From: Amoebophrya sp. A120
Taxonomy: Eukaryota; Protista; Dinoflagellata
Length of the DNA: 64,000 nt
Direction of reading: 5' to 3'
Assembly (NCBI GenBank): GCA_905178155.1
Contig: CAJINV010000008.1
Span: 558,001 to 622,000, forward strand
Numbering within the stretch: the stretch's first letter is position 1; the number at the start of each line of letters is the position of its first letter. The position numbers and the translations under genes were made by a program. A model generated the notes under the pieces. The model saw only the letters and a list, made by a program, of their open reading frames with translations. It had not been told where the DNA came from and did no database searches. Shown piece after piece: positions 1-64,000 of this stretch.

Positions 1-213
1 GCTAACCTCAGAACGCTGCTACCATCTGACGCATTTTCTTTGAGACATCGCAACAAAAAATGATAGTAGCCTCCGCCTTCCTTATCACGGAAAAACAAAA
101 AGGCTGACCGTTCCGTCGGAGCGTTCAGTCGTGCCTGATATACCTGCGCCGTGCGTCGAGAGGAATTCGGGGTTTCTTATTGGGGAGTATGTAATGCAGA
201 AAAAACATACTTT

Positions 214-1369
214 CTACCCGTCGTGCCAGTCCGTGATACCGTCGACTGTAATTGAGCCCGCCAAAGGCGTGTCGCGGACGATGCACTTTACGTAGTTCTT
301 CTTGAAAGTTGCTTCGTATTCCTCACTTTTGTGCATGGAATCCAGCACTTCCAAGTCGTCCTTATCCAACAGAAACTCCATCGTTTTCGCGTCGTTCACA
401 TCCAGAAGGTTCTCCACGATCCTCTCCTTTGTGCAACTCTTTGGCAGCGCCTGAATGTTCTTTTTCTGTATCCACTGCAACAGCACACGCGAGGGTTTCG
501 TCTTGTGCTTTTCTGCGATTTTTCGTATTTCCAGTGGCATCTTCTCCGCGCTCAACAGCCGCCCGTCCGCGAAGGGTCGGTACGCCTGAAGTTTGAGACC
601 CTCGCTCTGAAAAAAGTCAATCGTCTTCTGCCGATACAGCCACGGGCTCACCTCGAACTGGTTGCTGTACGGGCGTACTACCGCCTTCCCTGCTTCCTCC
701 AGACCGTCCAACTCGGCAACGAGTTCCGTGTAATCTGCGACAGTGTAGTTGGACAAGCCTAGCCGGCGAATGGGCTTCGCGGGGCCGACAAACGGCATCA
801 GTGCCTTATAGGCTTCGATGTGTTTCTTCTCCGGCACGGGCCAGTGGATCAGAAAGAGGTCAAAGTAGCTCGCCTGCAGGTCCCGCAGCGATTGCTCCAT
901 CTGCTTCACCACAGCATCTGGGCCCGCGTAAATCGTTGACGTCCAGACCTGGAAAAAGTCAGGAGAAGTTATGCGCAGAAAAACGTCACACGCGAACACT
1001 TACACGAACTGCAACTAGTACTGTAGGTAGAGTATGTGTCGTTACCGGTGGCAATCAAGACGAAAGAACATAGCGAAGATTACTAAGGAGACAAAGATTC
1101 TTCATCAGCAAAACATGTACTTTGCCAATGACATACAGGCTGCCACGGTCCTCCTTCGGCCAGCTCGCCCACAGCGCTTCGCCGACTTCTACCTCATTTC
1201 CGTAAAACTCGGCGCAGTCAAACGCGCGGTAGCCTGCTTGCACCGCATCCCTGATCACTCGCAGCACTTCTGCCTTGTCCGTGGTGTTCGGATCACTGCT
1301 CCGCCCCACCTTGTATGTGCCAAAGGCAAGAAGGGGGAAAAAGTCCGGAGTTTCGTCCTCTGCTGCCAT
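214..1369 (-). CDS. Aldo-keto reductase family protein (2 exons)
   Basis: Motifs AFGTYK, GYRAFDCAEFYGNE, YFDLFLIHWP, LGLSNY, NQFEVSPW, LPKS..ERIVEN. Canonical GT-AG intron 949-1120 joins ..IGK|VWT.. in frame. Confidence 0.9.
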
Positions 1370-1829
1370 GATTGTAATTGTTCTTCCTTAAAATTATTGA
1401 AACGGCGATAGGCTGCTGTTGCGTCTTGCCTCAGTATCCGCACTTCTTTGTTCGTGTAGTATGGAAATCTCAATAAATGATCGTCTTCCTTCACATGCCC
1501 ACGCAGCTGCTGGTAATGAATCTCTTCTGATGAAATCTACCGACCACGAGATTGTGTATTACGTGCTTGCAGATCTTCGACTTGCGGTTGCGCGAATGAG
1601 ATCTGCATGATCTTCGTTCGCCAGTAGTTACAGACGCGGTGAACCGGGATCGTCGCTTTTGTTGTCGGTGACAAACCGAAGTGAGCAACAATCAACGTTG
1701 TTAAACGGCGGGATGAACAAATTCAATGCTCGTAAATCTGTAACTAGCAAATCTTGTTCGTGCCTAGGAGCGTCATGCCGCCGGTACCTACGAACTTTGT
1801 GTTGTAAAAGTCCATTTCACTCACAAATC

Positions 1830-3942
1830 TTACGTAGCAGAAGCAGAGGCCGAAGCAGAAAAAATAGCGGTAGAAGACGTCGATTTCGACGGAATTTTCG
1901 AAGCGGGGGCCTTCAACATGGTCGTTCTGAATACGCCAGTTGGCTTTTTCTCCACGAGATCTGGAGTAGTTACTGCACTTGGGATTAAATTCAAATCCAG
2001 ACCAACCCCCCCGACGAGACTTGGCGTCGAGCTGGGTCGCGATAATGTGCTGTAGTTTTTCACGCGGGTACCCCGCATCCCCTTAAACTGGCCGGGTGCA
2101 GCTGGTACAGGAGATTGCGACGTCGTTGCTGCGGACAACGAAGCCGCTCCTGTGTGGTTGCTTAGCCGCCCTGTTGCCGCGCCAGGAGGCCAGGTTCGAG
2201 TGACGGCTGCCTTCTGCGGGGAGGTAGTGGAGAACTGCGTTTTCGATGGCAGTTTCCGAAGACCAGTGGGTCGAGCAGTGGCACCTCGGCTAACCGGACG
2301 AGTGCTGCTGCTGCTGCTACCCTGAAGAAAGGATGGCAAAGGCCGATTTTTCTGCACTCCTGTAAAAGAGGGCGTACTCACACGCTCGGTGGTCGTTGCG
2401 AAGGCAGAAGAAAAATCGGTGTCGTGCGCGAAAGCCCCGAGATCGATGGTAGCGCTGCGCACGCGAAATCTCTCCTCTTGCTCCGGCTGCTGTTCAACGA
2501 GCTTCTTCAGAAGTAGAGCAGACTGCTCATCAGTCTCGGTCGGCGCAACTCCTGGAATGGATCCACGATCGATTGCCAAATCTTCCGCGCCGGTTTCTCT
2601 TTCACCGAGCGGTGCGTGCTCTCGCTGTGTCTCAGTTTCAGCTGATGCGCCAGATAAAAGAGCCTGCTCGTTCTTTGTCTCTGCTTCGTTCTTCGCCTCT
2701 CCGAGGACTCGCTTTGCCTTTGAAGAAACCACCTTGTTACTAGCCCGCAGCTTGCTCCCGACCGTCTCTCGGCCGACGATCAGAGCACTGTCTTTGACGC
2801 CGCCTTCCGGCACTGCTATCCCATGCAACCTCAGATGGTCGCGAAATTGCACCACGCAATCCTCCTGTTTTCGGGACTCAATGGCGCGCGGCCGGAAAGT
2901 GCGGATGAAGTTGATGGCGTCCTTGCTTTTCGCCAATTTCTTCGTGACAACGGCCTTCACAAACAGGTAAAAGCAGGCAGCAAGCGTTCCCGTCCGCCCG
3001 TTTCCGCCGCGGCAGTGGATCAAGACCCTGTTGATCGTCTCTTCGGAGGCGGTCGTGGACTTGTTTGCCTCCGTGTCGGAAGGCATCAGCTCCGTTTCAG
3101 AGTTACTCGAGGCCGAGAAGAGGACGTCATCGCTCGCGGCGGCTCTCGCTTTTGACAAAAACCCTGGACCCCATCTCAACTCTGCCATAGCGCCGCAAAC
3201 TCGGTGCACCTGCGGGAATTTGCGTTTGGTTTGAATCTTTTCTTCCCAGCCATCTGTGGCGTCGGACACCAGAAATGCAACTTTGTATTATCGTATACAA
3301 CTCGTAAAATGAACTGATGCACACAATTTGCACCTTCGATACCCATACCTAACATCCAGTATTAGTCAGTACCTCTTCCATGTCTGAAAATGGTGCCATT
3401 TCAATGACCGCGAGGTTTTCTAACAGCACGATTCCAAGGTCGCAACAATGCTTGCGGTACTGGTCCTGCTTGATGCCGAGCGACAGCAGCTCGGATCGGC
3501 TCAATAAGTTCACGACCATTTTCACATTTCGTTCCGATTTCAAAAACTGCAAGTCCTGAAAAAGGTCACGGTCGTACACGCAAGAATCGCGACCACCGTT
3601 GGGCAGTTTTTTTCCCGGAGCCATCGACAGGCCGAGGTGCTCCATGTGCTCGTCGTTCCGTAGCCAGGTAACCGGCAGCTTATGCGTCTCCGAAGTGATC
3701 TTCATCACAGAGGGCGCAGATGTTGAACCAGTGGACGGAACGGCGCCCGATGAGCTCATCGTTTTCAAATTCGACGAGGCCGTCGTGGAGGCACCTTCTG
3801 ATTGATTTTTCTCCTTGTTTTCCGTGTCGCTTCCATTCCTACTCGTGCTGGCTGCGCTGGCACTGGTCCGTCCCGGCCCGCGGGGCGGTGATTTCGAGGA
3901 ACGTGTAGTGGTACGGGCGAAAATCATGGTCGCGTTTTTCAT
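1830..3942 (-). CDS. Dual-specificity/cyclin-dependent kinase inhibitor 3-like protein phosphatase with a long low-complexity tail
   Basis: CX5R active site VLIHCRGGNGRTG, IRTFRPRAIESRKQ, and N-terminal LSMAPGKK...RDLFQDLQFL. One intron at ~3270-3370, exact ends uncertain. Confidence 0.8.
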
Positions 3943-4566
3943 AGATTATTATTTCAAGTTCTTTTTACGATTGCGTCACTACGAGAACGAGATTCAGTTT
4001 CTGTGGAATCGGTACGAAAGACACGCCTTGTCTTGCGAAGCTGCTAACAAACCCGGTTTATCAAATACTGGAATCCTGGCTATTAGAGAGCAGAACTCAG
4101 ATGTTACTTCGGAAAACGTACGCAAAAACTACGATGTAACGAAGGTGGACATCAAAGCCGAAGAACGCATCCCCACCCGACCCACCTCTTTCTGATAGAT
4201 GCAGCAGCCTGCCCAAGCTGATTGATTGAGACAAGTAATAGCACGACACAGTCGAAGCGAGTAAGGCAGACAAAGTGACGAGAGGAAAAATCGAATGTTG
4301 CAAAAATTCAACGAATGACCCGAAACAAAGACAAAATGTGATCGACAACTCGAAATAATCGGACCATCTTCATCAAAATCTCTTTTCTTGCCATTCTACT
4401 TCTGTGCAAGTACTAATACGCTATACTGGATTTTTAATCGCTCCGCCAGCGCACGAAACATCGCATAGGTGAGCCCGCACGTTCTTTGCGAACAAGTAGG
4501 TAAACCTACCCTTCGAACGACGGACCACACGCATCTTCCAACAATGGTTCCATAATGTACCAGAGA

Positions 4567-7500
4567 TCATCGGAAACCAGTCCCTGCTCCCGCCTCCGAA
4601 TAAGCTCCTCCAGCAATCCCAGGCTCTCGCGACGGGCCGCGATCTCCAAGTCGCCGCCCAGCAGGCTGGGAAAGCTGTTGGGCGGCGTTGCGCAGGCGAA
4701 CGACTGCCAACCTCCGATCTTCATCCACGTGGGAAAATGCATCGCCAACGCTCCCGGCGTACATGCTGATGAGGTAATCGGGCGTGAACCAAAACACGAC
4801 GGTGGAGGCCGCGCCGATAATGCCGTATACCACTGGCAGCAGCGTCAAGCAGTAGAGCAAGATCGACAAAGCAAGGAAGTTGGTGCCATGAACAGTGAGA
4901 GTGACGTTTGCACCCGTGGCCTTTAGAATCCGGACCAGAGCAACGGTGCGAGACGAAACGTCGTGTATGGAAATCAAAGCGCGTGCACTTCGCGTCCACG
5001 ATAAGGTTGATGCCGGGTCACTCCGCGGAACACTTGAAGAGTTTATTTCTGCGACATCACCCGCTTCATCCGCGTTGATGTGCTGCTTTGCCGAGCCGAC
5101 GCGTGAGATTGTTGTATTCGATCCACCTGCAGCTCTTGTTCCCCCGTCAGTCTCGCCGATGGACATACCTAGCGTCGCGAGATGGGAGGTCATCATGTTA
5201 CAGCTTGAGCAACTGTTAATTCCTTGGGCGCGTAAGTTGTTGGTATGGTGCTTGTATTTGGTGTTAGCAAAACCGATTTCGTTGTGGCTTCCGGCGATTT
5301 CTCAAAATCGAATTCGTTGTGGCTTCCGGCGATTTCTCAAAATCGAATTCGTTGTGGCTTCCGGCGATTTCTCAAAATGAACGAGGGCAACGATATCGCA
5401 CTAAAAAAAGGCCCGAGAACGCGGGCTCGAGCCGATTTGCTCAGCCGCGCCCCCACCGGTCCGCGGCCGCGAACTCGGGCCTGGTTGGTTTCCGTTTCGT
5501 TGTTTGGGGGCCTTAACCCGCCGCCCTGAAACTGCGATTTTGCGGAAAACACGGCCCGCGTTTTCTGCGAAGTCGCAGATTCAGGTCGGCGGGTTAAGGC
5601 CCCCAAACAACGAAACGGAAACCAAACAGGCCCGAGATCGCGGTCTCGCGCCGATTTGGTCGCCCTCCCCAACCCAACCCGGCGCATGACCCAACCCCAC
5701 GACTCCCCGACCCAGCTCGGGGTGCNNNNNNNNNNNNNNNNNNNNNNNNNNNNNNNNNCCCGCGGCCGACCAAATCGGCTCGAGACCGCGATCTCGGGGC
5801 GATTTGGTCATCGGCCTCTCCAGCCCGTCCAACCGCGGCCGACCAAATCGGCTCGAGACCGCGATCTCGGGACGATTTGGCCATCGGCCTCTCCAACCCG
5901 TCCAACCGCGGCCGACCAAATCGGCTCGAGGCCGCGATCTCGGGCCGATTTGGTCAGGAGCCTCACCAAAGTTGGACCAAATCGGTTCGAGACCGCGATC
6001 TCGAGACGATTTGGCCAGCAGCCTCACCAAGTCGCGGTCTCGCGCCGATTTGGTCGCCCTCCCCAACCCGTCCTGGGGCATCCACCCGCGGGCGACCAAA
6101 TCGGCGCGAGACCGCGATCTCGAGACGATTTTGTCAGCAGCCCCACCAAACCGGCTCGAGAACGCGACCTCACGCCGATTTGGTCGCCCTCTCCAACCCG
6201 GCCCGAAGTGCCAGAGCCAGCCGCCCATCCGACCTGGCCCGCAGCCCTCCCGCCTCGTCCCCAACCCCGCCCGGCGTGCCGGGCCCCATCGCTTCCCGAC
6301 CAAACCGCCACTCCGGGCCGACTTCGGCCGCTCCGACCTCTGGCCCATCCGCGAGCGACCAAATCGGCTCGAGAACGCCTGCGCCCCCCGGCCAAATCGG
6401 CTCGAGAACGCGTTCTCGGAGCGGCTTAGCCCGCCGTCCTCCCACCTCCTCCCCAACCCGGCCCGGAGTGCCAGAGGCGTCGCCCACGCGATCGCGTTCG
6501 CGCGCCCGTTTGATCCGCGGAAAAGGCGCTGCCACAAAAGCTGTCTCGCCGATGGAAATACCTAGCGTCGCGAGATGGGAGGTCATCATGGCCAGGAAGA
6601 GACACACGAAGATGCTGCACAGGAAGCATACACAGGTGACTACGGCGCAAACCTTTCCCAGCCATCTGCCACGCTGAGCTGAAATAAGGGGCTCATCCAG
6701 CCAGGCACTAGAACTTTCGGTTTGGTTTCCACCGTCCGCTCCTGCAACTCCAAAGCCAGCATTTCTGTAGTGCTCGTCCGCGTCATACGTTAGGAAGCCG
6801 TACGCGATAAAGCCCAAAAGCCCGGAGAAAACGATCCAGAGCTCCGCCGTGAGGGACAGCTCGCGCAGTTGCACTTGCACTTCAGGATCGGCAAAAAAAT
6901 AGTGCAATGACATCGCCCAAAGCCCTAGCGGCCGGAAGCGCTTTCGCCGGTTTGCGTGATCGATCGCATCTTGCACGACGTAGCGATCGTTGCCGTCTGC
7001 CACCTGCTCCTCTACTACGTGGAATTTTGTCTGCGGCTGAAAAATTCAAAAATTCACTTTTGCGACGCCGTGGAGCCACTTGCGTCTCTGCCGGGTCGCA
7101 TATAGCGTCGCGCCTGTTGTCTTTTCGTGTGATCGATTAGGAGAGGCGCTGAAGCACTAGCGCCAGATCGTAACGCGGCGCGCAATACACCCTGAAAGCA
7201 TGGCCGCTTTTGGCGTTGTTTGACATGCTCCCCAGGTCCTCCAAAAATGACCAGCGCAAAGCCCGCCGGGGCTCAGGGGAGGGGCCCAAGGGGGGCACCC
7301 CTGCTGGAGCCGCAGAAGAATTTGCGCAAATCGTCAAACGCCATTGGTAATTGCCGATTTCGGGCCTTGCGCAAATTCTTCTGCGGCCCCACCCTCCGAC
7401 CCCCCCGGGGACCCCGTCTCGTGCCGGACGGCTCTGCCGGACTCCCACAAATGTGCCAATCGAAGTACGGGGAGCCGGGCCTCCCGGGGTAGGAAGGTAG

Positions 7501-8030
7501 AAGCGTAAAAAGCGGACCATGGTCAGCTACCGTGGCTGAGGTGCTTTCCGCTGGCGGCGTCCCCGCTCAGCACCACTGCACCCGCCGAGGCCACCAGGCC
7601 TGGGACAACCCAGACAGCTTTGCCGTTACGCCCAAAAATAAAATTTTTGAATTTTTCAGCCGCAGACAAAATTCACGTTGGTATCCTCTGCCTCGACTTT
7701 ATTCGATCCGGCACTGCTGCTTGCCGCGAATCGTGATGGCGGAATGTCCAGGAGCAAGTAGCGCCTCAGGACTGCGCGGCACTCCGCGACCCCGCGATCG
7801 TACCTCGTCCGACTCTCGCTGGAGCAGCAGTCGTGGAAGCGCTTCACGCCGCGGCGCAGCCGACGAAAATGCAGATCAGCAGCAGGGGTGCTGGTTCCGC
7901 GATCTGCTTCGGTGGGACTACTCCCGCTGTTGTAGCTGCGACCAGCATTGTTGATAGGATAATGATCCTTCCCCGCATCAGCGCTTTCTTGTGTCGCATT
8001 TCGCGGATGGTGCCGCATAATGGAGAACAT
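4567..8030 (-). CDS. Uncharacterised multi-pass membrane protein interrupted by two insertion-derived introns
   Basis: ORF segments 7677-8030, 6562-7018 and 4567-5168 join in frame once 7019-7676 and 5169-6561 are removed. Several hydrophobic TM-like segments. 5' and 3' ends uncertain. Confidence 0.65.
5277..5378. repeat. Tandem repeat, 35-bp unit x ~3
   Basis: gttgtggcttccggcgatttctcaaaat recurs at 5281, 5316 and 5351. Confidence 0.95.
5467..5643. repeat. ~177-bp near-perfect palindrome (long hairpin)
   Basis: Arm ...ggtttccgtttcgttgtttgggggccttaacccgccg... pairs with ...cggcgggttaaggcccccaaacaacgaaacggaaacc... Confidence 0.9.
5759..6420. repeat. 73-bp tandem array of self-complementary units, degenerating rightwards
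   Basis: ccgcggccgaccaaatcggctcgag at 5760, 5833 and 5906. Each unit has a ccaaatcg...cgatttgg stem. Adjacent to the assembly gap 5726-5758. Confidence 0.85.
7021..7674. mobile_element. Fold-back TIR element acting as a non-canonical (GT-AC) intron, ACGT target duplication
   Basis: 33-bp TIR 7022-7054 / 7642-7674; ACGT at 7017-7020 and 7675-7678. Removing 658 bp gives EDTN|VVEEQVAD in frame. Confidence 0.88.
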
Positions 8031-8603
8031 TGCCCTCGTCCGCGGCGAGGGAGCAAAGCGTGGTCGTTGTTTAACTGCTGCGGGACCTCATCAACTATCG
8101 AGGAATGTCCGGGCCCATTCGGCTAACTTGCTAATTTTCGCCACGAACTCTGAGATAGAGCGACCATCAATGACGATGTTGACGCCCAAAAACGATCCAC
8201 ACGATTACGATAAGCTGGCGGTCCACTACTAGCGTCAGCATTGTTCATTTTTACGGCCGCTAGAATCAACGAAAAAACTAAAGAAGTGAAAAGACCATGG
8301 CTGCTGCGGTACATCACAAAGGGCATGGATGCCAATCGAGAACATCAGAATGAGCTGAGGAAGGCCCAAGCGAAGCACTCACGGAAAAGCAGGAGCGAGT
8401 TCCCGGGCACTTTAGGGCTGAATCGCGTCGACGCACGAAACACCTATGAGCGTGAGCCAGCAGCATAATAGAAGGCGCTCGAACAACGTCGCCTTCATCA
8501 CCATCAAGAGGCGCCGACTTTTTGTAAAACGACGCGCAATGAAAACAAAGCGGCGTGCGCCCGGTTTCAATCTCGGATTCGCGTTGCAGCTAATAAAATA
8601 ATT

Positions 8604-10876
8604 CTACTCCAGCCGGCGGGGCGGCGCGCTGGCTACATTTGGGGGCTCATCATCCTCGTCGTCGTCGAAGCGCTCCTCCGCCCACACTTGGCCCGTTTTT
8701 ATCGCGTCTATCTCTACACCAACGGCTTCTACCATTTCAACGTCTTCGGTGGCGTCCGGTTCTCCAGTGGGCGACACCGGAATGAAGCCAGAAAGGCCCT
8801 TGATTTCCTGCGGAACCAGCAAGATGATAATCAAGCATCCGCATATCACGAACACGTCCTCACCAACTTCGGCACCGACTACGTTCCACTGCTCCAGTAG
8901 CACGCCCAAAGTTGAAGGGGGCTCGATCACACCGGCGGGAGACAATGTGGGCTGTGGAGTTTTCTTTTCTAGGGAGCCTGCTGCGCAACTACACGTAGAA
9001 TAACTAAAAAGACGATAAAGTGAACCTCACCACCACAAAAAGACATTTTCCAATAGGTCGACAGCTGTATGAGTGGCATCATGGCGGTACCACTGACTAA
9101 GCCATAGAGATGAAAATCCAGCTGATTTCTTCTGTACGTTTGGAAACAATACTTACCTGCGACGCTACCGCGAAGCGCGCGAACACAAATGCAACGAGTG
9201 TGAACAGAATCGACACCAACAACGCACCCCAGGCAGCCATGAATTTTGTGAGCACGTCGGCCAAAAATTCGCCTTCATTTCGTGCAAACTCGCTGGTGAA
9301 CCGCCGCGCCTTCGCCACTGATTTGTCCAGGTAGAGTGCGAGACCGAAAATGACGGTGACCTCTGCCAGCGCCGACGCGGGCGGAAGCTGAAAGAAGGAG
9401 GAGTCTGCTTGAGAGACTGGCAACTCCTCGTCCCGCGGTCGGGTGTAGACCATCCCGTTTAGCCCAGTGAACTGATTGAATTCCCAGTGTCCAAACGCGA
9501 GCAGTCTCCAGAAAAAGAACACGCCGGCCGCAATGGCGGCGTACATTTTTTCTCCCGGCCGCAGAGCTGCGATCGTCGACGCGCTGACGCCGCCGCGCAG
9601 CAGAAGACAGCCACTGAGAAAGAGCAGCGCCAACCGAAAGCTTGCAACGTGCTCCTTCGTGGCGGTAGTGCCGTTCGCGGAGAAGAACTCGAGCGGCCCG
9701 TTGTTGAGCTCGCGGGACGACACGACCTCGCGGTTCCGGATGAACTTGCCCCAATACTGGGGGTAGCTCCCGGAAGCGTTGAACACGTGGAGCAGCGCGG
9801 CGAGCAAAAAATTCGAACAGGCGGACAGTGCGCAGATTGCGAACGCTGCCTGGTGCACGAACGCCCACGTCTTGTAGGCGCACAGCAAGTACACCGCCAG
9901 ACCGAGGAAAACCACCGTGAAAATGGAGAACATCCCGATCATCGTCATGCCGGCAGAAGACAGGTAGCCGTGCCCGTGCTTGACGCGCAATTTGGCGTTC
10001 ACCGTTAGACTCCCGTCGTTGGCTGGGGAACAGTTCACAATGGCCAAGAAGTATCCAGTCCGCGCTAGCGAGCCAAGGTGCTCGGGTTTCAGAAGTGCCT
10101 GTGAAGAGCCGAAGAACTTGTTTAGGTTTACAAAAACTTCGTTCCTATAAGTCGCCGCAGAATAAATTTAGGGAGCGTGGCTCATGCTGACTAAGCAGGA
10201 GCTGCCCTAGTAAGAATAATTACTCACACCAAGCTCCGGCGTAAAGTTCTTCGATTTGACCACCAGCAAAGGGAAGAAGCGCATACCTTTGCCTCAGAGG
10301 TGCCACGTCGCATGTGCTCTTCTGTTGTTGTGTTGAACACCAGACCAAACCGGTTCGGATCCTGCTCGTACAAAACCTTGCTCGCAGTAGTGCAGGTGTC
10401 CTCCTTCTCCTTGCAACAGAAATGATCTGGGTCGAATGCCTTCTTTTCCGAGCCTAACTCCGCTGTGGGCATGAGAACCAACTGTGTGTGTGTGTGTCAT
10501 GTCATGCCATTCGAATCATGCTTCCTAAAGAAATCACGGATTCAGTTACCCTCGGCGAACGAATCAACAAAAGTAAATTTTGCGTCATCTTCTCATAGAT
10601 TCTTACCCTGGTTTGCGGTTGCGGCCCATCCTTTGCGCTGGAACCCTGGAACCTCTCGACTTCTATGACAGCATGCGGGTCGGTAATGGGCAGATAATCC
10701 AAGACGTTCCACAGCGGAAGTCCCCCCGGCTGAAGGTCCACTGGATAATTCGCGAGCGTCAGCGTTTCCGCGTTGATGTTCCGTACATGGTTCTCCAGCT
10801 GCAAGAAAAAAGCAACGATGAGAACAAGTCTGTTCCCTGGGGAACGAGGAAAAAACGAACGCGAGGAGCACGACAT
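8604..10876 (-). CDS. GOST seven-transmembrane protein (GPR107/TMEM87-like)
   Basis: Signal-like N-terminus, luminal CC..C segment, GYFLAIVNC...HGYLS, multiple TM helices, acidic tail. Canonical introns 8952-9156, ~10120-10286 and 10482-10606. Confidence 0.7.
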
Positions 10877-11673
10877 GGTGGTGCTTGTGGCTGAGAGATA
10901 TGGCGCTTCCTTGTGCAGTGCTGATGCTGATCGAAGCCGAAGGAGCGAGTAGTTACCCAATGTCAGAGGCGCACGACCTCGAGGCTCCGAGGCTGCACAC
11001 AAATGAGCACTTTAGGTGCAAGCGAATGCACAATGCAAAGGAGCACGACAAGAGGTACAGAGAGAACACCGCCAAAAAATTCTGCCCATGTGTAACCTTG
11101 GGAGCGAAAGCAGATGTCGAGCTTTCGCAGGTATAGAAGGATGCTGTTTGCGTACATTATCAGCCACACAATCGTCGTACGCCCATTTTGCTGTCGCATC
11201 AAAGGTCAACAACTATTGTGAGGTTCTGGGAGGTCCTTTTCCTTTATTCCCACCAAATATCAAAAAAATAGATGCGATGCTGCTCATGCTTGTGCTTGTT
11301 CGTTCGATTACGAAAAAAATGAAAGCTTGAGGCACAGGAAGAGTTCCACGTACCAAAAATAAACGTCAGGTAAACTGTAACCGCTCCTGTCAAATGTATT
11401 TTACAGTGGGCCGAGTGGTCCTTTGCGCCGTCGTCTGTGACTACTTTATTACATACATTCATTGATGAATATTGCAGTTGTAGAGCTCCCCTTTGCTTGT
11501 GCTTGGCGTCGTCGTTATATTTTTCGAGGTCTACAGGAGGACCACGCTGACCACATTCATTTCGCTGCACATAATATGTACATCAAAAAAATGAAAAAGT
11601 GCTTCTCACACGAAAACACATCATGTATCAAAACCCGCAGACGCGCCGAGGACGTAAAGAAGTTAATGCCTCT

Positions 11674-13229
11674 TCACTTCTCCGCCAGCTCCGAACGGGC
11701 CCAGAAGACCGCGCCCGCACAGAGCACCGCCAGTCCCTGCGCAAAGAGCGTCATCTTGTGGCCCCAGAGGGGCGGAAATGGCGCCGTGAGGATGCAGAGC
11801 ACGCTGCACAGGTACGCTGTATCAAATGTAAAAATGTCTGGGTCTGGAAGATTCTGAGACTTGTCATGCATGTTTTGCATTGGCCATGATGTCTGTGATG
11901 CATGCCCTAGCATCACAGATTTTTTGAGGGCTTCGCGATGCCTATTCCGCATGACAAATGCCCTCTCCGCGTAGCAAAAATTGCATTCCCTTTGCTGCTC
12001 ATGCAATACAGATTTTTTTGGAATCCAAATTCAGCATCACAAGTTGCATTCTTCCAGACCCAGACATTTTTACATTTGATACGCTGCCATGGCGAACCAC
12101 TTGTGATTCCAGTACACAAAGCTATCAAGTGTAAAAATGTCTGGGTCTGGAAGATTTCTAGATTTGTCATGCATATTTTCCATGACACATGATGTCTGTG
12201 ATGCATGCCGTAGCATCACAGATTTTTAGAGCGCTTCCTCATGCCTATTCCGCATGACAAATGCCATCTCCGCGGAGCACAAAGTCTACTCCTCTTACTG
12301 GTCATGCAATACAAATCTTTTTCGAATCCAGAGACAGCATCACAAGTTTAGATTCTTCCAGACCCAGACATTTTTACAGTTGATAAAAGCTGTAGCAGTA
12401 CCACAGTCTGACCGACACCTTCCCGCTGATCCGTTTTAGCCTGCTCGCACAGGACTCGCCCTCCTCCGGATCGGGCTCACTTTCCGTACTTGCAACGGCA
12501 ACCGCAGGGGTGGCAAGCAGCCCAGTAGTCGCATTTGCAGGGGCCTCCCCAAGTCTCTCAGGCCGGGGTGGAATTTTTCCGAAGGCTCGCCCAAGTCCGC
12601 CGGTGAGCTGGGTAAACACTAGCAGCAACAGGACCAAATACCCGCTAGCCATGTGGACGAGGTTCGGGAAAAGCGGGTCCCAGACACCGTTGTTAAAGCC
12701 AAACTGTGACTTTCCCATCCTCGCGTGGTTGCGCCAGATAAAGCTCACTCCGACGAAAAACAAAGCCATCGCCGTGACTTGCACACCTGAATGAGTGAGA
12801 AGTGAGGATAGAGAAAAAAAATTGACTTCCGCCCCAACAGCAGTTTGCAATCGGGATTTCCTAGTCTTCACGCGAAGCGCCGTCAAAAGAATGCCTACAA
12901 AACTTCGCATATTGTAAAATACTCAAATGGACGTATTTTCTTCTGCCGACAGATGATGCGACTGCGCCGTCAGTGGAGAAATACTGGCGGGGAAAGGCGA
13001 CGAGTATGTAGCCAGCGCTCATGCAAGCGAAGCCAGAAACCATGCAGATGGGGTGCCATACAAACAGGTTGTCGAGGCCCATGTCGGCTGCAAACTTCAA
13101 AAGCACGGTAAGGATGAGCGCAACCGCGGCAGCCCCACTGCAGATGACGGTATATCGTGCCTCGTCCGGCAGGCCCTGCACCGCGTGCTTCATCCTTGCG
13201 GTGACATTCTCGGCAACCGCGGAAACCAT
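11674..13229 (-). CDS. Cytochrome b561 domain protein (4 exons)
   Basis: LFVWHPICM, YVHLSVQ, LVHMASG and reconstructed VYWNHKWF supply the four heme His. One canonical intron (12787-12922) and two TIR introns. Confidence 0.85.
11820..12081. mobile_element. IR introner (TATCAAATGTAAAAATGTCTGGGTCTGGAAG family), TSD CGCTG
   Basis: 31-bp perfect TIR; CGCTG at 11815-11819 and 12082-12086; removal restores MAA|YLCSVL. Confidence 0.95.
12123..12385. mobile_element. IR introner, same family, TSD AAAGC
   Basis: Near-identical TIR and homologous interior to 11820-12081; AAAGC at 12118-12122 and 12386-12390; removal restores CYSF|VYWNH. Confidence 0.95.
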
Positions 13230-13850
13230 TTTTTCAGATTGCCGTCACAAGCGTGATTTCTTGAGCAAGTGAAATCAACTTTACATCGATTTGCAATCTC
13301 GATTGGCGAGCGTAACGTAAACGAATTCAGGTGCAAAACAACTCCAGAAATTGTTCGAAAAGCGTAAATTTCGGGGGGGACGATAACTTTAGCTAATGTC
13401 TCGAACTACTACGAGCCGATTTTTATTCCTGATCTTTATGTTTATCTTCGTTTTCGAATCGGAAAATTTTATGCGTGTTGACGAAATCTACATAATTAAT
13501 CGACAGTGTGGTCGCTCGCTGTCGCTCTTGCGCTTATCTTGTCAATTCTCCTCGTTCAATCTTCACAGCAACGAGCAATAGAAAAAGAACAACTCGATCA
13601 TCTTCAAACATTGCCAAATCTCGTGACTAACGTCCAGAGCAGAATTGAAGCCTCCTGACTTTGATATCTTTTCAGAGGAAATTAAAGAAAAAAGCTAACT
13701 TCACCGACAAGATTTTTCTTGGAAAAAAACATGCAGGCATGTTTGCCATGCGTGTGCAAGTACTTATTCGGCCTGTATGACTGGATTCGTACCTTTCCTG
13801 AGAGATCAAGCAAAGGCAAACTAGATGCCGAAGCCCATTTTTACATTAAG

Positions 13851-15359
13851 TTACATTAAACCACAGCACGGCCCAGCTCTTCCGTTCGCACGGACCGCAA
13901 TATTGTGTGCGTCCTGTCGCGCTTTGCGTTCCGCCACAACTTGTTCGAGCCGCTGTTCGAAATTCTGCTTGAGTGCCTCGTAAGTGCTTGCGTTTTTTGC
14001 TTGCCACTCGAGACAGCAGGCGGGCGTCTTCGAAGGTGAGGGGTAGTAGATTGCGAGCATGGCCTTCTGCACGTCGTCATCTTGCAATACAGCTTGCCTC
14101 GCAACGCCGTCTTGTGCCTGTTCCGCGGCTACGTCCAGGACGTTCTCGATCACGTTCTCCTTCAGCCAGCCACACTCTCTCGTTCTCGAACAGCTGTCCG
14201 CGCGACCGTCCGCGGATTCTGCCAGCTCGATCAAATTCCAGTGATTTTCGGCCCAGCCGTCATCGATCCGTCGCACCGCATGTAAAATGAACTCCTTGCT
14301 CAGCTGCAGCGCATCGGCCGCGAACGCGAAGGGCTCTGCTGACGGATCCGAACTCACCGCGACCTTGCACAGCTCGAAGTCGGCTCGCGGGCCGTCGCGC
14401 GCAAACTCCAAAAAATTCCCGCTCTTCTCGTCCGGCACAGCGGCCGCGGGGTCGTTCGGATCTACGGCCGTCATCTGCAGCAGCTTTCGCAGGGACTCCT
14501 TGTCACTCTTCAACTCGCTCGAGCAAAACGCGAGAGCGTCGCAGGCCCCGAACTTCTTGAAGTAGGCAGCGCACTCCTGGAGCGCGCCTTCCGACTGTTC
14601 TGGCGGCTTTTCGAGCAATTCCAGCCGGTCCTCAACCCACTGCGTCGGAACATCTTTTTTGGCCTCCGCCAGGGCGCGCAGCTTGCTGCGGATCGCGTCA
14701 ATCCGCAGGCACTCGTCGGGCATCGCATGCACAAGGCGGGCAATTTCCCGCTTGTTGGAAACCTGGTCGACTTCATTGGAGAGCAACTGGTCCAAGGCGA
14801 GCACCGCAAACTTGACGTCCTGGTCCCCCTCCCGGTCCGCCTCCGGGTCAAAGTTTTTTAATTCGGCAGCGTCCCCGATCCCAGGTGGTCGCTTCAGCTC
14901 CTCGGGAAGAAACTTCCAGTACACCTGGCTGCTTTTCTGAATGCATTCCGCCATGAACTCGCGGTCCAGAAACCGCTCCGGGGGGGTGACCTCCAGCACG
15001 GTCAGAAGACCCTCCCGCTCGATCTCCGCCCGGGCGAATGCCGCCTCCTTCTCCAGGCGTTCCTGGTACGCTTTGGACAGCATCAAGTCCGCTTTCTCCT
15101 GCTCCTTCCTCCGCTCCGCGCTCCGCTCCGCCGCGAGCGCAGCCAGCCAGGCCTGCTCCTGCTCCTCCGGGTCGGGAACCTCCTCCCTCCGGCGCCGCCG
15201 CCGCATCCGACGACGGTACGCCAGGCTGGCGTGGTAGGGCGGACGGACGACGCGGCCCCTCAGCACCATATTAAGTACGGCACGGAGCAGAGAGCAACCG
15301 GTAAAAGCAAATAGAGAAACGCAAAAACCTACCTCTACAAGTGCCTGTGCTTCTGACAA
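13851..15359 (-). CDS. DUF4116-like repeat protein
   Basis: 502-aa ORF with repeats ALAFCSSELKSDKE, ADFELCKVAVSSDP..FAFAADALQLSKEFILHAV and DREFMAECIQ..KFLPEELK. Start uncertain. Confidence 0.6.
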   Translation of the reverse strand: MSEAQALVEVGFCVSLFAFTGCSLLRAVLNMVLRGRVVRPPYHASLAYRRRMRRRRRREEVPDPEEQEQAWLAALAAERSAERRKEQEKADLMLSKAYQERLEKEAAFARAEIEREGLLTVLEVTPPERFLDREFMAECIQKSSQVYWKFLPEELKRPPGIGDAAELKNFDPEADREGDQDVKFAVLALDQLLSNEVDQVSNKREIARLVHAMPDECLRIDAIRSKLRALAEAKKDVPTQWVEDRLELLEKPPEQSEGALQECAAYFKKFGACDALAFCSSELKSDKESLRKLLQMTAVDPNDPAAAVPDEKSGNFLEFARDGPRADFELCKVAVSSDPSAEPFAFAADALQLSKEFILHAVRRIDDGWAENHWNLIELAESADGRADSCSRTRECGWLKENVIENVLDVAAEQAQDGVARQAVLQDDDVQKAMLAIYYPSPSKTPACCLEWQAKNASTYEALKQNFEQRLEQVVAERKARQDAHNIAVRANGRAGPCCGLM

Positions 15360-15916
15360 TGCGCGCGCTGAGATCGTGTCTCTGCTTCAATTTCAAATGA
15401 AGACCAACATAGATACACCAATGCGATTGGGATGTTTTGTAGATGCGACCGATCGTTACGCTCTCTCTTAATTACTGCCCCGGTCGCCTGTTTGACGGAA
15501 CTCGAACTGCACCGTGGCCGTGCACTTCCTCTCATCAAATTGTCAATCACGTTCGTTCGTGTCACTCTGAGGTTTTCTTCGTTTGATTGACGGTTTTCCG
15601 CTACGCCGTCATCTGGTCAGGCTCACAACCGGACGAACATTAAACCAAGCATCCAGCACGTGTTTGGCCGACGTCGCTTTAACCTCGCATCTATCATGAT
15701 CAATGCTGTGTTTTATTCCGCAAAAGCAAAGCAAACCTGTTTGCAAGGTGCGGGCTAAAAACACCTTTTCTATATTGATTTTTCTTCTTGAGCGTTTATT
15801 CCATGTAGCATGAATGAATGTGCAAAAACGGCAGACAAGCAAAAGGGACATTTTGAGGAACGCAGCCTGCAGAAAAAATGCGAGTCGGTGTACAGCTCGG
15901 ACCGCCACTCGTTATT

Positions 15917-18372
15917 TCAGGTCGCTACGATTTCCGCGATGCTTTCCTGGAATTTCCTGATGTGCGAGCGCAGCCGCTTGTTCTCCTTCTTGATCATATC
16001 CAGGTCTTTGAGGACCACGGAGGTTTGCGTCCCGAACATCTTTTTGTCCGCTTCCACGTCCTTGAGCTCGAATTCCATCTGTTCCAGCTGTTCCACGAAC
16101 TGTTCTTCCTCCGCGCCAATCATGCCCTCTATCCTGAGTAAAAATGTCCCCACACCAGAGTCAAGATGGGGATTTTGCAGCACAAACCTAGGAGTTTTGG
16201 GAGTCACGCATGACAAGTTTCAGTCCGTAAGGTAGTGCAAGTTAGCAAGGAAAGCCGCATCACAAATCGATCTGCTGATCCTGTTTACAGCATTACAAGT
16301 TCCCAAACACGATCGAAAATGCCTGTCATGGGGTTGCGCATTACAAATGTTCCTGTCATGGCAAATCTGCATGACAACTCTGGGGTGGGTACGTTTTTAC
16401 TCAGGATACCCTCCAGAATGTACTTCTTGTCCTGCAACTGAATTTCTTCCCGCTTCTTCTCCTCGAGCCGCTTGCGGCACACAAGCATGTCTTTCGAGAT
16501 CTCGAAAATGCCGCCTTCGAGGTCTGTCATGTGAGGAACATGCTGGCGCGCAATTCTCGAAATAAATAGACATCGCGATCGGTTGGCGTTCGTCTTTCCA
16601 ACATATCATCGATGCTTGACATTGAGAAAGTCGAAAAATTCATTTTCATTCTGGTACAATTGTCAGATAAAAGTTTTAGGTTGGTGCTGCTTGATGCTCC
16701 ACCTCTAAGATTGATACCTTTGATCTTCTGAACATGTTCCTTTTCACGGGCGGTGAATGCGGTACTGTCGCGCTCGATGTTTTCCAGTGCACGCTTCTCG
16801 TCCCGGTCGAACTTGGCTCGGTCCACCTCCAAGCTGTCTAGGTACTCGGCGAGGAATTCGTAAAACGTTGCGTCGTCGAGCCGCTCCTGCTCTCGCTTTT
16901 TCTGGTCCACGAGCACAAAAATGGTTTCTTTCGGGAGCAAGTCTGCAGCGGATATACCCACCTTCACGTCCCCGATGGACCGCTTTTGTTTCTCCTTCGC
17001 CTTGCCACCACCGCCCTCCTCGTCGAGGTCTTCTTCTTCCATTTTATGCAAAGGCAATCAATCTCAATGCCCAGTCAGAATCGTGGGCTTCGCCGTCTCC
17101 CTCGAGGTGCGGTTCTTCGCATCTAGTACTAACACAAAACAAATTACACATGCACAACTAGTACTTCGTACCGTGCTACACATGATCCAACGTACACACA
17201 TTTCTGACAGACATTGAAGCGCTGTTTGCCAGTGTATTCTTCTTCCTCCTCCTCTTCCTCTTCTTCGCGCTCGTCCAGGTCCCCAGGCGATTCATCGTCC
17301 TCCCTGGAATTTTCGTTTGCTCGGTCACAAGTCTGTCACACCGATCCAGCGCAGCCAAGCCTTGTGCTTGTTCTGGCGCTCGACCGGAAAAATAAGTAAA
17401 TGTCAACCGAGAAAGGAAATAAGGCTGCCACAGCTGCTATTTTATCAGAATACTTTTTTTCAGCTTCCGGAGGCGGTTCGTTCTCCATTTTGTATGCGAC
17501 AGCTGCGCGATTTCTGCGGCAGCGTTCATTGATCTTCTCGAGCATTAGCTCCCCGCAGTTACAGCCGGCCAGCTTCATCACGTATATCGAGCCATTTTCG
17601 GCGAAGGCTTCTAGGATGTGTCTTGCCCCCTCCTCACCCAGTTCTGGATTGTTGGACAGGTTTAGGTGCGTGACCCCGACATTCTCGCGCATGAAATCTG
17701 CGATAGCCCGGCCGCACTCCGCGTTCAGGTGGTTCTGCTGCAGCTCCAGCCGCCAGATTGACACGTTGTCCGCCAACTTGTGCAGAAACTCCTTGTAGTT
17801 CTTCCTCCCCAGGTCGTTGTGCGTAAAGTTTAGGCACGAGATACTTCGGTTCCCACTCAGACCCTTAGTTTCAGTGTTCATGTTCTTTTTTTGAAGTTGT
17901 GCAAGTACCGATGATCGATTCTTGCCTGCTGTTATTTTTTTACACTTGCTCAAGTGGTTGCCTAGCTCCGCATAGGGCTGACGTTCGGCAGGCACACATT
18001 CACATGAGTACATGTACACACACTAGTATTGCACTGAAATTACGACGCTTCACGATGCAACATAAATCGCGATAAAAACGCTGCGTGAAGATGTTGAACA
18101 TGGTCGCTTCGACTTACCTTTGCCAGCTTGCCCAACGCTTCGCCGTCGATTCCCATCCCGCGCAAATCGAGGGACTCGAGAAAAAGGTGGTCCCGAATCC
18201 AGTTCGCAAAAGTATCCGGTTCCTGTTCGAGGTTCTGGCCCTCGAGGCCGCCAAACGAAAAACTGACGTGCGCCGCATACGACTGCCCAGACAACCAATC
18301 CTCAAACTCGGTGGTCTGCCGCTTGTTCACTTTTGCCTGGGAAGGCGACGAGGGAGTGCTTGGGGTCAACAT
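15917..18372 (-). CDS. Leucine-rich repeat (RNI-like) plus C-terminal coiled-coil protein; possibly two genes
   Basis: LESLDLRGMGI, VTHLNLSNN, LELQQNHL. Canonical introns 17864-18117 and 16524-16717, TIR intron at 16130-16408. Junctions around 17040-17460 unresolved. Confidence 0.65.
16130..16408. mobile_element. IR introner (TATCCTGAGTAAAAA family), TSD CCCTC
   Basis: ~32-bp imperfect TIR; CCCTC at 16125-16129 and 16409-16413; removal gives KKYILEG|MIGAEEE. Confidence 0.93.
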
Positions 18373-18794
18373 CTATTTCAGACTCGTAGGCATGTGCGAC
18401 ATGAAGATGAGGTAGAGGTACATAATCAACCAATAAAAGGCATCAAGAACTCATGAAGTGTCCAAGTAAAAGACCGCCGAAATAAAGCCCTTCAAGCTCA
18501 TCAACAGCACTTCGGCCAGAGTAGGTGCCGCAACCCAATGAATACTCACCGAATTATCAGGTCGTGCAGAAAAGTAGCATCGATTCCAGTTCCATCTGCA
18601 AGCAGAGCAAAGTACTTAGAAAGCAAGCGACAAGTAAAGAAGCAGTGGAAGATCACGACAAAGACACCTTTACGATAGGACCACGAAAAAAGCCGCAACG
18701 AAGCACACCATTTGCTACACGGATTCCAATGCGTCGACACCTTTGGCACACAGACTCAGATTATAATGCCTCGACACTTTGTAGTCGCAGAAAA

Positions 18795-20617
18795 TCACAT
18801 GACGCCAAAATTTTTTTTGATAACGCTGTTGAGTTCTTTAAAATCCAAGCCGAGTCCAAAATATTCTCCGGTTTCAAGCACAAAGAGCTTCACGCTCCGC
18901 ACGAGTGGATCGAATAGCCCGCCTAAGGGGACAACGGCATCACTGCTCCGATCATAGTACGAAAAGACATAGTCAAAGCCTGCCACTTGTGCCAGTGCGG
19001 CGCGCTGAGAGTCCAGCTGTCCGTCAAACGAGAAGTAGAAGTATCCTTGATCAAGAGCCGTGCCGGTTTCCGAAATCTGGTTCGAGCCTGCTTGTATTGG
19101 TATTAAATCAGCGGTCTGCGAGTGCGACGCAACTGACAGGACTCCGCTTACGTCAGTCGGTTCTGCTGCTATTCCGTTAAAATCCAAGTTGAGCAGAAAC
19201 CCTGTGAGCTGGCGATACACAAAGAACGTGACGGGGCGCGTAGGTAGCACCTGGTCAAACTATTACAGTGAAAAGTCCCCCCCACCCTTGAAATTGCAAA
19301 AATTTATTGTGATGCGAAGTTTCCAAATGAAAACTTTTTGTCATGCATGAAAGAAGTATGAATCTTTCTGCTGGAGAGTCTAGGCGTGTATCGCATCGCT
19401 TGCATGACAAGCGCCGCTCTTGCTGGGGTCTTTTGCAATACAAATTTTTGCTATTCACGATTGGCAACCTGTGATGCTGATAGCTGCAAGACGAGGGCGA
19501 ATGTTTCATTTGGAAAGGTTTGCAATACAAATGCTCCCAAGTTCGGGGGTGGGGGCATTTTTCAACTTGATACAAACCGGTAATGAAGGAGCGAAGCCTG
19601 CTGCTTCTCCACCTCAGAAAAATCCACCGCGCACAGAATCGCTTCCCATCCCTGCACCCATTTCTCCATGCCGTTGTAGTAGCCATTTTCCAGCTCGAGC
19701 GCGTACCGCGAATTGCGAAGGACCCCGGCTGCCGCCGCACGTTGCGGCTGTGCTTGTCTCGCATTTTCTGCGAGATGACCATCATTCCAATTCTCAACAT
19801 CATCGTAGAAAAACCCGAAGCCAGAGCAATCCTTTAAGAGTTTCTTCTCCAGAAAAAAGTCCACAGCCTCGCGCACACCCGGGTCGAAGCGCTCGGGCTC
19901 ACTGCCACGGCTTTTCGTATTTCCATAGTCCGGAAAGAGAATCTGTGTTCCCGGTCCGACGATCTTCGCCCCCCCTGTAGCCTCTGCCGTCACAGCACTC
20001 CGTGCAGTTGATTCCCCGTTTTCATCTTCCCTCACCTCAAGCAACAACAGGTTCAGAACGTCTGAAACAACCCGATCTCGAAGGTGGCTGGCATGCACAA
20101 GAATAAAGTCGTACGGCCCGTTTTTCCGGATCAGCGGCCAGCCGTAGGAGCTGCTCGAATACAGGTCAGCGTCGACAAAAAACGCGTTTGGCTGGTCTCG
20201 GATGGCCGCTTGGCAAGCGTCCACGTTTCGGTTGTCGACAAGGACGGACTTGGTGCGCACTGTCGGAACCACTCTACGACTAGCTTCTCCCGCGCCACAG
20301 CCGAGCTCGAGGTACGAGGCAAACCGGTTCTCCAGCGCAAATTCGCCTAATTGCCGATAGAACTCCGCGGTAAACGTTTCTCCGTGTGGATTGAATGCGG
20401 TGACTTCATCACGTTTCCCCCTTTGCTCGCTACTAGTGCCGGTCTTTGCGCTATACCACGCTGTGAGGTTCGCCTTCGCAATATCACGATTCTCCTGCTG
20501 TCCGGACGCAAGCAGAACCGAAGCGGGTAAGAGCGTGGCCAGCACGAGCACCCGCAGCACAGCGGCGCACGACAAGGAGCTACAGTCGTCTGCACCAAAA
20601 CACAAGTTCTGCCGCAT
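18795..20617 (-). CDS. Secreted/luminal class I SAM-dependent methyltransferase (Methyltransf_24-like)
   Basis: Signal peptide; YLELGCGAG, GPYDFILVHASH, ILFPDYG..PGVREAV. Continues through the TIR intron into 18795-19250. 3' end uncertain. Confidence 0.7.
19261..19572. mobile_element. IR introner with eroded TIR, TSD CAAAC
   Basis: TATTACAGTGAAAAGTCCCCC vs reverse complement TATCAAGTTGAAAAATGCCCCC; CAAAC at 19256-19260 and 19573-19577; removal gives HYRF|DQVLPTRP. Confidence 0.88.
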
Positions 20618-21337
20618 CCTGGTTGTATTCCCGAACGCAAACTGGAGTTAAAGTTCTTCAAAAGATGTAAGAAGCGTGTAAACGAACACAAAGCTAAAAT
20701 AAGCTCAAACAAAAACCTTTTTTAAAACCGGCGCAGAAAAGCATACGAGCCAGCAGGCCGAACATAGAAGTACCGTATCGAAAACGAAACCAGAAGATCA
20801 CGATCAGTCGTTGTGTTGTCATTATAGCACAGTAAATTACAAGCACCCCCCGCCGGGCGGCACAATAGTGCCCAGCCTTTCTATTTTTTGAATACTCCAC
20901 TTGAACACAGATTATAATACAAACATCGACGATCGCACGATGGTCAGTCGTGGGCACGCCGACTTTGCTGCGGCAGTAGTGAAAAATATACCTTTCCTTT
21001 AGAATATTGCTCCCTCACAGGGTGACGTGCACTTGCTGAAGTATTGAAATCATCTCAAGTGTGGTCACGAATCTGGCTACTGTGGGCCAGAAGTCAGAAT
21101 CACATTTTTCACATCGCAAACGCAAAAACAAAATAGAGAAGTTCGCTCAAAAATAAAATTCAAACGCTTTTCACTTCACTTCGAGGGGTGGTGGTTGGCG
21201 GTGGCCTCTTCGCATGTGGCTCACTAGACCGGGGCAGGGAACGACGCAACGCTATGCACCACGGGCACGCGACTACCAAATGCCAGTGTGGACGCCAATC
21301 CGGGCAGGAGCACATGCCCATTAAGCTACCTATTTGT

Positions 21338-23025
21338 TCACGATCCTGTTCCACTACCGGCCTCCGATCCGCGTAAAACATCAACCATGTCAAAGATGCG
21401 CTTCTCTGGCTTCTCTTCAATTTTCGCCAATAGCCACTCCGCAGCGTCCACCGCGCCTTCACCTGCGGATTCAAAGAAAAAGGCATAAAGTAGATTGATG
21501 ATATCGTCTGACATTATCGCATCGTGGATCCCGTGACAGCGATGAAGTGTGCAAAAAGCAATATACAGTAGCTTTGACGTCCGCAAACGTTGTGCTTGAA
21601 TTCGAAGACGACGTCTGCCACCTTGTCGCAGGCAATGCTCTTCTTTGTCAGCTGGTAGGTATGGAACGCGTGGCCACACAATGCGCTGTTTGGAATTGAA
21701 ATGTTGAAATGTACTTAAGTAGAGACAAGAACCAACTCTAATATGGCGATAATGCTACTGCGTAGAACAACACTTCTCTACATCAGTGGCAGAGCATGAT
21801 CCAACCAGAATAAAAAACGACTGGCGGTCAAAAGCTTCTAAACGTCGCAGCAGCACCTTTCTGGCACTTGCATTTCCTCCCGGGCACGCTGATCATCTCG
21901 AATTTTTTCGATGTTCTCGACGTCCGCACCCAGTATCTGCGCATGCGTTTTCTCTTTTTCGGATTCTTTGTGACTTTGATCGCCGGAAATGAGTCGTCTG
22001 AGATCTCGAACTACCTCTTTCGCGGTCCCAGACGTGTCCTTTTTCGTCTTCTGATGCGATTCTCGCACAGACAGCTCGTACCCCGCAAAGCAGCCGGGAA
22101 ACTCCTGGGCTGCGCGTGACAACATGGCTTGAAAGGCGACTATCTGCTTATTCATGTTCGGTGCGATGACCGCATATTGGTCTCTGAGGAGCAAGGACGT
22201 CCTCAGCTCCTCCAAAAAGGCCTCCCTCGCAGTCATTTTTCCTGTAGACGACGGTCCCAGTACAGTACCCGGCGCGTCGTCGAACCCCGTCGTGCCAAGC
22301 ACGAAGGAAGCCAGATGGTTCGCGTACAGCTTCGCATTTGCGCGCACCGCGGTCGGTGCCGTGAAGTCGATCACGACGAGTCTTTTGCCTTCCCGGCTAG
22401 CTGACATCTTCGCTCTCGCCATACCGGACTCGTGCTGGTCCGCAGCGTAAAGCTCGACCTGGAGTTTGGCACTGCCCGTCCGCTCGTCTATCACACTGAA
22501 ACTAGTCTCCTTCTTTCGAGAGCCGGTCAGGGAGGTCGGGGCCACAGCATACCCCCGGTCCAACGCAACCCGCGCAACGCCTGCGGCCATTTGCCCCGGA
22601 AGTCCGTTGATCATCAGCATCATCCTGTCCTGGGGTGCTCTGCTCGGGGAGTGCTTCCTGGTATGTTCCCCGGTGTGCTGTCTACGCTCAGCTTGCACGA
22701 CCGCAGTGTCAAGAACATGCTCCGAATCGCGTGCAGGTAATATTGTGTGTTCTGCGTCGACGGCCGCACAGCAGGCGGGTTCAGCGCGGGCTTCGGGCAA
22801 TCGGCTGGCACTCGACGTCGACGACGCGGCGGCGCTTTCGCCTTCCCCAGAAACCGACCCCGAAGCATCCTCGGGTTCGGCACGAACCATGGCGTTCCGT
22901 CTTGAATCAGGAGCGGGAGAATCCGCACGAAGAAGCAACCTCCGAACAGCAACTGCCTCCGAACAAGACAAGAGGATTAAGGCGCCTGAGATACGGCATC
23001 GCATTTTTATCATTAAGGATGCCAA
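21338..23025 (-). CDS. dapB: 4-hydroxy-tetrahydrodipicolinate reductase, plant type (3 exons)
   Basis: INGLPGQMA, VIDFTAP, FVLGTTG, VIAPNMNKQIVAFQAM, ESHQKTKKDTSGTAK, GHAFHTY, FEFKHNVCGR, EGAVDA..IFDMVDVL. Canonical introns 21686-21856 and 21463-21566. Confidence 0.92.
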
Positions 23026-23338
23026 AGTGAAAACAGGCTGACTGCGACGACAGGGTTCTTGTAGCTCTGGGAAGCGTGAAACACGAACCTTTCTGTTCCT
23101 TCGACGAGATGGATCGTAAAGAACCTAGCGCAAAAATAAAGTAGTTGTACTTACCCTAGCTGCCTTGGAATTCGAATCACGTCGTGGTCGCACTTCAAAT
23201 TAAATTGTTGAACTTCAGGCAGACCATCTTCGTCTTCGCGAAAAGCGAGCTTCCGGGACGGAACAGCGAACACTTCTCGACGCGCTTCAAAAAAGGCATA
23301 TGGACCTCTTTCATCGCAAAAAAAAACGCTGCCCGCTT

Positions 23339-25294
23339 TCACTCGCAGGTGCAGGGAAGACCATTGTTGCTCAGTAGACCTTTCGCGGAAACACATTTTC
23401 CCCGCCGCAGGTCGAGGTCCAGCGCAAAGTTGGAAAAGTCTCTGTGCGCAACACTGCAGAACCCGCGCTGCACGAACAGCCGCGAGTATTCGGGCACGGC
23501 GCAGCCTTGGCGGGACAACATCGCGGGGTCGAGTTCTGCCTTGACCCGCAGAATATTCACACTCCAATGCGTCCGCGCGTCGGCGGTTGACGGTAGAAAC
23601 CCCCGCAAAAAGTTGCACTCAAAGCCCTGAATGTCAACCTTCATGAGCCCAACAAACCCTTCTTTTTCCGGAGTCGGCGCACCGCTCGAATGACCGTGAG
23701 GACAACCGCCCGAGAACACGCTTCCACCATTGTCTAGCTGTTTCCTGTTTGCGTAGGTGGCGCTTCGACCAAAGATCTCATCGATCGTGTCCGCATGGAT
23801 GGTCAAACCCCTGCTCCCCGCCGTGTTAGCTGAGCTTTCTGCAACGGAGACTCCTCCCAAAATCGAATTCCCCATGTTTCCCGACTCCGAGAAAATCGGG
23901 TAATGCTGGTCGGTTACCGCGCCGAGCCCGATCGGGAACACCACTACCTTCTCGCGTAGTCGCGGGGGCAACCGGGACAAAGTGGAAGTCAGTCGGAACA
24001 CATTGACGGGGTGCGGCTCGAAAACAAAAAGCCCCGCCAAGAGCTCGGCCGAGGTTGCCAGCATCTCGAAAATGCAAGACCCGAGGTTCCCACCCACGTC
24101 CAGATAGTAGAAGTTCGCATGCTTCTGGTTCGTGGCCCCAGATGCAGCACGTCGCTGTTCAATGCTGTTCCTCAGCTTTCCCGGCAAATCCTGGCAGTCC
24201 CTCCATCTTCCGTCGGTTTTCAGTCCCGCGCTAACGACGTCCCACTCCGGTGCAACGCAAATGTCGAACTTCTCGAAGTCTCCGGTCGCTCCCAAGCTGC
24301 CCGTTCCCGACGTGGCTCCGTGAGAATCGAACCGTCCAGGGGTCCAATGGCAAAGCCGCGTCTGCGCGAAGGTCACCAGGTCCTCCTGGGTTTCAAAAGT
24401 GATTGAGTCTGCTTGAGCGAGTGACATGCCGCCCCATTCGCTGCCCCACCCGTCGGAGGAAGGAGCCTGCACCGTTCTATCTGTTCCGTTGACGAAGTCA
24501 CTATTCTGTCGGACGACAGGCCTGCGCCCAAAGAACAACTTGGAGAGGTCCAAGGCAGCACCTGCAGTCTGAAATTTTCGGGTTGGGTCCTTGTAGTAGC
24601 CCGCCCGCTCTAGCACGGCTTGTGCCAGAACCTTCTGATAGTTGATAGCGAGCGTGGGAGCGAGCGTTTTCTCCCGCCACTCGTGCGCGTCCATTAGCGT
24701 CTTCGTGTTCTTGTCGCTTGGCGGCATCTGCACGTGCTGCAAAACTCTCAGGGGCGGCAGCAACGCTTGGCTGGTCTCTGCACCGATCCACGCTCTCCAC
24801 TTGTTTTTCCTCCCACGAACGCGTACATTGCTCCACATACCGTCTCCATTGCAACCAAAAAGTGCCCGACGTTCAAGGTGCACAGGGAGCGCAGCCACGG
24901 CCTCTTTCGCATTCACGATGGAAACGTGCGAGGATTTAGTCCGTGAGGATGACGACGATGATGTCCCCACGATCCTACTGGTCACCGCGCTTATACCTTT
25001 CTTCAGCCATGTCTCGACAGAGTGCTGCGCAGACGTGCCTGCTGCTCCGTGCTGTGGCTGCCCATGCCCCCGCGCTTCTGCAACAATTCTGGATTTCTCA
25101 TCGCGTCTTGTTTTTTTCGCCGCGATCATCCTTCGATGTCTCCGCACATATTGGCTAAATGACCAAACCGGGCCGCTTGACCGCCCTCGTTTTCGCTCGG
25201 AAGAACTACCCGCGAGCCTCCAAAGCAGGTAAAGGAGCGAAGTGGGGACGAAAGCAACGCCAAGCATGGGAATTGATACTATTGCTTCAATCAA
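23339..25294 (-). CDS. FkbM-family methyltransferase, N-terminal membrane anchor
   Basis: YLDVGGNLGS, VFEPHPVN, VFPIGLG, LMKVDIQGFEC. Confidence 0.85.
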   Translation of the reverse strand: MIEAIVSIPMLGVAFVPTSLLYLLWRLAGSSSERKRGRSSGPVWSFSQYVRRHRRMIAAKKTRRDEKSRIVAEARGHGQPQHGAAGTSAQHSVETWLKKGISAVTSRIVGTSSSSSSRTKSSHVSIVNAKEAVAALPVHLERRALFGCNGDGMWSNVRVRGRKNKWRAWIGAETSQALLPPLRVLQHVQMPPSDKNTKTLMDAHEWREKTLAPTLAINYQKVLAQAVLERAGYYKDPTRKFQTAGAALDLSKLFFGRRPVVRQNSDFVNGTDRTVQAPSSDGWGSEWGGMSLAQADSITFETQEDLVTFAQTRLCHWTPGRFDSHGATSGTGSLGATGDFEKFDICVAPEWDVVSAGLKTDGRWRDCQDLPGKLRNSIEQRRAASGATNQKHANFYYLDVGGNLGSCIFEMLATSAELLAGLFVFEPHPVNVFRLTSTLSRLPPRLREKVVVFPIGLGAVTDQHYPIFSESGNMGNSILGGVSVAESSANTAGSRGLTIHADTIDEIFGRSATYANRKQLDNGGSVFSGGCPHGHSSGAPTPEKEGFVGLMKVDIQGFECNFLRGFLPSTADARTHWSVNILRVKAELDPAMLSRQGCAVPEYSRLFVQRGFCSVAHRDFSNFALDLDLRRGKCVSAKGLLSNNGLPCTCE

Positions 25295-25660
25295 TCACGT
25301 ATCTGTTACATAGTGCTGTTACTCCAAAGCAGAACGTCCGGGGAACCAAAATTCCGAAGACATACGATACTGTGACCGAATAGCCAACGCAGGCACCCAA
25401 GCAACAACGTGTACCACATAGACGGTTCCAAAAGATCTTATCTATCAGTCTCATTCGGGCAACATGTCACGAAACGTGCGAACGCATCGAAATCCAAAGG
25501 CTGGCGGACTTCACGACGGGCCTCGGCCTGCTGATAGACAATTCCTGGGATAATATGCGTAAATTTGTTCTTGCGTTTTTCTCTCGTCGTATCTACCTCT
25601 TGTCTTGAAAAGACTTGACGTTCGCAATCTATTCGGTTCTTCGCAGCCCTTACACTGCCT

Positions 25661-27991
25661 TCACGTGTCCAGCGTCGTGGGGCGTGGAAAACCCGCCTTG
25701 ACCATGCAGGTCTCTCCGATGGGCTCGCCGTTTGCGAACTTCGCGCTCGTCTCCGAGTCTATTTCTCTGGTATCGACCCACGTAGTGTCTTCAAACCAGG
25801 CGTTTTTGCGCACCTTCCTGTATCCCTGCTGGCGCAGCAGGGACTGCAAATCCGGCTTGGCGCGCTCCACCGTCAGCACACGGAAGCGCAAGGTCTCCCA
25901 CGGAAAGTGCTCCATCACAAAAGACTCCGCGCCTTCCACGTCGAGTGAAAAGTAGTCGATCGTGGTCGGAAACTGAAAATGGCGCCAGACGTCTTCGAGA
26001 GCGACAACTTTCTTCACTACCGCATTCACGCCGTAGCTTTCCTGCTCGTTTTCGTCCGTATTGTCAAACGTGTCCCCGACTATGCCTGACAAGCCGTTTG
26101 ATTTTTTCGAATGGAAGGCCGCGAATTCGATGGTCCTTCCTGTGGGATAGCCGACCAGGTTCTGCACCAGCTTGCAGTTTTTTCTTTGTCTGTATCCCGG
26201 AAGGTACTGCGGGTCTGCTTCCAAACAGAGACCTTGCCAATTGAACTTCTTCTCAAGGAGGAGGCTATTCGATAGCACCGAAGCATGGTGAGAACCAAGC
26301 TCGATAAAAGTTCCGTTTTCCTTGCAGTTAAGTAAAGACTGCACCAGCCAATCCTGTCCCGCCTGCCCGTGTATGACCTTGGCCGCGAGCGGATCAATGT
26401 CAGCGCTGCTGGTTTTCGCGAAAGGGGTTGCCACCCATGTATTTCCACTTCCTCCAAAGTCGTATTGGTAAAACTCTTTTGCGAGCTGCGTTTCGTCGGG
26501 CGCAGCTATGGCGTTCTGGTCTGTCTCCTCTTTTCCGTCCTCTTCTGGCTGAGGAGGACGAGGAGCAGGAGGATTTTCTGATTCCTCGTCATGCGCAGCT
26601 TCTGACGGTTTCTGTGGCCGCGAGTCTTTTTCCTGTCCTCCGTCTCGTTTTGCTTTTGCGAAGTCGCCCCTTTTGCGCTGCGCGGATGCTTCCTCGTCGC
26701 CGTCGTCCGGATCTTGTCGCGGCCGCTTGGCCTTCACCGGGTGCTGCGCCGCGTGCTCCCGAAAGATCTTGGCCGCCAGCTTCTCCGCTCGTTGCATGTC
26801 CGGGGAGGGCATTACTGCGTCGACGTCCCTCACCGGCACAACGGAAGCTGCCTGCTCCATGAACTCGTCGAAGTGCTTCGTTGACCTGCCGGCATACGCA
26901 AAATTCAAACCGTCAAGCACCCTCAGCCGACGTCGTTTGTCCCGCAGCTCCATGCCCTTCGAGGTCAGCTCCGGCGTTTCCGGCGCAAGTTCCGCAAACT
27001 CCGCCCCGAGCCGCCTCTTGCAGCTCCGCAGCTTCCGCATCGCATCCAAGCGCGCCCGCCGCGACAGGTGCTTTCGAGAGAAGGCCCCTCCGGGTGCAGT
27101 GTCGCAATTCGCCGGACCCACGGCATGCCGTCGGAGCAGTTTGGAACTCGACTTTCGATTCACGTCGTGGATCAGCTGTCCCGGCTGCAGGAGAAAGTTT
27201 TCGCAGAGAAACGTCTCAGCTTCTTGGGTCAATACACCTCCGGGCCGTGTCATCTTATTTCTGCGCACCTTTAGCGTCTTCAAAATTTTCTCCGCCTCCG
27301 ACAGGTCGCCCTCCTCCTGCATGGCAATCGCCGCGAGGGGCAGCCACTGCAGCCTCGTTACAAAAGAATGGTCGTTTTTCACGAGGTTCGCTTTCGCAGA
27401 ACCCGACCCGAAGATGTTGTCGATCTCCATGCCCGACAATGCGACTAGCAACTCCAGCTCGAGCGTCCACCGCTGCCGCACGTTTGTAGATTCCGGAAGC
27501 TCGATGGCGTTTCGCACACGTGCGCGGGGGTGGCTGTGCGATACGGGAAAAATCAGAACGGATTCGCGCTTGGCGCTCCGGAACTGCCACCGCCACACCA
27601 GCGAATGCTGGTCCTCGTCGTCGTGGGCTCGAATTCTTTTCTTCCGCTTTGATGTCCTCCCTGGCCCTCCGCGACACAGGTCTTTCCAGTGCTTCTCTAC
27701 CGGAAGAACAGCAGGCGGAGGCGTCGTGATGTAGCTATCATCATCTTCATCGTCCTGGTCGTCCCTGTCGTTGCCCTCTTCGGACGCTTTATTTTTCGTG
27801 CTCTTCATCCGCGCTGCCAGCATTTCTCCCCTCGTGGCCAAACCGGTCACCATACTGTCCTCGTCAAGGTCCAGGCTGTCATCGGAGGAGGACCACAACA
27901 GGACCCACGACACATAGCACGCAACAAGGCTGCAACAGCCCAAAATTGTCACCGCAGTGCACTGCGACCTCGTCAGTCGGAGAAAGGCCAT
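25661..27991 (-). CDS. FkbM-family (Star-like) methyltransferase, type II membrane protein
   Basis: GQAGQD, GTFIELG, SNSLLLEKKFNWQGLCLEADP, IDYFSLDVEGAE, VLTVER. Confidence 0.88.
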   Translation of the reverse strand: MAFLRLTRSQCTAVTILGCCSLVACYVSWVLLWSSSDDSLDLDEDSMVTGLATRGEMLAARMKSTKNKASEEGNDRDDQDDEDDDSYITTPPPAVLPVEKHWKDLCRGGPGRTSKRKKRIRAHDDEDQHSLVWRWQFRSAKRESVLIFPVSHSHPRARVRNAIELPESTNVRQRWTLELELLVALSGMEIDNIFGSGSAKANLVKNDHSFVTRLQWLPLAAIAMQEEGDLSEAEKILKTLKVRRNKMTRPGGVLTQEAETFLCENFLLQPGQLIHDVNRKSSSKLLRRHAVGPANCDTAPGGAFSRKHLSRRARLDAMRKLRSCKRRLGAEFAELAPETPELTSKGMELRDKRRRLRVLDGLNFAYAGRSTKHFDEFMEQAASVVPVRDVDAVMPSPDMQRAEKLAAKIFREHAAQHPVKAKRPRQDPDDGDEEASAQRKRGDFAKAKRDGGQEKDSRPQKPSEAAHDEESENPPAPRPPQPEEDGKEETDQNAIAAPDETQLAKEFYQYDFGGSGNTWVATPFAKTSSADIDPLAAKVIHGQAGQDWLVQSLLNCKENGTFIELGSHHASVLSNSLLLEKKFNWQGLCLEADPQYLPGYRQRKNCKLVQNLVGYPTGRTIEFAAFHSKKSNGLSGIVGDTFDNTDENEQESYGVNAVVKKVVALEDVWRHFQFPTTIDYFSLDVEGAESFVMEHFPWETLRFRVLTVERAKPDLQSLLRQQGYRKVRKNAWFEDTTWVDTREIDSETSAKFANGEPIGETCMVKAGFPRPTTLDT

Positions 27992-29588
27992 GATTGACTT
28001 GGTAGTTGTGCGGGCTTACAAAAGATGGCCGAAGACCTACTTACTTGAAATGGCTCACATCAGCAACAGGCCGGTGACACTATCGTGCAATTAGATACCA
28101 TACCCAGGTGCGAGATGGAACTAGACAAAAAAACGTTTTTTAACGAGCTACTGTAGGTCTCCTACAACCACCGGCGTCAAGTAGGAAAAGAGTGTGCCAG
28201 TTGGGTTCCTGACGTCGAAAAGCTTACAGTTGCAACCGTTAGGGTTAATCTGGACGTCAAGATGCTAATCGCTTGTGTATTTTAGGTACTTACGTCGAAA
28301 TGCACCACACTCACTGTATCGTTGCAAGTACGACCGACGATTCATTGAAGAATGTTCTTTCTTTTGCGATTGCTCCAGTACGATGCGGTGGCGAAGATTC
28401 ACCATCACCCAAGTCAACCGATATTATCTGTCAGTAGTACTGAAGCAGCCATCCGGCCATGGCTGCAGCCATAAGACCCCCACGATTCGACCCGCATGTC
28501 AATGTCGACGATTAGTCCCCTTGAGAGCCAGCAGCGCAAAACAACAATCGCTGTCGAAAGAGGAGCGGACGCGCCCGCACGAACGAATCCGGCGTCTTCA
28601 TCATTTCGTATTTCTTTGGTACATTTGAATGCGCATTTCTCGTCTTCGTTGTCGGTGAAACTAAAATGAAACAGCTACAACATTGTACAAGATCTTCTGT
28701 CGGTTTCCTTGGTGCGGCAAAGGCAATGCAGGTATCATATAGAAAATTCAGTCGAAGAGGATGAGGTGGTTCTATTGTGTATAGCCCGACCTAGTGTATC
28801 TATTGGACTTCGTAAAATTTGCTGAAAATCGACAATGGCTGATGTAAGAACCGTTAAGCACTTCAATTGTGAGAGGGTCAGAATGCACTCCTGCTTCATG
28901 AACGGAGATTGATTTCATGCTGTTTGCGACAATGCACTAAAAGGTTTTTGCATTTTAATCACCGGTCTACTTGGATGCCTCCCTACTGGTAGAGGCGCCC
29001 GATCCACTCCGCACGGTCCACGTACTGCCTCTGCTTCAGCAGCTGGGAGATGTTGTCAGCTATCATGCGGAAACACGTAACCAAGGCCGAAACAATTTGG
29101 CCTTTTGGCAATGGCAAATGCTGTAGACTACTTCTCTTCTGCGCATAGCAATAGCGACCGTCAGGATTCCATACCAACACTGCTGTATAAACTTGATGCC
29201 AAACATCATCGATGCTGGGCTACATGTTTCCTTATGATATTACCGCGAGCGTAAACATGGCCGAACACCCCGTCAGCGTATTTCCCTGGAATGAAACCAG
29301 TGTAGCCCGGTACGTCGGTCCCCCTGTAGAAATTTCGGATTTCTCTTCTCCTTTGCAAATCGAAATGCAAGTAGGCACAGATTCATTCCTTCACAATGCA
29401 TAGATATGAGCGTAACACATTCGCATTCCCTCAATCAGGAAGAAAGTACCTTCTGTGGGGCAGGGTGACACCGAAGGGATTGTGTCGTGCGTAATTGTGT
29501 GGCTCCTGTGTATACTGGTGGTCATCGAGTAGCCTCTCTTCGCACTTGATTGCTGCAAGCTGGTTTGAGCGATTGAAGGTACTGGAAA

Positions 29589-30515
29589 TCACGTTTTCGC
29601 TAACCTTTCCGGGAATGTAGCCTCCATAACCTGTTTTGAAATCGAACCAGGTAGATCAACTAAAGACGAAGGATGGAATCTATCATACGTTGAGGCATTC
29701 AACAGATTTGAATACAGTTTCATCTCTTTCGAAAGAATACGGATAGGTAGCTCGTTTTTCGTACATGATGAAAAACCTTTACCTGGTATTGCGGTGAGTG
29801 TGTAGTTGCCGACTTCCGGAAAGTAGACTTGGGGTCGGTGCGGCATGCTGTGTGCGCGGGGTGTTCTGTTACTTGCTGGGGCGGCATGCTCGGGAGCAGA
29901 ACTGGGACCCGCACGGGCAGACGGTCGGTCAGACCTCGCACTGATCATTTGCGATGACGAATGCGAACGCGCCGACATTGTCTCGACCTTATTCACTCAG
30001 CTCACTTTCTAAGACTTTCACTTTTCAGAAGTCAGCGCTTCGAGCGGACTTGTTGTTCCTGCAACGCTACAAGTAGGCTGCTTGTGCTTTCTGCGATGAC
30101 ACATCAAAAAAACAAGGAACTACGGATGTGTATCTACTTATGCGTGAATTTCTTGGGAGAGTGCCGACCCTTGAGAGGAGGAGTACCTGCTCAATGGATT
30201 TCGAGATTGCGAACGAATCGCTGCTGCATCTATCTTGCAATGTAATGCGATTCTTGAGATCGAACGAGTCAACGACAGCAGATCTCATGCCCTCCACGAC
30301 TTCTTATTTTAGTGCAACAATTCATAAACTGTGGCATCCATTCCCGATACATCGACCGATCTGATTGTGTTCGAGCGACTACGTAGAGCGTACACGACAA
30401 ATGTTGGAGCATTCTTCTTTTCAACACCTGCTTCATCCATTTTCGTCAGCGACCCCCCTGAAAAATCGTTACCATTGGATCCTGCAACATAAACAAAATT
30501 TGATGCGTATGACAA
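29589..30515 (-). CDS. Fragmented ORFs, probable divergent multi-exon gene of unknown function
   Basis: Collinear short minus-strand ORFs (29589-29996, 30067-30297, 30309-30515). Splice junctions could not be resolved. Confidence 0.3.
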
Positions 30516-31570
30516 GATGCGTATAATGATGAAAGTATTTAAGTTACTTGGACGGCAATCCTCGACTGCGCGTTCGCAACACTTTAGCTAGTGACGCAAA
30601 GAAATCAAGTAGCACCCCCGATCTTCAATTTCGAAAAGAGAAAACTGGAATGACCAAATAGAAAGTCGCGGTCTAGGTCACGATTGTGGCGTATGGCGCT
30701 CGCGCTCCTAAAGAAGAACATCGCAGCATCAGACTTCATCAACGTACTGCATCCAAGCCAACCATCACGACTATAACGCGCGACATGAGTGGACCTTTAA
30801 TCAACCACAGCAAAGAAAGGGTAAAAGCAAAGTGGGAAATCAAAGTTTCGTTTTACGGACAAGACCACTGCAAACAAAGCTCTTCTGCTGCACTAGTACT
30901 GCCTTTCCCTTTCTTGTACGACCGTTACTTCCGGTATTTGGCATTTCTCATGCTGTTGCTGAGTCAAAGCGGGCCTGCAGCATAAGCAATTCCTACTCGT
31001 ACAACAGACGATACAAATGTTTCAATGATAATCGGTTGTAAAAGATAGGAAGAGCAGCGCTACAATTATGCATGATGAGTTTGGCAGGCATCAACATTTG
31101 CTCAAGTAACCTTTCCTCCGGGCCGCAGGTGGAAGACGTTTTTTCGATTTGCAGTTACTGGGCGAGTGCTTCTTCTGCTTCTTTTACTGGTTAGTGTAGG
31201 TACAAAAGAAGTTGGTGCTAATTTACGTGGTTCTTTGGCAACAAGAAAATTTAATAACAACATTTACAATCGGGCAATCATCACACACAAAAGTTTTCCT
31301 TGTACGATACAACGGGCAAGAGGGTAACAAAAACATTAAAAGTAGGTGCATTATTTTTTCAAACATTAACATTTTTTCTTCGTGTCACTTCAGACGTCGC
31401 TCACGTTGTGCTTGTAAGTAATTCTGCTATTTAATCTCCTGGTCAATTGGTTATTGTCACTTGATTTCTTCGAAGGTCATTTGATTTGATATTGGGACTA
31501 CAAGACAGACGCCATAAGTTCGTCAACAGTTTCGCATTTCAAGAATGAATCCTCGTCACTAGTTTTATTT

Positions 31571-31885
31571 CTACTTTTTGAAATGTTTTTTGCACGACTT
31601 CTTCGACGCATCCTTACAAGCCTCCGATGTAACCTCCCCTCCATTCGCCTTGCACGCGTCTTTGCTGTCTTGCCCTTGCGTCTTGCACACCATCTTGTCG
31701 TCCTTCTTGCAGCAGAACGCGGTTTTCGCCTTCTTCCCATGCGCGTGACTCTGGACCTCCGGGCCGAACACATCGTTGTTTTTGACCTTCACGCCGCCGC
31801 AGTTGTGCAAGGAGCCGTCGGTCGCGGAGGACCCAAGCAGGTCAACGTCCGCGGCGCGGTGGAAGATGTCCGAGAGGAAACCCAT
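31571..31885 (-). CDS. Small Cys/Lys-rich protein, paralog 1 (104 aa)
   Basis: Shares MG.LS.., TAFCC, C, K.AC...GGEV and terminal C..C with 32540-32866. Confidence 0.8.
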   Translation of the reverse strand: MGFLSDIFHRAADVDLLGSSATDGSLHNCGGVKVKNNDVFGPEVQSHAHGKKAKTAFCCKKDDKMVCKTQGQDSKDACKANGGEVTSEACKDASKKSCKKHFKK

Positions 31886-32539
31886 CCTGTTTTTCTTCGT
31901 AGATAGGAACTACTCCAAAAACTTTTTTCGCAGTGTCTGTTTTCCTCGTTTGTGCTATTTGCTACTGATAGTATTTAGCAAAAAGCTTTTGCTTATCTGC
32001 GGAAAACATATTGCGAGTTTACGAAAACGACCCTCAGCTTGCACGATGATGTTCTTCTTCTACTAGAAGACAAGGCCGCCGTTGCATTGACACGATCACG
32101 ATTCTTGATCTCGATCGATCCCAGTCTCTTGTTGTTCTGCTTTATCGACGATGGCACAACCACAAGGAAGACGAATAAGATAATAGAAAAACGATAGCGA
32201 CTCTCACCAGGAGCTCTCGCTCCTCACGACACGATGATCCGCTTGAATTTTACTGACCTCGAGTTTGAAACACCCAGACATGAAAACAGCCCTACGCGGA
32301 TTCCAGTCGCGGCTGCGTAAGCCCAAGTATCTGACTGCCTCAAGACAAGGACGACCTTCTGCCATTGGTATTGTTCGTCGCTTCTTACCTGCCAGCAAGC
32401 TCAGATATTGTGGCATTGCAGGCACGTGAGGTAGGTTCGCTTCTAACAAAAAGATTGAGTAGTAACAAGTTCTTTTCGCGCTTAAGGTTCCGAGCTCGAA
32501 ACTTCAGTCGGTCTCACTTGTCGCTATGGACATCAGTAC

Positions 32540-32866
32540 TTACGCACTTGAGCATGGAGGCTTACTCGGGCACGACTTGTCACCTTTGACCTCGCCACCC
32601 TTCTCGTTGCAAGCTGTTTTGTCTTCCGGCGTCTTCGCCACACACAGATCTTCTTCTTTGCCCCCGTCGACCTTCTTCACGCAACAGAACGCGGTGCGAT
32701 GCTTTGTGTGACCGTGTCTGCCATTCAATTGGTGATCCAGCCCCGCACACGATGCAGCGTCAGGTTCCTGCGCAAGGCTTAGCGCGTTTGCGAACCGCGG
32801 CCGCTCGTAGAGGCTTGAGTCGAACCCAGACCGGGCGGAGATGAGAAGCTCCGAAAGAATGCCCAT
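32540..32866 (-). CDS. Small Cys/Lys-rich protein, paralog 2 (108 aa)
   Basis: Same 7-Cys framework as 31571-31885. Confidence 0.8.
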   Translation of the reverse strand: MGILSELLISARSGFDSSLYERPRFANALSLAQEPDAASCAGLDHQLNGRHGHTKHRTAFCCVKKVDGGKEEDLCVAKTPEDKTACNEKGGEVKGDKSCPSKPPCSSA

Positions 32867-33182
32867 AGTAACGTCACGCTACATTCCTTTGATTTATTGC
32901 CTTGTTTTCAAGCCCTTCTGCGGATCGATATGAGACTTTCTGTGCCGGCGGAGCACTCGCAGTTGACAACCTTCTGCAAGAACGATACAGATCATGAACC
33001 TCCGAAAACGAGCCGAGAGCAATCGATGCACAAGTTTGGCCCCGGGGAGCACTCTCGTTCAGCAATCGATTCGAATTGTGTCCACACCTTTCATGATTTA
33101 TCGGCGTTCTGCGCAAGAATCGAAATTGGCGATCGAAGACGGTGTGAAACGTAGATCACCCAGCCATCACAAAGACACTGAA

Positions 33183-44383: not shown

Positions 44384-46793
44384 TTAGGTACTCAAAGTTG
44401 TACTACCGTAGCTGGACTGCGGCCGTCGCGAGAGGTTTGGCGAAATATAGCGCCCACGAGGCGGGTCAAAGGCCGAGGGTAATGGGTATTCCCCGGGGCC
44501 TGGCTGGTCTTTCGCGCGGAGCCGCGGATCCGCCGAGCTCGGGCGTCCCGCAGAAAAGAGAGTGGTGCGCGCCCCATGTCCGATACTCTGCATCACATTG
44601 TACATTGGCGGATCCTCCTTTCGTCTTTCAACCTTGCAACGCTCCCCTGCAGAATCAATAATCAGACCTTTATCAACACTGCAAAATCCTTGGAAGAATC
44701 GAACAACTTTCTTGATGAACAACAAGTAGGCATAAAAGGAAACTTTAATGTCACATCGTAAATGTATCCTGCCGGACTCAGAGCGACTGTAAGAGCGTTG
44801 TCATTCAAGTACCGATTCCAAACGAAGGCGTGCTTCTCATCAGGTTGCTGTAGTCAGTGCCTTTCATTTTCCTCTTGCTGATCGAAGCACTGTACCTGAA
44901 TTCATATTACACCGAGCTCTTGCAGCAGCACAAAGTGAAGCCCTTTGTTTGTCGCTTGCAACAATTGCTCTGTTGTCAACCGGAGCAAAATAAGCATCTA
45001 TGTCACTCGAAAAACTTCTTGCCATGCATATCATTGCCATTAATCGCAGTGGCGCAACCAAAAGAGAGAAGTGAGCCACTCGTTAAAATACTTGTAATAG
45101 CCGTTGCCTCCCGGGGTAGCCGATCCAAACGTGATCTGAAGCTTGAAGCGATTTGCCACACCCCACGACCTCTGCCACGCACCGTCTCGCATGTGCGGAG
45201 GCGGAAAAAAGCGGTCTACATGGCTCTGCAAAATGTAGAATTTAATCAGCTAGAAGTCCAGCAGTCTGGTACAATCTATCTAAAACTTGATGTTGCGATA
45301 CACAGAGCAACAAGAGCATTTGGTCTAACAGAATTATACTAGGTGATCCGGTCCCTCCCCCTTATCCAGCTTCTCGTGCGGTCGCAGATTTGTTTGCGTG
45401 AAGGTGGTCTTTTCCCTTCCCTTTTTGTTTGTAGTACTGCTGCAGTGCAGCAGCGTCCGCCTCTTCAAGCTCTCGGTGGAGGAGGTATTTGTTTTGCTCG
45501 TTCTCATTGCGGTCTGCGCTGGTCCTCCTAATCCCGCGTTTCCACCTCGCGAGGTGCCGCTACTATTACTTCCAAACTGCGCGGGAGGGACGTGCTGCGC
45601 GGTGCTGGACCCAGAATTAGAATCCTTCTTCTGCGGGTGCAGCAACACAGACGTCGTGGACACAGACCTTGACGCGGGGTGCGCGCTACCCGGACGCAGT
45701 GTCGTGGCACTCCCCCGCGACGAGAACGGCAGGCTTCCTTTGTTCGTGGAGCAATTGTAGGCGCTGCCCGGTCGCGACCCCGGGGCCAAACGCTTGCTAC
45801 TGCGGAGGACCTGAGGGTTTCTTGTTTTGCCTTTCAAATTCTTTCACTTCTCGACGCAGGGAGTCAAAAATAAAACAGTCTCGACGCAGGGAGTCAATGC
45901 CTTAGGCTTAGCCTTTCAAGTCGAAAATAAAACAGTCGAGCGGGAGCCCACTTCTCTCACAGAAAGAACCATGAGAAAAACACTTTCACCTCCTCCCGGC
46001 CAGAAGGCACGACACCTGCGTTCCGATGATCTCCACTTGAGGATGACGGATCCGGCCGCTGCTGGAATTCTTGGCGCAACGCGATAATGTCCGATTTCGA
46101 CGTTGCATTCAACAGTTCTTCCGCGCGCTGCAAAATCGCACACAGCCGCTCCCGGCGGTGAACGTCTCCATTCTCTTTTCCGACAGCAAGACCGTGAGTT
46201 GTTGCGCCGCTACTCCAAAAAGAGGACTGCGTGGCTGCAACACCACTCACAGCGGTACAGCTGGTGCTCTCAGCCGGCCGACGGAAAGAATTTTCATCAA
46301 TGGTGCTGGTGGTCATTATGGGGCCAGGCTCCTGGTCGGCACTCTGTTCCTCGTGTCGGAAACCGCCGCTTGCAGCGCTCGGACTTTTCAGCGCGGCGTT
46401 TCTCAAGTAGAGCTGAATGTTGGATTCGGACTTCACCACACTTGACTTTGAATGGAAGAGCTTGTCTTGATCTTGTTCCCGAATATGCCGAGTCCCGTAG
46501 TGCAACAGCTGCTTTCCCATCGCCGGCGCTTTATTACTCTGCTGGTATGGGTTATAGCTTGAAGCTTGTTCGTCCGGGTGCGAAATCTTTTTGGCGCCCG
46601 TCGGGGTGACTGTCGCGCTACTGGGCCGAGTGGCCTTGATGTCGGTTGTTGACACTGTCGGCGGCTTTACATTTTTCGCGCTTCTTGTGCTCTTCACGCC
46701 CACTGGCGTAGAGGAGCCCGAGGACCTGCCGCTCTTCGTACCGCGCCCCACCTCTGCGCCGAAGGGCGCCACCACTAAATGCGAGAGCTCCAT
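44384..46793 (-). CDS. SHIPPO-repeat (ODF3-like, PGPGxY) flagellar protein, multi-exon
   Basis: DQPGPGEY, TPGGNGYY, SPAGYIY. Canonical intron 45811-45989 and others. 3' exons unresolved. Confidence 0.55.
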
Positions 46794-47349
46794 GAGATCT
46801 TCCCGCCCTGTAATCTACGATCAACCACTGCAACACGCCACGACAAGCATTTTTCTACTTCTTCATCATAGTCCTCCCATCGATTCTACCGGATCGACGC
46901 GTGCGCCCCCTATCGAGGAGGCAGGCCGTCGTGTGGTTCATCTGAATCAATGTCGTGCTTTTCGTATTCATTCTCACTCACTGTCACTGTGTGGGTTCTC
47001 TACAAAAAAGAACGCACCCTCTTCTAACAGTCCTCTTCCGCTGCGGTTTTGTCCTCTACGGGCAGCTAGTCTTGGTTTTCAACTCAGTGTCTGTTTGTTG
47101 ACTAGATTCACGTACCTGACACTGACGAAAAACCACTCTCCTTGTCCTTACCTCCTCGCTCTTTGCCGGAGCCGCAATAACCAGGCGCCTTTGACACTCA
47201 CACTCCCGCGGATTGATCCTGGCTGATATTCATCCGCACAATGAGTTTTTACACTATCGGCGCCAACACTTTACCGAGGGATGAACAGAAGCTACACACA
47301 CGCGAGGATGGAAACCGGGGTCTTCAAGCTTTGTCTTTGCGACAAAGCC

Positions 47350-50300
47350 TCACAGGACACGCCATGAAAGCTGCACTTCGGAATCTTCACTGTTACAGAC
47401 TTTTCTCAACAAGAGTTGCAGCTTCAGCAGAGGCAGATCCGGAGATCCTGGCCACCACGAGCGCATTGCGAACGTTGGATACCCGGTTTTCGCATGGTAC
47501 GGCACAGTATCCGCGAGATCGAAAACCTTCTCTATTACCTCGGCTAACCAAGTGATTGTGTCTATCCGATCGTTCAGATTCTTCATCCGGACGCCTGCGG
47601 TGTGAAGAAGAGCAAAGTTGTGCGAGGACGGTAATGCTATTGAAGCGTCACGCTCACCGAGTCGGGTCAAATTACGAAAATGCTCCACGTTTTGCGACCC
47701 ACCAAGAGTGCGTTCTCGCAAGCGGGTTGATGTCGGCAGGGCGTCCCTTAGCACTTCCGAGGGAAAGAGCGGCAGGTGCGACATGAGCAGCCGAGCCGCA
47801 CCGTAAAATATGTTCTTTTGCGAAAAGTGTTTGTAAGCTGGAAACACCCGACTGGTTTTGTTCATCCAGGTACTCCACGTGCTGGGATGAGAATGCGCAT
47901 CTGCGTCAATATTTTTCTTCGTGCCGCTCCGTCGCTCGATCAGGTTACGCGTTCTAAAAATACTTTTTGTGCGCGACAGAACTCTGGACAAGAGCACGAC
48001 AGCTGACTCCCGCAGTAGAGCGGACCAATGTACTTCTTCAGATTTTGGACGTTCCGCCAAAATATTCCTCACCGCAAAAAGAATGTTCGGAAGCGGGCTC
48101 AACTCGTGCGGCTCGCTCACCTGGTTTTGCTTTTTCAGGTCCGCCAGTTTTGACGTACTACTTGCTGCGATCAGGTTGTTCCAGCTCGCTGCGACAAACT
48201 TGCCGACCTCCGCCGTTCCTAGAAACACGCTCCGCATGGGAATTCCAAAATTTCCGTTTTCGCGAACGTTCCCTGGGAAGCTGTCACGCACGCTCTCTAC
48301 GGGGAGAAACACCGCACTGTGCCCACCCGCAAGTGCCGCTGTGATGCTGAAAGAGGACCACGTGCTCTTGCTCGACGCGAACACAAAAGCATGCGAGAAA
48401 TACACGTGGAAAAAGTCAACCATCGTGCGGACAGTATTCATTATCCGCTTCCGGCTCTGCGAGTCCGCGTCAGGTTTGGATGAGCCTTCGTCGACTGCTC
48501 GCATCACGCACTGTTCTACCCTCTGATCGTGGAGATTCCCGTCCTCAGCAAAGAAAACACTGCCGTAATCCTCGGCGATCTCACGAACCCGTGCACGCAC
48601 GCTATCACGCAAGTCCGCGTCCGGAGACAAGACACGAAATTGTAACGAGGTCGGATTTGCTCCCTTTTCGTGCCGCCGCGAGCTCATCAGTTGCCGCGCC
48701 GCAAAGAGCGCAAGCGACGTGATGCCGTCGCTCGTGCTCAGGGTCCGCCGATCTCCGCCCCGGGCATGCAAAACGACGCGCAAGCCGACCTCTGTTGGAG
48801 CAGAACTGTGATAGTACCGCTCAAAAAAACACTTTGCCACTCCGTCAACGGGGCGGAAAGGCTGTTCTTGGTGCGCGTTTCCGGAGGATACCTGATCTGA
48901 GTTGCGAGGTGTCAGGTCTAGTGACGGCGAAAGCGAATTCGGTTGAAGCGCCTCAAAATACGGCCGACTGTTGTACACTCGCGTCCGATAAATGTGCAAA
49001 AACTCCGCGCGCGACAACATAGGGTCCGGAAAGATACCGAGCTGCGCCCAGCGCAACCACATGTCCCAAGCCGGCTCCGCAGTGTAGTCGTTTGGATAAG
49101 GGGGCGGATGGAATGGAATCTGCATGAGTTTCACGGCCGTTTGCGCGTGGTCACCAGCCTTGCTTGACGAGGTCACTCTTCCACCAACCGGAGCAGCCCC
49201 TTCGCTTTTCAGCTTTTCGAGATAAGCAAAGTAGCGCTCCCTACCCACGATGACGTGTAAGATCTCCGGAAGCTGCACGAGCTGCAGCAGTGTGCGGGCG
49301 TCGTATCCCGACACGCACGGAGTCGTGTCTGCGGACCTTGACGTTCCAGTTGCAGCCGAGCAGGAATAATGCTGAACATCGGCCTCTTCGTCCCAGAAGG
49401 TAACCACTTTCTTCGCCCGCATCGAATAACCAATCGCAGCGACGGTGAAGAGCCATCCGAGACGATTACCCAGACCTCCTGGGTTTCCGGAGGTGTGCAG
49501 GACCAAATCTTCGTCTACACCGGGATCCATTTCCGCTTCCGGGAGATGCATAGCGGTATTCTTGTCCATGCTCTTGTTCCCTGTTCCCACCACCACCGAG
49601 GCGCGGACCGGCTTGCGCCTCACTAAACCAAGCTCGTGACACTTTGTGACGAACCAAGGCCTTTTGTAGCCGTGATTGATATGAGGAATGAGCCGACCAT
49701 ACGTCGTCCAGCCGGAAACCGCCGGATTTCGGTCCACGTAGAACACGCGATACCGCCGTTGCAACTCCATTAGAAGCTGATTTTCCCGGAGATTCCTTTC
49801 CCGCGTCGCACCCAGGTGGATCTCAAACAGTACTTGATCCACGTTCATGTTCACGTAATTGGTCCATAACTCCTCGCCCGCGGTCCCACCGTGCTGGTGG
49901 CTTGAGGTTCCTCCTGCGGCAGAGGTTCCATCATCTGTAGTTCCCGCGGTGGCGAACAATTCCTCCAAAATCGGCCATTCGTTTGCCTCGATGTCCATGC
50001 GGAGCAGCGCCACCGGAAGCGGGCCGGGCGAAAACCAGTGTAGCACTTTGCGCACCATTTTTCCAACGGTCCCCAGGGACACGAGTCGCATGCTTTCTTT
50101 CGTGTTGTCGGCGATTTGCGATTGCAGGCTCGCGGCGGCCTCACTCGCGGTAGCGCATATAGTAGCCTCTTCTCCGAGTTGATGTACTACTCCTTCCCTT
50201 TGTTCTAAAGTTGTACTAGGAGACTCCCCATCCTCAGAAGGGGACGGGCCCACGAATTCAGCGGACCCCAGCAACTCGTCCAAATCGTCGCCGAAGTTGG

Positions 50301-50907
50301 CGTCACGCTCCGAGCTGACCCCGACGGGAAAAAACCAGTGGCGCGGATGGCTGCTCACCAGTGACCGCTTCTTTGCAGCTTCATAGAAAGTCGTGGCAGA
50401 AAAAGCGGGGTCGAAAGAAAACACGTGGCAGCCGAAGTGCTCCAGCGCCATGTGCTCAAACCACTGCCCGCCCTTCCAGTCACACGGATCACCGACCCCA
50501 AAGGACAGCGCCACGCACCAACCATTTCGCCGCTTCTGCGCGCCGACCTGATCGGACAGTGAGCTGAACGATTCGGATTCTGCTGCTGGCGCTGGCCTGC
50601 CCGCCTCATTATAATCATCATGCGCTCCTTCCGTATTGCTGTTGTTGTTCTCCTCCTCTGCGAAAGGCAGAGCATCTCCGCATATTTTGAAGGGGTCGTC
50701 GTCGACCGTCTTTACGAGCGGCCGCCGACAGACGTTCCCCGCGGCAGGCCGCAGCAGCATCTCGAAACCGTGCCAGATTTCGTTTCCGTCAGGAGCGTCT
50801 GTGCTATTCGCATGATATCGGTACCGAGCTTCAGCTGTGAGCACGCACAGAGCCAGGCTAGTTGCGAGAAGAACAAACGAGAGCCGTCCGCCGAAGATCA
50901 GCAACAT
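47350..50907 (-). CDS. Secretory-pathway fusion of a METTL24/Methyltransf_22-like domain and a fucosyltransferase-like GT-B domain
   Basis: Signal peptide; LSFGVG..FE..GCHVFSFDP, LLRMDIEANEW, QVLFEIH; then GGLGNRL, VVLHARGGDR, STWSSFS. Confidence 0.72.
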   Translation of the reverse strand: MLLIFGGRLSFVLLATSLALCVLTAEARYRYHANSTDAPDGNEIWHGFEMLLRPAAGNVCRRPLVKTVDDDPFKICGDALPFAEEENNNSNTEGAHDDYNEAGRPAPAAESESFSSLSDQVGAQKRRNGWCVALSFGVGDPCDWKGGQWFEHMALEHFGCHVFSFDPAFSATTFYEAAKKRSLVSSHPRHWFFPVGVSSERDANFGDDLDELLGSAEFVGPSPSEDGESPSTTLEQREGVVHQLGEEATICATASEAAASLQSQIADNTKESMRLVSLGTVGKMVRKVLHWFSPGPLPVALLRMDIEANEWPILEELFATAGTTDDGTSAAGGTSSHQHGGTAGEELWTNYVNMNVDQVLFEIHLGATRERNLRENQLLMELQRRYRVFYVDRNPAVSGWTTYGRLIPHINHGYKRPWFVTKCHELGLVRRKPVRASVVVGTGNKSMDKNTAMHLPEAEMDPGVDEDLVLHTSGNPGGLGNRLGWLFTVAAIGYSMRAKKVVTFWDEEADVQHYSCSAATGTSRSADTTPCVSGYDARTLLQLVQLPEILHVIVGRERYFAYLEKLKSEGAAPVGGRVTSSSKAGDHAQTAVKLMQIPFHPPPYPNDYTAEPAWDMWLRWAQLGIFPDPMLSRAEFLHIYRTRVYNSRPYFEALQPNSLSPSLDLTPRNSDQVSSGNAHQEQPFRPVDGVAKCFFERYYHSSAPTEVGLRVVLHARGGDRRTLSTSDGITSLALFAARQLMSSRRHEKGANPTSLQFRVLSPDADLRDSVRARVREIAEDYGSVFFAEDGNLHDQRVEQCVMRAVDEGSSKPDADSQSRKRIMNTVRTMVDFFHVYFSHAFVFASSKSTWSSFSITAALAGGHSAVFLPVESVRDSFPGNVRENGNFGIPMRSVFLGTAEVGKFVAASWNNLIAASSTSKLADLKKQNQVSEPHELSPLPNILFAVRNILAERPKSEEVHWSALLRESAVVLLSRVLSRTKSIFRTRNLIERRSGTKKNIDADAHSHPSTWSTWMNKTSRVFPAYKHFSQKNIFYGAARLLMSHLPLFPSEVLRDALPTSTRLRERTLGGSQNVEHFRNLTRLGERDASIALPSSHNFALLHTAGVRMKNLNDRIDTITWLAEVIEKVFDLADTVPYHAKTGYPTFAMRSWWPGSPDLPLLKLQLLLRKVCNSEDSEVQLSWRVL

Positions 50908-51248
50908 CTTTTCTTTACATGCACTGACAAAAGCACCCGCACCACATTCAGGCAGCTACGTGCGCTACGAGCATTTGTTTCCTTAGCAAAGCAAACCGGA
51001 AGACAAGTACACGAGAAAACAAAGAATAAAGTCGAAGAAACCGAGAAAAGCAAAAATGACTTGCAAGGCGGGACACCAGGTCTTCGATGCCTCGATTGAG
51101 CACATCAAGTCGAACACAGTGACACCTGCCCTCTGAGTCTCAGGCCACAGGGCTTGCGTCTTCAAGGGTACTTAGATGCGCTTGGCAACTTCAAGAATAG
51201 AGATGTCGCTTTTTTCATGTCATTTTTTGGCGTTCGCGGCAGTGCATC

Positions 51249-53618
51249 TCAGGCAGTACCAGGGATCTTTTTTTGCAGTTCCCGGACCTCGTTCAGCAGA
51301 AAAGCCACCCGCTCCAAGGGGAATAGCCTCGACTGGTCCGCCTGCGCCAAGGTCCGCTCTAAATCGATTTTTTGCCCGATCTTGTTCAAGAAGCGATCGA
51401 AACTCTTGACCTCTATCGCGACGAAAAAATCTCGGCATCGGTTCGAATACCACAACCGCAGCAGGTTTAGCGCGTACGTTAGCACCTCACTCGCATCCAC
51501 AAGCGAAAAATCTGATCCCAAGAAGGAATCATCCCCTTCCAGCAACGCGCGCAGCACGCTCTCAAATACCGCCGCTAGTCTCGCTTGTTGGTTGTTCTTG
51601 ATCCGTTCGACTCGGGCAATCTCGGCATCCACGGAGTTGCAACTAGTCCCTGTGCAGAGTTTTTCATCTCCCTGCGTACCAAGATCTTTGTGCGTTATCT
51701 CCATCTTCGCAAGGCAGTCCCAGAACTCGGCCTTCACGGAGCTTAGCACAGGTGGCAGCACTTGCTGGTGAGCGCTCGGCTTGAGGCAGTACTGCACCAC
51801 CGGCCTGAAATACTGATCCCAGCGAGTCTCCAGGCCGACCAGCTCCGCCTCCATCGGGCTATTCGGCGCCTTGTCGGATGTTGACTGCTGACGCACGTTA
51901 GCGGCCGCCCTGAATGATACCTCATAGAGGGCCTTCTCCATGTCGCGATACAGTACCGTGCGGGTCTGCGCATCGCGGACGTCCGCGTCTGCGGACTGGA
52001 GGAGGGCCGGCTCCTGCAAAACCAAAGGAGCCCCGGTCGTCGCCGCACTTATCTTTCGCTTCGGCTCGCCGTGGTCTTCGGGGACCGCCGTAGCAAGTGC
52101 CTTCAGAAACTCGAGGTAAAACGCTGGCGGCAGCAATGACAGGTGCCCCGACGGAGGCGGAGTGTCGCACATGACCACCTTCAGCAGGGGTCGGAGGAGG
52201 CTGTCCCACAGATGAAAGGCGGCTGCGAACTTGCGATGCACAAGCAACGCTTCGGTGGCGCACCGCAGATAGTCGTATCGAGTCGCATGGCTCCACACAC
52301 AGGGGAGGTAGGGACCGCATTTTCCGTCTACCTCTACGCTACCGTTTTTGATATTCGCACGTGCCGAAGATAAAACCGATCCGTGCTTATCACTGGGCGG
52401 TGGGGGATCCAGTGGCTGTAGTGAGTCAGCGGTCGTTGCTTTGCTTGTGCCGGAGGAGGCTGTCTCGGGGGAAGGGGCGGAAGTGACAACGGATGTCGTG
52501 CTCTGATTTTTGCGACCCCACACCAGCGAACTGCATTCGGCAAAGTACACGAAGCTGGCCAACCCCAACGGGGAAACTTCGTGCTCGGGCCCACTCTGAG
52601 TTGTCCGGCGAGGAGCAATGCTGGGCCGGTTACTGAAGGACAAGCACGCAGCGGCGCGACACAGGTAATCCATCTGCTGTCGTGTCGACAGTTGCATCTC
52701 GGCCTCGGTCTCGCCCGTGCGGCTCGACTGCAGCACGTCTTCGCATGCTGCAGTGTGCTGCTGTTCCCCTTCCCCCGTGTCCTCTACCAGCGGACATTCG
52801 GGGAAGTCTGCCTCGCCCCTTAGCGTTTTCCCAAAACACGAGAGCACGGGTCGTGACTCCTTATCTTCGCCACAACTCGCCATAAAAATCTTCTCAAACA
52901 GGGCGAAGACAAAGGTCGAAATCGCCTCGGTGGCCATCGTCTCTGGTAAAACGTCCTCGTGGGCTCCCTGCTCCTGCTGCAGCTCCCTCCCGTCTGGCGT
53001 GAGCACGAGGTTCCGCGCGAGCTGGAATGCAGGTCTCGCGAGATACTTCAGTGTCGTCGAAACACTTGCGTGTTTGAACAGCAAAAACGTGTGGGGTAGC
53101 GAATTGCACACGATCCGTGAACGGAAGCGCGTTGCCGGGAGTACGCGAATCTGTCGCACCAAGGATTCCGCGATCAGCCCTTTCGTCTCCCAGGTCCTCC
53201 GCCCCAGGGCGCCACCGGTTCCGGTCTCGCTGTTCGCAGAGGGCAGCATTTGCTGCTCGAGCAGAAAGATAATCTCTTTCGCCTTGTCACTTTTCCGGAG
53301 GAGCTGGGGCCAGTACTTCGTTCGCACGGGCAGCTGGAATCTCGGACAGTCGTGCAGGCGCAGCAGCGCGGGCACCATCACCTCAGCCAGGTGCTGTCCC
53401 GCCAACGCGTCCTTGGCCGACCATTCGACCTGGTCGAGTGCATCAATGAAAGGGCTTTGGCCCTCGGTGTTTGCGGTCGTGCCTGCGAGTGGTCCTCCAC
53501 TGGGGTCGGCAACAACGAATTGCTCCACTTCTTCGTTCACCAGCGCCTGCAATGTTTCCAGGTTCGGAATGTCCTTTTCCCGCTTCGTCGCGGAAGCCTT
53601 CGCGAAAAACCACTCCAT
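51249..53618 (-). CDS. Helical protein, glomulin/ALF4-like
   Basis: 789-aa intact ORF. C-terminal SLVDASEVLTYALNLLRLW resembles the glomulin family motif (recalled, not searched). Confidence 0.5.
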   Translation of the reverse strand: MEWFFAKASATKREKDIPNLETLQALVNEEVEQFVVADPSGGPLAGTTANTEGQSPFIDALDQVEWSAKDALAGQHLAEVMVPALLRLHDCPRFQLPVRTKYWPQLLRKSDKAKEIIFLLEQQMLPSANSETGTGGALGRRTWETKGLIAESLVRQIRVLPATRFRSRIVCNSLPHTFLLFKHASVSTTLKYLARPAFQLARNLVLTPDGRELQQEQGAHEDVLPETMATEAISTFVFALFEKIFMASCGEDKESRPVLSCFGKTLRGEADFPECPLVEDTGEGEQQHTAACEDVLQSSRTGETEAEMQLSTRQQMDYLCRAAACLSFSNRPSIAPRRTTQSGPEHEVSPLGLASFVYFAECSSLVWGRKNQSTTSVVTSAPSPETASSGTSKATTADSLQPLDPPPPSDKHGSVLSSARANIKNGSVEVDGKCGPYLPCVWSHATRYDYLRCATEALLVHRKFAAAFHLWDSLLRPLLKVVMCDTPPPSGHLSLLPPAFYLEFLKALATAVPEDHGEPKRKISAATTGAPLVLQEPALLQSADADVRDAQTRTVLYRDMEKALYEVSFRAAANVRQQSTSDKAPNSPMEAELVGLETRWDQYFRPVVQYCLKPSAHQQVLPPVLSSVKAEFWDCLAKMEITHKDLGTQGDEKLCTGTSCNSVDAEIARVERIKNNQQARLAAVFESVLRALLEGDDSFLGSDFSLVDASEVLTYALNLLRLWYSNRCRDFFVAIEVKSFDRFLNKIGQKIDLERTLAQADQSRLFPLERVAFLLNEVRELQKKIPGTA

Positions 53619-54527
53619 TGCGCTTTTACAAAAGAAAATAAAATCGGTCGATGAGTATGGGAATCTTCATCCAGGGGACTACGTAATAGGGCTGCGCGAG
53701 GTAACTATCACGACGTCCATGTCAGTCAATGGAGAGCCTCGTCCAGGTACGGAGAAAAGGGGTCGCGAAAAACCACTGAAAAAAAGTATCCTCTGCTGTT
53801 TTCAAATGCGAACCAGGGCTACGTACTTATTTGATGTGTTATTTTATTCATTGCTCTCAACTCTAATGAGAACTCGAATGATTTTGCAAGAATCAAGCTG
53901 AGCATTTGATGCGTTCCATGGGACCAGTCAATCACACCCACATTTGAGATCCCGTATCTACTGCTTGATCCTGAGTTTTCCTATAGCTCCTGCACATTTG
54001 ATGAAGAACGGCGTCTTAGTCATTGATCAAATTTGCACGAAAAATTCATTTCCAGAGGATCCGTTTTTACAGGTAAGAGCGCATTCTTCCATTTGCCACC
54101 TTGATCTGCCGTCTTTCTCAAAATGCCCGTGAGAGGCGTCAAGGGTTCAAAGACCACCTGAAGAACAGGCTCATTATCGACTTTCTCTGTCCTTTATGTT
54201 TTCTTGCCCCGGTAGCTGGCTTGAATAGCTAGGATGAACTACGATTTAAAATTGATTCGGATGGTGCGGAGCAATATCAGACGACAGATAAAAATTATGC
54301 ACTGTACAAACCACTGCAGCATCGTTGTGTCCGTCCCCGCTGCTGCGACATCATATTCTTGGTTCCGGTCGTGGGAAACTGCTAAAATCAATAATATTGG
54401 TCAAAACTCTGACTTTGTTTTCAACAGGGTTGCGATACGCCGCTCTTCCAGGTCACAGAAACCTTCGTGGTCAGCTCCTATGTTTATTTTACGCTGCTCG
54501 ATTAACTTCCACAGTTCTTTATTTTTT

Positions 54528-57500
54528 CTAATTGTACTGCGAGAAGAAAAATCCAAGATTGGAGTTGAATTCCTCGGAATTCCACTCCAGAGGCACATTT
54601 GACTTTCGTGGCTTTTCGACACGCGGCGCTGCCTCCGGCGCAATGCGTTCGTTGATCACCCCCGCAACCTGGGTGGAGTCCACGAACCGGAGCCGGTTTT
54701 CGACGGGCAAGCAGTTCTCGATCGCGGTGTGAAGTTTCTGCAAGACTTTCGCTTCCACTCGCCCCTCTTTGTGTTCGCGCGCGGTCAACAGCTCAAAGAA
54801 GGAGGTGTACATCCTGGACTCCTCCGCGCACAAATCCTCGCACTGTTTGCGCGCCCAACTGCGGATTTGTTCCACTTTTGTCAAGTACACCAACCGCTCA
54901 GACACCAGCGCCTGCTGCTCATCCAGCTGCAACGGCGTCGGTGGCCCATCCTCCTCGGTGATCATCGGCTCCAGGGGCCAGCAACACTTGTTCGCGTACT
55001 CCTCCAGTTTCGCCAAAAAAGAAAATTCGTACGTCGCACTGTCCTCGCTCCGCTCCCGCGCCGAGAATGGCTCCGCCTCGTCCTCCGCGGTGCCCTTCGC
55101 GATAGCGATTTTCTCGGGAAGCGGACGCGGTTCTGGGATATTCCGGTTCTGCATCAAGGCGTAAACGTTGCACAGCAGCTGGCTGGTCAGGTGATACCGC
55201 TCTGTCTCGACCGCAACCTGCAATTGCAATTATACGGCTAAAATTTGCTTAAGATCTCCGTCTTCATCCACGTCGAGATCGATGTAGAAAACAAAGACTG
55301 CGGTGAATACCGAGGAGGCCAATTATTTTTTTCCTTAAGATCAGTGCGCAAAAGAAATTAAGGTTAGGACAACATCTAGTCTCCGATCGTGCAAATTAAT
55401 ATCTTCGTTCGTGTGGGTGTGGCGTCTTCAAATCATAGATACTAGATGTACTCGATTACCAGAAGCTCGCTGGCAAGGCAGACAGTGTTGACGGCACCAT
55501 CGACAAACCCGCTGGTCTTGATGTCTTCTATGAAGGCCTGCGTCTCTACCCGCTTCTCCTCGCGGAAGGAGGCAAACTTTTCCCGCATCATTTGCAGTCG
55601 GAGGTGAAATTCTGCTCGCGGTTTATCGTCCAAAATCATGTGTGGGTACTCCGCGTTCCATGAGTTGTACGCTACGATGTACTCGTTGAGGAGGCCCTGT
55701 TTTTCCGGCTTCTCGCGCTCCAAAAATGACACGAACGATTCCCGCAGGTGCGACAATCCTTGGGCCGACTCCCGCAGAAGCTGTTCGTACTTTTGCAGGG
55801 CCAGTTTGCACTTCTCCACATACGGGTCTTGGATTTCCAGCCACTGGCCGTGCAGAAGTTCGAGGTACCGATGCTCCAGTTGTCCACACTTTTTCTGTAC
55901 ATCCTCCAGCGGCAGCAGCAACGACACAGCCTCCGGCTCCGGCACGGCCACGTCTTGTTCACTCTGTCCTGCAGCCGCTGCGTCTACTTCCGGCGATGAA
56001 GCTGGGGCGGCTTCTACAGCGACCGCGTCGACTGCCTGCGCCTGCTCCTCCTCCTCCCCTGCTGGTGGCCCCGAGCTGCTCGCTTCGAGAGCAGGCGCTT
56101 GATTGGTTTCCGGAACGGCTTCCTTTGCACTCGTTCGAGCTTCTAGCAACCCCTGCAATCGTTCGCGCACGTTTTCAAACACGTGCTCCGGTGCGTCTTC
56201 GCCGACGACTTGCAGCCGCGGCATCTCCGAAAGTGGCGCAAAGAGCTTCAAAAAGTCGAGCGTCTCGACCTGATTGACATCGAAGAAGTGCATACGCTCC
56301 ACAAACGTACCCTGCGCCTTCTCCTTCAGATCCAAGGCACGCAGGTTTTCGTACCGGATATCGGCAGGCTTCTTTTGCTGATCATCTGCCACGTTGTAGA
56401 CGGTTCTCGTTGTCAGGTCGATCCGCCGGCCCGCAGAGCGCAGCACCACCGCCTCGCAACTCGCTTCGAGCAACAGGTACAGGTCGTACCCTCCTTGTTG
56501 CGGGACGAACGGCTCCGGCACCTTTGCGGGCCCGGGAATCAGCAGCTCGACGGCCAACTTTCGCTGCGCACCCTCGGTCTCCTCGCACTGCGAGGGTTCG
56601 ATAAACCCGCACAGTGCTTTCTCCAAGAGCCGCATCTCCTCGAGCGTTGCAGGAAAGCCAGACAAGACCCACCCCGTCTTCATGGTCGGTTCCAGGCTCT
56701 TCAGCTTGCACACGATCATGCGGACGTACAGCTCCGGCGGTATCACCTCGCCTTCGTCGAGTAGCTGGACCGCGCGCACTCCGCACTCGCGGAGTTGCAT
56801 CAGGTACTCGTTCGCGCTGGCGTCCACACGCGGGGCGTGTGCATTGGCGTGTAGAGAGTCCAAGGACCCCTCTTGCGGCCGGCCCGCGAGGTTCATGGCT
56901 TGCTGGAGAATTTCCGTGCACTCCAGCGCTTCCACGCCGAATTCATCCGCAAGTTTTCGTGCCACGGTCTTCTTCCCGGCCATAGGCTTGCCTTGCAGAA
57001 CGATTCGCAGCGGCACGTCGGGCAGTGGATCCGCCGGAGGAATGATCTGCTGCGGCTCTGGGTACAGCTGCGTGATGATCTCCTTGAGCAACGTCGATAC
57101 CCGGAAGTTTGTCACGCGGCTGCTCACTACGTCAGGCTCCGGTGTTAACTGCAGCTTGTAGGCCTCCGGCAGCTTTTCCAGCTCTTCCTCCGTCAGTATT
57201 CTCCCCCACGGATTGTTCACTTGCTCTTCGTCCGCCCCACCTTGGGGGGCCTTTGCATCCTCCAACCTGTTCGCGCGAAAAATGGATGATCCAGTCACTG
57301 CCCACTGGTCCTTGCCGTGCAGGTAGCTTTCAAAACTTCCTTCGAGCAGCTCCGCAGACTCAAAATCGAGCTTCTGGGAATCGTCATATGGTCCCGCTTG
57401 GTAGGGCCGCGTGGCCGGCTCCTGGTGCTTCCGATACAGGTCCTCCAGCGGTTCGCTGTTAATGAAGCTATCCATCCAGTTTTTCCACGTTCGGTCGTCG

Positions 57501-59453
57501 AGGGCGCGTTGGTCCGTCAACTCCTGTTGCGCGTTCGCCAGGTTGAGGAGCTCGATCATGCTGTCAGTCACTATATTCTCCACCAGGGTGACGTGGTAGG
57601 CTCGGCGACGAGCAACTCGACCGCGTTCCAGCGCGCGGTACCACTTCGCATCGTTCACCTGCGTTGAACCGAACAACTCCTCCACCTGCAGGTCCCGCAG
57701 CTCCCCGTCGCGCGTCTTCTCCGCCTCGTTTTCCCTTTTCCGCTGCGCGTCGTAGTCTTTCATCCGCAGCCGTCGGTCTTCCCGCATGATGGCTTCGTAC
57801 CGACTGGTCTTCCAGACCAGGTAGTTGATACGCTCCTCTTCCACGCAAGGCTTCGTGAGCTGCTGCAACAAATGCTCCTGGAGGTAGGTATCCTCTTCCA
57901 TTTCGTGCTCCTTGGCGAGATCCACCAGGAATCGCCGCCGTCGCTTTTCCCGCTCTTTCCGGGCCAGGTTGCCGGAGACCTTGCTGTCCTTGATCCGTGC
58001 CAAAAAATCCTTTGCGTCCTTCAACAGCACTTCCGGAGCGGGGACCTGCGCGCTCATCGACGACATCAGGTCTTTGGCAGAAAAGGCTTTGGTTGTTCGC
58101 TGCACCAACGCCGCGCCGCCTCCGGTGCTTTCGTCGTCGTCTTCCGAACGACCGTCGTCGTAGTCTTGCTCTGTAGCTTCCTGCATGTCCAAGGGAATGC
58201 TGCTGCTCTCCGCCTCGCCGCTCGTAAACTTGCGCAGATTTCGTTCAAAGTCCGCGATGCCCTGCGTCACCTCTTGTGTCTTCGTCGCGCGAAGGTGGTG
58301 AACCGCTTGGCGCCGGCGGGTCGAGAGGCGCTGTTTGTAACTGGCCTCCAGACGCTCCCGGTGCCGCTGCCGGGAAAGGTTCGCCTTCCAGTCCATCACC
58401 CCCTGCTCGTTCCACTGGTCCATGAAGGCCCGGTTCCGCTCCACTATGTCCAGGCACACCTTGCGGTGCGTTTCGCGGTCGTCCAGCGCCTTTTCTGCAT
58501 CCACTTTGTCCATTTCCGCTGCGAGCATCTGCTGCGAGAGCTTTTCGCGTTCGAATCGGTTGTACCGCGCCTCCCGCCGCTGCAAAGTTGCGTAGGCGCA
58601 TTGGGCACGCAGTCGGTTGACGAAGAACCTGGACTCTTGCGCGTCCGCCGAGGGTTTGGTATCAAATGCAAACATGTCTGGGTCTGGAAACTTGTAATGC
58701 TGAGTGACTTAGCTAGCATGTGGAGGCCACAAATGCTGGCTCAGCATGGAAAAGTTCCTAGGCTTCTACGTGTATTCTGCATGACAAACTGCGTTTCTGG
58801 ATCACAGAAAAATAGGGCTTTTGGGTAAAAACGAGCATGACAGACTTAAGAGTCTTGCTAGCCTAGCATGACAAAACCTTTCCAGACCCAGACATATTTG
58901 CATTCGATATTTGGGAAGACGAAACGACCGCGCAAGCATTTTGGGATCTTTCACTATCAGACTATCGCTGTGCTGGCTCGCCGGCATGCTGGGACGCTGC
59001 GTCATTGCCACGCGGTCTATCACCATCTTGATCTGGTACAGCAGCTTGAGTGCGCATCCCCGCTTTTTGCTCATGATCGCTTCTGCGTCGTGCGGGAGGA
59101 AGCGAATTCTATCCTGTGCAAAAGTATCGTACTCGTATAAATGCATTACAAATTTCCTCAGCAAGAGAAATAAAATTTGTAATGCTGATTTGCCTTTAAT
59201 GCATGACTGCAATACGAGTACGATACTTTTGCAGAGGATAAATTCCGAGGTTCTTCAGATTCGGCTGCAGCTCCGTGAAGTTCGCAATTTGGTCATCGAT
59301 CAGATCGGTGTCTCGAAACCGGCCGGGGAACTCGAGCTGCTGATTGAATTTCGACAGCAGCGCACCAATCTTGTACCCGTTCGCAAGATCGGCCTCCTCC
59401 TTCGCGTCACTGCCGCCGTACTCCTGCACCCACTTCCAGAGAACCTCCGTCAT
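54528..59453 (-). CDS. SPEF2: Sperm flagellar protein 2-like (CH domain, coiled coil, adenylate-kinase-like domain)
   Basis: DLANGYKIGALL..NFTELQPNLKNLGI..ALKLLYQIK; GKPMAGKKT; GWVLSGFPAT. Two TIR introns and an intron at ~55220-55460. Further 3' exons probably extend to ~53900. Confidence 0.8.
58660..58909. mobile_element. IR introner (TGTCTGGGTCTGGAA family), TSD TTTGG
   Basis: TIR related to the 11820 and 12123 elements; TTTGG at 58655-58659 and 58910-58914; removal gives FRLPK|PSADAQ. Confidence 0.94.
59110..59240. mobile_element. IR introner (TATCCTGTGCAAAAGTATCGTACTCGTAT), TSD AATTC
   Basis: 29-bp TIR with 1 mismatch; AATTC at 59105-59109 and 59241-59245; removal gives NLGI|RFLP. Confidence 0.94.
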
Positions 59454-60327
59454 TTTGTTGCCGGATTATATGCGCAGCTACCGTCACCTGTGCGAAAATT
59501 ACTTTGGTTAACGTTTGTTGTATACTTCGTTTTTTTCCCAGCAAGATGCACTTGCGGCTGAGGCCTCACGACGAGCGTGACTGCCCACCTGACCCATTCA
59601 ACATGTCATTATGAACTCCTAGAAAGCACGACATTGATACGCTGAACCTGTGTGCGAGCAGTCGGCCACTGGACGAAACAGTTCTTTCTGCCGCCGAAAC
59701 CTTGTGCACCTCCTTGGCTTTACGAGCCCGCTGCGCGTTTGGTCGTGCGCCCAGCTTTGTTGCGTTTCACATGAATTGATTTGTATGTAACACTAAACCT
59801 TCTTCCGTCCCTATTAAAGCACACATTGCACAGCACGTGACAGCTTGACTTACAACACCTATCGAAGTCCGACGACCCCCACCCCCCGGTTTCGAAAAAC
59901 CGAGTAACAGCTCGACGGTTCGCGCTCTTGCTCGCCTCAGTCTCACACGGAACTTCGAAAATAGTTTTACGGCACATGTCCCCCCGTACGGTAGGATTAC
60001 ACTCGTCGATCGCTCGGATGAAAACACCTCTCACTTGCAGTCCGAGCCCGACAATAAACGCTAAAAAGAACGAAGCCGCAACTATTCTTTCTTTTGATTT
60101 GACCTACCACACTCACAGCAATCCAGAAGCGCGAAAAGAGCATTATTTTCGAACACACAACGAGCCATAGTTTCTTTTGAAGCAAGCGGGCGAAAACAAT
60201 CCTGTCGCTTTTTCGTTTCGATTCGCTTTGTGGTAATTTTATTTCATATCATGTGGATGTGCCGTTAGAGCCCGCGCTACTTTGACAGAGACAATGTTGA
60301 ACAAGCTGCAAATGGGAAACTCTGTGG

Positions 60328-63300
60328 TCAGTCGTTTGACTTGACGGTTTCGTCTATGACCATTTTTCGCTTTTTCTTCCGACCCTGCGTCTGGCCCTGT
60401 TGCGCTCTTCGCGAGCTGTGAAAAACGTCGTCTTCGACTTCTTCGATGGCCTTCCCGCGTACTTGGTTTTTCGTAGGCATCAAGAACACGCCCGACGTCA
60501 TGCTGCCCCCTAGGTCGCTTTTCATCGTTGTCTGTCGGTTCCCATGCCCGTCATCGATCTCCTCCCCGGGGATGGTACTAATTTTATTTCCACCTACTTC
60601 TTCCTCCTCGTCCTGACTTCGCTTGGGCTTCACCGGCGACGTGTTATTGTTGCTGTTCATGGCCTTGACCAAGGTTGAGCGTTTTATTCCCACGCCCGCC
60701 ACCGTCTGCTTCGCGGCCCGGGTCGCAGCGAGCGAATCCTGCTCCTGTTTCTTCAGCGCCGCCAGCCGGTCCTTGTCCAGCTTGGCTTCGTACTCCATCT
60801 TGCGCTGGTTCTCCATGTCCTGCCGGCGCATGGCGTTGTAGTCCGTGCCGGTTTCGCGCACCGAGAAAAACATGGGGCCCATCTCCGCGAGCCAGACCGG
60901 CTCCACCGCGGACACGTAGTTCATGTACTCCTTGGTCGTCAAGACGACCTCGTGGTACACCACGTAGTCGGGCGTGAACCCCATGCCGTACAGCGCCGAC
61001 GTCGGGTGCAGGTGGCACGGCACGGAGGTCCGCAGGTTGATGTACTCCCCCACCCCGCGCATTTTGGCGGCGTTGTGGAAGTAGCCGGAGGTGATGCACT
61101 TCCGGACCGTGTCCCAATCCGTGCCGCAGCTCGTGTTCAGCAGTTTCTGCTGATTCACCAGGTCCTCCAGCTGCATAAACGTCTCGCGCACCTTCTTCAT
61201 GCACTTTGGCTGAATGAAGTGCGTGTTGCACCAGCTCGCGTTGTAGCCGTGCCGCCGCCACTGCTGGTACACGTTCAGCAGCGTCAGGTGGTCCGACTCC
61301 GGCACCTGGAACTTCTCCTTCTGCGCGTCCGATTTTTCCGCCTGCTCCTTGGGGCGGTAGAAGATGTTGGGCGTCTGCAGCATGCTGATCACGATCATCA
61401 CCTCCTGGAGGCACTGCAGCTCGGCGCCCTGCAGCAGCATTTTGGCGAGCGGCGGGTCGACCGGGAAGTCGGACATCTTGCGCCCAATGTCGGTTAAATA
61501 CCCCAGGTTGTCCAAAGCGCCGAGCATCCACAGCTGGTACATGGAGTTTATGATGGTGTCCTGCGGTGGCGGATCGAGAAACTGAAAGTCCAGCAAGTTT
61601 TCCACGCCCAGCGACTTCAGCAGCAGCACCACCTGGGACAGATTCGTGCGCTGGATCTCCGGGATCGACATCTCGTACATCTCCGCGACGAACGCACGCT
61701 CCGTGTATAACCGCCAGCACATGCCCGCCTCCGTCCGGCCCGCGCGCCCCCGGCGCTGGTTCGCGTTGGCCTGGGAGATCGGGGTCACCTGCAGCGAGTC
61801 CATACCGATCTTCGGGTCGTACACCTTCAGCTTGCAGAACCCGCTGTCCACGACGAACTTCACCCCGTCCACGGTCAAACTGGTTTCCGCGATGTTCGTC
61901 GCCACGATCGCCTTGCGGTGGGGCGACGGCTGGAAGATCTTTGCCTGGAGGTCCGAGGGCATGGTGGAGTAGACGGGCAGGATGTTCAGCGGCTTGATGT
62001 TCGGGATCTCTTGCATGCGGTCCGCGAGCAATAGACACGTCGCGTCGATGTCCTCTTGCCCGGTCATGAAGATCAGAATGTCGCCGCGGTCCTGCTGCAC
62101 GTGGATCTCCAGGGCCTGCTGCACGGCAGCATCCACGTAGTCCTGCGCGGCACCCTTTGCGAACAGCGTGTCCACCGGGAAGGTGCGCCCCGGAATGTGG
62201 AACACGGGCACCCCGCCGAAGTACTGCGCGAACCGCGCCGAGTCCATCGTTGCGGAGGTCACGATCAGGCGGAAGTCCCGCCGGCGCGAGGCGGCCTCCT
62301 TCAAAATCCCAAACAAAACGTCGGTGTTCAGGGACCGCTCGTGCGCCTCGTCCATAATCACCGCCGCGTACTTTTCCAGGTCGCAGTCGTTCAGCGTCTC
62401 GCGCAACAGCACCCCGTCCGTCATGTACTTGATCCGGGTGTCCTCCGAAGTGCAGTCCTCGAACCGAATGCTGTACCCGACCAAACCGCCGAGCTCGACC
62501 TCCTTCTCCTCCGACACGCGCTTCGCCACGCTCATCGCGGCCATCCGCCGCGGCTGCGTGCAGCCGATCAGCCCGCCCTCGGAGCAGAAGCCGGCCTCGT
62601 ACAGGTACTGCGTGAGCTGCGTCGTCTTGCCGCTCCCGGTCTCCCCCACGGCAATCACGATCTGGTGCTCGCGCAGCAGACTCAGAAACTCGTCCCGCAC
62701 GGAGAAGACCGGCAGCGCCTCGCGGACCTCCTGCAGCGTGCGGTTCTTCCCGAACTCGGTTTGCGCTTCCTGCTTGATCGCGTTCATCGCGTCCGCGAAC
62801 TGGTTCTCCTTCTTGTAGTCGAGCCGGTCCTCGTCCGCCTCCTCCACCACCGCTTTGTTCTGCTCCTCCTCGTTGGTCTCAATGTTGGCCGTGCCCGCGT
62901 GCGTCTCGGCCGTGACCAACGCGCCCATCGCGGTGTTCTTGTTGTTTGCCTCCCAAAACCGGTCCTTCATTTTGTCTTTCCCCTCCTGGTCGCGGAGCAG
63001 CTTCAGGCTCGCGCAGCCGCTCTTGGCGAGCTTCGCCATGTCGGAGGTGGGATCTTTCACCACCGAGACCATCTCCGCCTGCGTGGTGTAACTGATGCGC
63101 CCGTCGAGGAAGGGCGGCACGGTTTCGCGCACCAAAATGTGCTGCCGACTGCCGGCCGCGTAGTTCTCCTCGTGGAACTTGTCTACGTCGATCTCGCGGT
63201 GCTGGCCCTTGACGCCCGCCTGCCGCATCAACGCCTTCTCCCACTCCTCCATCGCGGCGTTGCGCTCCTTCTCCATCAGCGACTGCTTTTTGCTCTGCAT

Positions 63301-64000
63301 CTGCTTGAACTCCTCCTTCTTCTGCATTTCCTTCTCGAACAGCTCGTTGGCGCTGAGCTGGGCGCCGTACGTGTTCTGCAAGTTGCCGGACCCGCCGTTG
63401 TCGTCCATGTCGTACCAGTCGCGGTCCAGCGCCTGCTCGTCGTACTCGTCCATCTCGATCTCGTGCATCAGCCGCGACTCGTTGAACTCGTCGCCCGTGT
63501 TCTTCACGATGTCGGCCTGCAGCCGGTAGAAATTCTTCTCGTCGCGCTCCACCCCGGCGTTCCAGTCGTAGTCCAGGTCCCGGTACCGCGGGTCGTTTTT
63601 GAATTTGTCGATGTCGTTGTCGTTGTCCTCGTCGCTGCTGTCGCCGCGCATCAGTACCGGCGCCTCCTTCTTCGCGTCCTGCCCGGTCTGCATGCCGCGG
63701 AAGGCCCGGATGCCGCCGCCCACCCGCTCCCCGCGGCTGTTCTTGTCCTTCTTCGCCTTGTCGAACGAGTCCAGGCGCCCCGAGGCCTGGCCGGGGAACA
63801 GCTCGTCGTCGTCCTGCTCGTTCCCCGCGGTCATCAGGTCCACCCGCGCACTGATGCCCTTCTCGCGCTCCTGCTTGCTCAGAAACCGGTCGATGTCGCG
63901 CCCCGAGGTAGAGGCCGCGCTCCCGCCCGCCTCCTCGTTGAGGTTCTTGTTGTGTGGCGGACCAGCGGTGGAAGTTCCTGTGCTGGTCGCGGACTTCGTC
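60328..64000 (-). CDS. PRP16: Pre-mRNA splicing DEAH helicase PRP16/DHX38 (5' end beyond the window)
   Basis: GETGSGKTTQ, TQPRRMAAMSVA, DEAH, SAT, QRRGRAGR, plus the Prp16-type LDRDWY and VVKDPTSDMA motifs. Frame is open to the window edge. Confidence 0.95.
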   Translation of the reverse strand, partial: TKSATSTGTSTAGPPHNKNLNEEAGGSAASTSGRDIDRFLSKQEREKGISARVDLMTAGNEQDDDELFPGQASGRLDSFDKAKKDKNSRGERVGGGIRAFRGMQTGQDAKKEAPVLMRGDSSDEDNDNDIDKFKNDPRYRDLDYDWNAGVERDEKNFYRLQADIVKNTGDEFNESRLMHEIEMDEYDEQALDRDWYDMDDNGGSGNLQNTYGAQLSANELFEKEMQKKEEFKQMQSKKQSLMEKERNAAMEEWEKALMRQAGVKGQHREIDVDKFHEENYAAGSRQHILVRETVPPFLDGRISYTTQAEMVSVVKDPTSDMAKLAKSGCASLKLLRDQEGKDKMKDRFWEANNKNTAMGALVTAETHAGTANIETNEEEQNKAVVEEADEDRLDYKKENQFADAMNAIKQEAQTEFGKNRTLQEVREALPVFSVRDEFLSLLREHQIVIAVGETGSGKTTQLTQYLYEAGFCSEGGLIGCTQPRRMAAMSVAKRVSEEKEVELGGLVGYSIRFEDCTSEDTRIKYMTDGVLLRETLNDCDLEKYAAVIMDEAHERSLNTDVLFGILKEAASRRRDFRLIVTSATMDSARFAQYFGGVPVFHIPGRTFPVDTLFAKGAAQDYVDAAVQQALEIHVQQDRGDILIFMTGQEDIDATCLLLADRMQEIPNIKPLNILPVYSTMPSDLQAKIFQPSPHRKAIVATNIAETSLTVDGVKFVVDSGFCKLKVYDPKIGMDSLQVTPISQANANQRRGRAGRTEAGMCWRLYTERAFVAEMYEMSIPEIQRTNLSQVVLLLKSLGVENLLDFQFLDPPPQDTIINSMYQLWMLGALDNLGYLTDIGRKMSDFPVDPPLAKMLLQGAELQCLQEVMIVISMLQTPNIFYRPKEQAEKSDAQKEKFQVPESDHLTLLNVYQQWRRHGYNASWCNTHFIQPKCMKKVRETFMQLEDLVNQQKLLNTSCGTDWDTVRKCITSGYFHNAAKMRGVGEYINLRTSVPCHLHPTSALYGMGFTPDYVVYHEVVLTTKEYMNYVSAVEPVWLAEMGPMFFSVRETGTDYNAMRRQDMENQRKMEYEAKLDKDRLAALKKQEQDSLAATRAAKQTVAGVGIKRSTLVKAMNSNNNTSPVKPKRSQDEEEEVGGNKISTIPGEEIDDGHGNRQTTMKSDLGGSMTSGVFLMPTKNQVRGKAIEEVEDDVFHSSRRAQQGQTQGRKKKRKMVIDETVKSND

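What the first reader, a model, noticed from the sequence alone, without database searches (positions are those of the whole stretch)
5150..6590. Intron birth by long duplication: a 48-bp repeat containing AG|GT makes a 1.39-kb insertion a perfect GT-AG intron
The coding segment MMTSHLATLG(I/M)SIGET is duplicated on both sides of a GC-rich repeat insert. Both copies contain CTAG|GTAT. Using the upstream GT (6561) and downstream AG (5169) removes the insert plus exactly one copy with no scar. The single mismatch lies in a stretch that is intronic in the upstream copy. This matches the proposed model of intron gain by duplication of a proto-splice site or staggered-break repair. 48 bp is far longer than typical transposon TSDs.
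Basis: partly seen in the sequence, partly recalled or inferred. Interest (0 to 1): 0.82.

Follow-up and report, generated by a model that had tools for sequence, protein, structure and literature searches.

The report
Long-duplication insertion spliced as leaky intron
A cut-short copy of a repeated DNA element, likely a retrotransposon, sits inside a gene of a marine parasite between two copies of 48 host letters that would allow clean removal, but assembled transcripts show sloppy, frame-breaking removal beside a probable clean one, and the gene is also broken further on, so this is likely a half-made intron rather than a perfect one.

Summary
The 48-bp repeat (one mismatch) and the AG|GT arithmetic are real, and the orthologue has one copy directly after an intact hydrophobic helix, so the scarless join would restore the ancestral protein. 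The insert is not anonymous filler. It is a truncated copy of a multi-copy non-coding element (about 4-8 copies by depth) whose copies share the end at 5198 and run on past 6543. That pattern fits target-primed retrotransposition with a long target-site duplication. A second, unrelated insert in the window has a 56-bp flanking repeat. Splicing is not perfect. The only explicit junctions in four RNA-like runs (one sample) use a cryptic GT at 6631 and land in the element's tail (5255, 5252), both frameshifting. The database model uses 6631/5251 and loses the helix. The scarless join is only implied by contig ends in 2 of 4 runs. DNA runs show the same graph shape, and template switching would mimic it. 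The gene also carries a separate 11-nt frameshift. Verdict: a new long-duplication variant of transposon-made introns, leaky and probably unselected. Interest 0.45.

The parts
6543..6590 (-). Upstream copy of the 48-bp target-site duplication; AG at 6563-6562, GT donor at 6561-6560 (GTATTT)
5150..5197 (-). Downstream copy of the duplication; AG acceptor at 5170-5169, followed by GTATGT; branch-like GTAAC at 5201-5197 formed by the element end
5198..6542 (-). Inserted non-coding element, truncated at the 6542 side, fixed end at 5198; no terminal inverted repeat beyond 7 bp, no poly(A)
   Evidence: depth and loose ends in X1, X2, X7
5198..5378 (-). Element tail: three 35-bp tandem units (5268-5378), CTAAC at 5267-5263, AG at 5252-5251; landing zone of the cryptic junctions (5255, 5252; 5250 in the database model)
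5447..5663 (.). 108-bp-arm hairpin inside the element
   Evidence: z = -10.5 for 5198-5725
5726..6036 (.). 33-N gap followed by 73-bp and 61-bp palindromic tandem units; the unit is very high copy (about 190 by depth), so the array is likely collapsed
6626..6632 (-). Cryptic donor T|GTATGC, 41 nt upstream of the duplication; used in X3, X6 and in P0001
6562..7007 (-). Exon 2 of the host membrane-protein gene (to 6632 when the cryptic donor is used)
4567..5168 (-). Exon 3 of the host gene
4739..4764 (-). Frameshift: 25 nt where the orthologue has 36; the orthologue-like C-terminus continues in another frame to about 4533
   Evidence: no gap in DNA or RNA-like contigs here
7013..7683 (-). Ordinary introner (terminal inverted repeats, 5-6 bp direct repeat), removed precisely (676 nt) in 4 of 4 RNA-like runs
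7684..8030 (-). Exon 1 of the host gene (coding part)
38751..39889 (.). Second, unrelated GC-rich insert (38807-39833) between 56-bp direct repeats with one mismatch; not tested with reads

Best explanation
A truncated copy of a multi-copy non-coding element, likely a non-autonomous retroelement inserted by target-primed reverse transcription, lies in an exon between two copies of 48 bp of host sequence; the duplicated AG|GT would let it be spliced out cleanly and probably does so in some transcripts, while other transcripts use a cryptic donor and acceptors in the element's tail that shift the frame. Inferred mechanism: two nicks 48 bp apart, cDNA synthesis from the element end at 5198 that stopped early (at 6542), and fill-in that duplicated the target. 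The AG|GT inside the duplication is likely luck (14% of 48-mers in this window hold AGGT), and the insertion likely persists because the gene is already decaying.
For: Multi-copy: depth 93-356 in the insert against 24-47 in the flanks, about 4-8 copies. Fixed end: four X1 contigs have other flanks at 5196-5198, two in X2 at 5198 (more rows were cut from both tables). Variable other end: a 630-nt contig of depth 356 runs 180 nt past 6543 in other letters (X1; same in X2 and X7), and a 10,754-nt single-copy X2 contig matches only 5218-5308. The repeat is host coding sequence, single in P0002. Explicit junctions 6632 to 5255 (X3, depth 7.9) and 6632 to 5252 (X6, depth 2.4) stop after about 20 codons. 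X4 and X6 contigs end at 6561 with the next starting at 5197, as simulated for tail RNA plus the scarless join. Separate frameshift at 4739-4764.
Against: No reverse transcriptase partner was found (40 of 70 long window ORFs scanned, 7; no whole genome held), there is no poly(A) tail, and duplications at other copies could not be read, so the class is inferred. The single-copy X2 contig could be a diverged rather than a truncated copy. DNA runs X1 and X2 show the same contig ends at 6561 and 5197 although an exit into the insert should exist, so that shape does not prove a spliced join; depth ratios do not separate the cases. X3-X6 are one sample and are RNA only by the tool's guess; X1 and X2 may be the assembly's own source. 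Each cryptic junction rests on one contig with a 29-30 nt short side.
Confidence: 0.58

Rival explanations
1. One reading: a functional, efficiently and precisely spliced GT-AG intron, born by duplication or staggered-break repair and kept because it is harmless.
For: Arithmetic is exact and restores the orthologue-like protein; contig ends in X4 and X6 fit; a branch-like GTAAC lies about 30 nt before the AG. The database model may have preferred 468 aa over 464 aa only because the longest ORF was kept (PMC7789003 section 25).
Against: Both explicit junctions use another donor; contigs that keep the element tail joined to exon 3 are in 4 of 4 runs; the insert is a repeat-family member with a fixed end; the gene is frameshifted downstream.
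Confidence: 0.13
2. The origin is as in the best explanation, but the clean join is never made by the spliceosome: it is absent (a short read-through branch was pruned by the assembler), or made by reverse-transcriptase slippage between the 48-bp repeats, or comes from cells that lost the insert by recombination.
For: Same graph shape in DNA; simulated read-through differs only by an 85-nt branch; direct repeats around structured RNA cause false introns (PMC8240250, passages); the insert folds strongly (71% paired); any crossover in the 33 identical bases gives the same product.
Against: The neighbouring GC-rich introner family does leave interior contigs in these runs; the junction position allowed by the mismatch includes the AG|GT; the ends of the insert do not pair in the predicted fold.
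Confidence: 0.3
3. The element moves as DNA: rolling-circle (Replitron or Helitron-like, fixed end and fuzzy end, variable duplications) or one-ended transposition using an internal look-alike of its end.
For: Many hairpins; fixed end begins TTA in both inserts; a 7-bp inverted repeat links the two ends of this copy (0.4% in random pairs, post hoc); Replitron insertions in Chlamydomonas have variable duplications (PMC10288648, passages).
Against: No short terminal direct repeat or RG target as described for Replitron-1; truncation of 180 nt or more; the second insert has no such inverted repeat.
Confidence: 0.2
4. Assembly artefact: one copy of the 48-mer, duplicated by scaffolding across the N gap.
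For: N gap inside a collapsed array; no listed DNA contig holds the 6542/6543 junction.
Against: The tail joins exon 3 in DNA and in 4 of 4 RNA-like runs; transcripts splice from exon 2 into the tail, so both lie on one molecule in this order; exon 3 depth (24; 43) equals exon 2 depth (28; 47) rather than exon 2 plus tail; both sides of the gap belong to one repeat family.
Confidence: 0.06

Closest known systems
Intron gain by transposon insertion into AGGT (Yenerall and Zhou 2012, PMC3443670; passages read)
   Same: Both splice sites come from a duplicated AG|GT; coding sequence unchanged if used; nearby latent sites may be activated instead.
   Different: The model assumes insertion into the 4-mer itself; here the 4-mer sits inside a 48-bp duplication.
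Polarella glacialis introner classes 13 and 14 (Roy et al., bioRxiv 10.1101/2020.10.14.339549; parts 1-2 of 4 read)
   Same: [quoted passage not shown]
   Different: 4-nt duplications, over 100 introns per class; here 48 bp, few copies, one intron-like case, leaky.
Amoebophrya introner elements (Farhat et al. 2021, PMC7789003; abstract, passages and section 25 read; Gozashti et al. 2025, PMC12130899; passages and part of Dataset S2)
   Same: Same genus by the database names of P0001 and P0002; variable non-canonical splice sites; non-LTR-derived introners are reported for A120. The element at 7013-7683 is a typical member.
   Different: Described members have 8-20 nt inverted repeats and 3-5 nt direct repeats, and only 40-1000 bp introns were analysed. 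In 32 of 58 A120 families seen, listed duplications were 2-6 bp or absent.
Non-LTR retrotransposons with long duplications: R9 (126 bp), Dualen-4b (over 50 bp) (PMC9977147, passages); Penelope-like elements (PMC8557442, passages)
   Same: Fixed end, truncated other end, long duplication of flanking host DNA.
   Different: No coding region, no poly(A), no hammerhead match here; no autonomous partner identified; those passages do not describe intron formation.
Falsitrons (Schulz et al. 2021, PMC8240250; abstract and passages)
   Same: Direct repeats around structured RNA give scarless cDNA joins.
   Different: Their repeats are 3-16 nt and were filtered to lack GU-AG; here a canonical AG|GT is present and the insert is a real DNA insertion.

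Membership tests
Canonical GT-AG intron made from a duplicated proto-splice site | AG|GT in both copies, removal keeps the ancestral protein | tested here: met
Canonical GT-AG intron made from a duplicated proto-splice site | Transcripts are joined at 6562/5168 | tested here: inconclusive
   implied by contig ends in 2 of 4 runs; same shape in DNA
Canonical GT-AG intron made from a duplicated proto-splice site | This join is the only or dominant product | tested here: not met
   junctions 6632/5255 and 6632/5252, and tail-retaining contigs in 4 of 4 runs; levels cannot be ranked from contigs
Tandem genomic duplication model | Intron made only of duplicated exon sequence | tested here: not met
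   1345 nt of foreign multi-copy DNA lie between the copies
Amoebophrya introner element (TIR type) | 8-20 nt terminal inverted repeats | tested here: not met
   7 bp at most, partly inside the duplication, unpaired in the fold
Amoebophrya introner element (TIR type) | 3-5 nt direct repeat | tested here: not met
   48 bp
Non-LTR / target-primed retroelement | Shared fixed end among dispersed copies | tested here: met
   loose ends at 5196-5198
Non-LTR / target-primed retroelement | Variable truncation at the other end | tested here: met
   family runs 180 nt past 6543; another copy matches only 5218-5308, though it may be diverged
Non-LTR / target-primed retroelement | Variable target-site duplications at other copies | not testable with these tools
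   no whole genome held; only 30-nt flanks visible
Non-LTR / target-primed retroelement | Poly(A) or simple-repeat tail at the fixed end | tested here: not met
   ends in unique sequence; 35-bp units lie 70 nt inside
Non-LTR / target-primed retroelement | Reverse transcriptase in the element or an autonomous partner | tested here: inconclusive
   no RT family among the window ORFs scanned, which did not include the insert's own N-containing frames; rest of genome not available
Penelope-like element | Hammerhead ribozyme, pseudo-LTR tandem | tested here: inconclusive
   no hammerhead match in Rfam and no CTGA.GA core in this copy; copy is truncated and some clades lack it
Replitron / rolling-circle element | Short terminal direct repeats, RG target, HUH transposase | tested here: inconclusive
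   flanks at the fixed end read TG, TG, AG and a mixed consensus; true other end and transposase unseen

The most novel reading that the evidence does not exclude
This genome holds at least two unrelated non-coding element families that make about 50-bp target-site duplications. Because such a window holds AG|GT 14% of the time (39% with GC and GA donors), they would act as generalist intron makers with no target preference, and this locus is one caught before splice sites are tuned, with clean and cryptic sites competing.
Probability: 0.2. Interest if true: 0.75.

Novelty: new variant of a known kind. Interest (0 to 1): 0.45.

Why it matters
Transposon-made introns are well documented, but with duplications of a few bases. 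A long duplication changes the odds: the element needs no splice signals and no target choice. If the family-wide pattern holds, it gives a testable natural series: insertions with and without AG|GT in the duplication, scored for splicing. The locus also shows why paper-perfect introns need reads: cryptic sites compete, the database model differs, and cDNA cannot separate splicing from template switching. As a single case in a gene that is frameshifted elsewhere, it says little about selection.

Tried and rejected
No whole genome held. No listed holder is on record as RNA. No RNA-like contig covers about 5430-6560 in X3-X6; contigs show presence only, so this is not counted as evidence. Depth ratios (out over in: 0.71-0.78 in RNA-like runs, 0.52 in DNA; out over tail 1.2-1.5 in all) do not discriminate. 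Rfam gave only generic hairpin matches below gathering scores. Exact-pattern scans found nothing: element tail and second insert in metagenome contigs, palindromic unit in viral contigs. The two inserts share no sequence. The host protein has two relatives only and no Pfam family, so the frameshift is polarised by conservation of the abandoned frame, not by an outgroup. The protein atlas did not answer. Earlier findings: none by place or sequence, one unrelated by words. A recalled 49-bp duplication for SLACS was not confirmed by the search listing and is not used. Pairing of the insert's ends as an introner-like stem was rejected (probability 0.0).

Full report
Observation. The repeat is there: 5150-5197 and 6543-6590, 48 nt, one mismatch, 1393 apart, far above shuffled windows (best score 13-17 in 20 shuffles). 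On the minus strand both copies hold CTAG|GTAT, with GT at 6561 and AG ending at 5169. The insert is 64% GC, full of palindromic units, with a 108-bp-arm hairpin and a 33-N gap.

Host gene. A search with exon 2 returned two proteins. P0001, named Amoebophrya sp. A120 by its source, matches the window in three pieces at or near 100%. P0002, named A25, is the orthologue. P0002 has one copy of the MMxSHL segment directly after a hydrophobic helix that matches window 6631-6590. So the repeat is duplicated host sequence, and the scarless join (464 aa) would restore the ancestral state. An upstream intron (7013-7683) is an ordinary inverted-repeat introner; its 676 nt are removed precisely in 4 of 4 RNA-like runs. 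Downstream, the window has 25 nt where P0002 has 36 (4739-4764). The orthologue-like C-terminus continues in another frame (44% identity over 103 aa, E 2e-19), and DNA and RNA-like contigs show no gap there. The gene is therefore damaged independently of the insert.

What the insert is. In DNA runs the flanks have depth 43-47 (X1) and 24-28 (X2), the insert 93-356, and its 73-bp unit several thousand: about 4-8 copies of the element and about 190 of the unit. Four X1 contigs have different flanks at 5196-5198, so copies share this end (19 and 9 further loose-end rows were cut from the tables). At the other side a high-depth contig runs 180 nt beyond 6543 in other letters (X1, X2, X7), so this copy stops early. 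A 10.7-kb single-copy contig matches only 5218-5308. One fixed end, variable truncation and a long duplication are the pattern of target-primed retrotransposition; duplications of 126 bp (R9) and over 50 bp (Dualen) are reported (PMC9977147, passages). This class is inferred: there is no poly(A), no hammerhead match and no RT among the ORFs scanned. A DNA-based route remains open; a 7-bp inverted repeat links the ends. A second insert with no shared sequence sits between 56-bp repeats at 38751-39889.

Is the structure real? The tail joins the downstream repeat in DNA and RNA-like contigs. No listed contig carries the upstream junction. The likely reason is pruning of a short single-copy link beside an 8-copy contig (assembler behaviour recalled, not checked). 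Exon 3 depth equals exon 2 depth, not exon 2 plus tail, so an exit must have been dropped. Transcripts splice from exon 2 into the tail, fixing the order. A mixture with some empty alleles is not excluded. X1 and X2 may be the assembly's own source.

How it is spliced. X3-X6 are one sample and RNA by the tool's guess; their precise removal of the introner and use of a GT donor fit RNA. Two explicit junctions exist, both from a cryptic donor GTATGC at 6631: to 5255 (X3, depth 7.9) and to 5252 (X6, depth 2.4). Simulated contig boundaries reproduce both and exclude the nearby canonical AG as the merge point. Both shift the frame and stop after about 20 codons. P0001 uses 6631 with the AG at 5251, in frame, replacing 14 hydrophobic residues (mean hydropathy 2.9) by 18 polar ones (-0.9). 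That model may be a canonicalised version, since the pipeline used EST2GENOME and kept the longest ORF, 468 over 464 aa (PMC7789003 section 25; inference). The predicted join is implied in X4 and X6, where an exon-2 contig ends at 6561 and the exon-3 contig starts at 5197, as simulated. X3 shows no such contig and X5 stops at 6592. Because DNA gives the same shape, and read-through differs only by a short branch, I put a scarless cDNA at about 60%. Slippage between direct repeats makes such joins in vitro (PMC8240250), so I put true splicing at 6561/5169 at about 40%. All four runs also hold contigs of element tail (to 5373) joined to exon 3.

Mechanism. Shown: duplication, multi-copy element, fixed end, truncation, cryptic junctions, frameshift. 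Inferred: nicks 48 bp apart and incomplete copying from the 5198 end; chance capture of AG|GT (14% of 48-mers); competition among splice sites in a genus reported to have loose splice signals and no detected U1; tolerance because the gene is decaying.

Comparison and novelty. Splice sites from a duplicated AGGT are a textbook route (PMC3443670) and are realised by Polarella classes 13 and 14 with 4-nt duplications. Non-LTR-derived introners are reported for A120. Searches listed no paper whose title, or the passages I then read, describes an intron from a duplication near 50 bp. In the 32 of 58 A120 family rows I saw, listed duplications were 2-6 bp or absent; the other 26 rows and supplementary files 13-14 were not seen and may bear on this, as may papers outside the library. 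Verdict: new variant of a known kind, real but leaky. Interest 0.45.

Noticed in passing
window 38751-39889: Second GC-rich insert (1027 nt) between 56-bp direct repeats upstream of a nucleotide-sugar transporter gene. Its left end repeats a 19-nt piece and the first 6 nt of the flanking repeat, suggesting a template jump or insertion into related sequence. Both inserts end in TAA on the minus strand.
   Followed up: partly
window 4739-4764: 11-nt deletion relative to the orthologue shifts the frame; about 80 conserved C-terminal codons remain open in the abandoned frame.
   Followed up: yes
window 5268-5378: In 4 of 4 RNA-like runs the 35-bp array forms a 65-nt loop contig, which in simulation arises only if no sequence enters from above 5378. 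It hints at RNA starting in the element tail, but contigs of one sample cannot show a start.
   Followed up: partly
window 5277: All four RNA-like runs read A where the window and the main DNA contig read T; likely a locus-specific variant hidden by other copies, not shown to be editing.
   Followed up: no
window 7013-7683: Typical introner with about 45-bp terminal inverted repeats and a GAGGA duplication; the removed 676 nt can be read as GA...AG.
   Followed up: yes
window 11819-12385: Two tandem 303-bp units with terminal inverted repeats, related to short inverted repeats at 58659-58909; probably another introner or MITE family.
   Followed up: no
window 5760-6036: The 73-bp palindromic unit has about 190 copies by depth, far more than the 4-8 of the element; arrays are probably collapsed or the unit also occurs on its own.
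   Followed up: no
window 6838: X3 reads T for A in exon 2 (one contig, depth 7.9); not listed in X4-X6.
   Followed up: no

What the first reader, a model, noticed from the sequence alone, without database searches (positions are those of the whole stretch)
11815..59245. MITE-like introns with TAT...ATA ends and 5-bp target duplications, with no GT-AG in any register
Seen: six elements (11820, 12123, 16130, 19261, 58660, 59110) with ~30-bp TIRs and exact 5-bp duplications (sense strand CAGCG, GCTTT, GAGGG, GTTTG, CCAAA, GAATT). Removing the element plus one duplication restores the frame and recognisable protein motifs every time. Sliding the boundary through the duplication never gives GT-AG or GC-AG. 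Known: inverted-repeat non-canonical introners are described in Amoebophrya, and as far as I know their excision mechanism is unresolved. Inferred: the TIR stem rather than splice dinucleotides defines the boundaries, implying an unconventional splicing route, or possibly DNA-level excision.
Basis: partly seen in the sequence, partly recalled or inferred. Interest (0 to 1): 0.88.

Follow-up and report, generated by a model that had tools for sequence, protein, structure and literature searches.

The report
Transposon introns without splice signals
Six small hairpin-ended transposons sit inside protein-coding genes of a parasitic marine alga-relative (Amoebophrya), and at least two are missing exactly from its transcript assemblies although no cut position offers the usual splice signals; this intron class is already described in this organism, and how it is cut out is still unknown, likely by a machine that reads the hairpin ends.

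Summary
All six elements have TAT...ATA ends, 22-32 bp inverted repeats and exact 5-bp duplications, and no register gives GT-AG, GC-AG or AT-AC. A seventh (7013-7683) has TAC...GTA ends. Two spliced genes match deposited Amoebophrya sp. A120 proteins letter for letter, and Farhat et al. 2021 describe this intron class there, so it is known. DNA-type contigs keep the elements, so routine DNA excision is not supported. Not found in the papers I read, from related loci (DNA only): one family sits in both orientations about equally (35:33), the duplication has no base bias (GT-AG possible in 9 of 134, antisense 5), and a 9-bp internal motif recurs at 31-33 bp spacing. Boundaries are therefore likely set by the symmetric ends. 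The catalyst is untested. This scan noted similar hairpin introns in two other dinoflagellate genomes (unchecked notes).

The parts
11820..12081 (-). E1, 262-bp element, 32-bp TIR, duplication CAGCG (sense); 267 nt removed
   Evidence: RNA-type contig length fits exact loss
12123..12385 (-). E2, 263-bp element, 86% identical to E1, same orientation, duplication GCTTT; 268 nt removed; 36-nt exon between E1 and E2
   Evidence: contig length fits
16130..16408 (-). E3, 279-bp element, duplication GAGGG, in the coiled-coil tail of an LRR-type gene; 284 nt removed
   Evidence: four relatives align without a gap across the junction; no RNA joint seen
19261..19572 (-). E4, 312-bp element, duplication GTTTG; 317 nt removed
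   Evidence: spliced product identical to A120 protein P0003, A25 orthologue aligns across; no RNA joint seen
58660..58909 (-). E5, 250-bp element with E1-type TIR, duplication CCAAA, in SPEF2; 255 nt removed
   Evidence: joint 58654 to 58910 in 4 of 4 RNA-type runs; A25 orthologue colinear
59110..59240 (-). E6, 131-bp near-palindromic element, duplication GAATT, in the CH domain of SPEF2; 136 nt removed
   Evidence: joint 59104 to 59241 in 4 of 4 RNA-type runs
7013..7683 (-).
   Evidence: removal joins two frames; an RNA-type contig stops at 7684, the predicted junction, with 16 nt left unlaid
54232..59810 (-). SPEF2/CPC1 host gene (1430 aa) with E5, E6 and two GT-AG introns (55218-55459, 59488-59647)
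   Evidence: one RNA-type contig spans all four joints in 3 of 4 runs, three joints in the fourth
11141..13433 (-). Host transcript of E1 and E2 (predicted membrane protein) with a GT-AG intron at 12787-12922

Best explanation
These are miniature DNA transposons of Amoebophrya sp. A120 that interrupt coding exons and are removed from the transcript as element plus one 5-nt duplication (seen directly at two sites), likely by a cut-and-join activity that reads the paired, symmetric ends of the element and not GT-AG. Shown: anatomy, exact loss at E5 and E6 in transcript contigs, retention in DNA contigs, no canonical pair in any register. Inferred: an unknown transposase inserts them with a 5-bp stagger, probably binding the 9-bp internal motif spaced three helical turns apart; in the pre-mRNA the two ends pair into a stem of about 30 bp; the two cuts fall beside the stem with offsets that sum to 5 nt, so the old exon is rebuilt whichever way round the element lies. 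Odds by step: known A120 introner class 0.95; exact removal at RNA level 0.9; boundaries set by the ends 0.8; catalyst other than the U2 spliceosome (endonuclease plus ligase, intron released linear or circular as reported for euglenids) 0.5.
For: Joints 58654-58910 and 59104-59241 in 4 of 4 RNA-type runs (2 samples, 1 study), on contigs that also lack GT-AG introns, with zero depth in two intergenic bins. A 1622-nt contig lacks 671 nt = 267+268+136. Retaining E5 or E6 cuts SPEF2 from 1430 to 171 or 85 aa. Related loci: flanks are in frame after removing element+5 in 112 of 132 scored cases; E1-family orientation to the inferred coding strand 35:33, 27:30, 21:24, 15:14 at rising stringency and 16:19 with locus-level agreement; in L005 two family members in opposite orientation lie in one 877-aa frame. 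No base bias in the duplication: G before TAT 42 of 134, antisense equivalent 41; GT-AG available in 9 of 134, antisense 5. Folding z = -11.3 (E6) and -8.1 (E5), ends paired. U1 snRNA not detected in A120 (PMC7789003 section 10).
Against: Nothing here identifies the catalyst. The 3' arm carries a U-run and AUA in both orientations, so a rewired spliceosome reading symmetric signals is not excluded. Stem positions 4, 5 and 7 are mismatched in 38, 34 and 59% of 208 elements, so a perfect stem end is not the ruler. RNA evidence is Logan contigs of runs only guessed to be RNA, all cDNA-based; direct joints for 2 of 6 elements. Orientation and bias results are from DNA of loci of unknown strain with strand called by my own codon model (71 of 89 within-locus pairs agree). 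A120 has nearly all spliceosomal proteins and U2, U4, U5, U6.
Confidence: 0.5

Rival explanations
1. A rewired U2 spliceosome without U1 removes them as lariats; the hairpin brings the ends together or the symmetric ends supply donor-like (N-UAU) and U-rich acceptor-like signals.
For: Spliceosome nearly complete, U1 not found, authors propose this (PMC7789003). One register gives an invariant U at intron position +2. A review reports spliceosomal removal of MITE-derived non-canonical introns in Fritillaria (PMC11282704 passages).
Against: No enrichment of GT or AG in the duplication in 134 insertions; no orientation bias; the end signals would be buried in a stem of about 30 bp.
Confidence: 0.35
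2. The elements are excised from DNA in the transcribing nuclei (as ciliate IESs are), leaving one duplication.
For: Element-plus-one-duplication loss is what precise excision would leave; orientation-blindness and the 31-33 bp phased motif suit a DNA-binding enzyme.
Against: In the DNA-like run X5 (depth 41-53 on unique sequence) flank contigs run unbroken into all of E1-E4, and none of the 15 joints shown (145 hidden) is an empty site. That run may be the window's source, covers one sample, and contigs drop rare variants. E5 and E6 were not tested in DNA.
Confidence: 0.05
3. The joints are reverse-transcriptase template switches across a hairpin flanked by short direct repeats, and the real mRNA keeps the element.
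For: Hairpin plus direct repeat is the textbook substrate (recalled); cDNA-only false introns are documented (PMC8240250 abstract). All RNA data here are cDNA-derived.
Against: Retention would truncate SPEF2; relatives are colinear across E3-E6; the main contig takes the spliced path at both sites in 4 of 4 runs; frames are kept at insertions whose duplication is imperfect (15 of 18 one-mismatch cases).
Confidence: 0.05

Closest known systems
Introner elements (IEs) among the non-canonical introns of Amoebophrya sp. A120 (Farhat et al. 2021, PMC7789003; families also in Gozashti et al. 2025, PMC12130899)
   Same: Same host; inverted repeat starting TAT, seven looser bases, then at least three A; 5-bp direct repeats (their Fig. 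S19 legend); non-canonical borders; about 240-280 bp; RNA-supported.
   Different: Nothing in kind. The repeats here are 22-32 bp against the 8-20 nt stated. Orientation-blindness, absence of base bias and the phased internal motif were not in the parts I read; figures could not be seen.
Euglenid nonconventional introns (PMC12501133 and PMC11282704, passages)
   Same: MITE-like origin, paired ends, direct repeats at borders, coexist with GT-AG introns, machinery unknown.
   Different: Their stems carry CAG/CTG near the ends and borders show a base consensus; circles were shown there, untested here.
Fritillaria borealis MITE-derived introns (via review PMC11282704)
   Same: TIR and TSD, non-canonical borders.
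   Different: AG-AC/AG-AT prevail there; no preferred pair here.
Aureococcus and Micromonas introners (Huff et al. 2016; recalled, and summarised in PMC7789003 section 16)
   Same: MITEs removed exactly with one duplication.
   Different: They use canonical splice motifs; these do not.
IS3EU/GingerRoot DNA transposons (PMC10045372, passages)
   Same: TA..TA termini.
   Different: Usually 6-bp duplications; here 5 bp. No transposase found, so a lead only.

Membership tests
Amoebophrya A120 introner elements | Host genome is A120 | tested here: met
   Spliced SPEF2 (1430 aa) and E4 gene (501 aa) identical to named A120 proteins
Amoebophrya A120 introner elements | IR starts TAT, seven looser bases, then three or more A | tested here: met
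   6 of 6; the seventh element E0 starts TAC and does not fit
Amoebophrya A120 introner elements | Direct repeat of 3-5 nt at the borders | tested here: met
   5 bp exact in 7 of 7; 162 of 208 filtered elements in related loci
Amoebophrya A120 introner elements | Non-canonical junction supported by RNA | tested here: met
   Direct for E5, E6; by length for E1, E2; none seen for E3, E4
Amoebophrya A120 introner elements | Repeated in the genome | tested here: met
   E1/E2 86% identical; summed contig depth over elements thousands of times the flanks in X5
MITE (non-autonomous TIR DNA transposon) | Short, TIR, fixed-length TSD, no coding capacity, many copies | tested here: met
MITE (non-autonomous TIR DNA transposon) | Autonomous partner with the same ends | not testable with these tools
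   No genome held; four longer copies (457-972 bp) were only read by eye
U2 spliceosomal intron | GT/GC-AG borders | tested here: not met
   0 of 7 in any register; chance level in 134 related insertions
U2 spliceosomal intron | Lariat formation, spliceosome dependence | not testable with these tools
   Needs lariat sequencing or inhibition
U12 intron | AT-AC or GT-AG borders and minor snRNAs | tested here: not met
   No AT-AC register; U11, U12, U4atac, U6atac reported absent
Euglenid nonconventional intron | CAG...CTG near the ends | tested here: not met
   Ends are TAT...ATA
Euglenid nonconventional intron | Excision as full-length circle | not testable with these tools
   No raw reads of this strain were available
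IS3EU/GingerRoot | TA..TA termini | tested here: met
IS3EU/GingerRoot | 6-bp TSD | tested here: not met
   Exact 5-bp repeat in 177, 6-bp in 1, of 345 raw candidate pairs
Programmed DNA elimination (IES-like) | Empty sites in genomic DNA | tested here: inconclusive
   None seen in one DNA-like run for E1-E4; other life stages untested

The most novel reading that the evidence does not exclude
Amoebophrya runs a second, spliceosome-independent splicing system that removes any insertion bounded by TAT...ATA hairpin ends, in either orientation and blind to border bases, cutting at a wandering position inside the duplicated 5-mer so that both copies stay under coding constraint (hint: 9 of 15 single mismatches between the copies are synonymous). 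It would make transposon insertion into exons nearly harmless genome-wide.
Probability: 0.3. Interest if true: 0.8.

Novelty: already known. Interest (0 to 1): 0.33.

Why it matters
How tens of thousands of introns without GT-AG are removed in Amoebophrya is an open question. The class itself is published. What this adds is a set of constraints: removal length fixed at element+5, no border-base preference, no orientation preference. These narrow the candidates and give cheap genome-wide tests with existing RNA-seq, above all insertions with imperfect duplications, where the cut position becomes visible.

Tried and rejected
No whole genome held, so no transposase or snRNA search. No listed holder is on record as RNA. 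In one search the DNA-like run swamped the joint table, so E1-E4 joints were not displayed. Orientation cannot be judged inside the window: E5 against E1 scored 26 same, 8 opposite. The L005 frame has no homologue among longer proteins and no Pfam hit, so it rests on frame length alone. Fixing the cut register from imperfect duplications failed: no case gave a stop in one register; the synonymous excess is weak (P 0.003-0.015 against one free copy, 0.013-0.20 against fixed-register models, n = 15). Nested or recursive GT-AG splicing rejected by reasoning: the outer borders would still need GT and AG. TIR pattern: 0 hits in viral contigs. Literature: no paper held Amoebophrya + intron + direct RNA + nanopore from 2021; Amoebophrya + splicing mechanism + non-canonical gave 3. 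Subscription papers (Roy 2023, Huff 2016, Henriet 2019) were not read; supplementary figures of PMC7789003 are pictures and may already show some of my 'new' points.

Full report
Observation. All six elements are at the stated places, with TAT...ATA ends, 22-32 bp inverted repeats and exact 5-bp flanking duplications. A seventh, 7013-7683, has TAC...GTA ends and an exact 5-bp duplication. The same criteria give 7 hits in the window and 0 in 97, 1 in 3 of 100 shuffles. All host genes are on the minus strand. Listing every equivalent cut position, including the longer repeats at E1 (7 nt), E2 and E0 (6 nt), gives no GT-AG, GC-AG or AT-AC.

Host and frames. Removing E5, E6 and a GT-AG intron from the SPEF2 coding region yields a 1430-aa protein identical to a named Amoebophrya sp. 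A120 record; the A25 orthologue is colinear at both junctions; retention truncates it to 171 or 85 aa. The E4 gene gives a 501-aa protein identical to another A120 record. Four relatives align without a gap across the E3 junction. E1 and E2 removal gives a 299-aa frame, E0 removal a 413-aa frame. The A120 records are gene models, probably of this same DNA, so they fix the organism but are not independent proof of splicing.

RNA and DNA. In 4 of 4 RNA-type runs (2 samples, 1 study; type guessed by the tool) one contig skips exactly 255 nt at E5 and 136 nt at E6, and also GT-AG introns of 242 nt (4 of 4) and 160 nt (3 of 4); two intergenic bins have no depth. So the same mature transcripts use both kinds of junction. 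For E1 and E2 a 1622-nt contig lacks 671 nt, the sum of 267, 268 and a 136-nt GT-AG intron. No joint was displayed for E3 or E4. In a DNA-like run, flank contigs run into E1-E4 at full depth and none of the 15 joints shown (145 hidden) is an empty site; this is one sample and contigs drop rare variants.

What is known. Farhat et al. 2021 (PMC7789003; I saw the abstract, sections 10, 16, 20, passages of others, and supplement passages) report that over 60% of A120 introns are non-canonical, that introner repeats start with TAT, seven looser bases and at least three A, with 3-5 nt direct repeats (5 bp in their example), that U1 was not detected, and that the mechanism is open. Gozashti et al. 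2025 (PMC12130899; passages and one part of one supplementary table) list A120 TIR families of about 250-280 bp with about 30-bp TIRs. Two reviews repeat this (passages). The finding is therefore a set of members of a published class in the published host.

Extra constraints from related loci. Of 345 raw end pairs, 208 passed my filters (TAT/ATA, under 450 bp, A-run at both ends); 162 have perfect duplications; 200 had enough flank, 166 got a strand call, 132 an independent phase call, of which 112 are in frame after removing element+5. E1-family orientation to the coding strand is near even at every threshold (37:37, 35:33, 27:30, 21:24, 15:14, 16:19), and, free of strand calls, 3 of 7 same-family pairs within one long frame are in opposite orientation, as in L005. 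The duplication shows no base preference; GT-AG is possible in 9 of 134, 5 on the antisense strand, GC-AG in 0. A 9-bp motif (GCAWNACAR) occurs 29 times in the six elements and 12 times in the other 61.8 kb, and in 207 of 208 related elements with commonest spacing 31-33 bp (copies are not independent). That phasing suggests DNA-binding sites for the mobilising enzyme (inference). Nine of 15 single mismatches between duplication copies are synonymous, a weak excess.

Mechanism. Insertion is by an unidentified transposase with a 5-bp stagger; TA..TA ends recall IS3EU/GingerRoot, which usually make 6 bp (PMC10045372 passages). Removal is at RNA level and is keyed to features that are the same in both orientations, hence the ends. 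E5 and E6 fold with ends paired (z -8.1, -11.3), though stem positions 4, 5, 7 are often mismatched. With no trace of dinucleotide selection I favour a cut-and-join activity apart from the U2 spliceosome (0.5), as proposed for euglenid introns (PMC12501133 passages), over a U1-less spliceosome reading symmetric signals (0.35). DNA excision and reverse-transcriptase artefact are each about 0.05 and not formally excluded.

Verdict. Real, correctly read, already known. Interest 0.33, for the open mechanism and the testable constraints.

Noticed in passing
window 5150-6590: A 48-bp direct repeat (5150-5197, 6543-6590) brackets about 1.35 kb holding a palindromic repeat array (with an assembly gap at 5725-5758). 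Deleting one unit together with E0 gives one 483-aa frame. Possibly a second kind of insertion with a long duplication; splicing untested.
   Followed up: partly
window 38751-39889: A 56-bp direct repeat brackets a GC-rich insert of about 1 kb with internal repeats, upstream of a nucleotide-sugar transporter gene.
   Followed up: no
window 29061-29239: Degenerate TAT...ATA element, 13 of 16 end bases paired, duplication with 2 mismatches; possibly an old copy.
   Followed up: no
window 7013-7683: TAC...GTA element of 671 bp without the internal motif, with an inner inverted repeat (7281-7415); likely a different transposon group removed the same way.
   Followed up: partly
window about 60215-63880, minus strand: A long open frame of 1223 codons, covered by unbroken RNA-type contigs; I took it for a PRP16-like splicing helicase from motifs read by eye, not confirmed by a search.
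   Followed up: no
L017:724-2472: Six elements of several TIR types within 2 kb, one frame of 184 aa running through them after removal.
   Followed up: partly
L074:1501-2472, L050:1815-2445, L048:571-1051, L026:1814-2270: Longer copies (457-972 bp) with perfect duplications and foreign internal sequence.
   Followed up: no
window 20993-21500: About tenfold raised depth in the DNA-like run: a further repeat of unknown kind.
   Followed up: no
window 11820 (run X8): Five raw reads of a 2026 RNA run carry the E1-type end with other flanks: related elements in that sample.
   Followed up: no

Follow-up and report, generated by a model that had tools for sequence, protein, structure and literature searches.

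The non-canonical introns (introners) in a 64,000-nt stretch of Amoebophrya sp. A120, here called the window, carry a common nine-letter word, GCATBACAR, in their interiors. We read its copies as phased DNA binding sites, predicted from the sequence, to which a single mobilising protein, common to the elements and probably a DDE transposase of the integrase type, would bind, and give this reading a probability of about 0.6. Standing at fixed spacings whatever the terminal inverted repeat (TIR), the word is likely the docking site of the spreading enzyme. Introners of the A120 type were already known; the shared internal word and its phasing are the new part. The motif, its spacing and its orientation independence are not described in the available portions of Farhat 2021 (PMC7789003) and Gozashti 2025 (PMC12130899), and no prior description turned up in the papers searched, as the earlier note had supposed. 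The features of the window are as follows.

E1, 11820..12081: 262-bp TAT..ATA introner; 5-bp target duplication 11815-11819 / 12082-12086; motif at 11861(-), 11949(+), 12034(+); variants at 11893(-), 11910(+)
E2, 12123..12385: 263 bp, E1 family; duplication 12118-12122 / 12386-12390; motif at 12164(-), 12252(+), 12337(+); variants at 12196(-), 12213(+), 12299(-), 12306(+)
E3, 16130..16408: 279 bp, CCCCAC-type TIR; duplication 16125-16129 / 16409-16413; five exact motifs, all +, at 16208, 16257, 16290, 16338, 16369; variant at 16177
E4, 19261..19572: 312 bp; duplication 19256-19260 / 19573-19577; motif at 19307(-), 19338(-), 19402(+); variants at 19435(+), 19469(-), 19522(+)
E5, 58660..58909: 250 bp, TIR of E1 with a different interior; duplication 58655-58659 / 58910-58914; motif at 58692(-), 58779(+), 58866(+); variant at 58835(+)
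E6, 59110..59240: 131 bp, GTATCGTAC-type TIR; duplication 59105-59109 / 59241-59245; convergent motif pair 59143(+), 59177(-)
E7, 29061..29239: 179-bp TAT..ATA element; TIR 13/15; duplication differing at 2/5 positions
Exons of a SPEF2-like host gene, 55460..59465, minus strand: CH_2, SPEF2_D5 and ADK domains, interrupted by E5 and E6
Canonical GT-AG intron of the E1/E2 host gene, 12787..12922, minus strand: transcript joint; motif-free control

The target duplication is exact at 5 bp in all six elements E1 to E6, and each of their 12 ends carries TAT + 7 nt + AAA in inverted orientation. They match the published A120 introners, for which the available text gives the same TAT + 7 nt + AAA inverted repeats, direct repeats of 3-5 nt and non-canonical junctions (PMC7789003, PMC12130899). 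Published family lengths of about 107, 149, 209, 214, 252, 260, 278, 305 and 321 bp agree with the classes found here, and in the accessible part of the same source most A120 families are labelled 'TIR DNA, Unknown' (PMC12130899). The window elements are repeated genome-wide, with relatives of 79-98% identity; E1 is 97.7% identical to the outside locus L118:301-562. Summed contig depth (run X1), which is not a copy number, was 20,000-490,000 over the elements and about 43 elsewhere. Removal was seen for five of the six elements in contigs that we presume to be transcripts and that also lack canonical introns. Contigs of run X3 skip 267 nt at E1, where removal restores the ORF, and 268 nt at E2; one joins 19255 to 19573 across E4, with a 511-aa frame restored. 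Run X4 contigs skip 255 nt at E5 and 136 nt at E6. No joint for E3 was present among the contig matches listed, and we therefore infer its splicing from the reading frame only, a 134-aa frame being restored. Raw RNA was sparse: over 10500-20500, run X9 gave 7 reads and run X10 a single one, too few to fix the exact cut position or strand. No GT-AG or GC-AG register was found at the junctions of the six elements.

The earlier note had counted 19 exact copies of GCATNACAA in both orientations, and all 19 were recovered at exact coordinates, 14 on the plus and 5 on the minus strand. Its chance level of about two per window was close to the computed mean of 2.06, and 19 copies were reached in 0 of 100 shuffles. 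The note had also placed the copies in the roughly 1.5 kb that the six elements make up. Indeed, every exact copy lies inside six elements summing to 1,497 nt. Near-variants were present as well: with at most one mismatch, 30 copies lay inside the elements versus 49 in the remaining 62,503 nt. Six canonical GT-AG introns backed by transcript contigs (1,085 nt) held no exact copy and a single copy with one mismatch. In the window the exact motif is thus absent from canonical introns and from other DNA, where an equal frequency would have refuted the note's claim. The middle base was G in 90, T in 57, C in 51 and A in 1 of 199 copies, which makes GCATBACAR the better spelling; usually A/G follows, and then TTT. 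Free orientation, a variable middle base and the confinement of the word to the elements of the window led us to set aside RBFOX GCAUG, ApiAP2 TGCATGCA and the Pho box, which we take to be look-alikes. There were 0 Rfam matches in the window.

The claim that the motif unites four otherwise different TIR types was overstated for the window, where all four begin with the published A120 consensus TAT-N7-AAA. E1 and E2 share about 85% identity, and E5 has the same terminal repeat as both, so the six elements represent at most five interior types. In the wider set the claim holds. This outside set comprised about 250 further elements from a metagenome scan of one assembly, and it supplied the motif-bearing TIR classes with only TAT in common. 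Elements not picked by the TIR-plus-motif search pattern formed an unselected set, of which 104 were classed. The motif was present in 95 of these 104, and in each of the TIR classes (12/12) half or more of the members carried it; four motif-bearing classes lacked the TAT-N7-AAA signature. It was the top gapped 8-mer in a de novo motif search, and 87 unselected elements held 146 exact copies versus 2.25 in shuffles. A TAT start was found in 231/244 candidates. With no duplication filter, the duplication was exact at 5 bp in 169/209 elements and at 6 bp in 0. The search pattern gave 0 matches in viral contigs and 5 in prokaryote genomes; a TAT..ATA element was present in none of the 5, nor in L146.

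Spacing and orientation relative to the TIRs, a check proposed in the earlier note, revealed 31-33 bp pairs and preferred end distances, and orientation relative to transcription showed no detectable bias. A distance of 31-33 bp occurred in 49 of 139 consecutive motif spacings of unselected elements (random placement: mean 5.5, maximum 14 in 500). Among the 93 ends having an outward site within 60 bp, the first such site lay 31-33 or 39-43 bp from the end in 77, a rule based on about 12 related lineages. The GTATCGTAC class, whose end-proximal site faces inward, counts against our reading. A Rayleigh test on the end offsets gave p <0.01 for every period of 9-13 bp, which does not fix the period and is only suggestive. 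Element orientation was not detectably tied to transcription (17:24, 8:14, 12:9, 3:8, 7:4, 1:7, 3:1 and 1:2 by family; smallest p 0.07). Relative to the transcript, the motif read 240 vs 275 in the two directions, and strand calls within one locus agreed 78:3. Left-right covariation of the TIRs (p 0.005-0.01 in 3/5 families) was discounted because the element finder itself selects for TIR identity.

The elements are non-autonomous TAT…ATA transposon-introns, which insert either way with a 5-bp duplication of an arbitrary target and leave the RNA together with one duplication and without GT-AG. Motif pairs 31-33 bp apart span about three helical turns. In the mechanism that we propose, protein subunits would load onto these same-face sites and bring the TAT end into position to be cut. 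An integrase-related DDE transposase from the neighbourhood of IS3EU, GingerRoot and Ginger is suggested by the 5-bp stagger together with the TA..TA ends. Recognition would depend on the internal word plus TAT, and the TIRs of about 30 bp could therefore drift between families while remaining self-complementary. The RNA hairpin of the terminal repeats would serve intron removal. A single enzyme would thus explain the many 'families'. The search for long TAT..ATA elements with a transposase ORF, also proposed in the earlier note, yielded seven candidates of 457-1104 bp. None contained a transposase-length frame, and no transposase or binding protein was found among them; six measured 457-1031 bp, with a stop-free frame of >238 aa in none. 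Against our reading also counts that Farhat et al., in the text available, report no transposase in A120 and reject general transposase-driven mobilisation (PMC7789003), partly for want of a repeat signature shared among families.

The literature, in the parts available, states the spread and removal of tens of thousands of A120 non-canonical introns as open. That at least 12 TIR classes have one conserved, phased word in common suggests a single system, not hundreds. The motif can be used to search for the autonomous element and as bait in pull-down experiments, and two testable codes are separated, internal DNA sites and terminal hairpin. More speculatively, the phased word plus TAT would let one complex recognise thousands of TIR-unrelated elements, and the same complex or a domesticated copy would mark them for exact RNA removal without splice-site sequence or U1. 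We consider this two-layer code rather doubtful; if true, intron definition would be DNA-directed and transposase-derived.

Alternatively, the sites may be a DNA-level splicing mark. A host protein on the phased sites would recruit a machinery that cuts the hairpin from nascent RNA, replacing GT-AG/U1 recognition. All DNA-level features (orientation, spacing, end distances) are compatible with such a splicing mark, as is exact removal without GT-AG register in 6/6 elements (for E3 judged from the reading frame). The available part of PMC7789003 reports that A25 and A120 lack U1. Motif density is steady as the target duplication decays (1.26, 1.28 and 1.18 per 100 nt; p 0.83; the last class includes false pairs), which also counts against our preferred reading. 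Motif columns show fewer singleton changes (0.014) than the remaining conserved columns do (0.025), and host selection could be an alternative source of this low rate. The outside loci held 48 exact copies beyond recognised elements (4.9 expected), likewise counted against docking sites of a mobilising protein; some of the leftover motif pairs sit where element ends are unrecognisable. However, motif density drops with divergence (rho 0.31, p 0.018, n=60), and 10/87 unselected elements lack an exact copy and 2/87 any relaxed copy. The older-looking E7 has no exact motif and one 1-mismatch copy at 29143, yet its putative removal (184 nt) lets the reading frame run on to a plausible C-terminus. 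A fixed site distance to both DNA ends is, moreover, the usual geometry of a transpososome. We therefore regard a splicing mark as rather unlikely.

It is also unlikely that each TIR class has its own transposase while an accessory factor or a DNA-bending host protein, common to the classes, binds the motif. TIRs are conserved within classes (0.91) and different between them, as in separate MITE-transposase pairs, and the direction and number of sites vary between classes. Nevertheless, TAT ends and the 5-bp duplication are common to all classes, families 0 and 1 have the same TIR around unrelated interiors, and no transposase set is reported for A120 in the available text of PMC7789003. An accessory factor is further disfavoured by the absence of the exact motif from the gene-upstream DNA of the window.

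The earlier note had offered a DNA site or an internal stem partner. Three tests (orientation, spacing, covariation) favoured the DNA site. An RNA-structure or RNA-protein signal, in which opposed copies pair and lengthen the terminal hairpin that joins the exons, is already weakened and appears very unlikely. Outward-facing copies do mirror each other at the two element ends, and predicted folds of E1, E2, E4, E5 and E6 contained 16-46 nt of motif-motif pairing (interior z -0.9 to -4.8). But in E3 and its family all copies point the same way and there are 0 motif-motif pairs, and pairing needs no identical sequence across families. At the free position, complementarity of mirror copies was close to chance (19/45 vs 18.2; 1/32 vs 1.1), and this lack of covariation weakens the stem partner. 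Transcript-sense terminal stems showed no excess of G-U over A-C (96 vs 113).

That the copies survive, without function, from a single ancestral element is hardly credible and, as judged from the alignments, largely refuted: E1/E2 identity, the TIR of E5 and an AAAATG-C core in several TIR classes fit it, but motif-masked interiors form separate clusters and do not align end to end between families, and the motif is conserved, whereas its middle base and the flanking positions are variable. Within families, conservation was 0.924 in fixed motif columns, 0.910 in the terminal 30 nt, 0.755 in the other interior and 0.749 at the free position. Central copies never used by the search pattern gave 0.892 vs 0.752. 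At 16342 a paralogue variant alters the free position alone; among the 9 variants listed, no fixed position is affected.

Docking of a mobilising protein on internal sites has precedents. Subterminal repeats bound by transposase are known from hAT and CACTA elements; here the motif is likewise repeated near both ends, conserved and strand-independent. The elements are short and non-coding, with TIR and constant-length TSD, as are MITEs. In Emigrant/Lemi1 MITEs, short internal repeats near the ends are bound cooperatively by the mobilising protein, and according to the available text the TIR is also bound and family-defining (PMC1636448). Here, in contrast, one word is common to classes sharing only TAT, its spacing is about three turns and the elements are also introns. 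IS3EU/GingerRoot elements encode an integrase-related DDE transposase and resemble those here in TA..TA termini and in lacking a nucleotide-specific target (PMC10045372, PMC6839031). They differ in a 6-bp duplication (5 bp here), in TIRs of 100-150 bp in GingerRoot (about 30 bp here) and in encoding a transposase, none being recovered here; the word 'subterminal' is absent from the GingerRoot paper (PMC10045372 / PMC6839031). The 4-5 bp TSD of Ginger2/TDD fits, but its termini are TG..CA. A120 family 38 (about 810 bp, 5 copies, TIR about 50 bp) resembles our elements in its published description, 'Ginger; 5-bp TSD, TA/TA termini'; the available text mentions ORFs with homology to LTR-element (Copia/Gypsy-related) proteins and, per its authors, no homology to known Gingers (PMC12130899). 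Coral CMITEs, as far as the source is available, have a continuous homologous interior, are piggyBac-linked and are not introns, whereas only a dispersed 9-mer is shared here (PMC2872659). Euglenid non-conventional introns have non-canonical junctions, TIR pairing and TSD-like repeats, as here, but a short CAG/CTG terminal consensus, and no internal phased word is described in the portion available (PMC11282704). Aureococcus/Polarella introners, according to the accessible text, carry splice sites in the element or co-opt them from the TSD (10.1101/2020.10.14.339549), which was not the case here. Sense-strand TSDs contained AG in 34 and GT in 32 of 134 cases.

The motif GCATBACAR, in which the middle base is free, had been counted at 19 exact positions in the window by an earlier note, and all of these coordinates are correct. 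About two copies were said to be expected by chance; 100 dinucleotide shuffles gave 2.06 on average and never more than 6. The window was then searched for inverted TAT..ATA ends with direct repeats at the flanks. This search returned six introner elements with an exact 5-bp duplication (E1 to E6), which together span 1,497 nt and contain 19 of the 19 exact copies. The remaining window contains none. A motif equally frequent in canonical introns would have spoken against a specific role, but six such introns (1,085 nt) hold no exact copy, where about 14 are predicted at element density.

Elements of the TAT..ATA type, with motif pairs spaced 31-33 bp where present:
11820-12081, E1; pair at 11861/11893
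12123-12385, E2, same family as E1; pairs at 12164/12196 and 12306/12337
16130-16408, E3; pairs at 16177/16208, 16257/16290 and 16338/16369
19261-19572, E4; pairs at 19307/19338 and 19402/19435
58660-58909, E5, terminal inverted repeat (TIR) like that of E1; pair at 58835/58866
59110-59240, E6
29061-29239, degenerate, older-looking seventh element; duplication decayed, exact motif absent

E1, E2, E4, E5 and E6 are skipped together with five bases (267, 268, 317, 255 and 136 nt) in contigs from the sequencing runs X3 and X4. The RNA label of these contigs is a guess; GT-AG introns are skipped there too, whereas one such intron is intact in a contig from run X1. Deletion of the element and one duplication restored reading frames of 299, 134, 511 and 1,210 aa, and one host is a SPEF2-like gene. 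The ends of E1-E6 agree with the A120 introner end consensus of Farhat et al. (PMC7789003), which points to an organism of the A120 type. Each element can be read in six equivalent registers, and neither GT-AG nor GC-AG appeared in any of them. About 340 reads of the raw RNA run X11 derive from another locus and contain, unspliced, a relative of the E5 end (58668-58701). Therefore, an abundant transcript in that sample keeps an element. In this relative, seven initial letters of a second site follow 33 bp further on.

A pattern scan of a metagenome collection gave at least 164 loci, 163 of those listed lying in one assembly. E1 is 97.7% identical to one outside element, and thus the set represents the same or a close species and not a distant replicate. 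A motif-blind finder recovered 233 elements in the listed loci. Of the 228 shorter than 400 bp, 141 match the TIR-plus-motif search pattern and 87 do not. These 87 unselected elements carry 146 exact copies, compared to 2.25 in shuffles, with an exact copy in 77 and a relaxed copy in 85. In the 104 unselected elements that were classed, no gapped 8-mer ranked above the motif, which 95 of them carry; each of the 12 hand-drawn TIR classes has it in half or more of its members. Four of these classes, whose TIRs lack the AAA signature, were reached through motif hits that the first library had not covered. With ends unfiltered by sequence, 244 candidates had a 5-bp duplication, and 231 of them start with TAT (0 in shuffled loci); 169 of 209 had an exact 5-bp duplication when the duplication filter was dropped. 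The 160,910 unmasked nt of the listed loci still held 48 exact copies (4.9 expected). Inspection of 32 leftover positions placed several in TAT..ATA elements of greater divergence; at others, no ends were clearly recognisable.

Several peculiarities were observed in the outside loci. Copies of the motif, in part arranged as pairs 32-33 bp apart, occur in L010, L024, L060, L067 and L099 at places where intact TAT..ATA ends were not recognised; these could be decayed elements that are still spliced. The element L066:1829-2108, 280 bp long and with perfect TIRs of 25 bp, has a duplication of 8 bp instead of 5 (1 of 209). Four elements (L051:1643-2273, L072:1501-2472, L022:1814-2270, L073:848-1343) hold 180-710 bp of extra sequence, foreign or simple-repeat, and have kept ends and duplication. 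In several families the two ends of an element often have different, discrete TIR variants, which recur across elements, and two unrelated interiors were found with one and the same TIR. Both findings hint that copies may exchange ends.

Motif sharing is not due to ancestry alone. End-to-end alignment of the interiors, which would have reduced the copies to common descent, was not seen: after motif masking and end trimming, E1/E2, E5, E3, E4 and E6 fell into separate clusters. In seven family alignments, mean consensus identity was 0.924 in fixed motif columns and 0.749 at the free position, compared to 0.755 in other interior columns and 0.910 in the terminal 30 nt. Central copies never used by the search pattern gave 0.892 versus 0.752. 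Alignment columns are non-independent, and the conservation p-values are indicative. The motif is a real code uniting introner families that are otherwise unrelated.

The sites are also regularly placed. Consecutive sites of the same direction gave 139 spacings in 93 unselected elements; 49 of these measured 31-33 bp, compared to 5.5 by random placement. The first outward-facing site starts 31-33 or 39-43 bp from the end in 77 of the 93 ends with one within 60 bp; in one class the end-proximal site points inward. This suggests phasing by the DNA helix, on the basis of about a dozen related lineages.

The choice between a DNA site and an RNA signal was approached through orientation relative to the transcript. 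A codon model called the gene strand for 134 of the 228 elements, and calls within a locus agree 78:3. Relative to the transcript, 240 motif copies read in one direction and 275 in the opposite one, which bears out the occurrence in both orientations reported earlier. No family showed a significant orientation bias relative to the gene strand (smallest p 0.07), the small families having little power. Mirror copies are able to pair in predicted folds, but every copy in the family of E3 has the same direction, the free base did not covary between mirror copies (19/45 vs 18.2 and 1/32 vs 1.1), and terminal stems had no G-U excess (96 vs 113). Among the strand-called elements 34 of 134 target duplications contain AG and 32 of 134 GT, and thus splice sites are not co-opted from them.

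On whether the motif serves mobility or splicing, the evidence is mixed and leans towards mobility. Motif density declines as the nearest relative becomes more distant (1.51, 1.17 and 0.90 per 100 nt; rho 0.31, p 0.018, n=60), a trend that is partly circular. The degenerate element at 29061-29239 lacks an exact copy, although its deletion lengthens the frame. Against mobility, density does not fall with duplication decay (p 0.83), and motif columns have a lower rate of singleton changes than the other conserved columns. With this sparse sampling, selection on progenitors and on inserted copies is not told apart. The degenerate element is a natural test case for whether splicing needs the motif.

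Insertion anatomy, conservation, spacing, the lack of detectable strand bias and exact removal from RNA were shown. One shared protein probably binds the phased sites on double-stranded DNA; the same protein would cut at TAT with a 5-bp stagger, and the terminal hairpin would serve removal from RNA. Our best guess for the putative enzyme is an integrase-related DDE enzyme, because IS3EU/GingerRoot elements end in TA..TA (PMC10045372, PMC6839031) and because, among the 58 A120 table rows of PMC12130899, one family of about 810 bp is annotated with '5-bp TSD, TA/TA termini' and LTR-related ORFs. The elements fall outside both IS3EU and Ginger2, since the former has a 6-bp duplication compared to 5 bp here and the termini of the latter are unlike TA..TA. 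No mobilising enzyme was recovered in this analysis.

Other transposons are known to have subterminal repeats to which proteins bind (PMC1636448). Introner elements themselves are already known; the motif code is unremarked as far as we have searched. The introner and transposon literature and supplement text, including the accessible portions of PMC12005148, PMC11282704, the Roy preprint and PMC2872659, did not mention it, although figure images, theses or Roy et al. 2023 could show it. Motif and organism name combined gave no literature match. The shared code makes an open question about the introners testable.

Other features of the window were as follows:
5150-6590, 1.35-kb GC-rich insert, internally palindromic and tandemly repetitive, with a 48-bp direct repeat at its flanks, in minus-strand coding-like sequence; no motif
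7017-7678, element of about 660 bp with a 40-bp TIR, ends not TAT; no exact motif
38751-39889, GC-rich insert of about 1 kb with a 56-bp direct repeat at its flanks; no motif
60221-63080, DEAH-box helicase gene (Pfam) without introns

The two GC-rich inserts suggest that there is another type of element, one whose target duplications are very long. The helicase is presumably PRP16-like. Within 45001-64000, the raw RNA run X9 covers this gene only. Its depth there is about 400x and the identity mostly 99%; a poly(A) end lies at 60221, and breaks occur at 61399 and 63079.
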